In this document: positions 1 to 43,680 of the stretch, one piece after another | Position numbering within the stretch: position 1 is the first letter of the stretch | Layout: each line of letters begins with the position of its first letter | Origin: Paramoeba atlantica | Lineage: Eukaryota > Protista > Discosea | DNA: 43,680 bases | NCBI GenBank assembly: GCA_977017575.1 | Contig: CDRNVI010000031.1 | Location: forward strand, 1-43,680 | Direction: 5' to 3' | The notes under the pieces: model-generated | Database searches by the model: none | Seen by the model: the letters and a program-made list of their open reading frames with translations, nothing else | Told to the model about the DNA's origin: nothing | Position numbers and translations under genes: made by a program

Positions 1-1
1 G

Positions 2-691
2 AAGAAGAAATTACGGAAACCCCACCTTACGAAGCGTCACAAAGCTCTACGTCTTGCCTTTGCAAAGAAGTATGAGCATTGGACGAACGCCGACTGGAGC
101 CATGTGCTTTTCACTGATGAAAGTAAGATCTGCCGTTTCGAGTCGAATGGCAGCCGGTGGGCGTGGGTGAGCTTTGGGGAAGCACTTTCAGAGCGAAATA
201 CACACAGCACCGTGAAGTACGGTGGGGGATCCATCATGGTATGGGGGTGTATGATGGCTCACGGCGTGGGCTCCATTGCTCTGGTTCATGGCAACATGAA
301 TGCTGAACAGTACGTTCAAATACTTCAACAGAATTTGTCTCCTTCCCTCCACAAGTTGGAAGTCATGAAGGACCGGATCATCTTCCAACAAGATAATGAT
401 CCAAAGCACACGAGTAAGAAGGCCCGGGAATTCCTTCGTTTACAAGAATTGTGTGTCCTAGACTGGCCCCCGCAGTCTCCCGATTTAAATCCCATAGAGC
501 ACCTATGGGGCGAGCTCAAAAAGTCGACTGCGGATCATCCAGATCCTCCCGTAGGAATGTTGGAACTTTGGGAACGCGCCCAAAAAGCGTGGGCAGGCCT
601 TCCTCCGAGTGCATGTCTTCCTCTTGTCCGCAGCATGCCCCGTCGTTTAAGGGCAGTAATTAGGGCGAAGGGGGGACTTACGAAGTATTAA
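2..691 (+). CDS. Tc1/mariner DD34E transposase, 5'-partial
   Basis: Frame open from base 2 (KKKLRKPHLTKRHK...WSHVLFTDESK). Catalytic motifs FTDESK, FQQDNDPKH and WPPQSPDLNPIE, with 34 residues between the second D and the E. Confidence 0.92.
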   Translation, partial: KKKLRKPHLTKRHKALRLAFAKKYEHWTNADWSHVLFTDESKICRFESNGSRWAWVSFGEALSERNTHSTVKYGGGSIMVWGCMMAHGVGSIALVHGNMNAEQYVQILQQNLSPSLHKLEVMKDRIIFQQDNDPKHTSKKAREFLRLQELCVLDWPPQSPDLNPIEHLWGELKKSTADHPDPPVGMLELWERAQKAWAGLPPSACLPLVRSMPRRLRAVIRAKGGLTKY

Positions 692-849
692 GTTTTGGTC
701 ATTTTGGTTTGGTAAGGGTGAAGTAAGGCAAAGTTTTGGTCAAAAAAAAATAATCTCAAAAAAGTGAAAAAAGTGTTCAAGTGTTGGGATCGCATTATAT
801 CTTTCATAGTTTTTTATTGTAAGATCGTTGATGAAGTCTAAGTACGTGG

Positions 850-883
850 GAATGTAAGCACTACTCCAGCCTACACTACTGTA
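850..883. mobile_element. Right terminus of the Tc1 element, ending ...CTACACTACTG followed by TA
   Basis: Reverse complement reads TA|CAGTAGTGTAGG, a typical Tc1 CAGT terminus with TA target, about 190 bp after the transposase stop. Confidence 0.6.
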
Positions 884-2084
884 ATATACTACTGCATTAT
901 CCTCTGCATCTCTTTTGTAAAATATAAAAACATTAAAATTTGTGAAAACATTTGAACACTTTTGTTAGTTACTGTATGTTCATATTACATGTAATACATG
1001 CCTATGTGTTCTATGAAAACTTTTTTTTGTTCATTGAACACGTAGAACGCATTGAACACTTTTTGGGGAGGTACACATCCCACGAACATGTTGATTATTT
1101 TTCATAAAACTTTTTGTTTTTGCGCATATCCAAGTGATTACACATGCCCTAGCTATGCAGTATAAGAATACCGCGGTATGAGGTTCTCTCTTAGTACGCG
1201 TGGCAGCTTTTTTGTACTCGCCGAACGTAATGCATTTCTTATTTCAAAATATTTTGTTGCTGTTGTTGTAAAAAACTATTGTTTCCCTCATTTAGTCAAG
1301 CATTATCTACAACCCTCAACAATTTCTAATGAGAGGACGAGGTCCCACAGGAACCTTTCGTGCCCGTCGAAGAAAAATGGGGAACCACCCCAATCGATTA
1401 CATGGGGAACCAATTCAAATACACAAATACATCCAATATCCTATAAGACCGACTTAAAGTCGGTTGAAAAACTTAACACTTTAACCTTGAAAGCTTTCAT
1501 CTATGACTTCCAAGTTCAGAGCTTATATGTGTCTGATACGGTGCAAACAAACAATATTTTTCCCATAACCTACAAATAATCCTCAAGGCATTCCAAATTT
1601 GCAAAGATACAATTCCATCAATTCTTTCCTTAGTTAGACGGTTTCCTATTACCGCCAGTTCTCGCAACCTTACCTCGAAGCACACTTCGTACCTCAGCTT
1701 CGCGCTTGGATGCAGGAATGTCTCGCGCTGGCCCATTTCCAAGGGATTTCATTTTGAGTAAGGCCTTCAAAGACCATAAAGGCTGTGAATTCTCCTCCGA
1801 GTTGTCAGCTGTTTTTCTCCTTTTTGGTATCGGAGGCCGAGCCACTTTCATACGAAACATAAATAATATACCATCGACCTCACTCTCATACGAAACACTA
1901 ACCTTTATAAAATGATCACAGACGAATCCAGGGCTTGGGCGCTTAAAAGTTATTCAAAAAGTGTTTTCAAAAATTAGTAATTTACGAGTGGATTATATTA
2001 CGGTTAATTTCTTTAAGATCAATTTTAGCCAAAAATAACCTTAAAAGCGCAATTAAATCATACCGTAATTAATATACTATCCCC

Positions 2085-2175
2085 CCTATTTACACCCTAT
2101 GTAATAATTTACACCCTATGTAATAGGGCTACGTGCCACCCCCCTTTAATAGGGCCATTTTGTCTGGAAGGCCGA
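2085..2175. repeat. Dispersed repeat, inverted copy at about 41150-41215
   Basis: TTTAATAGGGCCATTTTGTCTGGAAGG here matches the reverse complement of CCTTCTAGACAAAATGGTCCTATTAAA at 41152-41178, and similarity extends into the flanks. Confidence 0.65.
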
Positions 2176-2964
2176 AAAATATTTCAGGGAAAGTGCCAAA
2201 AATTTGTCGAATGCGCCGCGAAGTGGCGGATTTCTTTTTCCGTATCTACTCCAACAACCACAAGTGTATGAAAAGGGAGTAGGAGCTTGTTTCACAACGA
2301 TAAAAAAACGTTACCTCGTTTGCCTTCAGTGAAAAGAGGTACCGTTGCTGAGACTGGAAAAGAATTCATACTACTTGCAACGGCCCCGGTTCTTGGCAAA
2401 GGGGGGCTTCGAATGATGTATTTGCTTATCGGCCCACGATTTTTTAGGGGATATTCAGATATAGAGATGATAATTCGAAGATCGTAATTTAATAAGACTT
2501 ATAGCAAAAGCGAATAACAACATGGGGTTAATAAATTGATGAAATCACTAAAAAAATCATGAAAATTATATTCGGGAAAAATTGAATGGAAAAAATAAAT
2601 TTTACTGTCTCATACTCACTCTCTTTTCATAGACTTCTTGGGCTTCGCTAGGTTCATTAACAAAGATGTCGACGTCAATGAGGACGTGCTGCTGAAGAGG
2701 GTTTTTATTTATATTCTTCCATGTCTCCCCTTTTTGTGGCTACTATTTTTTTTCGAAAAAAGATAATCAGTAAAAATGAGATTGTATGTGTATGTGTGTA
2801 TATGGGGCAAAGTAAAGCACTTCTGCACAAAGTAAAGCACTTCTGAATGTTTATTGTAGGAGTGGGACAGAAGACGAACTAATAATGGGAACGCAAAAAG
2901 AAAAGCTCCTCATAGTGGGTTCTACGCCACTTTTCCCGAATGAACGATTGCAGAGGGAAGCTAA

Positions 2965-3876
2965 TTACTCATCTCCCTCCTCGCTGCTTTCTTCCAAGGT
3001 GCTGCGCTCTAGAAACAACAAGGACTCAGAATACATGCGAAGGTCCGTAAGAATACGTTTTATACGCGAGCCTCCGTTCACTAAAAGTGCCCCGTTAGCA
3101 AGTTCTGCAAACATCTTCATTCTGTTGCAGCGTGTTTCCTCTGTGTGCCCCCGGCGCCCTCCTCGTTGCTTCAACTCGCGCTTCAAATGGTAGTTCGCAC
3201 TTTCCACGGTGTTCGTATGAAACCCTGTAGGGCTCGCCTACTCTTTTTTGTGGTTTACAACACCATGACGCCAAGACTTACTTATGCATTTACTCGCAGC
3301 TGCCCCGTCAGTGTACACTTGCGTGCGCTCGTTTTTGGCAAGGTGACGAACGTGAGCGGTCATGTCTGACGGAGTGGTGTGCTCCAAATATTTGACATAA
3401 ATGTCGAGCATCGGATAGTGCAGCCCACCGTCGACGTCCATGACTTCATCGCAATTCACCAATGTGTGGGACCAAGAGCTTCCGTTCTCCCGCACTCGTT
3501 TGCTGTGTCGATGACGAGACCTTTTGATTTGAGACACGCAAGTCTAGTCCTTTTGCATGTATACAACAGTCCCTTCGGCACGGTCGAAGCGTATATCATA
3601 CACCATTGCAATGATGCTCTCAAAATAGTTCGTAAATCTCCCTGTTTCTCGAATGATATTCCTCAGTGAGACGGCGAATGTCAGAGCGTAAATCATTATT
3701 ATCGTATTTTTAATGGTGCGCTGAGCACAGTTGCTAATCATCGGTTCTAAAACTCCATAAAGGCCTCGACAGGAATCGTTGTCTTGCGTCGGGCACAACC
3801 AATAAGTTTCAGTGCGGTCACAGGCCACAGGCTCCTCGTGATACTTTTCCTTGTCACACCATGCCTGCTGTACCAC
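2965..3876 (-). pseudogene. Merlin/IS1595 (ISXO2-like) transposase pseudogene
   Basis: VYTDG...HGVVNHKKE*ASPTGFHTNTVESANYHLKRE is the ISXO2 C-terminal signature, with an in-frame TAG at 3238. An upstream Cys-containing fragment lies at 3544-3876. Confidence 0.8.
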
Positions 3877-3965
3877 TAGTTTGTGGTTTTTTGCCTGAAT
3901 TTTTTGATACTAAACCACAGTTATTATTCACATTCAAAAACAGGCACTTTGTGAATAATAAGTGT

Positions 3966-4832
3966 GATTGCGGTGGTTGTATAACTACCGCGCTACACTC
4001 GATTATTGAAAAAAAAAGCGAACAAAAACAGTGAAAATATAAAGAGGAACACAGTAATATAATAGAAGAAAAAAAGATTAAAGGGGGCTCCGGTGGTCCA
4101 AAACTGAAAAAAAAGAAATTGAAAAAAATGGGAGGTCTAGGGGGGGGTCCAAGGGGGGCATACCGCACGAATTATTTTTTGAAAGAATTATTTTTCGACA
4201 AAAAACCGCAGATGGGGTAGCCGGGGTCTTGGCGCGTATTTTCCACCCCCCTACCAGGGGGTGAACCCCCCGCGTATCCGCAGGACGGGTCCGCCAAGTT
4301 CGGATTTTTTCGGAAAAAAAATGAAAAAAAATTCAACTTGGCGAAAAACAAATTTTTCCAAAATCGTTTCCCCTATTGTATTTTGACAGTGTGGGACCTA
4401 TACTAGCTTTCTCGGCCGGTATTTTCAAAAGGTGTCCTTTCTTCGAGCCGTGGTGCGCCCTTCAAAATGACCCATTTTTGACTAAAAAAGGTGAAAAAGT
4501 ATTTTTCGGACCCCAAGGGGCCTTTTTGTCTCGAAAGAATGGTGTGGTTGGAGTGGCATTCTCCACCCAATACGTTCGGTAGGCTTTGGTTCATCCCTAC
4601 GAGTCATTTCCCACACGCAAACATCAGATTTAGTGCTCTGAGAGCAAAAATATACGAAAATCACCCCATTTTTATCCGAAAATAGGCTATTTTTGGCTAT
4701 AATCTTTCCGTTTTCTTCAGCTTTCCTGGCCAATTTTTCTTTTTTAGGCTCTTCTTTAAACGAGGTGGTAGTTTTCAACGCGAAGCGCGCAGCATGAGTG
4801 ACTTCTAAGTTGAAAACAACCACCGCGTTTAA
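3966..4832. repeat. Composite palindromic repeat family, copy 1
   Basis: Modules GCGGTGGTTGTATAACTACCGC, CGATTATTGAAAAAAAGCGAAC, GCAGGACGGGTCC, GTGCTCTGAGAGCAAAAATA and a long hairpin (4754-4832) recur at 32.7-34.9 kb and 39.2-39.6 kb. Confidence 0.8.
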
Positions 4833-5951
4833 CTAAGATTGTGAATAATATGTGTAATTGACACTTATTATTCATAATTACACTTATTCCCATGCGTCGA
4901 GAAAGAGAAATAGGGATCTCGTCGAGGTTAATTACGAAAGAGTAGTCCAAGAGCAGTGACACATCGCTGAAGGGGGTCGCAGCGTCGCAACTTTTAAGTC
5001 TCACGTGACGGTGCAACTTCTTTCCATTTGTAATTTTTTTTGGATTCGGATTTATAAAGCTGCTCTCTGCGATGGACGGTATACAATCCGTTCCAGGTCG
5101 CTCCGGACGGTCACTGGCAAGCCAGACCCTTCACAGACAGATATGGAAGTTTCGAGGCCGACGTCCTCTACCAGTTTCCGCTTGTCCAAGGTGGCACCAA
5201 CGTGCTGTTACCAACACGCTGCGTCGATGAATTGTACGTCAACACGGCTCACCCAAGAGGCTTAAGCCGGGTAAGGGAGATGGTTCCCTGAGGGGAGGGT
5301 CCGGGACGGTCCTCCGAGTACTGAGCCTAGTCGGTCCTTAGCCCAGCCACTTAGAGTGAGGCCGCCAGGAATAATGCGATGAGCTGGTTTGAACTCGCCA
5401 TCTGAGCACCATGTGCTTCAATCTTTGAGTTCTTGCCACTCCGCCACCTCCGTCTCCTTCTAAAAGTGAAAATGTTTTTCTTTTATTTTATTTTTCTTCA
5501 CCTGTCTACTTAACATACCTACATATGTATATGTAGGTATGTTATCTGTATATCTTGATAACATACCGGGGGGTATGTTAAACGGGTATGTGGTTTAAAT
5601 CTGGATTTGGAAGAAGCTTTTCCAAATACGAAAAACTTCCTTCGAACCTCTCCGGCAATAAATATAGTAACTTTGCAGATTTTCTCCTTGATAGAGCCAC
5701 GTAAACTGCTGAATGAGAAAGCATGCTTCTATGGTAGATTAGTATGAATTGTGGCTCCTTGGACTTTAGGTATTATGAACGAGAAACCGCAACCTATTTT
5801 CAGTTCATAGTCCAAATAGCTTTTTTTGAATTCGGCCGACACTCTGCCGTCAACGGTGGTTGCTGAAATTTCCACAACAGCGAAAGATGAGCAGTCTAAA
5901 ACTTCTCCAGGTTTACCTTGTTCCCTCACGTACTTTCCGAAACCAAAACGA

Positions 5952-6037
5952 ATGTGAATAATAAAAAATGTGAATAATAACTGTATTTGTGAATAATAAC
6001 TGTACTTGTGAATAATAAAAAATGTGAATAATACCTG
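5952..6037. repeat. Tandem GTGAATAATA-containing repeat (5 copies)
   Basis: Seen directly. The same motif occurs near 3952 and 4842. Confidence 0.8.
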
Positions 6038-6269
6038 TGAGGGAGGTTTAATTATTGAGATCAAATTTGCACGCCCAAAGGATCTCTTTTGGGAAATTTC
6101 ATTAGGAAAGCACAAATGAATAAGCAATCGAGTTTTGTATTTCGCACAAAGGCTTTACTCCATTGTAGCAAGATTGCGCACGATTTCCAAAGTGCTAACA
6201 ATCGCTTCTTCACCAGCAGATGAAGCTGCTTCCTGAGAGTTCTCAGAGTCGGGAGAGTCATACAAGAGC

Positions 6270-6720
6270 GGAGGGCTACACTTTAAAATCTTTTTGTGGA
6301 GGCTCAGTGGGGAAGCGTTCCCAAGAACTTCTTTTGGGCGCTCATTTATTTCAAAAGCAACGCGGCGCACCTCTTCCTGCGACTGGGCAAGGAACGGGAG
6401 CTTTTTGGGATAATAGTCGCGCACTAGGCCATTAAAATTTTCAACGCCCCCCTTTCTCCCAGCTCGAGTACGGCTTGCAGAAAAAGGAAAAGATGTCGTA
6501 CGCCTCGTTGATTACCTCGTGCTTCGCGAATTCCGTACCATTGTCGTATGTAATGCTTCGCACACGGTACCCTTCAAGAGCTTCAACGATCATGTCAGCC
6601 ACATGATCTGACTTTTTTTTTTCAAGTTGACGCAGTATTCCAAATCTACTCTTCCGCTCGATCAGGATTAAGAGATATCTGCTGTGCTTGTTCCCGGCTG
6701 AGTCCTGACCGCGTAATCCC
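6270..6720 (-). pseudogene. IS30-family transposase, catalytic C-terminal half
   Basis: LLILIERKSRF...RSITYDNGTEFAKHE...FCKPYSSWEKGGVENFNGLVRDYYPK...INERPKEVLG, with D-33-E spacing. One extra G in a G6 run near 6447 breaks the frame. Confidence 0.88.
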
Positions 6721-6902
6721 TACTCATTCTGCAATCTCCTGTGACATCTCTCCGTTATTATATAACAATGCGATATGCGACCGATGAGTTGGATTGATGC
6801 GTGTGCTGACTTCCGCCGTCATTCACAGAAAATTGACAAAAAAAAGTATTATGACAGATTAGGGTGGGAGTTTCTATGACACGGCACTAGGCCCATAGCG
6901 AT

Positions 6903-7500
6903 TTATAAAGTGGAAACTATTTGCCACTTTTTTACCTTTTCGCCACCTAGTTCGACGCAGGCCTTCAGTCTACGATCGAAACTTAAGATGGTATTATTTA
7001 TCATCTCAGTCGGGAAAGAACTCCATGTATTTAGAATACGCCTTTGCAGTTCGGAAACTGTAGATGGTAGCTTTTCATTTACGTCTTGTTGTGTCATTGA
7101 CCATATGTTTTCAATGGGGGAATGATCGGGAGAATTTGGGGGCCGTTTAGTAGCTTAATTTTTCGTTTGTTCAGGTAATTTATGGTGGCCTTGTCCTTAT
7201 GAGAGGTGGCACCATCTTGTTGAAATATTCTTTTGCGGGGGTAAATAAACATCTTTTAATGTGTCTATCTACACTGTATGTTTCGTGGGTAATAGAGGTC
7301 CCGCTGGATAACATTTAAGCATCTCCAGTCAATTCCTATAGCACCCCACACCTGACACTTAGGCGCCCAGCGCACCTTTAGTCTCTTCGCAGGGGTCCCT
7401 CCTTTTTTTACACATATTTTCATTCTATTATCGTTTGTATCAAACACCTTCTCATCTGAGAATATCAATTTCGAATTGTCCTCTTTGTAAAAGGAAACTG
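6903..7500 (-). pseudogene. Tc1/mariner transposase pseudogene
   Basis: LIFSDEK, IFQQDGATSH and PPNSPDHSPIENIW lie in different frames. C-terminus is SFDRRLKACVELGG. Confidence 0.85.
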
Positions 7501-7515
7501 TAAAGGTGGGGTACA

Positions 7516-7582
7516 CCCACTATTGGCAATCACCCACTCTTGGAAATCACCCACTATTGGAAATCACCCACTATTGGCAAAT
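7516..7582. repeat. 17-bp tandem repeat CACCCACTATTGGAAAT x4 after TA, probable MITE end
   Basis: Seen directly. The motif recurs in the palindrome at 8009-8067. Confidence 0.75.
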
Positions 7583-7788
7583 AATTAATTACCTCAAAAA
7601 TTGTTCAGATAGAATTTCTAAATGTACATTTGTAGCAACTAATGGATACCTTGAAGGCTGCGGCCATAAAGGAATTAGGTGATAACTCATGTGATATCGG
7701 TGTAGAAGTGTACTCTGACATCGAAAGTGATTTTGCATGCGATTTCGATGATGACGAGAAATGTCACAACGATTTTCCTACTACTTTA

Positions 7789-7865
7789 CACCCCTCAGTA
7801 AGAGATCCCCCAGTAAGAGATCCCCCAGTAAGAGATCCCCCAGTAAGAGATCCCCCAGTAAGAGA
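7789..7865. repeat. 15-bp tandem repeat CAGTAAGAGATCCCC (about 5 copies) after TA
   Basis: Seen directly. It explains the spurious VRDPP repeats in ORF 7642-7944. Confidence 0.85.
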
Positions 7866-8008
7866 GATTTGGCTCGTGAGCCCCAACAGGAGGCGTATAT
7901 GGCGTAGGGGGTGGGCGTCGGGGCCCTTCGGGGTTTTTCAGTAGAAAGAATAGAACAATTTGCGAAAAAACTTGCGATAAAAGAGAAATTTTGAATGCGT
8001 TCGTAAAA

Positions 8009-8067
8009 CCCCTTTGTCCAAGAGTGGGTAATCTGACTTAAAAATCACCCACTCTTGGACAAAGGGG
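8009..8067. repeat. Perfect 21-bp-arm palindrome with 17-nt spacer
   Basis: CCCCTTTGTCCAAGAGTGGGT...ACCCACTCTTGGACAAAGGGG. Confidence 0.85.
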
Positions 8068-8829
8068 GTAAAAATCCCCCACTATTGGAAAAAAAGTTTC
8101 CTTTTTGGAGGCCTACGGAATGATTTTTTCATAAATCGACACTAATGTGAAAGTGGTAAAATAGTTTTTAATAAAACTAGCAATTGGTCAGCCCAAAAGT
8201 AGCGATTGTATGTCCCTTAAATATATGCCGCAAACATCAAACAATAAAAATAAGAACAGTAAGAAAAGCAACCCAAACCATTCGCGCAGGTTTCGAACCC
8301 GTTTTTGTTTTTTTAAAAATAAACATATTTTAATATTCTTGTATTTTTTATGAGCTAAAAACAGCGGGAACGGACAGATCTCAAAATTTTGAACGAAAAC
8401 GTGGTATGATAACCCTACCATGCCCCCTCATGGAAACAATACGGGGGGTGACTTTTTGGTAGCCAGGGGTTTATACACACCCCTGTATGTATATTAAACC
8501 CCTGTGTGTATATTAAATAGGGGTTTATACACACCCCTGCATGTATCTAACAATGTCCCTGACCTATAATGTACAATACACTATGCACAAACGGATCTAT
8601 ACACAAAGCCAGCTAAAAAAGAAAAAGAATAGACCAGGTATTGCACGAAATTTTTTTACTCATCCTCACTTGAAGGAGTTTCTTGGCTAGCTTCAGAAAA
8701 TCTGCAGAAACTATCGCTGAGATCATTCATTATTTCAATGTTTTCGCATCCGTAGAAATCGCGGATACACTCAAGTATATTAATGAAACGTACCTGCCAT
8801 GCTTCTTTGCTCTCGGTTTTCTCATACCC

Positions 8830-9842
8830 TTACTTCACGCATTGCAAGGCCGCATTGCGGCGCAGATCCATTGACGACATACCGTAATTATAGTGCTGTT
8901 GCTTTATCCAATGTTTGATTGTCCGGTGCGCAGCCTCCGCGTGGTTAGTATGGCGCCCTTTTAGAGTCACGAATTCTTTACTGTGATTTACAGTAAAATG
9001 GCGGCAGTACTCCCCCAAGTTAATACACACAAGTTAATATGTATACTACAAGTTAATATGTGTAACCCCGCCACTGTCCGGTGGTCGGTAACCACCACTG
9101 AACGTGCGCTCATTAAATGGGGAGTGATCAAACTGAGGAGCGTATTCTGGTCCCTTCGCTTGACCAGCTTACAGTACGTTCTCCCCATTTTCCGGTCATC
9201 AATCTCCGTGACGGTGACAAACTTTTCTGACTCGCTTTCCACGGTGATACTTTCTTTTCCCGATGAAAGTTTCATCGACTTGCAACTTCGAAAAATTAAA
9301 GACCACATTCTCCTGGCGAAAATACAGTAAGCAACTCTGGAAACCATGTGCAACAGATTAGTTACTGCCCTCTGACGCACTCCACGGTTACGGGCGATTT
9401 GTCCAGTCGTCAAATTATGGGCTATATCCGCCCAGATTAGAAGAAGGGTAGTAAGAGTGACGCTTGTTCGGCTGCTCAAGTAAGGTTCGTACCGAAAAAA
9501 CCTTGCCCTACACGCATTGGTGTCCCCCTCCCCAGGATGAGTGCGCTAAAAAAAACCGAAGGCTCCCCTTCATCCCCACCATGAACTCCCCCCGTGACGT
9601 TTACATTGCGGTTCCGACAAGAGTCCATGGTTTTTCATCCAGACCTCAGCCGCTTCCCCTTGAGGAATGTAACGCATGTTGCGCCATAACCGAATGCACG
9701 CGAAGCCCTCGCACTCCCGACACACACTATGTGCTTCGAAGGGAGGAATTGTGCCCTCAGTCCAAGATGGTTCACCTTCACGATTTTCAACACTACTATT
9801 GGTGTGAGAAGCTTGTGTTTCCAAGAAAGCCATGAAGCGCAA
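8830..9842 (-). pseudogene. Merlin/IS1595 (ISXO2-like) transposase pseudogene, second family
   Basis: LQVDETFIGKRKYHRG (about 9245-9290), RRDQNTLLSLI, VVVTD and HFTVNHSKEFV..GRHTNHAE. Several frameshifts. Confidence 0.88.
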
Positions 9843-11574
9843 AAAAGCTCCGAAGTATTCCCAGTATCACTGTTGTTGTTCGTTTGAAATAGGATCCGTA
9901 AAGGAAAAATGTAGTGTTTTCTACAGGTCAATATTATAGAATAAGTACAGAATCCTGCGGAATTTGCAGACTTAGGTTCTCAGCGCGCGGGTCGCCAAAA
10001 AATATAACTCTGTCCCAGGGCTACACTCACAGAAAAATAACTTTTTACAGTTGGATCTTCTCACAGTTGGGCCTTGCTCGCAGATGTGGGCTACGCCCAC
10101 AGTTGAGCCTTGGTAGGCGATCTAGGTGACACAGATTAGAAATTTTCGGTGAAAAAACATAGCTCAGTGAGAAAATGGGTCGTGTAAAAATTGCTAACCC
10201 GTTCGTTGAATCGTTCAACGAACCGACGGCGGTTCGTAGAATATGCAACGAAGTAGAGACATAGCTCAATGGCCTCTCTTGAATGCCTACCCCATTACTC
10301 TGCCTTTGTATTGTAAAGGTTGTATGTACTGTAAAGGTTGTTTTCTCTTTATTCTTTCATATTTTTGCTTTCTTTCCTTTTTTCCTTCATCTCACCCTTA
10401 TGCATTTTTGGGGCACTGTGCGTCGTTTCCCCCGTGGCCGGCGTTGGCCCTGCATTTGTAACCGTAGGTTCTTTGCCTGCATTTAAAGTCGAGGTGCCCA
10501 ACTTCTCGCAGTTCAAGCATTTTAGCGACTGATATGCCTCGGATGAGGGTCTCAGTCGTAACCTGTTACTTCGCCCATCTGACGGATCAAGTTTGGTCCC
10601 ATTGTCAGCTTTCCGGACCGTGTCAGAAGCTTTTGGATCGACGAGAGGATCCGTGCTTTTTTGCTAATGGCGTTTCGCACGATTTCGGCTGTGTTTTCCC
10701 GAATAGGTGCTGTCCCGAGTAGTTCCATCGTGTGCTTCTCTCGGTTTTCGTGCACGCCAAGGGATCGTCGTGACGTCCAGCATGCAGGTTACATCAGTTA
10801 ACCACGACAGTCCCTGGGGAAATCGGGGCTCTGGGTTCATAAGCAGGGGTGAACGGCAATGCTGTACCACACGAATAAAATCATTCTATTTTTCTTTCTC
10901 GGTGTCTTTCCATTTCTCATCCTTTTCACTTGTCTTTTTCCTTTCCTGGGAGGCCTCTTGAGCTTTCTTTTTTCCCCGAAGGACACATGCAAGAAGAGGG
11001 CACCGGAAATACGTTCGTTCTCGTATTTCCTCTCCTCCATAATTTCCATCACAGTTAGTTTCTCTTTCTCTGGGACCACTTCCCCTATTCCTTCGAGGAC
11101 GGCTGAGTCGAAATCCAGGCACACAGGCCAGGCACGGTGCATGGATTTGAAAATCACTAGCCACTTCTTCTTATCAACTACTGTATCTTCATTGTTACAT
11201 ACTTAATTACTGTGCTGAACTCGTCTTGCAAGGCGTACAGTAAGCGAGGAGTGTCCGCTTGTGTTTAGATGTACTAAAATTTTACCTCGGGATTATTTTT
11301 GGCATTTCACCTAAACTTTCCTTGCACCTTGATTTTCTCGCTACAAATGCCACGGCGTGCATCGCTGTAATCTCTATTTCCCTCCAACTGCAAAATGTTG
11401 TGAGCCTCTCCCACAAGTTCCCTGACTCTCTATTTTCCTTTTATTTTTGTCTGGCATGATCCACACATTTCTCTCTCGAAAATTATACTCATACTGGCCG
11501 TTTGGGTGGGGCTGTTTCATAAGCTCTTGCAGCTTCCGATAGAGCCAGCCACCCGCGAGCGGAAATCCGCCTGC

Positions 11575-11625
11575 GATCTCTTCGGGAAATTCCGCCACAC
11601 ATGGTCGGGCGAACGACACCCGAAA
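11575..11625 (-). other. Degenerate CCHC zinc-knuckle-like motif in decayed coding-like DNA
   Basis: CFGCRSPDHVWRNFP (Cx2Cx4Hx4, last Cys replaced by Phe). The surrounding frames have many stops. Confidence 0.3.
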
Positions 11626-12310
11626 CAGAGGATACCAGGTCTAAGATACGCATACTACATACTATGTTGTTCTGAGGACTGTTCTTTGTTCTCAGAACAC
11701 CGAGAACACCATTCTATGAACCCACTTTACATGAAAGGTTTCCATGATCTTTGAAAAAAAATTAGAATCATCCAGCGAGCCGTTGTTGCATACGCTTGTT
11801 ATGGGCGGATCTGGAGAACATGATCCAGTCCCGCGGATTTTTATTACCAGAAAGTAGGCGACGCATGCTATCCTGTATGAACGACCTACATGCGACATCT
11901 TCATCCGAGTCATTAATTTCACCGAGAAGGCTTTGTTGCTTCGAAATGCGACTCCCAATATGGCGTATTCATGTCGCAAGTATCCGGGGAATGAGTATGA
12001 CACGTCATGAGTATGAGTGGAAATGTTTTAAAAAGTCATTTAAAAGTTTTCTGAATAGGAAAAACTCATGAGAAACATTTGCCAGGCCTTTGACATTTGC
12101 CAGGCCGGGGGCACACTTCTGTCCATGGGTGTATATTCCTAATACATACATGTATTATATTTACATGTATTATATTTCAATGTACATGTATTCCTTCCAC
12201 TCCTCCTCGGTAATGCAAAAAATTGGATGCTCGTTATTATTTTCTGGACGATAGAGATATATGGGAAAGAGATTGTTGGCGCGTTCCCAAAAACTTGGGG
12301 AAGTAATTCC

Positions 12311-12917
12311 TGGATTGTCATACTCAGTGCACCACCCACAGTTGGTGGTGCAGTTGGCAAGACTTACAGTTTCAGTACAGTTCAGTACAGTTGTGTACGC
12401 TACCGCCTGCATCCTTATTCCGTCAGACGAAACGATAAATCGTGGAAGTAGACGGGGAGCCCTGTGAACCAACGATTAATGTATGGGCCACTTGTTCTGG
12501 GCTATGAAATTTTTTGAGCCGAGCTTTAACTTTTGCTTCGACGGCTCCGCGAATAATTTGAGGCCTCGTCCCTTTTTTACTCAGGCGATTTCGTGCGACA
12601 CGATTCGTACGGCCAGCCAAGTAATATTTGCCCCTTTTCTTGTTTCGTACCAACTCTCAGAAAACAGTGCTGTGGGATTTTTTTATAGAACGGGCAATTT
12701 CTCTGCGTGTCGATCCGCTCTCATGCATCGTCTGAATGTCTTGCCGCTCCTGAAGAGTTAATCTTCGATATTTAGGCATATAAAGTGCGAGTTTTGATTA
12801 GAAAGAAAAGCTACTAATTATGATAAAATATGTACCTCTCGGTGCACTGAGTATGACAATCCTATAAATTGTGGTGCACTGAGTATAACAATTTGGTGCA
12901 CTGACATTGACAATCCA
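12311..12917 (-). mobile_element. Internally deleted IS30-like element with TIRs and candidate 2-bp TSD (CC)
   Basis: HTH N-terminus MPKYRRLTLQERQDIQ...REIARSIKKSHSTVF*ELVRN...HSPEQVA...STIYRFV (12423-12779). TIR TGGATTGTCATACTCAGTGCACC at 12311, with inverted copies at 12841, about 12873 and 12895-12917. CC flanks both ends. Confidence 0.85.
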
Positions 12918-13338
12918 CCATTACCGGGTAATTACCCGACTTACCCTTTCATGTGTGCTCTTTATTCGCATTTCACTTATTTAATCAATGAGTTTTTAAA
13001 ATTTACCAAGAAGTATGCGTGCAAAGCATTTTGAGCCGTGGGATTGAACAACAAAAAGAAGTTGGAGACTTCTTCGCCGTATCATACGTCGTGGTCGGAC
13101 GAACAGTAGAAACTTGTGAATACATAGGCCGCTGACCCGCTGACGACTCCGCCGAGTACGTCGTGTACGCCCGAGAAAACTGCTGTCGGTCCGCTAGCTG
13201 GTCACTAACGTGGTGATAGAATTTATCATTGGGTCGGACATCTTTCTGCATTTTCTCATGTATCAATTCAACATCAACGCGACGCGCACGACAATAATCG
13301 TCACGTAGTGATTGAACAATAGGCCATTATTCGAGCTA

Positions 13339-14142
13339 TTATAGCTCGTCCCATCTCCAGAAAAGTACCTTGATTCCCGGTGTTTGTCTTGCCAGAATGA
13401 TCCACTTGCGAAATATCCCATTGAAGTTTCTTTTTTGCTGTTTCACAAAGGTACGGTCTTGAAAATATTGATTTGCTCGCAATCCAAACTCTGGAGCGTC
13501 GCGCAACTCACGAATAAGATCTCTCGTGCGGAATCCATCATCATCGAATGTCCTAAACCAGGGATCATAGGTGAGGGGCTCGTATGGATCGAGTAAATTT
13601 GGATCAAGCATTATGGGGGTCGCACCCGCCCCAGTCATCCCCTCATCGAAGCCTTGTACACCTCGTACGACATTTCCTGAAATGGTTGAATCAGGCAGTT
13701 GCGAAGACATTCCAGGAGGAATTGGAACTTGGGGTCCGGACATGCCTGCATTTACTCCACCTTGCACTGCAGAAATACCACCCTCGGAACCGGTTCGTGT
13801 CCGTAGATCATTGCGCAACTTCACCAGATGATATTCTAACTCGGGATGCGGGAATGGATACTCTTTTGTTGGCTCATCTTCCCACACCCCCCACAAATAC
13901 AGGCCCTCCTTCCTCAACTTTACATCCACTACCTTCAGCGGCACGTCAGGCTCATCCTTGCGGCGATAGGTAGCCTGCACTCGCATACTCGGCTTCTCGC
14001 CAGGTTTCACCGGAAGGTTCTCCCTCACAACCGTACACAACTGCGTCAGATCATTCGGTGTGAGTGGCCCGGTAGGCGCGGGCTGCTCCGTCACAGGAGA
14101 CGAACCTCTCGAACCTCGCGAGCTACGCGTAGAAGAAGTCAT
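13339..14142 (-). CDS. SL-preceded ORF of unknown function, possibly retroelement ORF1/gag-like; 3' continuation decayed to about 13003
   Basis: Open frame of 267 aa from ATG at 14142. In-frame continuation after stops (13003-13266), and a shifted frame FLEMGRAIIARI suggests a frameshift near 13375. Confidence 0.55.
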   Translation of the reverse strand: MTSSTRSSRGSRGSSPVTEQPAPTGPLTPNDLTQLCTVVRENLPVKPGEKPSMRVQATYRRKDEPDVPLKVVDVKLRKEGLYLWGVWEDEPTKEYPFPHPELEYHLVKLRNDLRTRTGSEGGISAVQGGVNAGMSGPQVPIPPGMSSQLPDSTISGNVVRGVQGFDEGMTGAGATPIMLDPNLLDPYEPLTYDPWFRTFDDDGFRTRDLIRELRDAPEFGLRANQYFQDRTFVKQQKRNFNGIFRKWIILARQTPGIKVLFWRWDEL

Positions 14143-14214
14143 CGTTGCAAGTTCTGATTGCAACTTTCGCGAATAGTCAAAACTTCCTTTCGCGAATAGT
14201 CAATAAGAAAACAC

Positions 14215-14225
14215 GCAACAAGGTA
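14215..14225 (-). other. 3' end of spliced-leader exon (GTACCTTGTTG)
   Basis: 11/11 match to the 3' end of the SL copies at 16610 and 30575. Lies 72 nt upstream of the ATG at 14142 and abuts a transposon end. Confidence 0.6.
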
Positions 14226-14226
14226 C

Positions 14227-15345
14227 CCCCCCCTACTTATGCGCAACCGTTTAACCCGGCCACTTAGGCGCAATTTTGACGCATCGTTCAGAAGAACAGC
14301 GCCGCAAAGCGGCGCGATATTTTTTTTTGTGGTACGAATTTTTGTACCAATTTTCGCCGCTGTTGAAATGGAGAGTCTGCAGGTAGTCCCTTTGGGCGTT
14401 CAAAAATGATCATCGATCTCCAGCGATCTCCTCTGATCCACACTGACCTCCACCGATCTGTACGGCTAGTCTTTGCATACTATACTGTACTGTACATCAG
14501 AGGAACTCTCCTGCCACGTACTGTACGCTTTTGAAATGATCAGCGCACCAGCGTGCGGCACCGCCTAGATGTGAGGCGGGTAAAGATAACGTGGGTAACT
14601 GCACTACAAGTGCATGAAAAATTAAACTTTAATTTATATTTCGGACCCATGCTCTTAAAAGTCCGTTCTTTTCCTACAATTGATCGGGTGCTCGCAAAAA
14701 AGCCACTCACCCCGTGATGTGGTCATTCGCGGGCATAAGTAACCATACAAGTGAAGTACTGTACCTCCTCCCTAGTTATCTCTCACACGTCACCCCCCTA
14801 GTTATCTGCCACTTTTCGGTCCTTCAATTTTTTTTTCGTCAATTACTCCCCCTAGTTATCTGTCACTTTCATAGCTATTGTTTTCCAAAAAAAACTTAAA
14901 ACGAAATTTATCCCCCTACTTATTTGTCACCTTTCCACGAAAAGTTGTGACAGATAACTAGTGGGGTTTATTAGCGTTCCTATTGGGGTTCATTAGCGTT
15001 GCTTTCTAGACTCTTTCTTGCTGCGAAGCTATGGTAAAAATGTACCCTAAACAGCGATTTTTTTGAAAATCTTCCTCAGTAATCCCACAACATCGGCTTA
15101 GCAATTCTTCGGCCCCAGTTTTTGCCCCCCCCCTCCTAGCGTTGCATTTCATCCCAGCAAGGGCACGCTAGGATAGGGGGGATATTATATAAAGCAGCCC
15201 CCAAGGGCACCCCGCGTATATAACTCATGATTGAAGCACGCACCGCGAAGCGGCGCGAAATTTTTTTTTCACCTCTTTTTTTGACCCGGCTACTTATGCG
15301 CAATTTTAGGCCAAAACCTGGTTGCGCTTAAGTGGGGGGGGACAG
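14227..15345. mobile_element. Nested non-autonomous TA-targeting (Tc1/MITE-like) elements
   Basis: CCCCCCCTACTTATGCGCAACC at the left matches the inverse of GGTTGCGCTTAAGTGGGGGGGG at the right. Subterminal CCCCTAGTTATCTG repeats. 15060-15345 is homologous to 24125-24427. Confidence 0.6.
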
Positions 15346-16161
15346 TACAGGTTTACCTCGGAATGAAGAAACGCTAGGATTGGTCGCTCTGAAACGAGCC
15401 AAGCAATTAGCTCTTAGTCATCAGTATCTGTGCCTCGAAGCATTTCTTGTCTCCTATACCAGGGCTCGATACTAGCCGAGCGGCGCTTATGTTTTTCTTG
15501 CCTATCATCACATCACAGTAAGGTACAATCATTTACTCTTCTGCCATAACATCATACATTGTGTATGGCATTACACATCATTACCTACATGGTATCATAC
15601 ATTTGGTATAGCATACATACATTGGTAGCGCATCATACAGTAGTACAAACAGTAGTATACTGTACATACTGTAGCGTATCTGTAGTATACTGTATAGTAG
15701 TCAACATGTGCCAACGAGGCTATCCAATGCTGGTCGTGTATCGCATGGTGATGGACACGATCCCGTGAGGATACCCCTACGACCATTGATGCTCTCCGTC
15801 TAAGTGCTGGTCGTAATCTGTAAACTACATGTGATCCATAATTCTTGTCTCTTATTCCAGAGCTCGATCCTGCGCCTTGTCGTGGCGCTCTGGCTTAACA
15901 CCCGCAAGAGTTAACCAAGACATGTAGAAACACATTTGAACATTTGAAACACATTTGAAAAATGTGTAATGGGGTAATAAGGGAAATAAAATTGAAATAA
16001 ATCGCAACAAAATCTGCGCCGCTTCGCGGCTCCTGTTTTCTCCTACTGACAAATAAGTAGGCGGTGTAAAATTACTACCTTCTCTGAGAACTGACAAATA
16101 AGTAGTGCTTTGTCTTAGTAGGCAGAGCAGTACCTTGAACTAGCACTTGTACTTTAACACC

Positions 16162-16605
16162 ATGCAACGTGTCGTACGCGCGGTTGATGTCCCCTCTCGA
16201 CCCAGTAAGGTACGAAACGCGGTCCTCCCACAAGAATACAATATGTTTCGACTACTGAGTAACGCCAGTTTCGCTGAGGAGTCATGGACCGAGAAAACGC
16301 CTGCTTGTGTGTGGAAGCATGTGGAGTGTAACGATGAGGGAGAAGTGACAAAGACACAATGGACCAGATACGAAAGGGTATACGTGTATATACAGGAAGA
16401 GAAGAGAGTCTCTCTAAAAGGTGCACTGCGATTGATTTTCCTACCCGACACATTGACCTCCTTCGATGCTTCCTTGCAAGAGGTTTTGGAGGGGCACGTA
16501 GACTTGGCGGTTCTACCGGCAGGATTGAAAACGTTTGACATTCGTTCGAATCAGTTCAGCGGAGGTTTGGATTTAACCCATTTGCCGTCTACTCTGGAAG
16601 ATTTT
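16162..16605 (+). pseudogene. LRR subfamily A copy 1, 5' part (interrupted)
   Basis: High identity to intact 20349-21065 up to ...LPSTLEDF, then replaced by the SL-headed insert. Confidence 0.9.
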
Positions 16606-16609
16606 CTTT

Positions 16610-16641
16610 AACGATAAAGATACAGTTTCTGTACCTTGTTG
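16610..16641 (+). other. Spliced-leader exon copy AACGATAAAGATACAGTTTCTGTACCTTGTTG followed by GT
   Basis: Shares the ACAGTTTCTGTAC core, the TTG end and the AACG 5' block with the trypanosomatid SL AACTAACGCTATTATTAGAACAGTTTCTGTACTATATTG. Confidence 0.85.
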
Positions 16642-17427
16642 GTACATTTTGCTAGCCCTTCCTTTCTTTTCCCGGAAACGGGCATATTCTTACTTTTAAA
16701 TGCCCGTTTCCGGCTGACGGCTAGCTGGAACTGTTCCTCTTTGTCGCGGAAGTAGGGGACGCACTTCGCACTCTTCACCCCTCCCCGGCTCGCTCTCTTC
16801 GAGTGAGCTTTCTTCCCTCCCCGGCTCTCTCCTTCTCGTGCTTTCTTCTCCCGGGAGCTATGGCCTCCCTTGAGGACCACTGGGCGTGCTACAGCGGGAG
16901 GACACGTTGTATGCGTGTATAGGGGATGCGAACTTGCACCCCTCTCTCCCTACATGCTGTAGCGAGTGCGGCGGTAACGGACCTCCCCATGATGCATCAT
17001 GATCCACGATAGACCATCTGACAGCATGAACCCACGGCTTGACCGTGTTGCAGCATGAACCATGGCTATACGTGCTGTAGCATGACCGATGGTCACGGTG
17101 GCCTCCCTTGAGGACCACTAGGCGTGTCCTCCGCCGACGAGACTCCCGGCTCTCCGCACCTGGGGGTCGCCCAGCTCTCTGCACCCCGGCTCTGTCGCAG
17201 CTCTCTGCACCCGGATTGCCCCCGAAACTGTAATATGGGGATTACGCATCCGGCTCTCTGCACCTGCACATGACAACCGAGCTCTCTGCACCTGAGACCC
17301 CAGCTCTCTGCACCCGCACACCTCCGGCGAGGGCGAACCCTCACTTGATCCACCCGTCGCATGCGGGCACGGACTTTGTGAGCATAATCTCTGCACTATA
17401 AGTGCATGAACGAACAATGTGCATTGA
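16610..17427 (+). mobile_element. SL-headed non-coding SINE-like unit 1
   Basis: SL, nested hairpins (16650-16725), pyrimidine tract, 28-bp direct repeat (16861 and 17099), about 7 CTCT(C/G)CAC-type motifs, and 3' hairpin TGCACT-ATA-AGTGCA. Confidence 0.7.
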
Positions 17428-18007
17428 AAAGATGCAGTTTCTGTACCTTGTTGGTACTTTTTCCTTAGTTAATCCTTTCTTTCCCCGGCAACGGGCATAC
17501 TCTTACTGTATTTTTATGCCCGTTGCCGGCCGGCACTAAGGTCGGAACTCTCCCTCTTGTCGCTGAAGCAGGGGACGCGCTTTCACCCCTTCACCCCTCC
17601 CCGACTCACTCTCCTGGAGTGAGTGTGCTTCCCCCTCTCGGCTTTTATCGACTCGTCTTTTTCCTCTCCGAGAGGGCCATGCGTCACGGTGGCCTCCCTT
17701 GAGGACCACTAGGCGTGTCCGCCGCCGACGAGACTCGGTTCTCCGCACCTGGGGGTCGCCCAGCTCTCTGCACCTCGGCTCTGTCGCAGCTCTCTGCACC
17801 CGGATTGCCCCCGAAACTGTAATATGGGGATTACGCATCCGGCTCTCTGCACCTGCACATGACAACCGAGCTCTCTGCACCTGGGACGCCAGCTCTCCGC
17901 ACCCGCACACCTCCGGCGAGGACGAAACCTCACATGATCCACCCGTCGTATGCGGGATAAGGACATGGTGAGTAAATCTCTGCACTATAAGTGCATGATA
18001 AAACACA
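17428..18007 (+). mobile_element. SL-headed non-coding SINE-like unit 2
   Basis: Starts AAAGATGCAGTTTCTGTACCTTGTTG|GTAC. Homologous to unit 1 but lacks its 210-bp internal segment; same 3' hairpin at 17981-17995. Confidence 0.7.
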
Positions 18008-18210
18008 CCTTGGTCACAATAGTCTGTGCGGAAAACCTGATCTCACCAAGCTCCCGGAAGAGCTAACATGGGCCATGCTCCTTCACAACCTTTTCGTCAT
18101 ACCTGACTTTATTCCGGAAGGTGTTCGCATCAAGCCATATGTGAGAAAATAGCATCCACCCTGTAGATATAACCCATGCAGTCTGAAGAACCGACGTAAA
18201 AACATTTTTA
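18008..18210 (+). pseudogene. LRR subfamily A copy 1, 3' part
   Basis: ACCTTGGTCACAATAGTC...AAAAACATTTTTA aligns to 20857-21060. About 71 bp of LRR sequence is missing at the insertion site. Confidence 0.9.
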
Positions 18211-18348
18211 TATAAAATGCGGTACTTGGAGTAGGTAGACTGAAGTATTAAAGGAGTACTTCAGTAGTAAAACTACCACTCTATTTTAGAATACGACTTA
18301 ATAAAATTTTCTACTGCGAAATATTACGGAGTATAACACTAGAATCTA

Positions 18349-18460
18349 CAGTGGTGATCAGCATCTTTTACCCCCCCCCGTACACGTCTTTTATTTTGTC
18401 CGATTTCGACCCAATCGTTCCGAATCCGAGTTTCTTTTCACTCGAGCGACCCCCTACCCC
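18349..18460. mobile_element. Tc1-type left end TA|CAGTGGTGATCAGC, second copy at 27627
   Basis: Inserted at GAATC-TA. The paralogous LRR-A2 flank (about 21145) shows the empty site GAATCTAGTTTTC. Confidence 0.75.
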
Positions 18461-18741
18461 CCTTAGCCAGGTACGAGTCAAAAACGCTAATTACTGTAGC
18501 CCCCCGTTTGTAATGGCCTCGATTTTGCCCAAATGAACCTATAAGGGGGTGAGGGGGGGAGCGATGGAAGATTAAAAGTTGGCACAGAAAGTGTCCTACA
18601 TTTTGGAGCGAGAATCCAGGAATTATTCAACCGCTAAGTGGTCCTTGGAGGTCTGCCAAAGTAAAATGTACAGCACCACCCGGCGCCATACCTCGCAGAA
18701 CCATGTGAAAATATCAAAATATTCAATACGGTGCAAGAAAA

Positions 18742-18934
18742 CCCCAGGCATAAAGGGGCGGGGGAGATACAAAGCATCAGGTGTAGCAGATTCCTACTGA
18801 AAAGAAATCGTGTCTCTCTGCACAATAAAATACGCTTGCTTGGAGTCAAAGGCGTACAGAGAGATAGGATTTCTTTTCAGTAGGAATCTGCTACACCTAT
18901 TGCTTCGTATCTCCCTCGCCCCTTTATGCCTGGG
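18742..18934. repeat. Fold-back palindrome with arms of about 68 bp
   Basis: CCCAGGCATAAAGGGGCG...CTACTGAAAAGAAATC pairs with GATTTCTTTTCAGTAG...CGCCCCTTTATGCCTGGG. Confidence 0.85.
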
Positions 18935-19485
18935 TTCTATAAACCCACGAAAAAGTGGTCAGCTGGCCACCACCTGAAAAAGTGGTCGGCAGGCCACCCG
19001 CTGAAAAAGTGGTCAGATCCTCACTCCTCTAGGGGGTGGTCAGCAGGCCACGTTTTTAGGAGTTGAAGATTCATCTTACACATACGAAATGCAAACCGTC
19101 TTTTCGGTGGTCAGCTGACCATTTTTTCGTCAGGCGGCCAGCTGGCCAACTTTTCCACAAGGTGGCCAGCTGGCCAACTTCTTCAGAAGGTGGCCAGCTG
19201 GCCATTTTTTCACGGGTTTGTCAGTTGGCCATAAAAAATAGTGCTTCTTTTTCGTTCATTCGTTATGGCCCCGGCCGCTGAAGCACGTTTTGAAGAAACG
19301 AATAGGCCTCGAACATATTTTAGGAGCTGAAAAGAGTTCCCCAAACTTTGAAACAGTTGTACTTTATGAAATTGGGGATGATAATGAATCATCTTTGCGA
19401 TTTTTTGTTCCACGCTCGCACGCTTGCCGCGTTCCAAGTCACGATTTTAGTAAACAGGTTCTAAAAACTGCGTACTCAACTTGAT
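18868..19485. repeat. About 600-bp dispersed repeat with (C)AGCTGGCCA motifs, second copy at about 23345-23885
   Basis: Colinear high identity, for example GCTTCGTATCTCCCTCGCCCCTTTA and AGGTTCTAAAAACTGCGTACTCA in both copies. Confidence 0.85.
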
Positions 19486-19680
19486 TTTTTTTATTTTTGA
19501 TGCAATACTGAGATTCTGTAATGAAAAATACCTGTGCTTTTAAACTTTTACAGGGTACAGTATAACTTTTTGGGGGGTCAGACAGTAAAGTAGGTCAGAG
19601 GACGTGGAAAAATAGTGTAAAGTAATCTCTAGTATTTCATATTAGTAATCTCTAGTATTTCATATGCCCTTTGGCCTACT

Positions 19681-20040
19681 TCACCAAAAGTAACCGCTTA
19701 CGATAGTTCCGGAAGATATTCTTAAATGTTTCCGGTTGATCTTCTGAAAAAAACGGAAAGTTTCAATGATGGACTCCCGAAGTTGAGTCTGATTTCGGGG
19801 TTTCAGCACATCCTTTATGCGGCGAGACATTGCTGTCCACGCCATTTCAACGGGATTTAAATCAGGGGAGAGAGGGAGCAAGTCAAGACGACGTTTCAGA
19901 TACTTTTTTTATCAATCGAATGGGTGGGGGCGTTGTCCATTCGAAGGATGGCCTTCCGGTGCGAATATTACTTGTCTCGGAAACATTGTTGGGTATACCA
20001 GTGCTTCAAGCTGCGCTGTTTCTTCTTTCCGAGGACCCCT
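19681..20040 (-). pseudogene. Tc1/IS630-like DDE transposase fragment
   Basis: LRMDNAPTHS followed by a frameshifted LPLSPDLNPVEMAW. Confidence 0.8.
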
Positions 20041-20348
20041 TATATAGTACGACGCATGCATAGTACGACGCATGCATGTGTGTGAAATATGGTTTCTCAC
20101 TCAAGGTTGAGAAACCCCACATTGCACGCCAAACAAAGCACGGTACAAGTTGTTTACCACGTGAACTGCATGTAACAAAATGATTTTTAAATCCAAATCA
20201 CGTGCAAAGAGGTTTTAGATTTTAAGAGTAGTATTTATCTCAATAATGTGCAATAGGGTAATAAGCAAAATAAAAGGGTTAGGCGATGATAGTACTTTAT
20301 CTTAGTAGGCAGAGCAGTACTTTGAACTAACACTCGCACTTCAACACC

Positions 20349-21065
20349 ATGCAACGTGCCGTGCGCGCGGTTGATGTCCCCTCTCGACCCAGTAAGGTAC
20401 GAAACGCGGTTCTCCCACAAGAATACAATATGTTTCGACTACTGAGTAACGCCAGTTTCGCTGAGGAGTCATGGACCGAGAAAACGCCCGCTTGTGTGTG
20501 GAAGCATGTGGAGTGTAACGATGAGGGAGAGGTGACAAAGATACAATGGCGCAAATACTTAAGCGCATATACAAAGGAAGAGGAGAGAGTCTCTCTAAAA
20601 GGTTCACTGCGATGGAATTTCCTACCCGACACATTGATCTCCGTCGATGTTTCCTTGCAGGAGGTTTTGGAGGGGCATGTAGACTTGGCGGTACTACCAG
20701 CAGGACTGAAAAAGTTTGACATTCGTACGAATCAGTTCAGCGGAGGTTTGGACTTAACGCATTTGCCGTCTACTCTGGAAGATTTGAGTTTGGGATCCAA
20801 TCGTTTTGAAGGTGAAATTGACCTTACACGCCTCCCCGATACTTTGAAAAGGCTCGACCTTGGTCATAATAGTCTTCGCGGAAAACCTGATCTCACCAAG
20901 CTCCCGGAAGCGCTAACATGGGCCATGCTCCTTCACAACCTTTTCGTCATACCTGACTTTATTCCGGAAGGTGTTCACATCGAGCCATATGTGAGAAAGA
21001 AACATCCACCCTGTGGATATAACCCGTACAGTCTGAAGAACCGACATAAAAACATTTTTAAATAA
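20349..21065 (+). CDS. Leucine-rich repeat protein, subfamily A (intact, 238 aa)
   Basis: N-cap W...CVWKHVEC followed by 23-aa LxxLxLxxNxFxGxxDLTxLP repeats. Confidence 0.9.
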   Translation: MQRAVRAVDVPSRPSKVRNAVLPQEYNMFRLLSNASFAEESWTEKTPACVWKHVECNDEGEVTKIQWRKYLSAYTKEEERVSLKGSLRWNFLPDTLISVDVSLQEVLEGHVDLAVLPAGLKKFDIRTNQFSGGLDLTHLPSTLEDLSLGSNRFEGEIDLTRLPDTLKRLDLGHNSLRGKPDLTKLPEALTWAMLLHNLFVIPDFIPEGVHIEPYVRKKHPPCGYNPYSLKNRHKNIFK

Positions 21066-21799
21066 AATGCGGTACTTGGAGTAGGTAGACTGAAGTAGTA
21101 CTTAATAAACATTTCTCTTGTAAAATGTTACGGAGTATAACACTAGAATCTAGTTTTCTTTGATTTTTATATGATTTACGTGTTAGAGTCGAATATCAAT
21201 CTATGAATAGGTTTAATGGAGTTAAAACTATTCAACACAGTTAAAAGATGTCACAGAGTCTGTCTGTAAGAATTTTGCATAGCCAATACACGCAACGCTA
21301 GATTCTTTCTAGCACTATACATTGTAATATATATTTTTTGGGTTCACCGGCACTATAAATGTAAATTGAAAGCAAAACAAATCGTAAAACCAATTTGGTC
21401 CAAAGGATAATTGATTTTGGTCAAAAAAAGTTGAAAAAGAATTAATAATTTCTTTTTTTTTTAATTTCTAACAGTTGCCTCAAGAATACGACCCGTTGCC
21501 CCTGGAAACTACACCCATAGACCGTGGATTATTTCGCTTTAGGTGGAATTTTGGAAAAGCACGGAAACTTGGTTCAATCTTGTGGGCTTAAAACAGTAAA
21601 CCTCAATTTTTTTGTGGAACTAAAGTTTTTACTAGCGCGCCACAACCACATAAATTAACGTAACTTTAATTAACGTAGCATTAATTAACGTAAACACTTT
21701 TTTCTCCCAGAAATTACGTTAAATAATGTTATTCTTAATTAAAGTTTCACCGATATCCTAACTTTACCAAGTCAACTGGAGAAAATTGGCATTTTTCCA

Positions 21800-22445
21800 A
21801 TACTGAATGAGTTTCATCCACTTGTAGCTCCCGCATTAGCACAACTTATTGATGCTTACACCGATTACCTCGGCGACCGTCTGGACAAGTACACTTGCAA
21901 CCTTGTAGACCAATGTTCACAGTGCAATAACACTAAGTTTCACCTTTAACCTCATAGTTGTGGTCACCATTTTCATCTACCTCATACCTACGAATGTTCA
22001 GCTACGACCCTACCTAAGCATGTAGGTACAGGACCTCTTTGTATCTCTGATTCGCCAACAGAGTCACTCGCACTAGACTACATTTCTCGTCAATATGTTC
22101 GGTCGGTGTAGAGACACGAAGGATGCGTGAAAAATCAACCCAGCTGACAGAAATTTTCCTCTTCGAGATGGAACGGGGTCTGCTAAACGAAGTATAAAGG
22201 GCGGGGGTCCGACACGCGAAGTATAAGGGGGGAGTCATAGCATTCGTAAATCCTCTTAGTTTTCGGGATAGCTTCTCTAAATGTCTACACGCATACGGTC
22301 CGATGCCTCCCCTCGTCCTAATCATACCTGCCACAGGCCTCCAGACAAGGGATGTACCGGTCTGACGCCTGAAAATTGCAGCTTCAAAAATATAGCTTTT
22401 GAAGTTTTTGAAGTACTTGTAGAATTCGGTGGCGTGTTGGCTCAC
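21800..22445 (-). pseudogene. SWIM zinc-finger protein pseudogene
   Basis: YEVKGET*CYCTVNIG, then frameshifted CKCTCPDGRRGNRCKHQ*VVL (CxC-x7-CxH) at 21850-21900. Confidence 0.6.
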
Positions 22446-22785
22446 GTTTTCTGCCCATACTTCTCATCAAATAACAAAGAACACTAACCTCATCGTACTT
22501 CTCCAAAAAACACGAAGCAAATCGTTCTCCCGTCGTTTCCGTTCTCCTTCTTGGCTCTTCTGAAGTGGTACTTTCACCTTCTTCGACAGCGTTTTCCGCT
22601 AAAAGCTTTAGAGTGATCTTCAGGATAATGGCAGTCAATAACCACCGTACTAGTCGCTTCGTTAAACGCAGTGATTTGTTTGAAATGTAAACAAAATTTT
22701 AAATACAAATCGTCAATATTATTTACATTTAGCGAGCAGTGCTTTGGAGAGTAGTACTTTGAACTAACACTCGTATTTCAACACA

Positions 22786-23174
22786 ATGCAACGTGCCGTA
22801 CGCGTGGCCGATGTCCCCTCTCGACCCGGTAAGGTGCGAAACGCAGTTCTCCCACAAGAATACAATATGTTTCGACTACTGAGTAACGCCAGTTTCGCTG
22901 AGGAATCATGGACCGAGAAAACGCCTGCTTGTGTGTGGAAGCATGTGGAGTGTAACAATGAGGGAGAGGTGACAAAGATACAATGGACCAGATACGAAAG
23001 AGTATACGTGTGTGTACAGGAAGAGGAGAGAGTCTCTCTAAAAGGTTCACTGCGATGGAATTTCCTGCCCGATACGTTGATCTCCTTCGATGCTTCCTTG
23101 CAAGAGGTTTTGGAGGGGCACGTAGACTTGGCGGTTCTACCGGCAGGATTGAAAAAGTTTGATATTCGTTCGAA
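22786..23174 (+). pseudogene. LRR subfamily A copy 3, 3'-truncated by a transposon
   Basis: Matches A1 and A2 to KFDIRS, then switches to TA|CTCTATACCCCCC. The ORF tail to 23298 is non-LRR read-through. Confidence 0.88.
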
Positions 23175-24124
23175 ACATACTCTATACCCCCCTATACCTT
23201 CCCCCTGGAACCCCCGGGATCCCCCACCCGGGTCCAGCGAACTCCATAGCCGAAAAAACGCCAAGTACTGTATGCCATTGGTTTCTTTTGGGACCTGACT
23301 GGGTTTGCCTCGGTTTGCATTTTACTGGTTTCAGTCCTCTTAGATATACAATTTCTTTTCAGTGGGAATTTGCTACACCTGTTGCTTCGTATCTCCCTCG
23401 CCCCTTTAAGCCTGGGTTCTATAAACCCACGAAACGTGATCAGCTGGCCACCCGCTGAAAAAATGGCCAACTCGTCACCCCCTGAAAAAGTTGCCTGCTG
23501 ATCATCCCCTGAAAACGTGGCCGGCTGACCATCCCCTTAAAAAAGTGGCCAACTCACCACCCGCTGAGAAAGTGGCCAGCTGGCCATTTTTTCACGGGGT
23601 TGTCAGTTGGCCATAAAAAATAGTACTTCTTTTTCGTTCATTCGTTATGGCCCCGGCCACTGAAGCACGTTTTGAAGAACCAAATAGTTCGCGAACTTAG
23701 TTTAGGAGCTGAAAAAGATTCCCCAAATTTTGAAACAGTTGTAGTTTATGAAATTGGGGATGATAATGAATCGTCTTTGCGATTTTTTATTCCACGCCCG
23801 CACACTTGAGCGTTCCGCACACTTGAGCGAGCCGCGTTCCGAGTCACGATTTTAGTAAACAGGTTCTAAAAACTGCGTACTCACTACGGGGATAGTGAGT
23901 ACTCACTACTCACTGAGACTGGGTAGTGATACTCCTAGCATGGGGATTATGAAAAAAAAAATATTGCAGCTGTGATTTAATCTTAAGATTTTCTTTAGTT
24001 TCTATTAGCACTGTTTCGGAAATGATTAAGAAGGCAATACGTCTCTTCTGAGGCAAATTAACCCAGTATCTTCTCAACAAGAACGTAAGCGCATTCACAC
24101 CTCTCACCCCACTCCTTACCACAC

Positions 24125-24427
24125 TCCACAGTATCCTCGTCCAACAATTATTGGGCCCCTGGTTTTTACCCCCCCCCCCTCCTAGCGTTGCTTTTCACCA
24201 AAACCAGGCAACGCTAGGATAGGGGGGGAGAGTAAGTGGGGGGGACTATGACAAATAAGTGGGAGGCACAGTACTTAGAAATGCATTTAGAAGTACATTA
24301 AAAGTGTATTCAAAAAATTATTTGTTTTGCGCAATTTAGGTACTAATCCTCCCAAAAGACAATGAGTAACCACTGTATGCACTATTCGAAGCCAAAACTG
24401 GATTGCGTTGAAGTGGGGGAGACAGTA
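24125..24427. mobile_element. Non-autonomous element end, homologous to 15060-15345
   Basis: Hairpin TCCTAGCGTTGC...GCAACGCTAGGA, and terminus GTGGGGGAGACAG|TA. Confidence 0.6.
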
Positions 24428-24599
24428 TGTAAAAACATTTAAATTATAAAGGTTCGCTCATCGTTAACCATCGATAAATTCATCCGAAAATTCATGAAAC
24501 ATCGATAAATACCCATCCATCTGCTGCCTACATTTATGGTTCACATTCGACTAAAAGAGTCCCATTTTTCCTCTACCTCTCTTTCTCTTCTACCCCCCC

Positions 24600-26198
24600 A
24601 TGCGTCCTCCCACCCCTTTTTCCTCCCCACTCTACGCCCTCACCCGTCGTTTCACCACCATCCTGGCCGTACGCAAAGGCAACGTGGTCGCACTGATGGG
24701 CGACAGCCGCGTCACTCTGGGCCAAAGCATCATTGCCAAAGACACCGCCCGGAAACTACGAAGGGCGGGACCTCCCCTCATCTCCCGCTATGACCGCAAA
24801 CCCCAACCCCGAGGAGAAAGCGCAGGGGTCTATGGTGAGCGAACACCACCGTACACCACGCCCCCAAAAGACGAAATCGAAAAACAACACAATCTACCCT
24901 CGGTAACTCACGGATCAAAGACCTTTCCTCCTTCGTCTTCTTCCCCACCTCCTCATGCGTCACAACAACAAGAAAACGAAAGGTTCAAAAACCAAACCCC
25001 AACCCCAACTCCAACAACAACAACAACAACACCTTTTTCTTGCCAAGAAAAACAAAACCTTTTCAAAAATAAACCAACAACAACATTAACAACACAAGAA
25101 GAAGAAGAACAACAACAAGAGAAGAAAAACCACAACCCCAACCCCAACCACCATGAAAAAGGTGGTTCTTCATCTTCGGGGTCTTCGGGGTCTTCTTCTT
25201 CTCTCAACCCCCAACCCCAAGAACAACCCCCCCCACCCCCGAACCCCAACGACGCCCTTGGCTCCGTCATGGTCGGCTTCGCGGGCTCCACCGCGGACGC
25301 CATGACACTCCTCTCGAAGCTCGAGGCACAGCTCGCGGCGCACCCCGCCCAGCTCACCCGGGCCTGCGTCGAGCTCGCGAAGGAGTGGCGCGGGGACAAG
25401 AACCTCCGCCGGCTCGAGGCCTCCATGGTCGTCTGCGATGCCAAGGAGACGCTGGAGATCGATGGCGCAGGCAACGTGCTGACCCCCGAGGCGGATGGGA
25501 TTGTGGGGATTGGCAGCGGGGGGCAATACGCGAAGGCGGCCGCAAGGGCGCTGGTGGGGGTGGAGGGGTGGGGGGCGGAGAGGGTGTGCCGGAGGGCGAT
25601 GGAGGTGGCGGCGAGTATTGATTTGTTCAGCAATGACAGGTTCGAGGTGGATGTGATGGTGGGGGAGGGGGAGGGGGGGGAGGGGGAGATGGGGGAAAAG
25701 GGGGGGATGGGGGGAGAAGGAGAAAAGGGGGGGATGGGGGGGAAGGGGGAGATGGGGGGAGAAGGAGAAAAGGGGGGGATGGGGGGGAAGGGGGAGGTGG
25801 GGGGAGAAGGAGAAAAGGGGGAGATGGGGGGGAAGGGGGAGATGGGGGAAAAGAAAGGGAAAGAGGTGGGAATGGGGGAGAAAAAAAGGGGAGAGGACAA
25901 CGGGGAAGAGGTGAAGGAGAAAGGGGAAGGGGGTGAGGGGAGAGGGGAGGGGGGGAAGGACGTGGGTTCCGAGGTTGCGGCTGAGGAAAGGCCGGCGGGG
26001 GGGGAAGAGGGGAAGAAGGGGTCGGTCACCCACGAGGGTGGGAAGACGAAGCGGGGTGAGGAAACGGATGGGGAAAAGTCGGGGGCTCAAGGGGAGAAGG
26101 CACGCAAGGCGAGTCCAAAGTTAGCGAAAGATGCGCCCGCTGCTGATGTCAAGCCGTGCGATTCGAGTGTGAAGTCACCCAAAAAGGAGAAGAAATGA
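24600..26198 (+). CDS. hslV: HslV (ClpQ) threonine protease subunit with probable mitochondrial presequence, a 161-aa internal insertion and a 178-aa C-terminal tail
   Basis: 18-aa Arg-containing leader, then TTILAVRK (catalytic Thr, codon 19). Motifs GFAGSTADA, ELAKEWR, LRRLEA and GIGSGG. ETLEIDGxGNVxTPEADGIV resembles the trypanosomatid HslV as I recall it. Confidence 0.95.
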   Translation: MRPPTPFSSPLYALTRRFTTILAVRKGNVVALMGDSRVTLGQSIIAKDTARKLRRAGPPLISRYDRKPQPRGESAGVYGERTPPYTTPPKDEIEKQHNLPSVTHGSKTFPPSSSSPPPHASQQQENERFKNQTPTPTPTTTTTTPFSCQEKQNLFKNKPTTTLTTQEEEEQQQEKKNHNPNPNHHEKGGSSSSGSSGSSSSLNPQPQEQPPPPPNPNDALGSVMVGFAGSTADAMTLLSKLEAQLAAHPAQLTRACVELAKEWRGDKNLRRLEASMVVCDAKETLEIDGAGNVLTPEADGIVGIGSGGQYAKAAARALVGVEGWGAERVCRRAMEVAASIDLFSNDRFEVDVMVGEGEGGEGEMGEKGGMGGEGEKGGMGGKGEMGGEGEKGGMGGKGEVGGEGEKGEMGGKGEMGEKKGKEVGMGEKKRGEDNGEEVKEKGEGGEGRGEGGKDVGSEVAAEERPAGGEEGKKGSVTHEGGKTKRGEETDGEKSGAQGEKARKASPKLAKDAPAADVKPCDSSVKSPKKEKK

Positions 26199-26602
26199 GG
26201 GAGATGGGAGAGTCCTGGTATTTATCTTGATATTTGCGATCATTGCATTTTTTTTTGTTGTCGGTGGAACAGATTCCCAGGGGATGTAATTTTTCCAATA
26301 CCTTCATGTAACTCTTTTACTGCGATAAATTGTGTTATCACCCATACATCGAACTCTTTCGAGGAGGATATATTTTTTACTCCATCAATCGAATGCGAGT
26401 GGTGTGATGATATTGCCCATCTACGGAGAAACATCATTAAGACACTTTTATATTTCTCGTTTGATCTATGCAGTTTGCTTTGTGGAAATCAAAACTCACA
26501 TCAGAGCCGATTCTCAATGAGATTTTAACCTATTCGACCTTTTTTACAGTTTTTGTCATTTTTTCATGTCTTTGGTTCTTTTTACATTTACCTTGAAGAT
26601 TA

Positions 26603-27068
26603 ATGTACGGTACCTATTGCATCGACGACGGCTCCGATTTACGTCGAGGCAAAGTGACCTCTCTGCTGCTACCCCAAGAGGATATGCTGGAACGTTTCAT
26701 TTCAAATCCAACGGGAAGGCACAAATTTCACTTCGGGATTAGAAGTTTTATATCTCAATAACAATGGTTCCGTCGATCTTTCTCATCTACCGGACCTGAA
26801 AGAACTCTACTTGGGCAACAACATGTTTACAGGGCCTCTTTCTTTGCAACATTTCCCCACATCGCTTAAGGTTGCTCACTTTGGCAACAATTTATTCTCT
26901 GGTTTGGTAATGTTTGACCGACTTCCCAAAGGCATGATAGATTTGTCCCTGCAGAATAATAGAGATCTTTATGGCGAGATCAACAGTTCCGCCCTTCCCA
27001 AAGATTTACGAAGTCTCACATACTGGGGTACAGGAATTTATTTGAAATCTACGCAGTATCTAGGCTAG
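26603..27068 (+). pseudogene. LRR subfamily B, internally deleted
   Basis: 5' end nearly identical to 29055 (ATGTACGGTACC...GAGGATATGCTGG). The middle is missing and the 3' LRRs resume at about 26740. Confidence 0.88.
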
Positions 27069-27779
27069 ACAAAAATTGAATCTTTGGAAAATTGAAGCAC
27101 ATTTAGGCACATAATTTTTGGTGAAATTGAAGCAAAAGTTTAGCTTTTTTTATTTCCGATTTCTGTAATAACAAATGGGTCACCGGCAGTGCAAATGTAG
27201 GTTGAAATGTGTTTTTTTGTAAAAAGAAATTTTTTCATAAATTGTATCTTAAAATCGGTGTTGTATTGTATTTAAACGTTCGGTGAACGGTTTTAGCGGC
27301 ATTCAAAGTGGTATTTCAACTCTTTTACACTCTGCTTTCCACTGACTACAATTCACTTACGTCACATACAGTTGCACGGGTACAGTTGTCGGTTAGATAT
27401 CAAGAAAACACTACTCTCTACATACATTGTATATGTATCTTCACTTACTTGAGGAGCTGTCGGTGGCGAGATTTCACGAGATTTCGCGAATATTCACCGG
27501 GGGGTTATCATGGTTTCGCGAGGTTTCATCGACGTTTCGAAAGGTCTCGTCGAGGCTTCTAGGGGTTTCAAAATGTAAAGAGGAACACAGGAATAAAGGA
27601 AAAATTTACTCCGCCTCCCATAAGTACAGTGGTGATCAGCGTCTTTTACCCGCCCCCCTACAGGTCTTGTATTTTGTTCGATTTTGGAAAAATTTTGTAT
27701 GGGACTGTTTTTCGACCCAATCGTTCCGAATCCGAGGTCCTTCTCACTTGTGGACACCTGAGGAGCTGCGAGTATCATC

Positions 27780-27905
27780 TCGCGTAATCTCGCGTGATCT
27801 CACGTGATCTCGTTTTGAGGTCGTCCAACCACCCTCCCGAGCCAAATCCGCTCTCGAGAGATCTCGCGTGATCGCACGTGATCTCGCATGATCTCGCGTG
27901 ATCTC
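27780..27905. repeat. Degenerate 10-bp tandem repeat GATCTCGCGT
   Basis: Seen directly in two blocks. Confidence 0.75.
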
Positions 27906-28401
27906 ATACTGGGCCTCACCCGCAGCCCCTCATCTGTATCATTCCTAAACTGGAGAAAAAGCTACAAAAAACTCGATATTTTTTTTACAGAGTACATTTT
28001 TTTCAAGATCAATACATTTTAATAATTCATGACAAAGGAGCACCGCCCCCTATGTTTACCTTACTCTCGCGTGCGCCCTGAGATGCGCACGGCACTCGTG
28101 ATTGAATACGGGCGACTTAAGTCCTATAAGGCAGTCGCAAAACTTCATAAATTATAGATCCTCCACAGGAGGGCTGTGTGAGAGCTCTCGAACGTGCTAA
28201 CATTTTCCAAAATTGGCTAAAAGTTTTACAAATTTTAGACCCTCCCCAGCATTAGCTGATCCCCCCTGTGTACTACATTTGTTCGATGGCTTAAGGCAAT
28301 GAAAATTACCTTAAAATCCAGTAAAAATACGTTTGTTCATTCGTACCCATCAAATATGGAAGATTTATTATTATTTTCTTATTTATTAATATTTTCTTCT
28401 A

Positions 28402-28978
28402 CAGGGGGGATCAGCTAATGCTGGGGGGTCTAAAATTTGTAAAACTTGGCCCATTTTGGAAAATAATAGCCCATTCGAGAGCTCTCACACAACCCTCCTG
28501 CGGAGGATATGTCGTTGTGCATAAAATCGACAGTTTTATAAAATGGTGGGAGGGTCAAAAACGTCGATTGCAAGTTTTTTAAGAAATTCTGACGTTGTTT
28601 CCCCGAAACGTAAAGCCAAGCCTAGTACTCACAGTGACGCCCGTTCCTCTCTATAGCAATATTTATGTACCCTGGGGTGAGAAACGGCTCTCCGGCAATT
28701 TCTCCCGAAGTGAACGTGAAGATACTCATCTTTGAGGCATGAATCATGAAAACAGGAGAAATCTCAAAACAAATCAAACAAATTGCAAAAAATGCAAGTC
28801 GAACGTGTGTAAAAGCACGGGAAACGACAACAAAACGCGCTTCGTGTGTAAAAACACGGGAAACGATATACCCTCCACGGGAGGTCTGTGTGAGAGCTCT
28901 CGAATGTGCTATTATTTTCTGAAATTGGCCAAGTTTTACAAATTTTAGACGCCCCCCAGCATTGGCTGATCCCCCCTG
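28402..28978. mobile_element. Tc1-type MITE, 577 bp, TIRs of about 105 bp, TA TSD
   Basis: TA|CAGGGGGGATCAGC...GCTGATCCCCCCTG|TA. An additional orphan right end lies at 28160-28268. Confidence 0.9.
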
Positions 28979-29054
28979 TATTTATTATATTATTATTGTT
29001 ATTTTCTCATGAATTCTTGTGTTTGTTTTTTTATTACATTTACCTTGAAGATTA

Positions 29055-29873
29055 ATGCACGGCACCTACTGCATCGATGACGGCTCCGATTTACGTCGAG
29101 GCAAAGTGACCTCTCTGCTGCTACCCCAAGAGGATATGCTGGAGCGTTTCATTTCAAATCTAACGGGAAGGCACAAATCATGGCGTACGACGAAGAAGAA
29201 TATGTTAGGACGCGTCAAACATGTATCGGTATGCAAGTGGAAAGGCGTCACATGTGATAAGGATCAGACTGTGCGCTACATTGAATGGTGTTCAATGAAT
29301 CTTTTGGGCACCTTAAAATGGGAGTTGTTGCCTTATACGGTAGTTTCCTGCAAATTGATTCGTAACCGACTAATGGGAACGGTTGAACTGGACACTTTGC
29401 CATCTTCTTTATCGCTTTTAATATTAGCAGACAATACTTTTACCGGGGAACTACATCTATCCGATTTGCCTGACACTTTACAGAATTTTAGTGTGAATGA
29501 TAATAAATTTGAGGGGAGCGTAGATCTTACGAATCTGCCTTCGACGTTAAACGCTCTATATCTTAATAATAACCAGCTTTCTAGTGCCGTCGATCTTTCT
29601 CACCTACCGGACTTGGAATATCTCTACTTGAACAATAACATGTTTACAGGGCCTCTCTCTCTGGGACATTTGCCCGCATCACTTAGGTTTGCTAACTTTT
29701 ACAATAACTTATTTTGTGGCTTAGTAACTTTTGACGGTCTTCCCAAAGGCTTGACATTATTGTCCCTCCACAGTAACAAATACCTTTATGGCGAGATTGA
29801 CCGTTGCGTGCTTCCTAAGACTTTGCGAATTCTGGAATATTATGACACAGAAATTCATATGAAATCTACGTAG
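29055..29873 (+). CDS. Leucine-rich repeat protein, subfamily B (272 aa)
   Basis: LPQEDML, cap CKWKGVTCD, then about 6 LRRs. Confidence 0.9.
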   Translation: MHGTYCIDDGSDLRRGKVTSLLLPQEDMLERFISNLTGRHKSWRTTKKNMLGRVKHVSVCKWKGVTCDKDQTVRYIEWCSMNLLGTLKWELLPYTVVSCKLIRNRLMGTVELDTLPSSLSLLILADNTFTGELHLSDLPDTLQNFSVNDNKFEGSVDLTNLPSTLNALYLNNNQLSSAVDLSHLPDLEYLYLNNNMFTGPLSLGHLPASLRFANFYNNLFCGLVTFDGLPKGLTLLSLHSNKYLYGEIDRCVLPKTLRILEYYDTEIHMKST

Positions 29874-30574
29874 TGTTTTGAGTTTCCGAGAATACCACTT
29901 TCCTATTTTCGTATTTTTAAAGTCCAGTCCCGGTGAACTGGTTATCTTTTCTTCGCTACCCTTCCTGTGGTACTCACAAAATGAGAGACAAGTTTCGCCA
30001 CTTCGCACATGGCGTTGTCGAATACACTGAGTTCTCCTGTACTGACAATTCCCCCAACAGTTTTGCCAACTTAGACTTCTCCTCTCTTGTAAATCCCCGT
30101 AACAGGCGAACGTCAATACGTTTCTTTAAAGAAAAATTGTTTGGATTGCTTATCGAAGAAGCACATACCACCATTTCTTATGAGTTCCTTTTTCTAATGG
30201 GAAACCTTTTTATATGATTAAAGAATTTCGTACAGAAATCTCAATGTTTGGCTGCTCTAGGAATTTGCTGATTACGCAATGCATCCTACTTGTTACTGTC
30301 CTGTCTCATTAGCGCGGCGCCAAGCGCGCAGAGCCCGATATTTCCCTTGTTTTCTTTGTGCTGCAAAGATCCTTACTGTTTTGGTACTTTCTTTTTTTAC
30401 TGTTTTTGGTACTTTCTACGACCGGGGTCACTTCAAAATGTTCCAACTCTGCATCAAGCGCGCAGAACCCATCTCGCAAGGTTACTACGACAGCTTGAGA
30501 GAGCTTTGTCGGATGAGAAGGTATCACGCACCATCGCATCAATGGTCCGTCGGACTACTCGAGCTCCATTCTCA

Positions 30575-30600
30575 AAAGATACAGTTTCTGTACCTTGTTG
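30575..30600 (+). other. Spliced-leader exon copy AAAGATACAGTTTCTGTACCTTGTTG
   Basis: 26/26 identical to 16616-16641. Not followed by GT; an ATG follows 42 nt later. Confidence 0.85.
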
Positions 30601-30642
30601 TACTATGTTGTATAGAAATGATATGCGTCTGTAGCCCCTAAT

Positions 30643-32133
30643 ATGGCAAGCTCAGACGTTCCTGCACCAGCATCACGGGTGGAACGACATGTGAGGATCA
30701 GGAGCACCACAAGTATGACATTGACAGCGTTCACGGGCATTAAGTCTGCGGCTGCCAGCTCTCTCGTCAAACAGTTTTACCCAAATCCCGAGACCGGTCG
30801 CGCCGCCCTCACTAACGCGCTCGATAAAAACAATCCAGCCTGCGGACTCATGGTCGAATCGACCGAACTGTTTAGGTATAGAGTTCGACATCGAGGAGCC
30901 GATGAAGGATGGACCTATTATCCGAGCGTTGCTGACCTACATGCCAGGAAATTTTCTTCTACTTATTCCCGCGTCGACTCCCTCAGTCGTGCCCTCGTCA
31001 GATATTTTGAAGGATCTCCTCCCAAACTCCTGCCCTTTGAAATCGAATCATTGCCCACAGACAGTCAAGAAGCATCATCGACACCAATCGCCACCGAATG
31101 CAAACACAGCTGTATAAACAAGGAAACATGTTCCCCATGCATGCTGTAAGCGACATCTTACGGGCCATGCGAACATCACTCCCAACGAAGAGCCCCGGAC
31201 TGCGACAAGTAGCAATGCGGACACGAATATCGCTCCCAACGAAGAGCCCCGGGGTGCAACAAGTAGCAACGCCGACACTAGCGAGTGTAAACACCCTTGT
31301 CGCGACAAACGTACCTGTAAGCACTTATGCTGTAAACGTCACTTGCCTTCCCGCACTGCTGTAGAATCTCCAACTGCTGAGCCACAGCATGAAGGCGGAA
31401 CCTCGCAGCATAGCGAAACACAGGTGTCTTCTCGGGAAGTTGAAGAATGTAAGCATATCTGCACCGACAAACGCGCATGCAAACACCTATGCTGCAAACG
31501 TCACCTATCGCTTACCCTTGTCCATCCCGACGATAGCTCTGGAATAGACGCCACCGACTCACATCGCGAATCGCGCGATTTACCCCCACCACGTCCAGCA
31601 CAGGTCCCTCCTAGCTCCAACAAACCGAGAACCCGTTCAGTCCCTACACGCACAACTTCTTACTCTGCTGGAAATGACAACACCTCTCCGGAAACAAGAA
31701 CCGTCTACCACACACTGCATTCGATTGGTAGTACTGTCGGAACCTACATCATAAGCACCGCGCGTCAAGTTCTCGCTACAAGTACCACTCCGGGACACAA
31801 ACCGCATCTCAGTAGAATAACTGAGCAAAACCTTTGTGGTAATGCCCAGATAGAAAACACAGAAGAACTTTCACAAGTAACATGCAAGCTGAAACGGACA
31901 CGACGGAAACGATCCGGCCCACAGAATGTAAGCATGTCTGCGGGAACAAGCGTACGTGCCTTCACCAGTGTTGCAAAAGACACCTGGATAGCGCCCCAAC
32001 ACAGCAACAGCGTGACACCGCGGCAACCCAGTACACGGGCGACGAACTCCCAGCACCGCTTCCCCCACCACCGCATGAACCTAGTGAAGTACACTTACCT
32101 TCCCCCACTACCCCGCAGTACGTCGAAATTTAG
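30643..32133 (+). pseudogene. SL-preceded, frameshifted ORF with four C-x-H-x-C-x5-C-x-H-x-C-C zinc-finger repeats
   Basis: ECKHSCINKETC(SHA)CCKRH, ECKHPCRDKRTCKHLCCKRH, ECKHICTDKRACKHLCCKRH and ECKHVCGNKRTCLHQCCKRH. +1 frameshift in a C4 run near 31133 and a second shift at about 31850-31880. Cut at about 32120 by the GTGCTCTGAGAGC repeat. Confidence 0.75.
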
Positions 32134-32317
32134 TGCTCTGAGAGCAAAAATACGCTCGCGCGACCCCCGCTAAATAGGGGGGGAAGGTGGTAGTCGTGGG
32201 GTATGGAGGCCTTCACGCAACTCCGGGGCCTTACCGGGAACAGAAATGAGACACTATGGTTCCAGTATTTATAGCCCGTAACTACTTTTTTGTAAAGCAC
32301 TCTTTAAGTGATGAAAA

Positions 32318-32562
32318 AGTCATTAAGGGGTAAAAATGTCATTAAGGGGTAAAAATGTCATTAAGGGGTAAAAATGGCCCAAACGACGTATGGATTTCTT
32401 TATTCCCCGTATCGGGGATGATAAAACAGTTTACAGACGTGTAGGATGTCACTTATTCCCCTTTTCGAGGATGACAAACTGGTGTACAAGACGTATGGCA
32501 TTCTTTATTCCCCTTATCAGGGATGACAAAACAGTTTACAGACGTGTAGGATGTCACTTATA
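32318..32562. repeat. 19-bp tandem x3 (GTCATTAAGGGGTAAAAAT) plus a higher-order repeat of about 52 bp with small hairpins
   Basis: TTATTCCCC-N5-(GGGG/GAGG/AGGG)ATGAYAAA x3. Spacers 1 and 3 are identical. Confidence 0.8.
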
Positions 32563-32729
32563 CACCCCCTATCATTAATAATGATAATTGAAAAACGATT
32601 TTCACCTCGGATTGTGAAAATTACCCAAAAGATATCAAAAAAAAATCATTCTATCGTAACTCCTCCGTGTCAGCTCGAGGTTTTTTCCGCGATCTCAGCT
32701 CGCGGTTTTTTTAATCTCCGCAAATGTCG

Positions 32730-34260
32730 GATTTCGTGCTCTGAGAGCAAAAATACGCAAAAAATCGCCCCATTTTTACCCGAAAATCGGCTATTTTTGG
32801 CTATAATCCTTCCATTTTCTTCAGCTTTCCCGGCCAATTTTTCTTTTTTAGGCTCTTCGTTAAACGCGGTGGTAGTTTTCAACGCGAAGCGCGCAGCGTG
32901 AGTGACTTGTAAGTTGAAAACAACCACCGTGTTTAACGAAGAGCCTAGAAAATTTATATTTTTTAGTGGAAGGTATCAAACGGCCCAAATTCGGGTTAAA
33001 ATTTAGCAATGTTCGCCTAAACATCGGGCTTTTTCACCGGAAAAAATAGATTATTCATGATGTTTGGGCAATTTTTCTTTTTTAGTGGCTTCGTTAAACG
33101 CGGTGGTTGTTTTCAACTTAGAAGTCACTCATGCCGCGCGCTTCGCGTTGAAAACTTCCTCCGCGTTTAACGAAGCCACTAAAAAAGAAAAATTGCCAAA
33201 ACATCATGAACAATCTATTTTGGTGTGTGAAAAAGCTCGATTTTTAGGGGAACATTGCTAAATTTTAACCTGAATTTGGGCCGTTTGATACCTTACTAGT
33301 AGGGGTCGGAGGCTAATCTGATGAAAAAATCGTCTCCTACTCTACCACTTCCCTGCGCTCGATTTCGAAAAGCAAAAAATTCGAAAGAAACTTCTTGACG
33401 TATGCCCCCCCCATGGACCCCCCCCATGGACCCCCCCCCCCTAGACCCCCCATTTTTTTCAATTTGTTTTTCATTTTTGGGCCACCGGGCCCCCCTTTTA
33501 TATTTTTTTCTTTTATTATATTACTGTGTTCCCCTTTATATTTTCACTGTTTTTGTTCACTTTTTCTTCAATAATCGAGGGTAGAGCGATAGTTATCCAA
33601 CCACCGCAATAATCGAGGGTAGAGCGGTAGTTATCCAACCACCGCAATAAGCCTCTGCGAGAGGTTTTGTGATTTCTTTTTTAGGCTCTTCGTTAAACGC
33701 CGTGGTTGTTTTCAACTTAGAAGTCACTCATGCTGCTTCGCGTTGAAAACTACCACCGCGTTTAACGAAGCGCCTAAAAAAGAAAAATCGCTAAAAGATC
33801 ATGAATAATCTAGTTTTTGAGGTGAAAAAGCTCGATTTTTTGGCAAAAAATGCGAAATTTTAACCCGAATTTGCGCGGTTTGATACCTTTCCAGTAGGGA
33901 TAGGAGGCTAATCTGACGAAAAAATCGTCGCAGAATGGTAGCTGAGGTCCCAAACTCTTAAATTACGTTTTAAGAGTCGGTTTTGGAAAAACAAATTACA
34001 TTAATTAAAATTACATTATTATTATTTTTTGGATCAAAAAAGAAACCTTTTTGGTCCCCTCCTTGTTGGACCCAACCTTGTTTCCCAACCTTGTTGGACC
34101 CCTCCTGCGCGTTCCAGGGAGGCAAAATCCCTCTTTTGCGAGCAAGGCCCAACTGTGAGCGAAGTCCACTTCTGGAGGCAAAAGCTTCAGCGCGCGGGTC
34201 GCGCACTGAGAATCTGTGTCTAGGATTGTGCAACGCGGACAAACAGCGCGGGTGAGCTCA
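32730..34260. repeat. Composite palindromic repeat cluster, including a 325-bp fold-back (32970-33294)
   Basis: Three copies of the GTTTTCAAC-loop-GTTGAAAAC hairpin, plus a reverse-complement copy of 3966-4165 at 33400-33650. Confidence 0.85.
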
Positions 34261-34451
34261 CAGAGAAGTTGAAAGCTGTGTGACCCAATTTACCCGTCCG
34301 GAGGAGCTCTACCACTGATGAGTATGGCGGGGGAAGATTTATGGATAGAAAGGAATTTTTCTGTCCAAAGGCACTTTATTTGTCCAAAGGCATTTTATCT
34401 GTCCAGAGGCATCGGTCCTGTCCGGCCGCCATTGCGGTAGTTGTATAACTA

Positions 34452-34782
34452 CCGTATACCCCCCCAGTAATAGAATGGGTTTTGGGCCAAAAAATGGCTA
34501 AATCTCTGTTACTCGGGGGAGGGCTTTTTTGGTGGGAAGAGACCTTTTTTGTTCATGGGTACGTTGATTTTCTGCCCAGACAGCCCCACAACTACGCCAT
34601 TCGCTCCCGCGCAACCACCCTCACCCCGTCCAGCGACCCCCACCCGCCCAAACACCCCCTACGCCCTCCAACCACCCTCCTGAGCTAAATCTCTGTTACT
34701 GGGGGTCAGCCCAAAAATGGCGAAATCTCTGTAACTGGGGGGGGGGGGGGGGTCTATTACTGGGTGGGGGGGGGGTATACGG
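34452..34782. mobile_element. 331-bp MITE with TA TSD inserted into the palindromic repeat
   Basis: TA|CCGTATACCCCCCCAGTAATAG...CTATTACTGGG...GGGTATACGG|TA. Removing it restores TTGCGGTAGTTGTATAACTACCGC, as seen at 3968. Confidence 0.85.
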
Positions 34783-35282
34783 TACCGCCTTACCTTCGAT
34801 TATTGAAAAAAAGCGAACAAAAACAGTGAAAATATAAAGAGGAACACAGTAACAAATTTATAGTAGAAGGCGGCCGGACATTTTTTGGCCCAAAACCCAT
34901 TCTATTACTGGGGGGGTTATACGGTAGTTATACAACTACCGCAATTGAAGAATATGACCATCTCGTAACTTATTACTATACCCCCCCTGCTTATGAGTTT
35001 CACCTATTCTGGCACGTTTATGAGTTCCTTTTTCTAAGGCGAATGATTTTGTATCCACTTCGCGATACGACATGTACGTCCGTTGTGCACCTTAGAAAAA
35101 TCCGTTTTCGTTCATTATCTCCATATTAACGCAGCTAGAATGTATTCACGTGATTTTTATCCATTTTTCTACGTTCACATTTCGTATTTTTCAAGATTTT
35201 CGCATTTCTTTGCTATAAAACTTTATTTCGTACGCCAATTGACCAATATATCATCAACAAGATGGTCTAATCCGCCTTCTGA

Positions 35283-35888
35283 ATGGAAAACTCATATGTC
35301 TTGATGCAGACGGGTATGATGCCCCCACAGGTTACACAGAATGAGGTTTCTGACTGGAGGCTGTACGACACCCTGAGAATTACAACATCAGTTGCAACCC
35401 GCGTGGAAAAGGAAATCACCGGTCAGACTGCTGTCGGTGAGCTCTCCGACTACGATAAACCGATTATCACCACTTCAGTCGGAACCCGCATGGGGGAGGA
35501 CAGTATCGATCCAATCCCTTCTTCAGTGGCAAGAGGGTCGCTTGACGTTCACAAGGCTCCGCAACATAACACGCAAAGAAAATATGAAGATGTGAAGAAA
35601 AATCGACGTTTGTCAAGCAAAATCAAACGTCTTGAAACGAAGATAGAAAAAAACTGCAAAACTTTTGCGCTAGAGAACCTAGCAACTTTGCGAGAAGAGA
35701 ACGTCATTTCAGCCAACACCAAAAAGAAATTAGAAGAGCGAAATAGGCTCATAGAAGCAGAGTGTGCTTCCAAGGCACTACATGAAAAGTATTTGTTGGA
35801 AGTCCTCGGAAAAATTCAAAAACAGTACATTTATACAAGCGCTAGCGAAACAAGTGAGAAAAAAAACTGTGAAGCGCGGGCGTACTAA
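35283..35888 (+). CDS. Lys/Glu-rich coiled-coil-like ORF, possibly the N-terminal part of the adjacent transposase
   Basis: 201-aa open frame between a TA|CCCCCCCTG left end (34981) and the DDE region. No recognisable motif. Confidence 0.35.
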   Translation: MENSYVLMQTGMMPPQVTQNEVSDWRLYDTLRITTSVATRVEKEITGQTAVGELSDYDKPIITTSVGTRMGEDSIDPIPSSVARGSLDVHKAPQHNTQRKYEDVKKNRRLSSKIKRLETKIEKNCKTFALENLATLREENVISANTKKKLEERNRLIEAECASKALHEKYLLEVLGKIQKQYIYTSASETSEKKNCEARAY

Positions 35889-36084
35889 AAAGACCAAGAG
35901 AGGACTCAAACCGCGCGATACCTCCACTTTGATTGTTCAGAAAGGAGCAAAAGGTAAGGGCTCCTTGAGCAAAGAGGGGATATCGAATTTTAAAGCCTTG
36001 CTTTAACATATAGGTAACCCCTATATTTTACAAGGCTTTTTACACCTTTCCAAGTTCGATTTAAACTGATGTACCAGAGAGCTG

Positions 36085-36900
36085 TTGGTTGATGAAACGG
36101 AAATAGTATATACTACTATACTATTATGTAGTATGTATTATGTATATAGTACACCTGGAGTTTTTCAGCGTTGGCAACTGGCCTACATGTTTAATTTGGA
36201 GAAAACGACATGTCCAAGGGTTTGGTTTAGCGACTACGACTCAGGTTCTCTTAAATCTGAAAACAGCCCTATTGGCAAATGGGAAAACCTGGAAAAAGCA
36301 GAAAGTCTTCTACCTAAAGCGTTGAGCGAAACACGCTCTTTGTCCTTAAATGACATCGGTGACGCGTACAGCCACATCACCCATGGTACTCTTGTTCCCT
36401 CGCGTCACAGGCCCTGCCAACTTCTGACTAACAATGGATACTCATATTCAATGAAGAAGAGAGATCTGTGTCTCACGCAGCGGCAAAAAGAGTACCGGAT
36501 CAAATTTGTCGAGGTGATGCTCAGGCAAGACTCGACCTTACTCGACCGTTTGGTTTTCTCTGACGAAACACCAATTTTAGCAGGAGATCTGAGCAAGAAG
36601 GCATGGCAGCACCCTGATGCTCCCGTCTTTATGGATCGCCCTGTCGTCTTTATGGATGATGGAGCCCCTGGGCATCGAGCGAAGGATACGATGCAGTGGT
36701 GGCTAGCTCGCGGGGATCTTGCCGTGCTACGCTCACTGCAAGCAGAGGAAGATGGACCTTTTCTTCGTTGACCAGCGGACTCCCCTGATCTCAACCCGAT
36801 AGAGAATATTTGGGACGCAGTAAAGCGCTTCAAAAATAAGAAGCGGCCACGAACCAGGCAAGAAAGCGAAGTGCGCCAAACCCCACGTGTCATTTCAAAA
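36085..36900 (+). pseudogene. Tc1/mariner-like transposase pseudogene
   Basis: LVFSDET, FMDDGAPGH, then in-frame LR*PADSPDLNPIENIWDAV (TGA at the Trp position). Internal deletion at a repeated GTCTTTATGGAT. Confidence 0.85.
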
Positions 36901-37053
36901 GCGACACAGAATGGTTATTGAGTATAAAGGTGAGAAGATACCTTTTTGAAATTATAGAGAATTATAGAGAGAGGCGGTGCGGGCGTTTTCTAAGTTCGTT
37001 CGAGTCGGAGCTTATCTTAGCGTCGCGTGGAAACACTAAACCTGTGATGAAGA

Positions 37054-37365
37054 TTTTGCTTGGTCTGGGTAGGTCGTGCGTGAGGGGCCGGCGTACCTAA
37101 TTAGCTTAGGTCGGGTCAATAAGGGGAATCTGTTAGCGGAGAAAAAATCCTTCTCTGATCCACTTTGCGTTTGGTACGTGGCAAGGCCACGAACGACCTT
37201 ACCCTTTCCTTTTGCTTGGTCTGGGTAGGTCGTGCGTGAGGGGCCGGCGTACCTAATTAGCTTAGGTCGGGTCAATAAGGGGAATCTGTTAATGGAGAAA
37301 GAATCCTTATCCGATGCACTTTGCGTTTGGTACGTGGCGAGGCCACGAACGACCCTATCCTTTCC
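37054..37365. repeat. 156-bp tandem duplication
   Basis: Units start at 37054 and 37210 and are nearly identical. Confidence 0.9.
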
Positions 37366-37564
37366 CTCTATTCGCCACACAGGTGTAATTCTCTGCGCGA
37401 TGCACTTGAGTAGCACCCGCCACCGTCCTTGGTTACCGGACGTGTATACGCACATGTTTTATTCAGTTGACATTGTTTTTCTCTTGTGCTTTACTTACTT
37501 GTAGGTTCATGTTACACAAATAGCAGTCATTTAGATGGAGGCACAGGAGTAGGAAATCTACTCA

Positions 37565-37602
37565 AACGATAAAGATACCGTTTCTGTAAAAAGGTACCTT
37601 CT
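37565..37602 (+). other. Degenerate spliced-leader copy
   Basis: AACGATAAAGATACCGTTTCTGTA is 23/24 identical to 16610-16633, followed by AAAAG-GTACCTT. Confidence 0.75.
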
Positions 37603-38580
37603 TCGAATGTTGGACACAACCCCGTAATGGGGAAGTAAGTTCGGAACCTCTTCCTGGTTCTAACAACATTCATCAAAAGGCTGTTTTCCTGTGTGGGATG
37701 ACGATGCTAGTTGTAAATTACATTCTTGCATTGTAAACCACCCCTTCCTCTGTGCAACCACTATCAACAAAGTGAAAAATTGGTTATGCCAAAAAAAATG
37801 TCACTTTGCGGGAAAATTGAAAGTTACGCCCCCTCGCAAACGAGTACAATGGGGTTGTCATGGAAAAAAAGATTTTCCTGAATAGAACTCTTCCTAGAAA
37901 CCCCGAATAACCACTTTTTACACAGTTTCAATCATTTTTTCGAGGTACATAATACTGGGCAAAACAGGGTGAACGGGGGTGTAATTGAATCGCTAAGCAT
38001 CTCGGGGAACAGCTACCGAAACAGCTGCCTGAGTCATGAACGAGACAGCTATCTAGGGGACCGAGCTAGAAAATAACTACTCCTTGAGTATCTAACTAGC
38101 AATTGAATTGATAAGACGAACTAAAATTTACTATACACTGTAAAAGTAACTGACCCAGAACCAACCAACTGACTCAGTAAGGTTTCTAAATGATGAGCGC
38201 ACTTGCGGGTTAACGTACTAGTCGGATACTTTTACTAGTAATTTACTATTGGACTTATTACATGTATGTGGCTATCTGGTGACTCAAATCACTCACACAC
38301 TCACTCACTTATCAATTGCTTATTCCTGGATCTCACTCGATACGCAAGAGGGTACGCAGCAAACGATAACATGTAGAGATTTTTATGATAAAAAATACGC
38401 CATCTATGATGATGCACGATCTGCATGAAATACAATGTATGAAGAATATATGAAAATAAAAATCCAAATATACGTCCTAACTATACGATACCCAACGAGG
38501 GTTCTACTGACCTAGGGTGCATCCGACCTCCGTCCCGACAGGAAGTGCGCATAACGTTCCCTATGGGGTAGTAATGCATT

Positions 38581-38847
38581 ACTTCCTTTCGTGCGCTGCG
38601 GTCTCCTTTAACCCTGCCGGACAAAGCCTAGGTCGGGACAAAGCCTAGGTCACCTCCCCCCCTTGTTTTTATCTACATACGTTTTAATTGCAACATCGTC
38701 AGAAAGCGTTAAATTGCACATCATAGCATCACGTTACCTCGATCATCCTTCCATCACCTTTCCATCATACCATTTCTCAGGTATGTGGCTCCGGGCTTTG
38801 GACCGGAATTGCAGGGTTAAAGGAGACCACAGCGCACGAAAGGAAGT
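38581..38847. repeat. Inverted repeat, 36-bp arms (1 mismatch), MITE-like
   Basis: ACTTCCTTTCGTGCGCTGCGGTCTCCTTTAACCCTG / CAGGGTTAAAGGAGACCACAGCGCACGAAAGGAAGT. No clear TSD. Confidence 0.75.
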
Positions 38848-39169
38848 CGTCGTCGCTGCGGCAAAACGTCAGAAGGCTCTGCCTTCTGCTTTTTGCCTTG
38901 CGCCTCCTCCTTCCTCTGCGGTCTTTCGTATCCCACACTTCAAGTTGAAAAAAGCATGCGGCAAATTGGGGTTTGCAAATCGCCTCCGAAGAAGGGGGTC
39001 TCGAGTGGCCCAAAAGGTGCGTTTTTATTTCCTAAAGCTATCTATTTATGGTGATGCCTTTGGTTCTTTGTGAAAAAAACTTTTTCCGGAAAAAAAAAAT
39101 TCGGTCCAAATATCGGGCCAAATTTTATTAATATAGGATAGCGAGGGAGTAGTATCTCCCTCAAAAATA

Positions 39170-39630
39170 TATAAAAGGGGCTCCGGTGGTTCAAACAATA
39201 TTTTCAAACAAATTCGGACCATGGGTCCATGGGGGGATCCAGGGTAGAGGGGGGGTTCAGGGTAGAGTATGCCGCGGCGATGATTTCCCACTCCCCCACC
39301 TGGGGGTGACCCCCCCCCCTGGTACGCGCAGGAGGGGTCCGGCACGGTCAAAATTTCCAGATCCAAATTATTTCTCCGAAAAGGTCTCCTAAAACATGTT
39401 TTAGGAGTTTGTGGCCCCAGCTACCATTCTACGACGTTTTTTTCGTCAGATTTTTCGCCTAAAGATCGAACTTTTTCACCCGAAAAAATAGATTATTCAT
39501 GACCTTTTGGCAATTTTACTTTTTTACGCTTTTCGTTAAACGCGGAGGTAGTTTTCAACGCGAAGCGAGCAGCATGAGTGACTTCTAAATTGAAAACAAC
39601 CACCGCGTTTAACGAAGAGCCTAAAAACGA
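39170..39630. repeat. Composite palindromic repeat family, copy 3
   Basis: AAGGGGGCTCCGGTGG, GCAGGAGGGGTCCG and the hairpin with loop at 39560-39588. Confidence 0.8.
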
Positions 39631-39708
39631 AATTGATACTACATATTTTGACAGGGCAATATTCTTATTTTTATCATTTAACTACTTTGTGAAATTTACT
39701 TGCGGTAA

Positions 39709-40467
39709 ATGTACGGTACCTATTGCATCGACGACGGATCCGATTTACGTCGAGGCAAAGTGACCTCTCTGCTACTGCCCCAGGAGGATATGCTTGAACG
39801 TCTAATTTCAAACCTAACTGAAAAGCATAAATCCTGGCGTACGACGAAGAGGAATATTTTTGGGAACGTCAAGCGTTTATCGGCCTGCCAATGGCGAGGT
39901 GTTACGTGTGATGAGGATCAAACAGTGAGCCTAATAGATTGGTCTTCAAAGAACCTTTCGGGCACCTTACAGTGGGAATTCTTACCTTATACGTTGCAAC
40001 ATTGTAACCTTTACTGTAACAAGCTAGGTGGGTCACCTAAACTTGATGCGCTGCCATCACGACTTACTTATTTAAGCATTTCGATCAACCATTTTACCGA
40101 TGAGTTAAACTTAACCCAATTGCCAAACACATTGTCTACACTTGGGTTGGGTTACAACCAATTTGAAGGGAATGTTGATCTCACGAATCTCTGTTCTGGG
40201 ATGAAATGTTTACGTCTTCAAGGAAACCGACTTTGCGGTGCCGTCGATCTTTCTCACTTGCCAAAGAATTTGAAATGCTTAGATTTATCCAGGAACAGAT
40301 TATCCGGGTTAGTGATGTTTGACCGTCTTCCTCCAAACTTGTTATGTCTGTATGTAGACAAAAACGAGGATCTTTATGGCGAAATTGACAAGTCGGTTCT
40401 TCCTAAGACTTTACAACCTATTGAGTTCCTGGATACAAACATTAAATACAGTATAAATGCAGTATAA
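39709..40467 (+). CDS. Leucine-rich repeat protein, subfamily B (252 aa)
   Basis: Same N-terminus as 29055, cap CQWRGVTCD, then LRRs. Confidence 0.9.
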   Translation: MYGTYCIDDGSDLRRGKVTSLLLPQEDMLERLISNLTEKHKSWRTTKRNIFGNVKRLSACQWRGVTCDEDQTVSLIDWSSKNLSGTLQWEFLPYTLQHCNLYCNKLGGSPKLDALPSRLTYLSISINHFTDELNLTQLPNTLSTLGLGYNQFEGNVDLTNLCSGMKCLRLQGNRLCGAVDLSHLPKNLKCLDLSRNRLSGLVMFDRLPPNLLCLYVDKNEDLYGEIDKSVLPKTLQPIEFLDTNIKYSINAV

Positions 40468-40739
40468 GTAATTTATAAAATAGTAGTATAAGTACAGCTA
40501 TAAAATGGCCGTTTTCACCTAAAAGATACTAGTGGTGCGCGCTATTTCGAGACTATTTGGACTATTAGTCTGTTCATTTACTTATTTATTGTCTACTAGA
40601 TACAACGGGCGAAGTGAGATTTTATTAGCGAATAGTAAGTATATCACTTCATAAGATGCCTTTCTGTACATTTTTTGTTCATAAAAAGCAGATATTACAT
40701 TTTTTTCGAAAAGTGTGCAATCTTCCTTGAATTCCACCC

Positions 40740-40990
40740 TTCAAAGTAATAAACTTTCAGGCTTGATCCACAACGTAAAGAACATTGTTCATTGAGGACT
40801 TTATCTACCCCGCCATCATCTACCAAGCCAAAGAACTTAGCGTCATCGATAGTGCGGCGAATTTCGGCTCAAATTTTATCAGCAACTCGGTGTTCGCTTA
40901 TGTGAAATTCGAGCGGACCACGCAACGTAACCAAAGCTTCAGAAAGATGCGTATCAATAGGAAATCCTTCAAAAAGGAGCCTACACAAGC
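40740..40990 (-). pseudogene. hAT-like transposase fragment
   Basis: ADKI*AEIRRTIDDAKFFGLVDDGGVDKVLNEQ resembles the FFS..DE..D....EQ first-Asp region of hAT transposases. Confidence 0.5.
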
Positions 40991-41011
40991 CAGAAACCTC
41001 TCGGCTGAATG

Positions 41012-41065
41012 CAGAGGTCGGCAAAACTACAAAAACTATTTTATAGTACTATCATAGTACTATTA
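41012..41065. mobile_element. hAT-type left end CAGAGGTCGGCAAAAC with ACTAT/TAGTA subterminal repeats
   Basis: Resembles hAT CAGGGGTCGGCAAAC termini and the end at 42469. Confidence 0.5.
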
Positions 41066-41288
41066 ACTTTGAAACACGATAAAAAGGAAGAAGGATTTTT
41101 GAACAGATTTATGAAAAACGTGAAAATACCGAATTTTGCTTCAGTTTAGCCCCTTCTAGACAAAATGGTCCTATTAAAGGCGGGGTTGTGCATAGCCTTA
41201 TTGAATAGGGGGTAATATGTATCGAGATTGATATTCCAACCTTTTAGTTCGCTGGTGTGTCAGCGGACTGTGGTTTGTATCTCCCAAT

Positions 41289-42236
41289 ATGTTTTCTTGT
41301 TTCACAATACTTGATACTTACGTATGTACGTTTATAATGCTTGCAACCTCACTTGCAATCCTTCTTCGTGTGGCAGATGACGAAAGTGGTGGACAAGGGT
41401 GTAAAAAGCGTCGAAAACTAAACGAGAGGATTTCTCCTGTGAATGTGAAAAATACCCCGCATAAAGTGCGAGGCGCCAACTTACCACAAGAATATGAACT
41501 CGCACGATTTATCCAAAACATTTCGAGTCCTGATTCTTCTTGGAACACTTCAACACCTGCGTGTGAGTGGCAAGGTGTGAAGTGTGACAAGGATTTACAG
41601 GTAACAAGTCTCCTGTGGAGCGCTACGGGTCTTGTCGGGTCATTACAATGGTCGTATCTATGCCATACTTTACGTAAAATCGAGCTTTGGGAAAACGAGC
41701 TTACAGGCAATGTATCACTTCATATGTTACCACCTGAACTTGTGGACCACAACGCATGCGTCAACACGTTTACAGGGGAAGCCGATTTGGCAAATTTGCC
41801 AATGACACTGAAAGAACTCGTGTTGGAAGAAAATCAACTAAATGGGAGCATCGACCTCACTCATTTACCTGTAACCTTGACAGATTTATGGCTTCGTGAT
41901 AACCAATTTTCTGGGGACATTGATTTAGCGAACCTACCACCTAATTTAAAAATGCTCATGCTAGGGTACAACAGATTCACAGGACCGCTTGATCTGCAAC
42001 ATATACCCTCGTCGCTTCATTCGTTGGAGTGTCAGCACAACCTCTTCAGTGGTAAATTAGGTTTGGACCCGGTCCCTGAGAATTTGTCTTATATTCTACT
42101 GGACTACAATCCTGATCTGTACGGTGAAGTCGACAAATCAATTATTTCTCGTTTAAAATATGGATTCAACACTATTCGCGCTCAAGGGACAAAGGTACGA
42201 GTAGAATTCTATATAAAAGGAAGTTCGCCGCAATAA
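41289..42236 (+). CDS. Leucine-rich repeat protein, subfamily C (alternative ATG at 41337)
   Basis: LPQEYEL, cap WNTSTPACEWQGVKCD, about 7 LRRs, and a basic KKRRK patch in the N-terminus. Confidence 0.9.
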   Translation: MFSCFTILDTYVCTFIMLATSLAILLRVADDESGGQGCKKRRKLNERISPVNVKNTPHKVRGANLPQEYELARFIQNISSPDSSWNTSTPACEWQGVKCDKDLQVTSLLWSATGLVGSLQWSYLCHTLRKIELWENELTGNVSLHMLPPELVDHNACVNTFTGEADLANLPMTLKELVLEENQLNGSIDLTHLPVTLTDLWLRDNQFSGDIDLANLPPNLKMLMLGYNRFTGPLDLQHIPSSLHSLECQHNLFSGKLGLDPVPENLSYILLDYNPDLYGEVDKSIISRLKYGFNTIRAQGTKVRVEFYIKGSSPQ

Positions 42237-42468
42237 TGAATCCAAATTTATGGTTATTGATTGTGGAGTTCTTCTTGTAAATGACATGAGCTTCATGCTT
42301 TTGATTCAAACGTTTTGGGGATCGCTTTTTTTGTTGAAGTCAGGTAGTTAATCGGAGCCGGTTATCTCCGGAGAGGCACGTAGTATACTCCCCCCTTCAC
42401 TCATTTCTATATGCGCCTTCCATAAGTTTTTGAAAATAAATTTATGGAAGACCTACATCACTTATGTT

Positions 42469-42560
42469 CAGGGTTCGCAGAAAACTATAAAACTATCAAT
42501 ATAGTACTATATAGTTACTATAAACTTTTTTCAAAAACTATAAAAAACTATATTTTTTTT
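42469..42560 (+). mobile_element. Probable hAT left end CAGGGTTCGCAG with AAACTAT subterminal repeats
   Basis: Lies 200 bp upstream of the hAT ORF. Confidence 0.6.
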
Positions 42561-42667
42561 CTTCGTATTTCAAGGTGCTTTTAAGCCCTTTGACCCATCC
42601 TAGTCATATGCAAATGTGTTTTTATCCCTTTTTTTCTTAATTTTTCTTCATTTTAAAACCGAAACAG

Positions 42668-43680
42668 ATGCCCGAAACGAAACTGACGAGGGGAAATTTC
42701 TGTAAAGACTATTTTAGTGAAGTACCGCGCACGGAAGGACAGAAACCAGCGGTGGAATGCAACCTGTGTGAGGAGGGAAGTAAGAAGCGTTTTTTGGTTC
42801 CAAGAGGGCTATCGACAGATTATCATTCCGCAGAGAAGCACTTAGTGAAACACGAGAAAAAATATGATACCTGGTGTGCTGAACAAAACGAAAAGCGTCG
42901 ACGTGCAAATCCGACGTTAAACATCTCTTCACAAGCGTCCAAACCTCAGGACCATAAGGATATAATAGTTTGGAAAGCAGAGTTCGGAATTTCAACCGCA
43001 GCTCTTGAGCATCCTTGGTTTCTTAACAGAATTGTACGAGGCATGTGTCCCACTCCACCTCGAAGGGAAAAATTAAACGAACTGACCATTGAGTATGCAA
43101 AGCAAACTAGAGTAAAGATGTGCGTTGACCTTGGTTTTAAATTTTCGCGTGTGAGTTTATGTTTAGACACAGCCACTTTTCACCATCGTACGACCTGCGC
43201 CGTTACAATGATCAACTATGGTGTGTCTATGTGTTGGACCGTCAGACCCATGCCCGCAAGTGATGCATCCGCCTTTCAACTATTAAAAGAGGTTATAGAG
43301 GAGCTTTACGCCGATCGAATTTTTGTGGCGCACGTGGTTTCAGACGCAGGAGCTGGAATCAAAAAGGGTTTAATGATAACCGCTGAAGAGAGTGGAATAG
43401 CTTATACTGTTTGCATGGTCCACTCGCTTCAACTTTGCATGGGGCACATAATGCGGATGGAAAATACTGATGAGATTTTAGGCCTCGGAAAAAATTACGA
43501 AAAGTGGCGGGCACCTTGTCCGACACGTTGGTGGTCGATCTTTGACTCGGTCGAGCGTGCTCTGGGTGATTCTAATTGGGAAGCGTTTACGACAAAAGCT
43601 CGAATGTTTTCGTGGCTTGAGTCGCTTCTCATTTATCGCATTGTTGGCAGATTCATGGAAAGAGATGATTGTACGCTCCC
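42668..43680 (+). CDS. hAT transposase with BED zinc finger, open to the window end (absent from the ORF track)
   Basis: Hand translation gives 337 codons without a stop: ECNLC...KHLVKH (BED), VSLCLD, VVSD, CMVHSLQL (CxxH) and PTRW. Confidence 0.9.
   Translation, partial: MPETKLTRGNFCKDYFSEVPRTEGQKPAVECNLCEEGSKKRFLVPRGLSTDYHSAEKHLVKHEKKYDTWCAEQNEKRRRANPTLNISSQASKPQDHKDIIVWKAEFGISTAALEHPWFLNRIVRGMCPTPPRREKLNELTIEYAKQTRVKMCVDLGFKFSRVSLCLDTATFHHRTTCAVTMINYGVSMCWTVRPMPASDASAFQLLKEVIEELYADRIFVAHVVSDAGAGIKKGLMITAEESGIAYTVCMVHSLQLCMGHIMRMENTDEILGLGKNYEKWRAPCPTRWWSIFDSVERALGDSNWEAFTTKARMFSWLESLLIYRIVGRFMERDDCTL

What the first reader, a model, noticed from the sequence alone, without database searches (positions are those of the whole stretch)
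14215..37602. Five dispersed spliced-leader copies with non-random 5' break points: a candidate SL-anchored retrotransposition system
Seen: SL-exon copies at 14215-14225 (-), 16610-16641, 17428-17453, 30575-30600 and 37565-37602, outside any homogeneous SL array. Two begin at AACG and two begin at AAAG. Established: trypanosomatid SLs start AACTAACG, the first four nucleotides carry cap4 modifications (including m3U at position 4), and CRE/SLACS/CZAR non-LTR elements insert near nt 11 of the SL exon and duplicate the rest of it. Inference: if this SL also starts AACT, AACG is nt 5 (where reverse transcription of a cap4 RNA would stall) and AAAG is nt 11 (the CRE-type site). Both nt-11 copies lie directly after other sequence, as a 3' target-site duplication would. 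This points to a family of SL-targeting or SL-carrying retroelements, both coding and non-coding.
Basis: partly seen in the sequence, partly recalled or inferred. Interest (0 to 1): 0.9.

Follow-up and report, generated by a model that had tools for sequence, protein, structure and literature searches.

The report
Spliced-leader heads on retrotransposed copies
The five sequences are DNA copies of the cell's own spliced leader at the front of retrotransposed elements, so those elements were copied from trans-spliced RNA. They are not jumping genes that target spliced-leader genes, and this is one local sample of a genome-wide pattern the scan has already met on other contigs.

Summary
All five spliced-leader (SL) copies are real, but two boundaries and the numbering are wrong. 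The true SL RNA gene, found elsewhere in 5S-linked arrays, reads AACTTTAACGATAAAG...CCTTGTTG|GTATGAGAAG. So AACG is nt 7 and AAAG is nt 13.

- **The two "AACG" copies are not truncated.** 16606 carries the SL from nt 3. 37560 is a diverged full head shared by at least 54 repeat copies.
- **The two AAAG copies (17428, 30575) really start at nt 13.**
- **None is followed by the SL intron.** Each heads a retrocopy: an ORF1-like gene (14216, minus strand), a chimeric SINE array inside a leucine-rich-repeat (LRR) gene, a 1.5-kb Cys/His-finger element, and a ~430-bp repeat.

Genome-wide there are about 880 SL copies. Roughly 53% are full length and about 24% start at nt 10-13, mostly SINE heads. SL-headed LINEs with intact reverse-transcriptase ORFs exist.

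All 40 copies with the true intron are intact from nt 8. CRE/SLACS-type targeting and the cap4-stall reading are therefore not supported. "SL-carrying retroelements" is supported.

The scan reported the same phenomenon on other contigs of this genome. Perkinsela and dinoflagellates are published analogues. RNA evidence here was inconclusive.

The parts
14216..14226 (-). 11-nt relic of the SL 3' end (nt 28-38). A G-run precedes it and a 74-nt 5' UTR follows.
   Evidence: The exact 11-mer has 0.01 expected by chance. It lies on the same strand as, and just upstream of, the ORF below.
13339..14163 (-). 274-aa ORF (first ATG at 14141) of an ORF1-like family whose relatives are headed by a full SL.
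   Evidence: 49% identity to the ORF in L048, and 25% to L011/L013; in L048 that ORF directly follows a complete SL flanked by a direct repeat. Pfam and Atlas gave no hit.
16605..16641 (+). Complete SL head (an extra T, then SL nt 3-38), joined to LRR-gene sequence at 16604/16605.
16606..17092 (+). 5' 487 bp of a type-A SINE-like element: SL, then GTACATTTTGCTAGCC..., then nested stems.
   Evidence: 96-98% identity to L031, L051, L057 and L059; those copies continue differently after this point.
17093..17427 (+). 3' module of a type-B SINE, joined to type A at an ATG microhomology. It ends in the hairpin CTGCACTATAAGTGCATGA (17391-17409), then ACGAACAA, then 9-10 extra nt.
   Evidence: It is 92-96% identical to L042, L044 and L035.
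17428..17453 (+). SL nt 13-38 (A19 changed to G), the head of the next element.
17428..18006 (+). Complete type-B SINE-like element with the same hairpin tail (17980-17998).
   Evidence: It is colinear with L044 and L042.
16103..18250 (+). LRR gene split by the 16605-18006 insertion. About 71 bp of target is missing relative to the paralogue at 20290-21100, and no target-site duplication is seen.
30575..30600 (+). SL nt 13-38, exact, joined directly to the element body.
30601..32152 (+). Low-copy element with a 168-aa ORF and a 276-aa ORF carrying repeated C-x-H-x-C...C-x-H-x-C-C fingers. Its 3' side is cut by a high-copy repeat starting near 32153.
   Evidence: Relatives on C15, C12 and C2 (70-79% identity) also start with truncated or stuttered SL heads, two of them after (TG)n runs.
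37560..37604 (+). Diverged full-length SL-like head. It matches the SL at 26 of the first 29 positions, then has an 8-nt insert.
   Evidence: At least 54 genomic copies share this diverged head, including ACTCAAACG.
37560..37983 (+). ~430-bp non-coding repeat that this head belongs to.
   Evidence: copies at 90-93% identity on C9, C4, C30, C3, C44 and C24.

Best explanation
**What they are.** The five sequences are DNA copies of the host spliced-leader mini-exon. Each sits at the 5' end of a retrotransposed sequence, and they belong to four or five different families:
- a 5'-truncated ORF1-like copy (14216-14226, minus strand);
- a head-to-tail chimeric array of non-coding SINE-like elements inside an LRR gene;
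- a 1.5-kb Cys/His-finger ORF element;
- an older ~430-bp repeat.

**How the SL got there (inferred).** In this kinetoplastid-type genome, Pol II transcripts are resolved by trans-splicing. Element RNAs therefore carry the capped SL at their 5' end. LINE reverse transcriptases encoded elsewhere in the genome are themselves SL-headed: one has zinc fingers, RT and a restriction-like endonuclease, the other is L1/ingi-like. These enzymes copy such RNAs back into DNA, leader included.

**What the 5' end of each copy records (inferred).** It shows how far cDNA synthesis and 5' joining got. Poly(A)-tailed LINEs mostly reach nt 2-3. Hairpin-tailed SINEs and the finger element typically end at nt 10-13. 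Older copies have diverged.

**The tandem SINE array (inferred).** It is best explained by template switching or jumping of an R2-type RT during one insertion event, or by serial insertion at the same nick.

**Shown here:** the anatomy, the family memberships, the genome-wide counts, the intact RT ORFs and the intact SL genes. **Inferred:** trans-splicing of the element RNAs, and which RT mobilises which family.
For: **True SL RNA gene.** AACTTTAACG...TTG|GTATGAGAAGC occurs in tandem arrays interleaved with 5S rRNA genes.

**Genome-wide spread.** The SL 3' 20-mer gives 877 hits against 0 for the reversed control. In an unbiased set of 30 loci, most read A-run + [A/T/C] + CTTTAACG...TTG + short UTR + ATG ORF.

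**SL-headed LINEs.**
- L073 has a 1201-aa ORF with RVT_1 at 1.4e-17 and a poly(A) tail. Its best solved relative is the R2 protein. By eye it has N-terminal zinc fingers and a C-terminal Cys/His motif followed by RPAD...D.
- L076 has a 1557-aa ORF with RVT_1 at 2.7e-21.

**Window copies.**
- The window SINE copies match dispersed SINE copies in unrelated flanks.
- The LRR paralogue defines the insertion.
- The orfA homologue in L048 is directly SL-headed.
- Relatives of the 30575 family are SL-headed at different break points.
- At least 54 copies share the 37560 head variant.

**Break points.** Hand tally of 300 listed hits out of 811: full length about 53%, nt 10-13 about 24%.

**Signs of reverse transcription.** Snap-back inverted heads, stuttered partial heads, and an unspliced SL RNA retrocopy ending in an A-run.
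Against: - **No direct RNA evidence.** The only candidate RNA run is held as contigs. Its HslV contig starts at 24559, at the G of an AG acceptor (24558-24559), with no SL letters. Trans-splicing at that AG is compatible but not shown.
- **Propagation is unexplained.** An SL-headed DNA copy lacks the acceptor at the SL/body joint. Most copies may therefore be dead on arrival.
- **The partner LINE was not found.** No LINE with the SINE's 3' hairpin occurs in the loci I hold.
- **The nt 10-13 preference is unexplained.**
- **Copies are not independent.** The assembly holds tandem arrays and near-identical duplicates; C56 is 99% identical to this window. The percentages are rough.
Confidence: 0.85

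Rival explanations
1. CRE/SLACS/CZAR-type site-specific retrotransposition. An element cuts SL RNA genes near nt 11 and duplicates the rest of the exon, so the AAAG-starting copies are 3' target-site duplications.
For: - Two window copies start at nt 13, directly after other sequence.
- Genome-wide there is a peak of starts at nt 10-13.
- RLE-type LINEs exist in this genome.
Against: - The sequence after the truncated SLs is SINE or element body, not the SL intron GTATGAGAAG.
- All 40 copies with the true intron are intact from nt 8, and 36 from nt 3.
- About 20 SINE copies with nt 10-13 heads are preceded by unrelated unique DNA.
- SL-headed LINEs sit after A-runs or (TG)n, not in SL genes.
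Confidence: 0.03
2. Insertion into the SL head of a resident element, for the tandem array only. One SINE landed at about nt 12 of another SINE's SL head. The 'full' head at 16606 would then be the old nt 3-12 fused to the newcomer's truncated head, and 17428 would be the leftover nt 13-38.
For: - It explains why the 16606 head is exceptionally complete for a type-A SINE while 17428 starts at nt 13.
- Most SINE cDNAs end at nt 10-13.
Against: - 9-10 unexplained nt (TGTGCATTGA) lie between the first element's tail and nt 13.
- The first unit is itself an A/B chimera joined at a microhomology, which points to template switching.
- No other example was seen among about 25 SINE loci.
Confidence: 0.08
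3. The SINE heads are variant SL RNA genes, or an SL-RNA-derived SINE that can still donate a leader. They keep the exon, a GT right after it, and conserved stems.
For: - Both SINE subfamilies keep G|GTAC after the exon.
- Two nested stems show compensatory differences between subfamilies.
Against: - Beyond GTA there is no similarity to the real intron, and no upstream promoter is conserved because the flanks all differ.
- Most copies lack nt 1-10 of the exon.
- Copies lie inside genes.
Confidence: 0.04

Closest known systems
DinoSL relics on dinoflagellate retrogenes (PMC5585692, PMC6050394, PMC12014239)
   Same: A spliced-leader sequence normally added at the RNA level is written into DNA at the 5' end of retroposed copies. 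It serves as a tag of retroposition from trans-spliced RNA.
   Different: The dinoflagellate cases are mostly cellular genes, with nested truncated relics produced by re-splicing at an AG inside the SL. Here the heads sit mainly on LINE, SINE and other mobile families. Most are single and complete, and nested relics are rare and look like RT stutter.
Perkinsela sp. SL RNA fragments and SL-bearing L1Tc-like transcript (PMC5601477, main text and Supplementary Notes 1.2-1.3)
   Same: This is a kinetoplastid genome littered with more than 500 SL RNA-like fragments, some next to retrotransposons. An ingi/L1Tc-like transcript carries the SL, and reverse transcription and reintegration were invoked.
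   Different: The Perkinsela fragments include many intron-containing and decayed SL RNA genes. Here only about 40 copies carry the intron, and most of the ~880 are mini-exon heads fused precisely to element bodies, including a large SINE family.
CRE clade: SLACS, CZAR, CRE1/2 of trypanosomatids (PMC12278014, PMC4728078)
   Same: These are RLE-type LINEs of kinetoplastids whose biology is tied to the SL. Both routes give the element RNA an SL-type capped 5' end.
   Different: CRE elements insert at a fixed position inside SL RNA genes and borrow the gene's promoter and first nucleotides. Here SL genes are intact, and the elements carry the whole SL and land in A-runs, (TG)n and genes. Clade membership of the RT was not resolved: the named relatives among the best 120 hits are dinoflagellates, a sponge and Diplonema.
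ingi/L1Tc with the Pr77 internal promoter (PMC1874656, PMC8190864)
   Same: These are kinetoplastid LINE/SINE pairs that share a 5' module.
   Different: Pr77 drives unspliced transcripts from an internal promoter. Here the shared 5' module is the SL itself.

Membership tests
CRE/SLACS/CZAR site-specific LINEs | Insertion at a fixed site (about nt 11) inside SL RNA gene exons | tested here: not met
   40 copies carry the SL exon plus the true intron. 36 are intact from nt 3, and the other 4 read ACGATAAAG from nt 8.
CRE/SLACS/CZAR site-specific LINEs | The target-site duplication leaves the rest of the SL gene (exon 3' part plus intron) after the element | tested here: not met
   After 17453 and 30600 comes SINE or element body (GTACTTTTTCC..., TACTATGTTG...), not GTATGAGAAG.
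CRE/SLACS/CZAR site-specific LINEs | Single ORF with RT plus a C-terminal restriction-like endonuclease | tested here: inconclusive
   None is in the window. Elsewhere, L073 has RVT_1 and its best solved match is R2. A Cys/His motif plus RPAD...D was read by eye only.
CRE/SLACS/CZAR site-specific LINEs | RT groups phylogenetically with the CRE clade | not tested
   No tree was built. No trypanosomatid CRE protein appears among the best 120 hits.
SL-relic retrocopies (processed copies of trans-spliced RNA) | SL exon in DNA fused directly to a transcript body, without the SL intron | tested here: met
SL-relic retrocopies (processed copies of trans-spliced RNA) | The same sequence is the leader on the organism's mRNAs | tested here: inconclusive
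   The canonical SL RNA gene arrays argue for it. The only RNA-like run is contigs without SL letters.
SL-relic retrocopies (processed copies of trans-spliced RNA) | 3' poly(A) or other retroposition hallmark | tested here: met
   LINE copies have poly(A) tails. SINEs have a hairpin plus a short A-rich tail. The window copies at 14216 and 30575 have no identifiable 3' end.
SINE (non-autonomous retroposon) | Short, non-coding, many dispersed copies in unrelated flanks | tested here: met
   about 150 of the 189 SL+GT hits are of the GTAC type.
SINE (non-autonomous retroposon) | 3' end shared with a partner LINE | not tested
   No RT-coding locus that I hold ends in the hairpin. Earlier scan notes claim such a partner.
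SL RNA gene | Exon followed by the GTATGAGAAG intron, in a tandem 5S-linked array | tested here: not met
   The window copies lack the intron and any array context.

The most novel reading that the evidence does not exclude
The genomic SL heads may be a fossil read-out of the cap-proximal chemistry of this organism's SL.

- **Where faithful copying stops.** It stops at C3. The next base is variable, although the sampled gene copies (8-10 copies on 4 contigs) have A. In 57 distinct flank contexts it is T 36, A 11, C 7, G 3. In an automated set of 23 it is T 12, A 7, C 4.
- **The unspliced SL RNA retrocopy also starts at C3.**
- **One RT lineage ends at nt 10-13.**

This would fit a base-methylated first or second adenosine (cap4-like) that is misread by the element RTs, plus a second barrier specific to one RT or RNA class.
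Probability: 0.2. Interest if true: 0.6.

Novelty: new variant of a known kind. Interest (0 to 1): 0.45.

Why it matters
- **A different way to get a 5' end.** In a genome without gene-specific promoters, several retroelement lineages (RLE-type and L1/ingi-like LINEs, a large SINE family, ORF1-like and finger-ORF elements) take their 5' end from the host's trans-splicing machinery. They write the leader back into DNA about 880 times. Trypanosomatid elements use two other solutions: the Pr77 internal promoter, or insertion into SL genes.
- **A built-in tag.** The SL head can be used to count and date retroposition events.
- **A possible natural record** of how reverse transcriptases handle the hypermodified cap region.

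For this particular finding the practical result is corrective. The window's five copies are ordinary members of that pattern. The proposed SL-targeting mechanism does not hold.

Tried and rejected
- **Rfam on the window.** There was no SL family hit. The only hits were sub-threshold plant or animal miRNA models on palindromic MITE-like repeats, which I judge spurious.
- **Pfam on ten window ORFs and Atlas on two.** Nothing for the SL-headed ORFs.
- **Full-text search for the SL sequence.** 0 papers.
- **Sequencing runs.** Four runs of unknown kind from one study, plus one guessed-RNA run held as contigs.
- **Read laying on 24000-29999 (6,000 letters).** The HslV contig starts at 24559, at the G of an AG acceptor (24558-24559), with no leader letters. 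This is inconclusive for the SL on mRNA and for its true 5' end.
- **The first idea, that 16606 and 17428 are SL RNA genes.** Rejected once the true intron was found.
- **The idea that nt-11 heads are inherited from one truncated master.** Rejected because SINE copies with heads reaching nt 3, 8 and 10 exist.
- **Limits reached.** Two encoding-contig look-ups returned contigs that look like the same organism. I used them only to look for a hairpin-tailed LINE, found none, and did not harvest more.
- **An open alternative.** I could not read the base before CTTT in the large arrays on C97, C107 and C74. A T-variant SL gene as the source of the T-headed copies is therefore not excluded.


Full report
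**1. The observation**

They are far beyond chance. The 24-mer AGATACAGTTTCTGTACCTTGTTG occurs three times against 0.00 expected. The 11-mer GTACCTTGTTG occurs four times against 0.01 expected. A sensitive short-query scan finds no sixth copy.

**2. What the real spliced leader is**

A genome-wide search of the window's own assembly (45.7 Mb, 248 contigs; the window is the whole of contig C31) gave 877 hits of the SL 3' 20-mer. The reversed control gave none.

- 189 hits are followed by GT. Reading 30 of them showed two kinds.
- A minority reads ...cccttgttAACTTTAACGATAAAGATACAGTTTCTGTACCTTGTTG|GTATGAGAAGCTTCGAAC..., in tandem units.
- 40 copies carry this intron start. They lie in arrays on C97 (12 copies, about 2.56-kb period), C107 (9 copies), C74, C11, C3 (1,454 bp) and C24.
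- The units hold 5S rRNA genes at 93-99 bits. That is the classical arrangement of an SL RNA gene array.

With the first A of AACTTT as nt 1 (uncertain by one), AACG is nt 7-10 and AAAG is nt 13-16.

**3. The five window copies, one by one**

*(a) 14216-14226, minus strand.* This is SL nt 28-38. A G-run precedes it. A 74-nt UTR and a 274-aa ORF follow. That ORF is 49% identical to an ORF in locus L048. In L048 the ORF directly follows a complete SL bracketed by a direct repeat. The relic is therefore a 5'-truncated head of an SL-headed ORF1-like family.

*(b) 16605-18006.* This is an insertion in an LRR gene.
- 16103-16604 and 18007-18250 align with the paralogue at 20290-20785 and 20857-21100.
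- About 71 bp of target is missing and there is no target-site duplication.
- The insert starts with an extra T followed by SL nt 3-38.
- What follows the exon (GTACATTTTGCTAGCCC...) is not the SL intron. It is the body of a dispersed non-coding family.
- The first unit is a chimera. Its first 487 bp are 96-98% identical to type-A copies, which continue differently. The next 335 bp are the 3' module of type B, joined at an ATG microhomology.
- 17428-18006 is a complete type-B copy whose head starts at nt 13.
- Both tails end in the hairpin CTGCACTATAAGTGCATGA plus a short A-rich stretch.

*(c) 30575-30600.* This is SL nt 13-38, fused to a 1.5-kb element. The element has a 168-aa ORF and a 276-aa ORF rich in C-x-H-x-C...C-x-H-x-C-C fingers.
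- The copy on C56 is a 99% duplicate of this whole contig region.
- Three diverged relatives (70-79% identity) carry truncated or stuttered SL heads. Two of them sit after (TG)n.
- The window copy is cut on its 3' side by a high-copy repeat near 32153.

*(d) 37560-37604.* This is a diverged head, ACTCAAACGATAAAGATACCGTTTCTGTA, then an 8-nt insert. It belongs to a ~430-bp repeat. At least 54 copies share the diverged head, including ACTCAAACG. It is therefore an old full-length head, not a copy truncated at AACG.

**4. The machinery**

In an unbiased set of 30 loci, most SL copies read A-run, one variable base, CTTTAACG...TTG, a 20-60-nt UTR, then ATG.

- Extending seven loci showed intact long ORFs behind the leader.
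- L073 has 1201 aa, RVT_1 at 1.4e-17, a ~4.1-kb element and a poly(A) tail. L076 has 1557 aa and RVT_1 at 2.7e-21.
- L073's best solved relative is the R2 protein. By eye it has N-terminal zinc fingers and a C-terminal Cys/His motif followed by RPAD...D, a restriction-like endonuclease signature.
- L076 weakly resembles L1 ORF2.
- Named relatives of L073 are dinoflagellate, sponge and Diplonema proteins. No trypanosomatid CRE protein is among the best 120 hits.

**5. Break points genome-wide**

I listed 300 of the 811 exact hits of N22+ACAGTTTCTGTAC and tallied them by hand, weighting by class size.

| Start position | Share of copies |
|---|---|
| Full length (to C3) | about 53% |
| True SL genes | about 2% |
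| nt 4 | 5.5% |
| nt 7 | 3.9% (mostly merged with an A-run) |
| nt 10 | 3.6% |
| nt 11 | 11.7% |
| nt 12 | 3.5% |
| nt 13 | 5% |
| nt 14 or later | about 7% |

The nt 10-13 peak is mostly SINE heads. Among GTAC-type heads listed, the starts were nt 8 or earlier 9, nt 10 7, nt 11 14, nt 12 6 and nt 13 5.

Heads reaching nt 3, 8 and 10 exist in the same family. The truncation is therefore made anew at each insertion and not inherited from one master. Copies are not independent, because of tandem arrays and near-identical contigs. The percentages are rough.

**6.

- No SL gene is broken at nt 11-13. 36 of the 40 intron-bearing copies are intact from nt 3. The other four all read ACGATAAAG from nt 8.
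- The sequences after the truncated heads are element bodies, not intron.
- The DNA in front of about 20 truncated SINE heads is unrelated unique sequence, not an element tail.
- A stall at cap4 is contradicted by the majority of copies, which reach C3.
- What survives is [quoted passage not shown].

**7. An unexplained detail**

In full heads, faithful copying stops at C3. The preceding base is T in most distinct contexts, although the 8-10 sampled gene copies (on 4 contigs) have A. In my hand list of about 57 distinct flanks it is T 36, A 11, C 7, G 3. In an automated set of 23 distinct heads it is T 12, A 7, C 4. An unspliced SL RNA retrocopy (L045) also begins at C3.

This could reflect a modified cap-adjacent adenosine, untemplated addition, or a T-variant gene in the large arrays that I could not read.

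**8. RNA evidence**

Only contigs were available. The candidate RNA run covers the HslV gene. Its contig starts at 24559, at the G of an AG (24558-24559), without leader letters. This is compatible with trans-splicing there but proves nothing.

**9. Prior knowledge**

- Dinoflagellate retrogenes carry DinoSL relics (PMC5585692, PMC6050394).
- Perkinsela has more than 500 SL RNA-like fragments, some beside retrotransposons, and an L1Tc-like transcript with the SL (PMC5601477 and supplement).
- CRE-clade elements insert in SL genes (PMC12278014).
- ingi/L1Tc use the Pr77 promoter and unspliced transcripts (PMC1874656).
- The scan's own earlier notes report SL-headed LINEs, SINEs and tyrosine-recombinase elements on other contigs of this genome. 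I re-tested the core claims independently here.

**10. Verdict**

The window shows ordinary local members of a genome-wide and moderately novel pattern. It is not an SL-targeting system.

Noticed in passing
window 32832-33334, 33673-33929, 39511-39632, 4616-4838: A high-copy palindromic MITE-like repeat of about 110-260 bp, present in both orientations. It is the source of the sub-threshold plant miRNA hits in Rfam.
   Followed up: partly
window 14599-14625 (+): A further copy of the SINE/LINE 3' hairpin (CTGCACTACAAGTGCATGA plus an A-rich tail). It is probably the 3' end of another 5'-truncated element lying tail-to-head with the 14216 relic.
   Followed up: no
L036 (G000:C3:779248-782268), L053 (G000:C11): True SL RNA genes alternate with 5S rRNA genes on the opposite strand. 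On C11 and C24, pairs of SL genes lie 297 bp apart.
   Followed up: partly
G000:C56, about 212,000-238,400: A 99-100% identical copy of much of this window, including all five SL copies. The spacing between the two SINE heads differs by 26 bp. It is either a haplotig or a recent segmental duplication.
   Followed up: partly
L023/L065 (C2:374574), L064 (C12:562008), L056 (C12:566753): Several SL-headed copies of the finger-ORF element and of the SINE sit directly after long (TG)n runs. This suggests a microsatellite target preference for the hairpin-tailed group.
   Followed up: no
L029 (C2:553054-553097), C12:715653-715696; L007, L010, L025, L080:6360-6440: Snap-back inverted SL heads, and 'partial SL 5' piece + few nt + full SL' doublets. 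They look like RT template-switch products rather than re-splicing relics.
   Followed up: partly
G000:C1:9752-25049; C21:289-9449; C22:111411-155746: Tandem arrays (5.09-kb unit x4, 2.28-kb unit x17 or more) in which every unit contains a full SL. In the 5.09-kb unit the SL is bracketed by a 26-nt direct repeat of the following UTR.
   Followed up: no
window 24600-26198: An HslV-type protease gene (Pfam Proteasome, 2.1e-16) with long low-complexity insertions. It is covered by the candidate RNA run.
   Followed up: no
window 36085-36771: An ORF ending in ...FMDDGAPGHRAK, which looks like a remnant of a Tc1/mariner-type DDE transposase. Pfam gave only a weak unrelated hit.
   Followed up: no
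window 37054-37365: A 156-bp unit duplicated in tandem at 94% identity, just upstream of the 37560 repeat.
   Followed up: no

Follow-up and report, generated by a model that had tools for sequence, protein, structure and literature searches.

An LRR gene insert that probably represents a tail-to-head train of SL-headed, non-coding retroposons

The window analysed here, a stretch of 43,680 nucleotides, contains a gene, LRR-A1, that is split by 1.4 kb of DNA in which SL sequence appears twice, and it raises the question of what this DNA is and by which route it came to lie within a protein-coding repeat. We consider it probable, at roughly three chances in four, that LRR-A1 is interrupted by a train of non-coding, SL-headed retroposons arranged tail to head at one canonical LRR site, copied by a LINE and joined by template jumping. 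The observations on which this reading is built are family membership, copy numbers, element ends, target position, a covarying 3' motif and the unlikeness of the units to SL genes.

A first-pass annotation had proposed that 1.4 kb, beginning at 16610, replace about 71 bp of LRR-A1 relative to its intact paralogue LRR-A2. The insert is real, but it starts earlier than supposed and spans 16605/6-18006/7, and the deficit amounts to 72 bp, exactly one LRR unit of LRR-A2. Upstream of the insert, LRR-A1 is 91% identical to LRR-A2 (20290-20785); the insertion point lies 24 nt past the first base of the 'LP' Leu codon, and the SL head of the insert contributes an in-frame TAA. The 72-bp gap may predate the insertion, as a difference in the number of repeats, and not result from it. 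The sequencing reads yielded no empty allele, and no presence/absence polymorphism was found. The mechanics of insertion rest on the paralogue comparison; the read joint from 16604 to 18007 with 71 letters between belongs to an LRR-A2-type paralogue. The features are collected in Table 1.

Table 1. Parts of the insert and of the LRR genes around it, in window positions.
Feature	Positions	Strand	Remarks
LRR-A1, 5' part	16147..16604	+	ends after ..LPSTLED(F)
Unit 1, SL head: T, then SL nt 3-38	16605..16641	+	matches true SL from nt 3
Unit 1, family C body up to C position 488	16642..17092	+	GTAC, hairpin 1, three ..GCATGA(A/C)C reiterations, ends GCATGACCGATGG
Unit 1, 3' 325 nt of A-subfamily A2, from ~position 264	17093..17417	+	99% to C64:46470-46796
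Filler TGTGCATTGA between units, 10 nt	17418..17427	+	near-copy of terminal GTGCATGA
Unit 2, SL head: SL nt 13-38	17428..17453	+	one substitution, A19G
Unit 2, GTACTTTTTCCTTAG	17454..17468	+	pyrimidine tract and AG acceptor
Unit 2, family A body and 3' end	17469..18007	+	tail TAAAAC(ACA)
LRR-A1, 3' part	18008..18150	+	restarts at ..LGHNSLCGKPDLTKLP.., canonical LRR phase
Extra LRR unit of LRR-A2, 72 bp	20786..20857	+	no LRR-A1 counterpart

The insert had been described as a head-to-tail dimer. Two SL-headed units are indeed present, their heads starting at SL nt 3 and nt 13 and both followed directly by GT, within GTAC[A/T]TTTT; the two units, however, are not copies of one element. Unit 2 (17428-18006) represents a dispersed family, A, in full, and unit 1 is a chimera of family C, of which window positions 16606-17092 represent positions 1-488, and the subfamily A2. 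The two parts meet at 17092/17093, 7 nt past an internal GCATGA; full C copies extend ~130 nt further, to ..GCGTATGATCATAACC (L038:1313-1930). The same chimera was found in only one other instance, on contig C56, a 99%-identical allele or recent duplicate, and the T-CTTTAACG head of unit 1 recurs on four further elements that begin at nt 3. Hairpin 1 is formed by 16672-16685 and 16700-16713 in unit 1 and by 17485-17499 and 17515-17529 in unit 2. As had been noticed, each unit carries seven CTC[TC]GCAC motifs (~0.05 expected by chance), six of them internal both in the A2 part and in unit 2, and the units end in a common hairpin, ATCTCTGCACTATAAGTGCATGA, at 17387-17409 and 17976-17998; this terminal motif is followed by the tail ACGAACAA in unit 1 and reads ATCTCTG-TGCAC/GTGCA-CATGA in unit 2. 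The 30-bp direct repeat with one mismatch reported between the heads exists as well, but measures 16616-16653 against 17428-17465, with 92% identity over 38 nt. The filler between the units may be an abortive or slipped RT product.

Genome-wide copy searches bore out the view of the units as ORF-less, SINE-like, SL-headed, dispersed and multi-copy. From 383 first-look candidates for family A, at least 40 near-full copies were scored, on >25 contigs and with 90-99% identity; family C has at least 38 copies, and a range of 93-99% identity was noted as well over the copies of both. The median terminal branch length in a tree of A copies is 0.002, and families A and C are young. Families A, A2, B and C are related and have in common a structured 5' module of ~320 nt, which includes the SL, GTAC and a long hairpin, and a 3' end composed of CTCT, a 5-bp hairpin, (C/T)ATGA and a tail of 6-13 nt. 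Their 3' ends are sharp, and their 5' ends are ragged within the SL, beginning anywhere from nt 3 to nt 23 and most often at 10-13. Five spurious ORFs inside the insert gave no Pfam match; Rfam, searched at gathering thresholds over the whole window and at E up to 5 over 16500-18100, gave no HDV-like, hammerhead, tRNA, 7SL or 5S match, and ARAGORN no tRNA. Thus no Pol III promoter head derived from tRNA, 7SL or 5S was found in the units, the head being SL. In X5, a run that probably stems from RNA, the SL and the LRR flanks are covered and SL-mRNA contigs occur, with nothing from the SINE body, which is no proof of silence. A metagenome scan gave no match for the SL-GTAC junction and, for the SL alone, one contig, which bears a true SL gene.

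About one fifth of the A copies lack 13-15 nt directly past the SL (GTAC..TTAG in most), a loss that marks re-trans-splicing. Among the sampled copies, the short forms L023, L027 and L028 lack exactly GTACTTTTTCCTTAG, and L026 lacks its first 13 nt only. Short forms appear as scattered tips in the tree of A copies, which is too shallow to prove independent origins, so that only the differing junction types show that there were several.

With SL exon sequence followed by GT, the insert could also be taken for two SL RNA gene repeats that were displaced and have decayed, as had been suggested. The true SL, whose sequence was not found in the searchable literature, has 38 nt (AACTTTAACG...CCTTGTTG); its genes read SL|GTATGAGAAG, with ..GGTAAAGCCCTTGTT as the promoter context before nt 1, and lie in 2.56-kb 5S-linked arrays on C97, C107, C11, C74, C3 and C24, with the 5S gene ~390 bp upstream on the opposite, divergent strand. 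(Another 5S type, on contigs C137-C182 of odd composition, did not point to the SL array.) The units, in contrast, are ~820 and ~580 bp long, carry no 5S, belong to dispersed families with ends of their own and do not match the main array; aligned to the true intron, they score no better than shuffles. Because they are unlike this intron beyond GTA, we reject descent from decayed SL genes, to which we assign a next to negligible chance.

Where do these elements insert? In 13 of ~14 cases, SINE and LINE X insertions in LRR genes lie 22-26 nt after the 'LP' Leu codon, all in sense orientation, and the distances to the left and right sum to ~36 nt, the intact LRR spacing within ~3 nt, with no visible target-site duplication. 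Such an absence is typical of R2-like elements, but it also deprives our reading of a classic hallmark of TPRT. Since SINEs and LINEs insert in sense at this fixed point, the target is the LRR repeat, not the SL. This bears on a further proposal, that unit 1 entered the SL at the head of unit 2 by means of an SL-specific endonuclease of SLACS/CRE type. The R2/CRE-like nature of the putative partner LINEs would suit it, as would the many heads that begin near SL nt 10-13, close to the SLACS/CZAR site at nt 11/12 (PMC12278014). Single copies with the same starts, however, abut LRR DNA directly, and at tail-to-head joints the SL starts vary from nt 10 to nt 18. The SL piece is, moreover, on the wrong side for a split target, being the 5' head of the downstream element, and downstream members of trains, as in L009, can be wholly without SL and yet abut in the same way. 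An SL RNA gene interrupted between nt 11 and 12 was found neither at the element flanks, which are LRR coding DNA or the tails of other elements, nor in the SL arrays examined (L037, L039, L040). We therefore regard integration into the SL as very improbable.

The same proposal had cast unit 1 as a non-autonomous partner of an SL-specific retrotransposon; with the LRR target this specificity falls, while an autonomous partner of R2/CRE (RLE) type remains likely. The candidate LINEs, of which LINE X has a copy of 1585 aa on C54, match RVT_1 at 1.6e-34 and, as best solved structure, R2Bm 8gh6 at 1.7e-30, and a CCHC finger (CPICN..H..C) and an RPDG..E..K endonuclease motif are readable C-terminal of the RT. 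By these motifs they qualify as R2/RLE-type, and they may belong to either the R2 or the CRE clade. The motif CTCT-hairpin-ATGA-tail is common to the SINEs, LINE X and LINE Y (only seven LINE X copies have the exact 3' motif, and the LINE Y 3' end is from one copy). Between the invariant CTCT and ATGA, the stem covaries: CAC/GTG in A, CGC/GCG in B and C, TAG/CTA in LINE X and ACT/AGT in LINE Y. LINE Y further shares CCCGT..ATGCGGG with A and C, and HP-a with the SINEs; the SINE 5' module is missing from the LINE heads, and in L066, a second chimera, a LINE 5' part is fused to SINE B. Most likely, then, the SINEs are copied in trans by R2/CRE-like LINEs. In stringent pairs of the UnaL2/UnaSINE1 type, the SINE borrows the 3' stem-loop of the LINE for recognition by the RT; unlike the SL-headed units, such SINEs carry a Pol III head of tRNA origin and are paired with a LINE of APE type.

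A single canonical site holds a whole train both in the window (d5 24, d3 ~10) and at L009, where the four members are A, followed by C, B and A2, these three each without 5' end and without SL. Further abutments were seen at L013, L016, L038, L064 and L046; about one fifth of the sampled loci are trains, with 0-3 nt between abutted elements. For their formation, as for LINE trans-mobilisation and the origin of the SL-GTAC head, we infer the course of events from these patterns. The LINE protein would nick LRR coding DNA ~24 nt past the 'LP' Leu codon, and reverse transcription would be primed at this point. SL heads, on this view, derive from the RNA templates and not from the target, and ragged 5' ends represent incomplete cDNAs. 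Both the train and the C/A2 chimera most likely arose in a single integration, during which the RT ran to the end of one RNA and jumped to the next; the presumed order is A, then the 3' part of A2, and then C, entered at its internal, 3'-end-like GCATGA motif.

Alternatively, the train may have grown stepwise: A came first, later elements re-inserted at the intact upstream half-site before the resident copy, and a ~390-bp DNA deletion between C and A2 then generated unit 1. C64 does carry a C copy with an A2-type copy behind it, as does C69, where a short B fragment separates the two, and a deletion between such neighbours would yield unit 1. For first-strand cleavage, R2 requires protein that is bound upstream of its site, which is in keeping with re-insertion, and the abutment within 0-3 nt fits as well as it does jumping. 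However, trains at about one fifth of loci would be a high proportion for repeated hits on occupied sites, the inner members are often severely 5'-truncated and yet precisely joined, and the C/A2 junction, 7 nt past GCATGA, resembles a point of RT entry and not a random deletion end. Stepwise growth thus seems possible to us, but doubtful.

The head itself poses a separate problem. Some 234 SL+GTA sites were counted in the genome; all four SINE families read SL|GTAC, and GT is missing at this place from the other SL-headed elements that were inspected. AG directly before GTAC[A/T]TTTT.., as an acceptor source would show it, has no match in the assembly, and a search for a full SL+GTAC master with up to two mismatches turned up nothing but true SL genes (GTAT) and retrocopies, the near-full candidates being C19:444036 and C69:310678. 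That the assembly holds neither kind of source weighs against our preferred reading. It is conceivable that the head imitates, or is left over from, an SL RNA gene, the families descending from, or being fed by, masters located behind an SL exon and transcribed from the SL promoter like SLACS/CZAR; their RNA would then have the capped SL at its start and, next to it, GTA as 5' splice site. This notion draws on SL|GTAC in all four families, the missing acceptor source, the R2/CRE-like partner LINEs, the preservation and strengthening of SL-RNA stem-loop I by GTAC(A), and the scattering of short forms, as expected if masters alone replicate. It suffers from the lack of a full SL+GTAC copy besides retrocopies, from a true intron unlike the units beyond GTA, and from the T5 runs right after the SL, which would hinder an SL-type transcript; we consider it unlikely. 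Similarly improbable, in our estimate, is the broader claim that the shared head did not arise as a by-product of trans-splicing and that the families constitute a new class of SINEs derived from the SL RNA gene, fed by SL-promoter masters or with a leader renewed by RT switching onto SL-bearing RNAs; if true, the host's universal mRNA cap donor would have been co-opted as the head of a SINE.

Compared with known systems, the elements come closest in several respects to the R2 SIDEs, non-autonomous R2 derivatives of Drosophila, where the R2 RT is also known to jump between templates (PMC3414825, PMC3774820). Like the SIDEs, the units are short and non-coding, with no poly(A); they would likewise be partners of a site-specific RLE-type LINE that depend on its recognition of 3' RNA, and their 5' end, too, must be freed from a host co-transcript. 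SIDEs, however, are internal deletions of R2 with an HDV-like 5' ribozyme and reside in 28S rDNA, whereas the unit bodies resemble the LINE only at the 3' end, gave no ribozyme match, are headed by the host SL and target a protein-coding LRR repeat. The kinetoplastid SLACS, CZAR, CRE1 and CRE2 are likewise RLE-type non-LTR elements tied to the SL, but they split SL RNA genes at nt 11/12 and have poly(A) tails and target-site duplications (PMC12278014, PMC4728078); in the families described here, the element brings its own SL as a 5' head, LRR DNA serves as target, and insertions are clean, with a short tail of fixed sequence. RIME, NARTc and SIDER, which derive from ingi/L1Tc and are also non-autonomous kinetoplastid retroposons moved by a LINE, have a Pr77/HDV-like ribozyme head, a poly(A) tail and an APE-type partner (PMC3185411, PMC4035085), all three of which are absent here. 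In dinoflagellate retrogenes with relict SLs, too, a DNA-encoded 5' SL marks a retroposed leader-bearing RNA (PMC5585692, PMC12014239), and the stacked SL relics of L020, L038 and L047 mark repeated rounds in the same way; those retrogenes, however, are processed host mRNAs, while the families here replicate as elements, with a 3' end dedicated to recognition and a target site that is always the same. A limited search of the kinetoplastid mobilome literature (PMC12278014, PMC4728078) yielded no report of SL-headed or LRR-targeting elements.

What the insert adds is the C/A2 chimera, the comparison with SL genes and the anatomy of a train. Template jumping by the RT and repeated trans-splicing have left a natural record in the trains, chimeras and short forms, which makes both processes testable in a free-living kinetoplastid. 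The SL head, besides internal promoters and HDV-like ribozymes, would be a third route to a defined retroelement 5' end in a polycistronic genome. Site-specific retrotransposons usually reside in rDNA, SL genes, tRNA genes or telomeres; a guild of LINEs and SINEs homing to a codon-level position in LRR repeats, which truncates genes, as LRR-A1 here, and may cause gain or loss of 72-bp repeat units, would be a built-in mutator of a large surface/adhesion gene family.

The insert between the two halves of the LRR gene LRR-A1 is real, and the direct repeat, internal motifs and 3′ hairpins described in the first-pass annotation were all found in the sequence; its left boundary, however, lies four bases further left, and unit 1, taken there for a repeat copy, is a chimera of two families of SL-headed elements, C and A2. 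The true spliced leader (SL), AACTTTAACGATAAAGATACAGTTTCTGTACCTTGTTG (38 nt), was read from bona fide SL genes, which allowed the unit 1 head to be assigned to its nt 3-38. Insert positions 1-488 (16605-17092) match at least 38 copies of the separate family C at 93-98% identity. Complete C copies extend about 130 nt beyond, ending in ..GTATCTCTGCGCCACGAGCGTATGATCATAACC (for example L038:1313-1930), and in the window an A2 3′ part follows, with a 10-nt filler, TGTGCATTGA, after it. This chimera was found only in the window and on contig C56, whose copy is 99% identical across 3.6 kb, flanks included, indicating an allele or a very recent duplicate. The C56 copy (L002) lacks 26 bp between two CTCTGCACC motifs (window 17261-17292). 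Seven of the nine mismatches over the 3.6-kb copies fall inside the insert, and the CTCTGCACC array may be slippage-prone or convert with other copies. No empty allele was seen in the read runs that hold the locus, which are contig sets. Unit 2 belongs to family A, of which more than 25 contigs together carry at least 40 scored near-full copies, 90-99% identical to it (383 first-look candidates; about 100 with the 3′ 103 nt alone as query). Two more candidate SL-headed ORFs, at 13003-14225 and 30575-32133, come from a first reading of the window sequence alone.

Coordinates of the insert and its host gene, element joins and family tails
Feature	Location	Detail
LRR-A1	ORF from 16147	interrupted at 16605/16606, continues at 18008
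LRR-A2, intact paralogue	20349-21065	238 aa
SL head, unit 1	16606-16641	SL nt 3-38
SL head, unit 2	17428-17453	SL nt 13-38, one substitution
A2 3′ part of unit 1, 325 nt	17093-17417	99% identical to C64:46470-46796, 94% to unit 2
Join	window	A2 tail to A
Join	L013	C to A
Join	L016	B to A
Join	L038	B to C
Join	L064	LINE X to B
Join	L046	B to another element
Four-member train	L009	A; C from position 135; B from 389; A2 from 32
Tail, family A		TAAAAC
Tail, A2		ACGAACAA
Tail, family B		ACATCA
Tail, family C		TCATAACC

Genuine SL RNA genes recur about every 2.56 kb in arrays (contigs C97 and C107, also C11, C74, C3 and C24); every one found reads SL followed by GTATGAGAAGCTTCGAAC.., and about 390 bp upstream of it, on the opposite strand, is a 5S rRNA gene. 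After the SL, the window units continue GTAC(A/T)TTTT.., with only GTA in common with the true intron, and the local alignment of their 110 nt after the SL to that intron scores 13-14, compared with 14 ± 2 for shuffles. Since this is no better than shuffles, and since the units (about 820 and 580 bp) match the array neither in length nor in content, the alternative that they are displaced, decayed SL RNA gene repeats is rejected. With no match to the SL array and with dispersed copies elsewhere in the genome, the SINE-like, dispersed reading is supported, as it is by multi-copy families in which no ORF with a Pfam match, tRNA or Rfam family was detected; the phenomenon occurs beyond the window.

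The SL/5S repeat unit itself holds an antisense, 5′-truncated B-type SINE (L039:1403-1560, G000:C11, minus strand), which ends ATCTCTGCGCCAATGAGCGTATGATAAAG, adjoins a long (GA)n run and occupies the same place in each repeat, indicating that SINEs also entered the SL array spacer and that this insertion was homogenised across repeats. Contigs C137-C182 (L031-L036) carry a different 5S rRNA type within extreme purine/pyrimidine low-complexity DNA, unlike the kinetoplastid 5S beside the SL gene; these contigs may point to an unusual compartment or to a second organism within the assembly. The SL exon and the start of the intron (GTATGAGAAGCTTCGAACC) are identical on the metagenome contig Ga0316204_10168667 (L067:1-400), which places its source in the same species or a relative; upstream of this SL gene are tRNA-like B-box sequences.

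A, its subfamily A2, B and C have in common a 5′ module of about 320 nt (75-85% identity), running from the SL through GTAC, a pyrimidine-rich stretch, a 14-15-bp hairpin and conserved blocks to GGCCTCCCTTGAGGACCACTGGGCGTG. The hairpin has one compensated pair in C versus A/B (A:T to C:G), and the module folds far more stably than shuffled sequences (z = -5.8 and -8.1). The predicted fold pairs SL nt 28-32 with G38 and the GUAC after it, which is how stem-loop I of SL RNAs is arranged. The central part holds six internal copies of GCTCTCTGCACC in A and A2, and three of ..CAGCATGAAC.. in C. Common to all families is a 3′ end in which (A/T)ATCTCTG leads into a hairpin with a 5-bp stem, followed by (C/T)ATGA and a short fixed tail. 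Genome-wide, the pattern ATCTCTGCRC-N3-9-GYGCATGA has 173 occurrences, compared with 0 for a control.

Two R2/CRE-like LINEs are candidate autonomous partners. LINE X (L063, L064) begins with SL followed by AATTATTTTC and encodes a reverse transcriptase (RT; RVT_1, 1.6e-34), with R2 proteins as best solved-structure relatives (8gh6, 1.7e-30) and a C-terminal restriction-like endonuclease motif, ..RPDGWV..IELTCPWEEN..EKY; its exact 3′ end, AATCTCTGTAGAATATTT(C/T)CTACATGATAACATAT(AT)n, is found in only 7 copies, one of which adjoins a 1585-aa open frame. LINE Y (L065) begins with SL followed by TTTTTTTTCTC, has an RT together with CPICN..H..C and RPDGYIKL..IELTVPWEEN motifs, and ends ..CAATCCCGTTGAATGCGGGTCAT..ACTCTACTGGAAAGTATGAAAAAATAAAAAC; a CCCGT..ATGCGGG hairpin, the CTCT-hairpin-ATGA end and a tail ending AAAAC are common to LINE Y, SINE A and SINE C. 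The inner 3′ stem pairs read CAC/GTG in A, CGC/GCG in B/C, TAG/CTA in X and ACT/AGT in Y, between CTCT and ATGA flanks that never vary among them, which represents compensatory change in a putative 3′ recognition hairpin. At L066:2389-6450 (G000:C20), the 5′ two-thirds of a LINE are joined to a B SINE: the open frame ends early (..EKLWI, then stop), and a complete B SINE follows 5 nt past this premature stop. The fusion might function as a LINE bearing the 3′ end of a SINE, or be a mere jump product.

All measured LRR insertions are sense-oriented. Measured from the Leu codon of 'LP' (its first base), the element's first base follows at 22-26 nt in 13 of about 14 cases, a set that covers SINEs A, B and C and LINE X and allows for stacked SL remnants; the LINE Y-type head in L066 likewise follows a ..KLPLRLEH motif. 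Element tails lie 8-14 nt from the next N-x-(L/F)-x-G, and left and right distances sum to about 36 nt, the intact LRR spacing, indicating clean insertion with no visible duplication. LRR-A2 aligns to LRR-A1 up to 16604 and again from 18008, and between these points contains 72 bp absent from LRR-A1, one 24-codon LRR unit. As the window fits the target rule on both sides (24 nt left, about 10 nt right), the missing sequence is exactly one period; it may reflect an older change in repeat number or, alternatively, two strand breaks at equivalent points of neighbouring units. In a third LRR paralogue (window 22786-23298), similarity to LRR-A1 and LRR-A2 ends after ..FDIRS at about 23177, outside the canonical insertion point, which likely marks a different disruption.

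Tail-to-head joins occur at about one fifth of the loci examined. In the L009 train, 0-3 nt separate adjacent pieces; the train as a whole is flanked by one canonical LRR site (23 nt left, about 10 nt right), and its downstream members lack an SL, indicating that the SL is not the landing pad. The earlier proposal of an SL-specific retrotransposon, with unit 1 inserted into the SL of unit 2, is thus not supported, given also that the LRR repeats are hit at one point. Template jumping by the R2 RT is established in vitro, and trains and chimeras most likely arose when an RT ran off one RNA and carried on along another; in the window, C meets A2 at a point 7 nt past an internal GCATGA, the normal tail distance. 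The main rival explanation for them is stepwise: new elements would have inserted again just ahead of copies already in place, and a deletion would have followed.

Several features of the heads provide evidence that a leader-bearing RNA was their template. Element 5′ ends are ragged within the SL, and each of the five heads that begin at SL nt 3 reads T-CTTTAACG, with T in place of the gene's A at position 2 (5/5), which looks like misreading of modified cap-proximal bases. Short forms account for 5 of the 24 SL-headed A copies: L023, L027, L028 and, from its 30-nt junction context, L043 read SL followed by TT(A/C)ATCC and lack GTACTTTTTCCTTAG, a pyrimidine tract plus AG, while L026 reads SL followed by AGTTAATCC, only the first 13 nt being missing. 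A fresh trans-splice onto the GTACTTTTTCCTTAG AG would produce the 15-nt loss. Both A sublineages (TTA, TTC) include short forms, which are scattered as tips on a weakly resolved A tree. L020 reads ..CCTTGTTG followed by TTTCTGTACC.., a new SL spliced at the AG within an old SL remnant, and similar stacked SLs are present in L038 and L047. Another SL-headed group lies behind poly(A) tails (L041, G000:C1:146000-148200; L042, C5:123500-125300); its heads extend to SL nt 3 (T-CTTTAACG), whereas LRR-homing elements mostly start from nt 10-13, and one head consists of SL nt 3-16, TTAAAAA and SL nt 3-38, as though a very short SL fragment with a poly(A) tail had been copied in the middle.

The dominant junction, SL followed by GTAC, may derive from a trans-spliced master as yet unseen; searching the assembly revealed an AG before GTAC in no copy, and no full SL+GTAC source. 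Masters driven by the SL promoter, as in SLACS, would explain both GTA and stem-loop I, or RT template switching onto SL-bearing RNAs may renew the head. One probable RNA set, consisting of contigs, includes SL-mRNA contigs and zero from the SINE body, a result compatible with the SINEs being either transcribed or silent.

Papers on the kinetoplastid mobilome list ingi, CRE/SLACS, VIPER and TATE, and this searchable literature mentions neither SL-headed elements nor LRR-targeting ones (PMC12278014, PMC4728078). The closest known parallels are R2 SIDEs (PMC3414825) and dinoflagellate SL-tagged retrogenes (PMC5585692). Known kinds are combined here, namely a site-specific RLE LINE with a dependent SINE, plus SL-tagged retroposition. 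To these the window brings the SL-array comparison, a two-family chimera and a covarying 3′ hairpin common to the SINEs and two LINE families, as well as records of re-splicing in short forms and stacked SLs and the anatomy of single-site trains.

Follow-up and report, generated by a model that had tools for sequence, protein, structure and literature searches.

Covarying stems in the 5′ RNA domain of a spliced-leader-headed retroposon from Paramoeba atlantica

The nested stems at positions 16642-16775 of a 43,680-nucleotide stretch of Paramoeba atlantica DNA (the window, a term used here for that whole stretch) are the front of a dispersed, ORF-less retroposon in a genome assembly of 45.7 Mb. 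They belong to a 5′ RNA domain whose helices covary between subfamilies and whose predicted closing helices take in a relic of the spliced leader (SL). By analogy with better studied elements, we lean towards reading this conserved sense-strand domain as the 5′ module of a retrotransposition template, serving end protection or protein docking. New here are the quantified covariation of the 5′ domain, the strand and the level at which it is selected, and the predicted folding of the element body back onto the SL relic.

The retroposon and its family

The nested stems lie near the front of the first of two look-alike units, each composed at its start of the 3′ part of a kinetoplastid-type SL, then GTAC, then hairpins. 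Together with a truncated copy lying between them, they interrupt a leucine-rich-repeat (LRR) ORF, as follows.

16147-16611, + strand: upstream part of the LRR ORF, interrupted by the three elements
16606-17092, + strand: unit 1, a family A copy without its last ~125 bp (blastn comparison with 28 further copies; four full-length ones aligned)
17093-17409, + strand: 5′-truncated family B copy, 3′ ~316 bp only (94% identity to 17683-17998)
17427-17998, + strand: unit 2, a full family B copy
17942-17956, + strand: 3′ motif of unit 2, CCCGTCGTATGCGGG
17991-18152: continuation of the LRR ORF past the elements

The translations of the interrupted ORF end in ...NQFSGGLDLTHLPSTLEDFL before a stop and resume at ...LGHNSLCGKPDLTKLPEEL. 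Many independent insertions share one codon position of the LRR, between ...LxxLxL and LxxNxFxG, with examples in the window (16560-16611 together with 17999-18152) and in the flanks of loci L003, L006, L008, L011, L014, L029, L030, L043 and L068. The upstream flank of such insertions often terminates in AAAGA, a pattern that hints at preference for a target or at microhomology between target and SL head. Elsewhere in the window, at 30575-30600, another SL-headed sequence has a head from SL nt 13 and a different body with an ORF; it is without the three-way-junction domain described below.

The 186 nt downstream of the SL represent a dispersed repeat (40 scored matches among 378 candidates). 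The 45.7-Mb assembly contains 171 exact sites at which the SL 3′ end is followed by GTA, and at least 150 full-length matches to a covariance model of the first 167 nt of the element. Full copies are ~613 bp long in family A and ~579 bp in family B; the two families agree in their 5′ ~283 nt as well as in a motif at the 3′ end (ACCCGTCGTATGCGGG, then ATCTCTGC...ATGA) and differ in the middle. The 3′ motif CCCGTCGTATGCGGG occurs 126 times. The aligned copies fall into about eight subfamilies with 92-100% identity inside a subfamily. In the divergent C and D copies, the three-way junction is all that is retained and the sequence 3′ of it is different, so the junction looks like the conserved core.

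No sense-strand ORF of more than 90 aa is present in the element. The truncated B copy at 17093-17409 and the ragged heads of the copies are as expected for target-primed reverse transcription, and the flanks of four full copies are without a clear target-site duplication. Classification as a classical SINE, with a tRNA, 7SL or 5S head and an internal Pol III promoter, was rejected: the head is an SL relic, and no tRNA, 7SL or 5S match to the element was found in Rfam. Being short and dispersed, with young copies and 5′ truncation, the element is an SL-headed non-coding SINE-like, or non-autonomous non-LTR, retroposon. A search for its LINE partner, in which the list of reverse-transcriptase matches was compared with the 3′-motif sites and the extracted loci were scanned, identified none. 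Retroelements are very abundant in this genome: of 1851 candidate reverse-transcriptase matches, at least 150 exceed the Pfam cut-off, many of them in long open frames. Searches of the literature for SL-headed SINE-like elements in kinetoplastids and for the SL string retrieved no such report and nothing relevant, respectively.

Relation to the genuine SL RNA gene

The genuine SL RNA genes are found elsewhere, at seven SL+GTA sites (L036, L037, L049-L051, L066 and L045, on contigs C3, C11, C24 and C6) with conserved upstream sequence and a full exon. They carry an identical sequence of ~26 nt just upstream of the exon, which is 38 nt long, starts with AACTTTAACGATAAAG and ends with CCTTGTTG. 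Their intron begins in a trypanosomatid-like manner with GTATGAGAAGCTTCG, and the intron start GTATGAGAAG is common to the true genes. Since the genuine exon has 38 nt, the element carries only SL nt ~11-38. An identical 38-nt SL with the same intron start and a different upstream sequence was also found on the metagenome contig Ga0316204_10168667 (L145, 1-100), which, judged by this sequence, is from the same or a closely related organism.

The initial annotation had offered SL RNA intron stems as one identity of the nested stems, an identity that is not supported for this element. In local alignments, the element body is not significantly similar to the genuine intron (scores at least equal arise in 62, 315 and 73 of 500 shuffles), and GTA is all they have in common. 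The element was likewise rejected as an SL RNA gene, because its exon mostly begins at nt 10-12, its flanks are unrelated, its copies are dispersed and its body aligns to the SL RNA intron no better than shuffles do.

A looser relationship has more in its favour. In the genuine SL RNA, a GUACC/GGUAU hairpin forms and the exon pairs with its own purine-rich intron start, giving a predicted fold with an extended stem-loop I. The element shares with it a GUACC/GGUAC hairpin and the pairing of AGUUUC to a purine-rich strand, and would thus repeat the stem-loop I logic of SL RNA with a long hairpin inserted, a resemblance of predicted folds rather than proof of descent. The 5′ module could accordingly descend from SL RNA or mimic it, making the element an SL-RNA-derived SINE with SL-RNA-type stem-loops; exon and GTA follow each other exactly as in the genuine gene, and the SL-GTAC junction is kept in all 106 copies matched by a junction-pattern search. 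We nevertheless regard such an origin as unlikely. Apart from the dissimilar body, the exon is 5′-truncated in nearly all copies, and the dispersed copies do not have the conserved upstream sequence of the true genes. There is no clear Sm site; the single-stranded stretch CCCUCUUUGUCG, considered in the Sm-site check, is U-rich and is also the proposed 3′ strand of helix P0. Junction variants exist in which the SL is joined to TAC, ATTTT or CCC, and unrelated families carry SL heads as well, which indicates that heads derive from SL-carrying RNA generally.

Rfam matched no known RNA. The searches with the whole window at the gathering threshold, and with the region and the full element at E ≤ 10 or E ≤ 1, returned only noise. 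Even the genuine SL RNA gene is missed by every Rfam model, and the silence of Rfam is therefore uninformative on kinship to SL RNA.

Fold of the 5′ domain

RNAalifold and separate folds of subfamily representatives revealed extra helices beyond the nested stems. The features of the domain in unit 1 are as follows.

16606-16641, + strand: SL-derived head, SL nt 3-38 (comparison with the genuine SL exon of L036/L037/L049-51/L066)
16615-16743, + strand: closing helices P0 and P1 (RNAalifold consensus; unit 1 MFE and centroid)
16615-16620 with 16738-16743, + strand: P0, TAAAGA/TCTTTG
16622-16629 with 16727-16734, + strand: P1, ACAGTTTC/GGAACTGT
16631-16645, + strand: hairpin GTACC/GGTAC, which holds the 3′ end of the SL together with the GT after it (97.8% paired)
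16651-16725, + strand: long arm, comprising outer stem, internal loop, inner stem and a variable U-rich 14-nt loop
16651-16657 with 16719-16725, + strand: outer stem GCTAGCC/GGCTAGC, 7 bp
16672-16685 with 16700-16713, + strand: inner stem, 14 bp, 14-nt loop
16746-16769, + strand: hairpin 2, conserved loop AGGGGACGC
16749-16753 with 16763-16767, + strand: arms of hairpin 2, GAAGT/ACTTC
16787-16809, + strand: hairpin 3, 9 bp, followed by a T-rich run

The corresponding stems of unit 2 are given below.

17463-17469 with 17535-17541, + strand: outer stem CCTTAGT/ACTAAGG
17485-17499 with 17515-17529, + strand: inner stem
17565-17569 with 17579-17583, + strand: hairpin 2, GAAGC/GCTTT
17604-17624, + strand: hairpin 3

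Of the predicted closing helices, P1 joins SL nt 19-26 (ACAGUUUC) to GRRACUGU directly 3′ of the outer stem, and P0 joins SL nt 12-17 (UAAAGA) to UCUUUG, which lies a little further 3′; the SL 3′ end with the following GUAC is predicted to form the GUACC/GGUAC hairpin. With the SL relic pairing to strands encoded by the element, the nested stems become the long arm of a three-way junction, and nearly the whole relic is probably base-paired inside this junction. P1 was recovered in separate folds of most subfamily representatives, including A, A2, B, B2, C1 and D, and in A, A2, B and B2 the pairing probability of the head nucleotides is ≥ 0.8. With one strand held constant by the SL, P0 and P1 cannot covary on both sides; their 3′ strands vary only by A versus G opposite U, P1 is 97.9% paired, and as helices of 6-7 bp neither has individual significance. 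On this modelling, their pairing is likely to be real. The core of the domain spans ~130 nt, and hairpins 2 and 3 extend it to ~200 nt.

The internal loop between outer and inner stems is asymmetric, its 5′ side being a 15-nt pure-pyrimidine tract (16658-16671; 17470-17484). This tract is unpaired yet conserved across all subfamilies, and could be a protein-binding site or the remnant of a splice signal.

Covariation of the helices

An alignment model was built from 29 copies, and 101 copies (96 distinct) were aligned. Over the whole structure, 93.4% of cells in the 96 distinct copies are paired; none of 500 column shuffles reached the observed percentage of pairing, the covariation score or the number of cells changed on both sides. 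When partner columns were displaced by one to three positions, pairing fell to 29-44%, and the RNA fold of unit 1 has a z-score of -7.6 against shuffles. These results extend to many copies what the initial annotation had read from two units that are 75-79% identical across their first ~285 nt, namely that the primary sequence has diverged with the pairing kept and that selection on an RNA structure is responsible: covariation is seen in four helices, G.U pairs far outnumber A.C, and the loops vary freely in sequence and length.

The A-T to C-G change between the inner stems of the two units is present with the sequences as originally quoted, and across copies one inner-stem pair reads A-U 49 times and C-G 44 times and is broken just twice. 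For the outer stem, pairing and covariation between units had been described correctly, and its length in unit 1 is corrected from 6 bp to the 7 bp of GCTAGCC/GGCTAGC. The model-based alignment had placed the A-type and B-type outer stems one column apart (72.6% paired), and the stem was re-anchored on its invariant UAG/CUA core. The next pair outward from this core is C-G in 41 copies and U-A in 41, the second pair outward is G-C in 38, C-G in 23 and U.G in 20, and the first pair inward is C-G in 39, U-A in 36 and U.G in 7, with at most two mismatches at each of the three covarying pairs. In the anchored stem, pairing is seen in 297 of the 320 variable cells, whereas shuffles average 215 (sd 9), and in 64 of 72 among the 18 distinct haplotypes, whereas shuffles average 50; in both cases 0 of 5000 shuffles reached the observed value. 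The copy L025 (G000:C83:15075-15239) shows a private double change at one outer-stem pair, from G-C to U-A (TCTAGC...GCTAGA).

The second hairpin, noted earlier for its GAAGT versus GAAGC arms, is found in both units and is 95.8% paired, its closing pair being U-A in 48 copies, C-G in 23 and U.G in 19. One sub-lineage of eight copies has an A.C mismatch in this hairpin, which also competes with an alternative pairing of its G-rich loop. Hairpin 3 has one pair with the states G-C in 18 copies, G.U in 34 and A-U in 16, and two further positions with A-U 51 and G.U 16, and U-A 57 and U.G 10. There are only about eight subfamilies, so the independent compensatory events number ~8-12 rather than hundreds; even so, the structure-preserving change is far beyond chance. 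All copies compared are from this genome, since a metagenome scan for homologues of the element yielded a single SL RNA gene with an identical SL and thus no cross-species copies for covariation.

Strand and level of selection

All helices together contain 212 G.U cells versus 34 A.C cells, and G.U is held by at least three distinct copies at 12 pair positions compared with three positions for A.C. This excess points to the sense-strand RNA as the selected molecule. The antisense strand folds almost as stably as the sense strand, so that free energy alone does not choose between them.

The same counts bear on the proposal that the stems are a DNA palindrome, or inverted repeats maintained by template-switch repair, with no selection on RNA. 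The inner stem is indeed a perfect inverted repeat with a short spacer, of the type that template switching keeps perfect, and both strands fold stably. Against this stand the ratio of G.U to A.C, the stepwise C-G/U.G/U-A series in the outer stem, the U-A/U.G/C-G or G-C/G.U/A-U series in hairpins 2 and 3, and the distance of ~60 nt between the outer-stem arms. The related proposal of a regulatory element exapted by the host at each insertion meets a different difficulty, in that the stems are not depleted of private mutations as a function of each inserted copy would demand. We consider both proposals, taken together, highly improbable. In the five large subfamilies, the share of sites with private mutations is 1.73% where bases are paired and 1.52% where they are not (Fisher p = 0.38). 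This equality of stems and loops indicates that inserted copies decay neutrally and that the RNAs under selection are those of source elements. Only in lineages founding new subfamilies are the stems kept, and the selected function is propagation of the element, not a host role at each site.

Origin and boundary of the SL head

Among 78 distinct copies, 25 have a head starting at SL nt 11, 10 at nt 10 and 16 at nt 12-14. Head starts range from nt 3, in the window copy (unit 1), to nt 27; heads reach at least nt 8 in nine copies and at least nt 6 in five. Unrelated SL-headed sequences among the extracted loci show the same preferred start at nt 11. As these families lack the fold, the boundary is not made by the three-way junction; it is a general property of retroposition from SL-carrying RNA in the organism. 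The boundary, with the last 28 nt kept, coincides with the site at which SLACS/CZAR/CRE elements interrupt the trypanosomatid SL; SLACS and CZAR insert after SL nt 11, leaving 28 nt downstream, as in the relics here.

Twenty tandem SL relics were found genome-wide; in 15, the junction immediately follows an AG that lies within the older head. The new SL 3′ end lies exactly after ACAG of the older head in 13 and after AAAG in two, and one of the 13 is a copy of the three-way-junction element (L114, G000:C37:314226-314249); another example of a tandem relic is L018:140-200. Tandem relics are the signature of repeated re-trans-splicing and retroposition of copies that were already SL-headed. Three copies carry the SL fused behind the AG in GCTAG, a point 14 nt inside the body. 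A genome pattern search for a headless master copy with AG before GTAC gave no matches. Only the SL precedes GGTAC in every copy, and the SL-GTAC junction is therefore inherited.

These junctions offer some ground for a role in trans-splicing, with the SL-complementary strands and the pyrimidine tract either docking SL RNA, so that an SL must be added at the 5′ terminus of the element, or hiding internal acceptor sites. The strands of P0 and P1, complementary to SL nt 12-26, follow directly after the outer stem, the 15-nt tract is conserved in all subfamilies, and headed copies do undergo re-trans-splicing. The AG in the 3′ strand of the outer stem is not used as an acceptor: a search for retroposed copies with the SL attached there, a junction that would delete the domain, found none. 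We judge this role very unlikely nonetheless. Present copies have no AG before GTAC, so SL addition there cannot recur, folding in cis explains the complementarity equally well, and we know of no precedent in kinetoplastids for the docking of SL RNA by base pairing.

The initial annotation had also suggested a 5′ ribozyme, for which no positive evidence was obtained. HDV-like ribozymes are nested double pseudoknots (P1, P1.1, P2, a 3-bp P3 and P4) with a catalytic C in J4/2. The covarying helices of the element are nested, and an attempt to thread them by hand onto an HDV-like fold failed. A self-cleaving ribozyme, either belonging to a new class or being a very derived member of the HDV-like type, could still be imagined to free the element's 5′ end from read-through transcripts, as in R2 and L1Tc. 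The start of the structured domain is no more than one or two nucleotides away from where the element usually begins, and with 106 headed matches against no headless copy, source copies need some way to make their 5′ end; R2 itself uses a 5′ ribozyme (PMC3774820). The case is outweighed by several features of the element, and we hold self-cleavage to be quite unlikely. No Rfam ribozyme family matches even at E ≤ 10, and the three-way junction has no P1.1, P2 or 3-bp P3: the strand needed as P2 is already paired as the outer stem, and P3 would be an arm of 7+14 bp. Moreover, head starts are scattered between SL nt 3 and nt 27, and unrelated families without the domain equally have the nt-11 boundary.

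A proposed 5′ module of the retrotransposition template

Of the three identities suggested initially, a recognition or retrotransposition element is, we infer, the most plausible. Several otherwise differing families retain a very stable fold at the extreme 5′ end of the element. In the proposed mechanism, the DNA copy of SL nt ~11-38 in the element would pair, at the RNA level, with its own downstream sequence to give P0, P1 and GUACC/GGUAC, and the paired relic together with the long nested hairpin would place a three-way junction at the 5′ end of the template. Extrapolating from R2, such a very stable fold would protect the template from 5′ decay and favour full-length copying, and the domain may in addition offer a docking surface to a putative partner LINE protein during 5′-junction formation. 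It would thus parallel the structured 5′ end of the R2 template without being an HDV-like ribozyme. In R2, thermodynamically stable 5′ folds of the template raise the efficiency of insertion, probably by limiting 5′ decay (PMC11331408), and non-autonomous R2 derivatives are described as keeping a structured 5′ end together with the 3′ end (PMC3414825). Host-derived 5′ sequence helps 5′-junction formation in R2 (PMC3774820).

A more ambitious reading, which we think doubtful, would make the domain an active device: a new class of self-cleaving ribozyme trimming read-through transcripts at the SL relic, or a built-in docking site for SL RNA. If docking were true, the retroposon would capture the trans-splicing machinery of its host for a capped, defined 5′ end.

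Non-autonomous retroposons usually reveal the needs of their LINE partner. The element described here has, besides a 3′ signal, a 5′ RNA domain under clear selection that is, on the predicted fold, built partly from the spliced leader of the host. Should the favoured role as a template 5′ module hold, it would provide a natural example, in a trans-splicing protist, of the importance, only recently recognised, that template 5′ structure has in R2-type insertion. An RNA of ~130 nt is experimentally tractable, and natural compensatory variants are ready as controls.

Comparison with known systems

The closest parallel is with R2 and its SIDE derivatives. Both they and the present element have a conserved, very stable fold at the extreme 5′ end of a non-LTR RNA (PMC3774820, PMC3414825, PMC11331408), a fold that short non-coding derivatives keep along with the 3′ recognition end (PMC3414825). 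Both also carry host-derived 5′ sequence, which is 28S in many R2s and the SL in the element (PMC3774820, PMC3414825, PMC11331408). Unlike the double pseudoknot of R2, the fold predicted here is a three-way junction; the searches turned up neither a ribozyme match nor a catalytic core, and the host-derived sequence is a spliced leader that would itself be built into the helices.

Pr77/L1TcRz of ingi/L1Tc, NARTc, RIME and SIDER resembles the domain in being a conserved 5′-terminal module of kinetoplastid retroposons, common to autonomous and short non-autonomous elements in trypanosomatids (PMC3185411, PMC4035085). It differs in being the 77-nt promoter and HDV-like ribozyme signature of APE-type LINEs, whereas the 5′ end of the present element is SL-derived and its domain is longer and folded differently.

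SLACS, CZAR and CRE are, like the element, SL-associated elements of kinetoplastids, and members of the CRE clade insert at one fixed position in SL RNA genes (PMC12278014). The copies described here are instead dispersed, often in LRR genes and not in SL genes, and have neither an ORF nor a poly(A) tail.

Finally, the SL-relict retrogenes of dinoflagellates are, like the element, DNA copies of trans-spliced RNAs with a 5′-truncated SL, and they show re-splicing at an AG inside an older relic, as do the tandem relics in this genome (PMC6050394, PMC5585692). In contrast to those retrogenes, the tagged unit here comes from an organism of kinetoplastid type and is a mobile non-coding element, whose body has probably evolved to pair with the relic that it carries.
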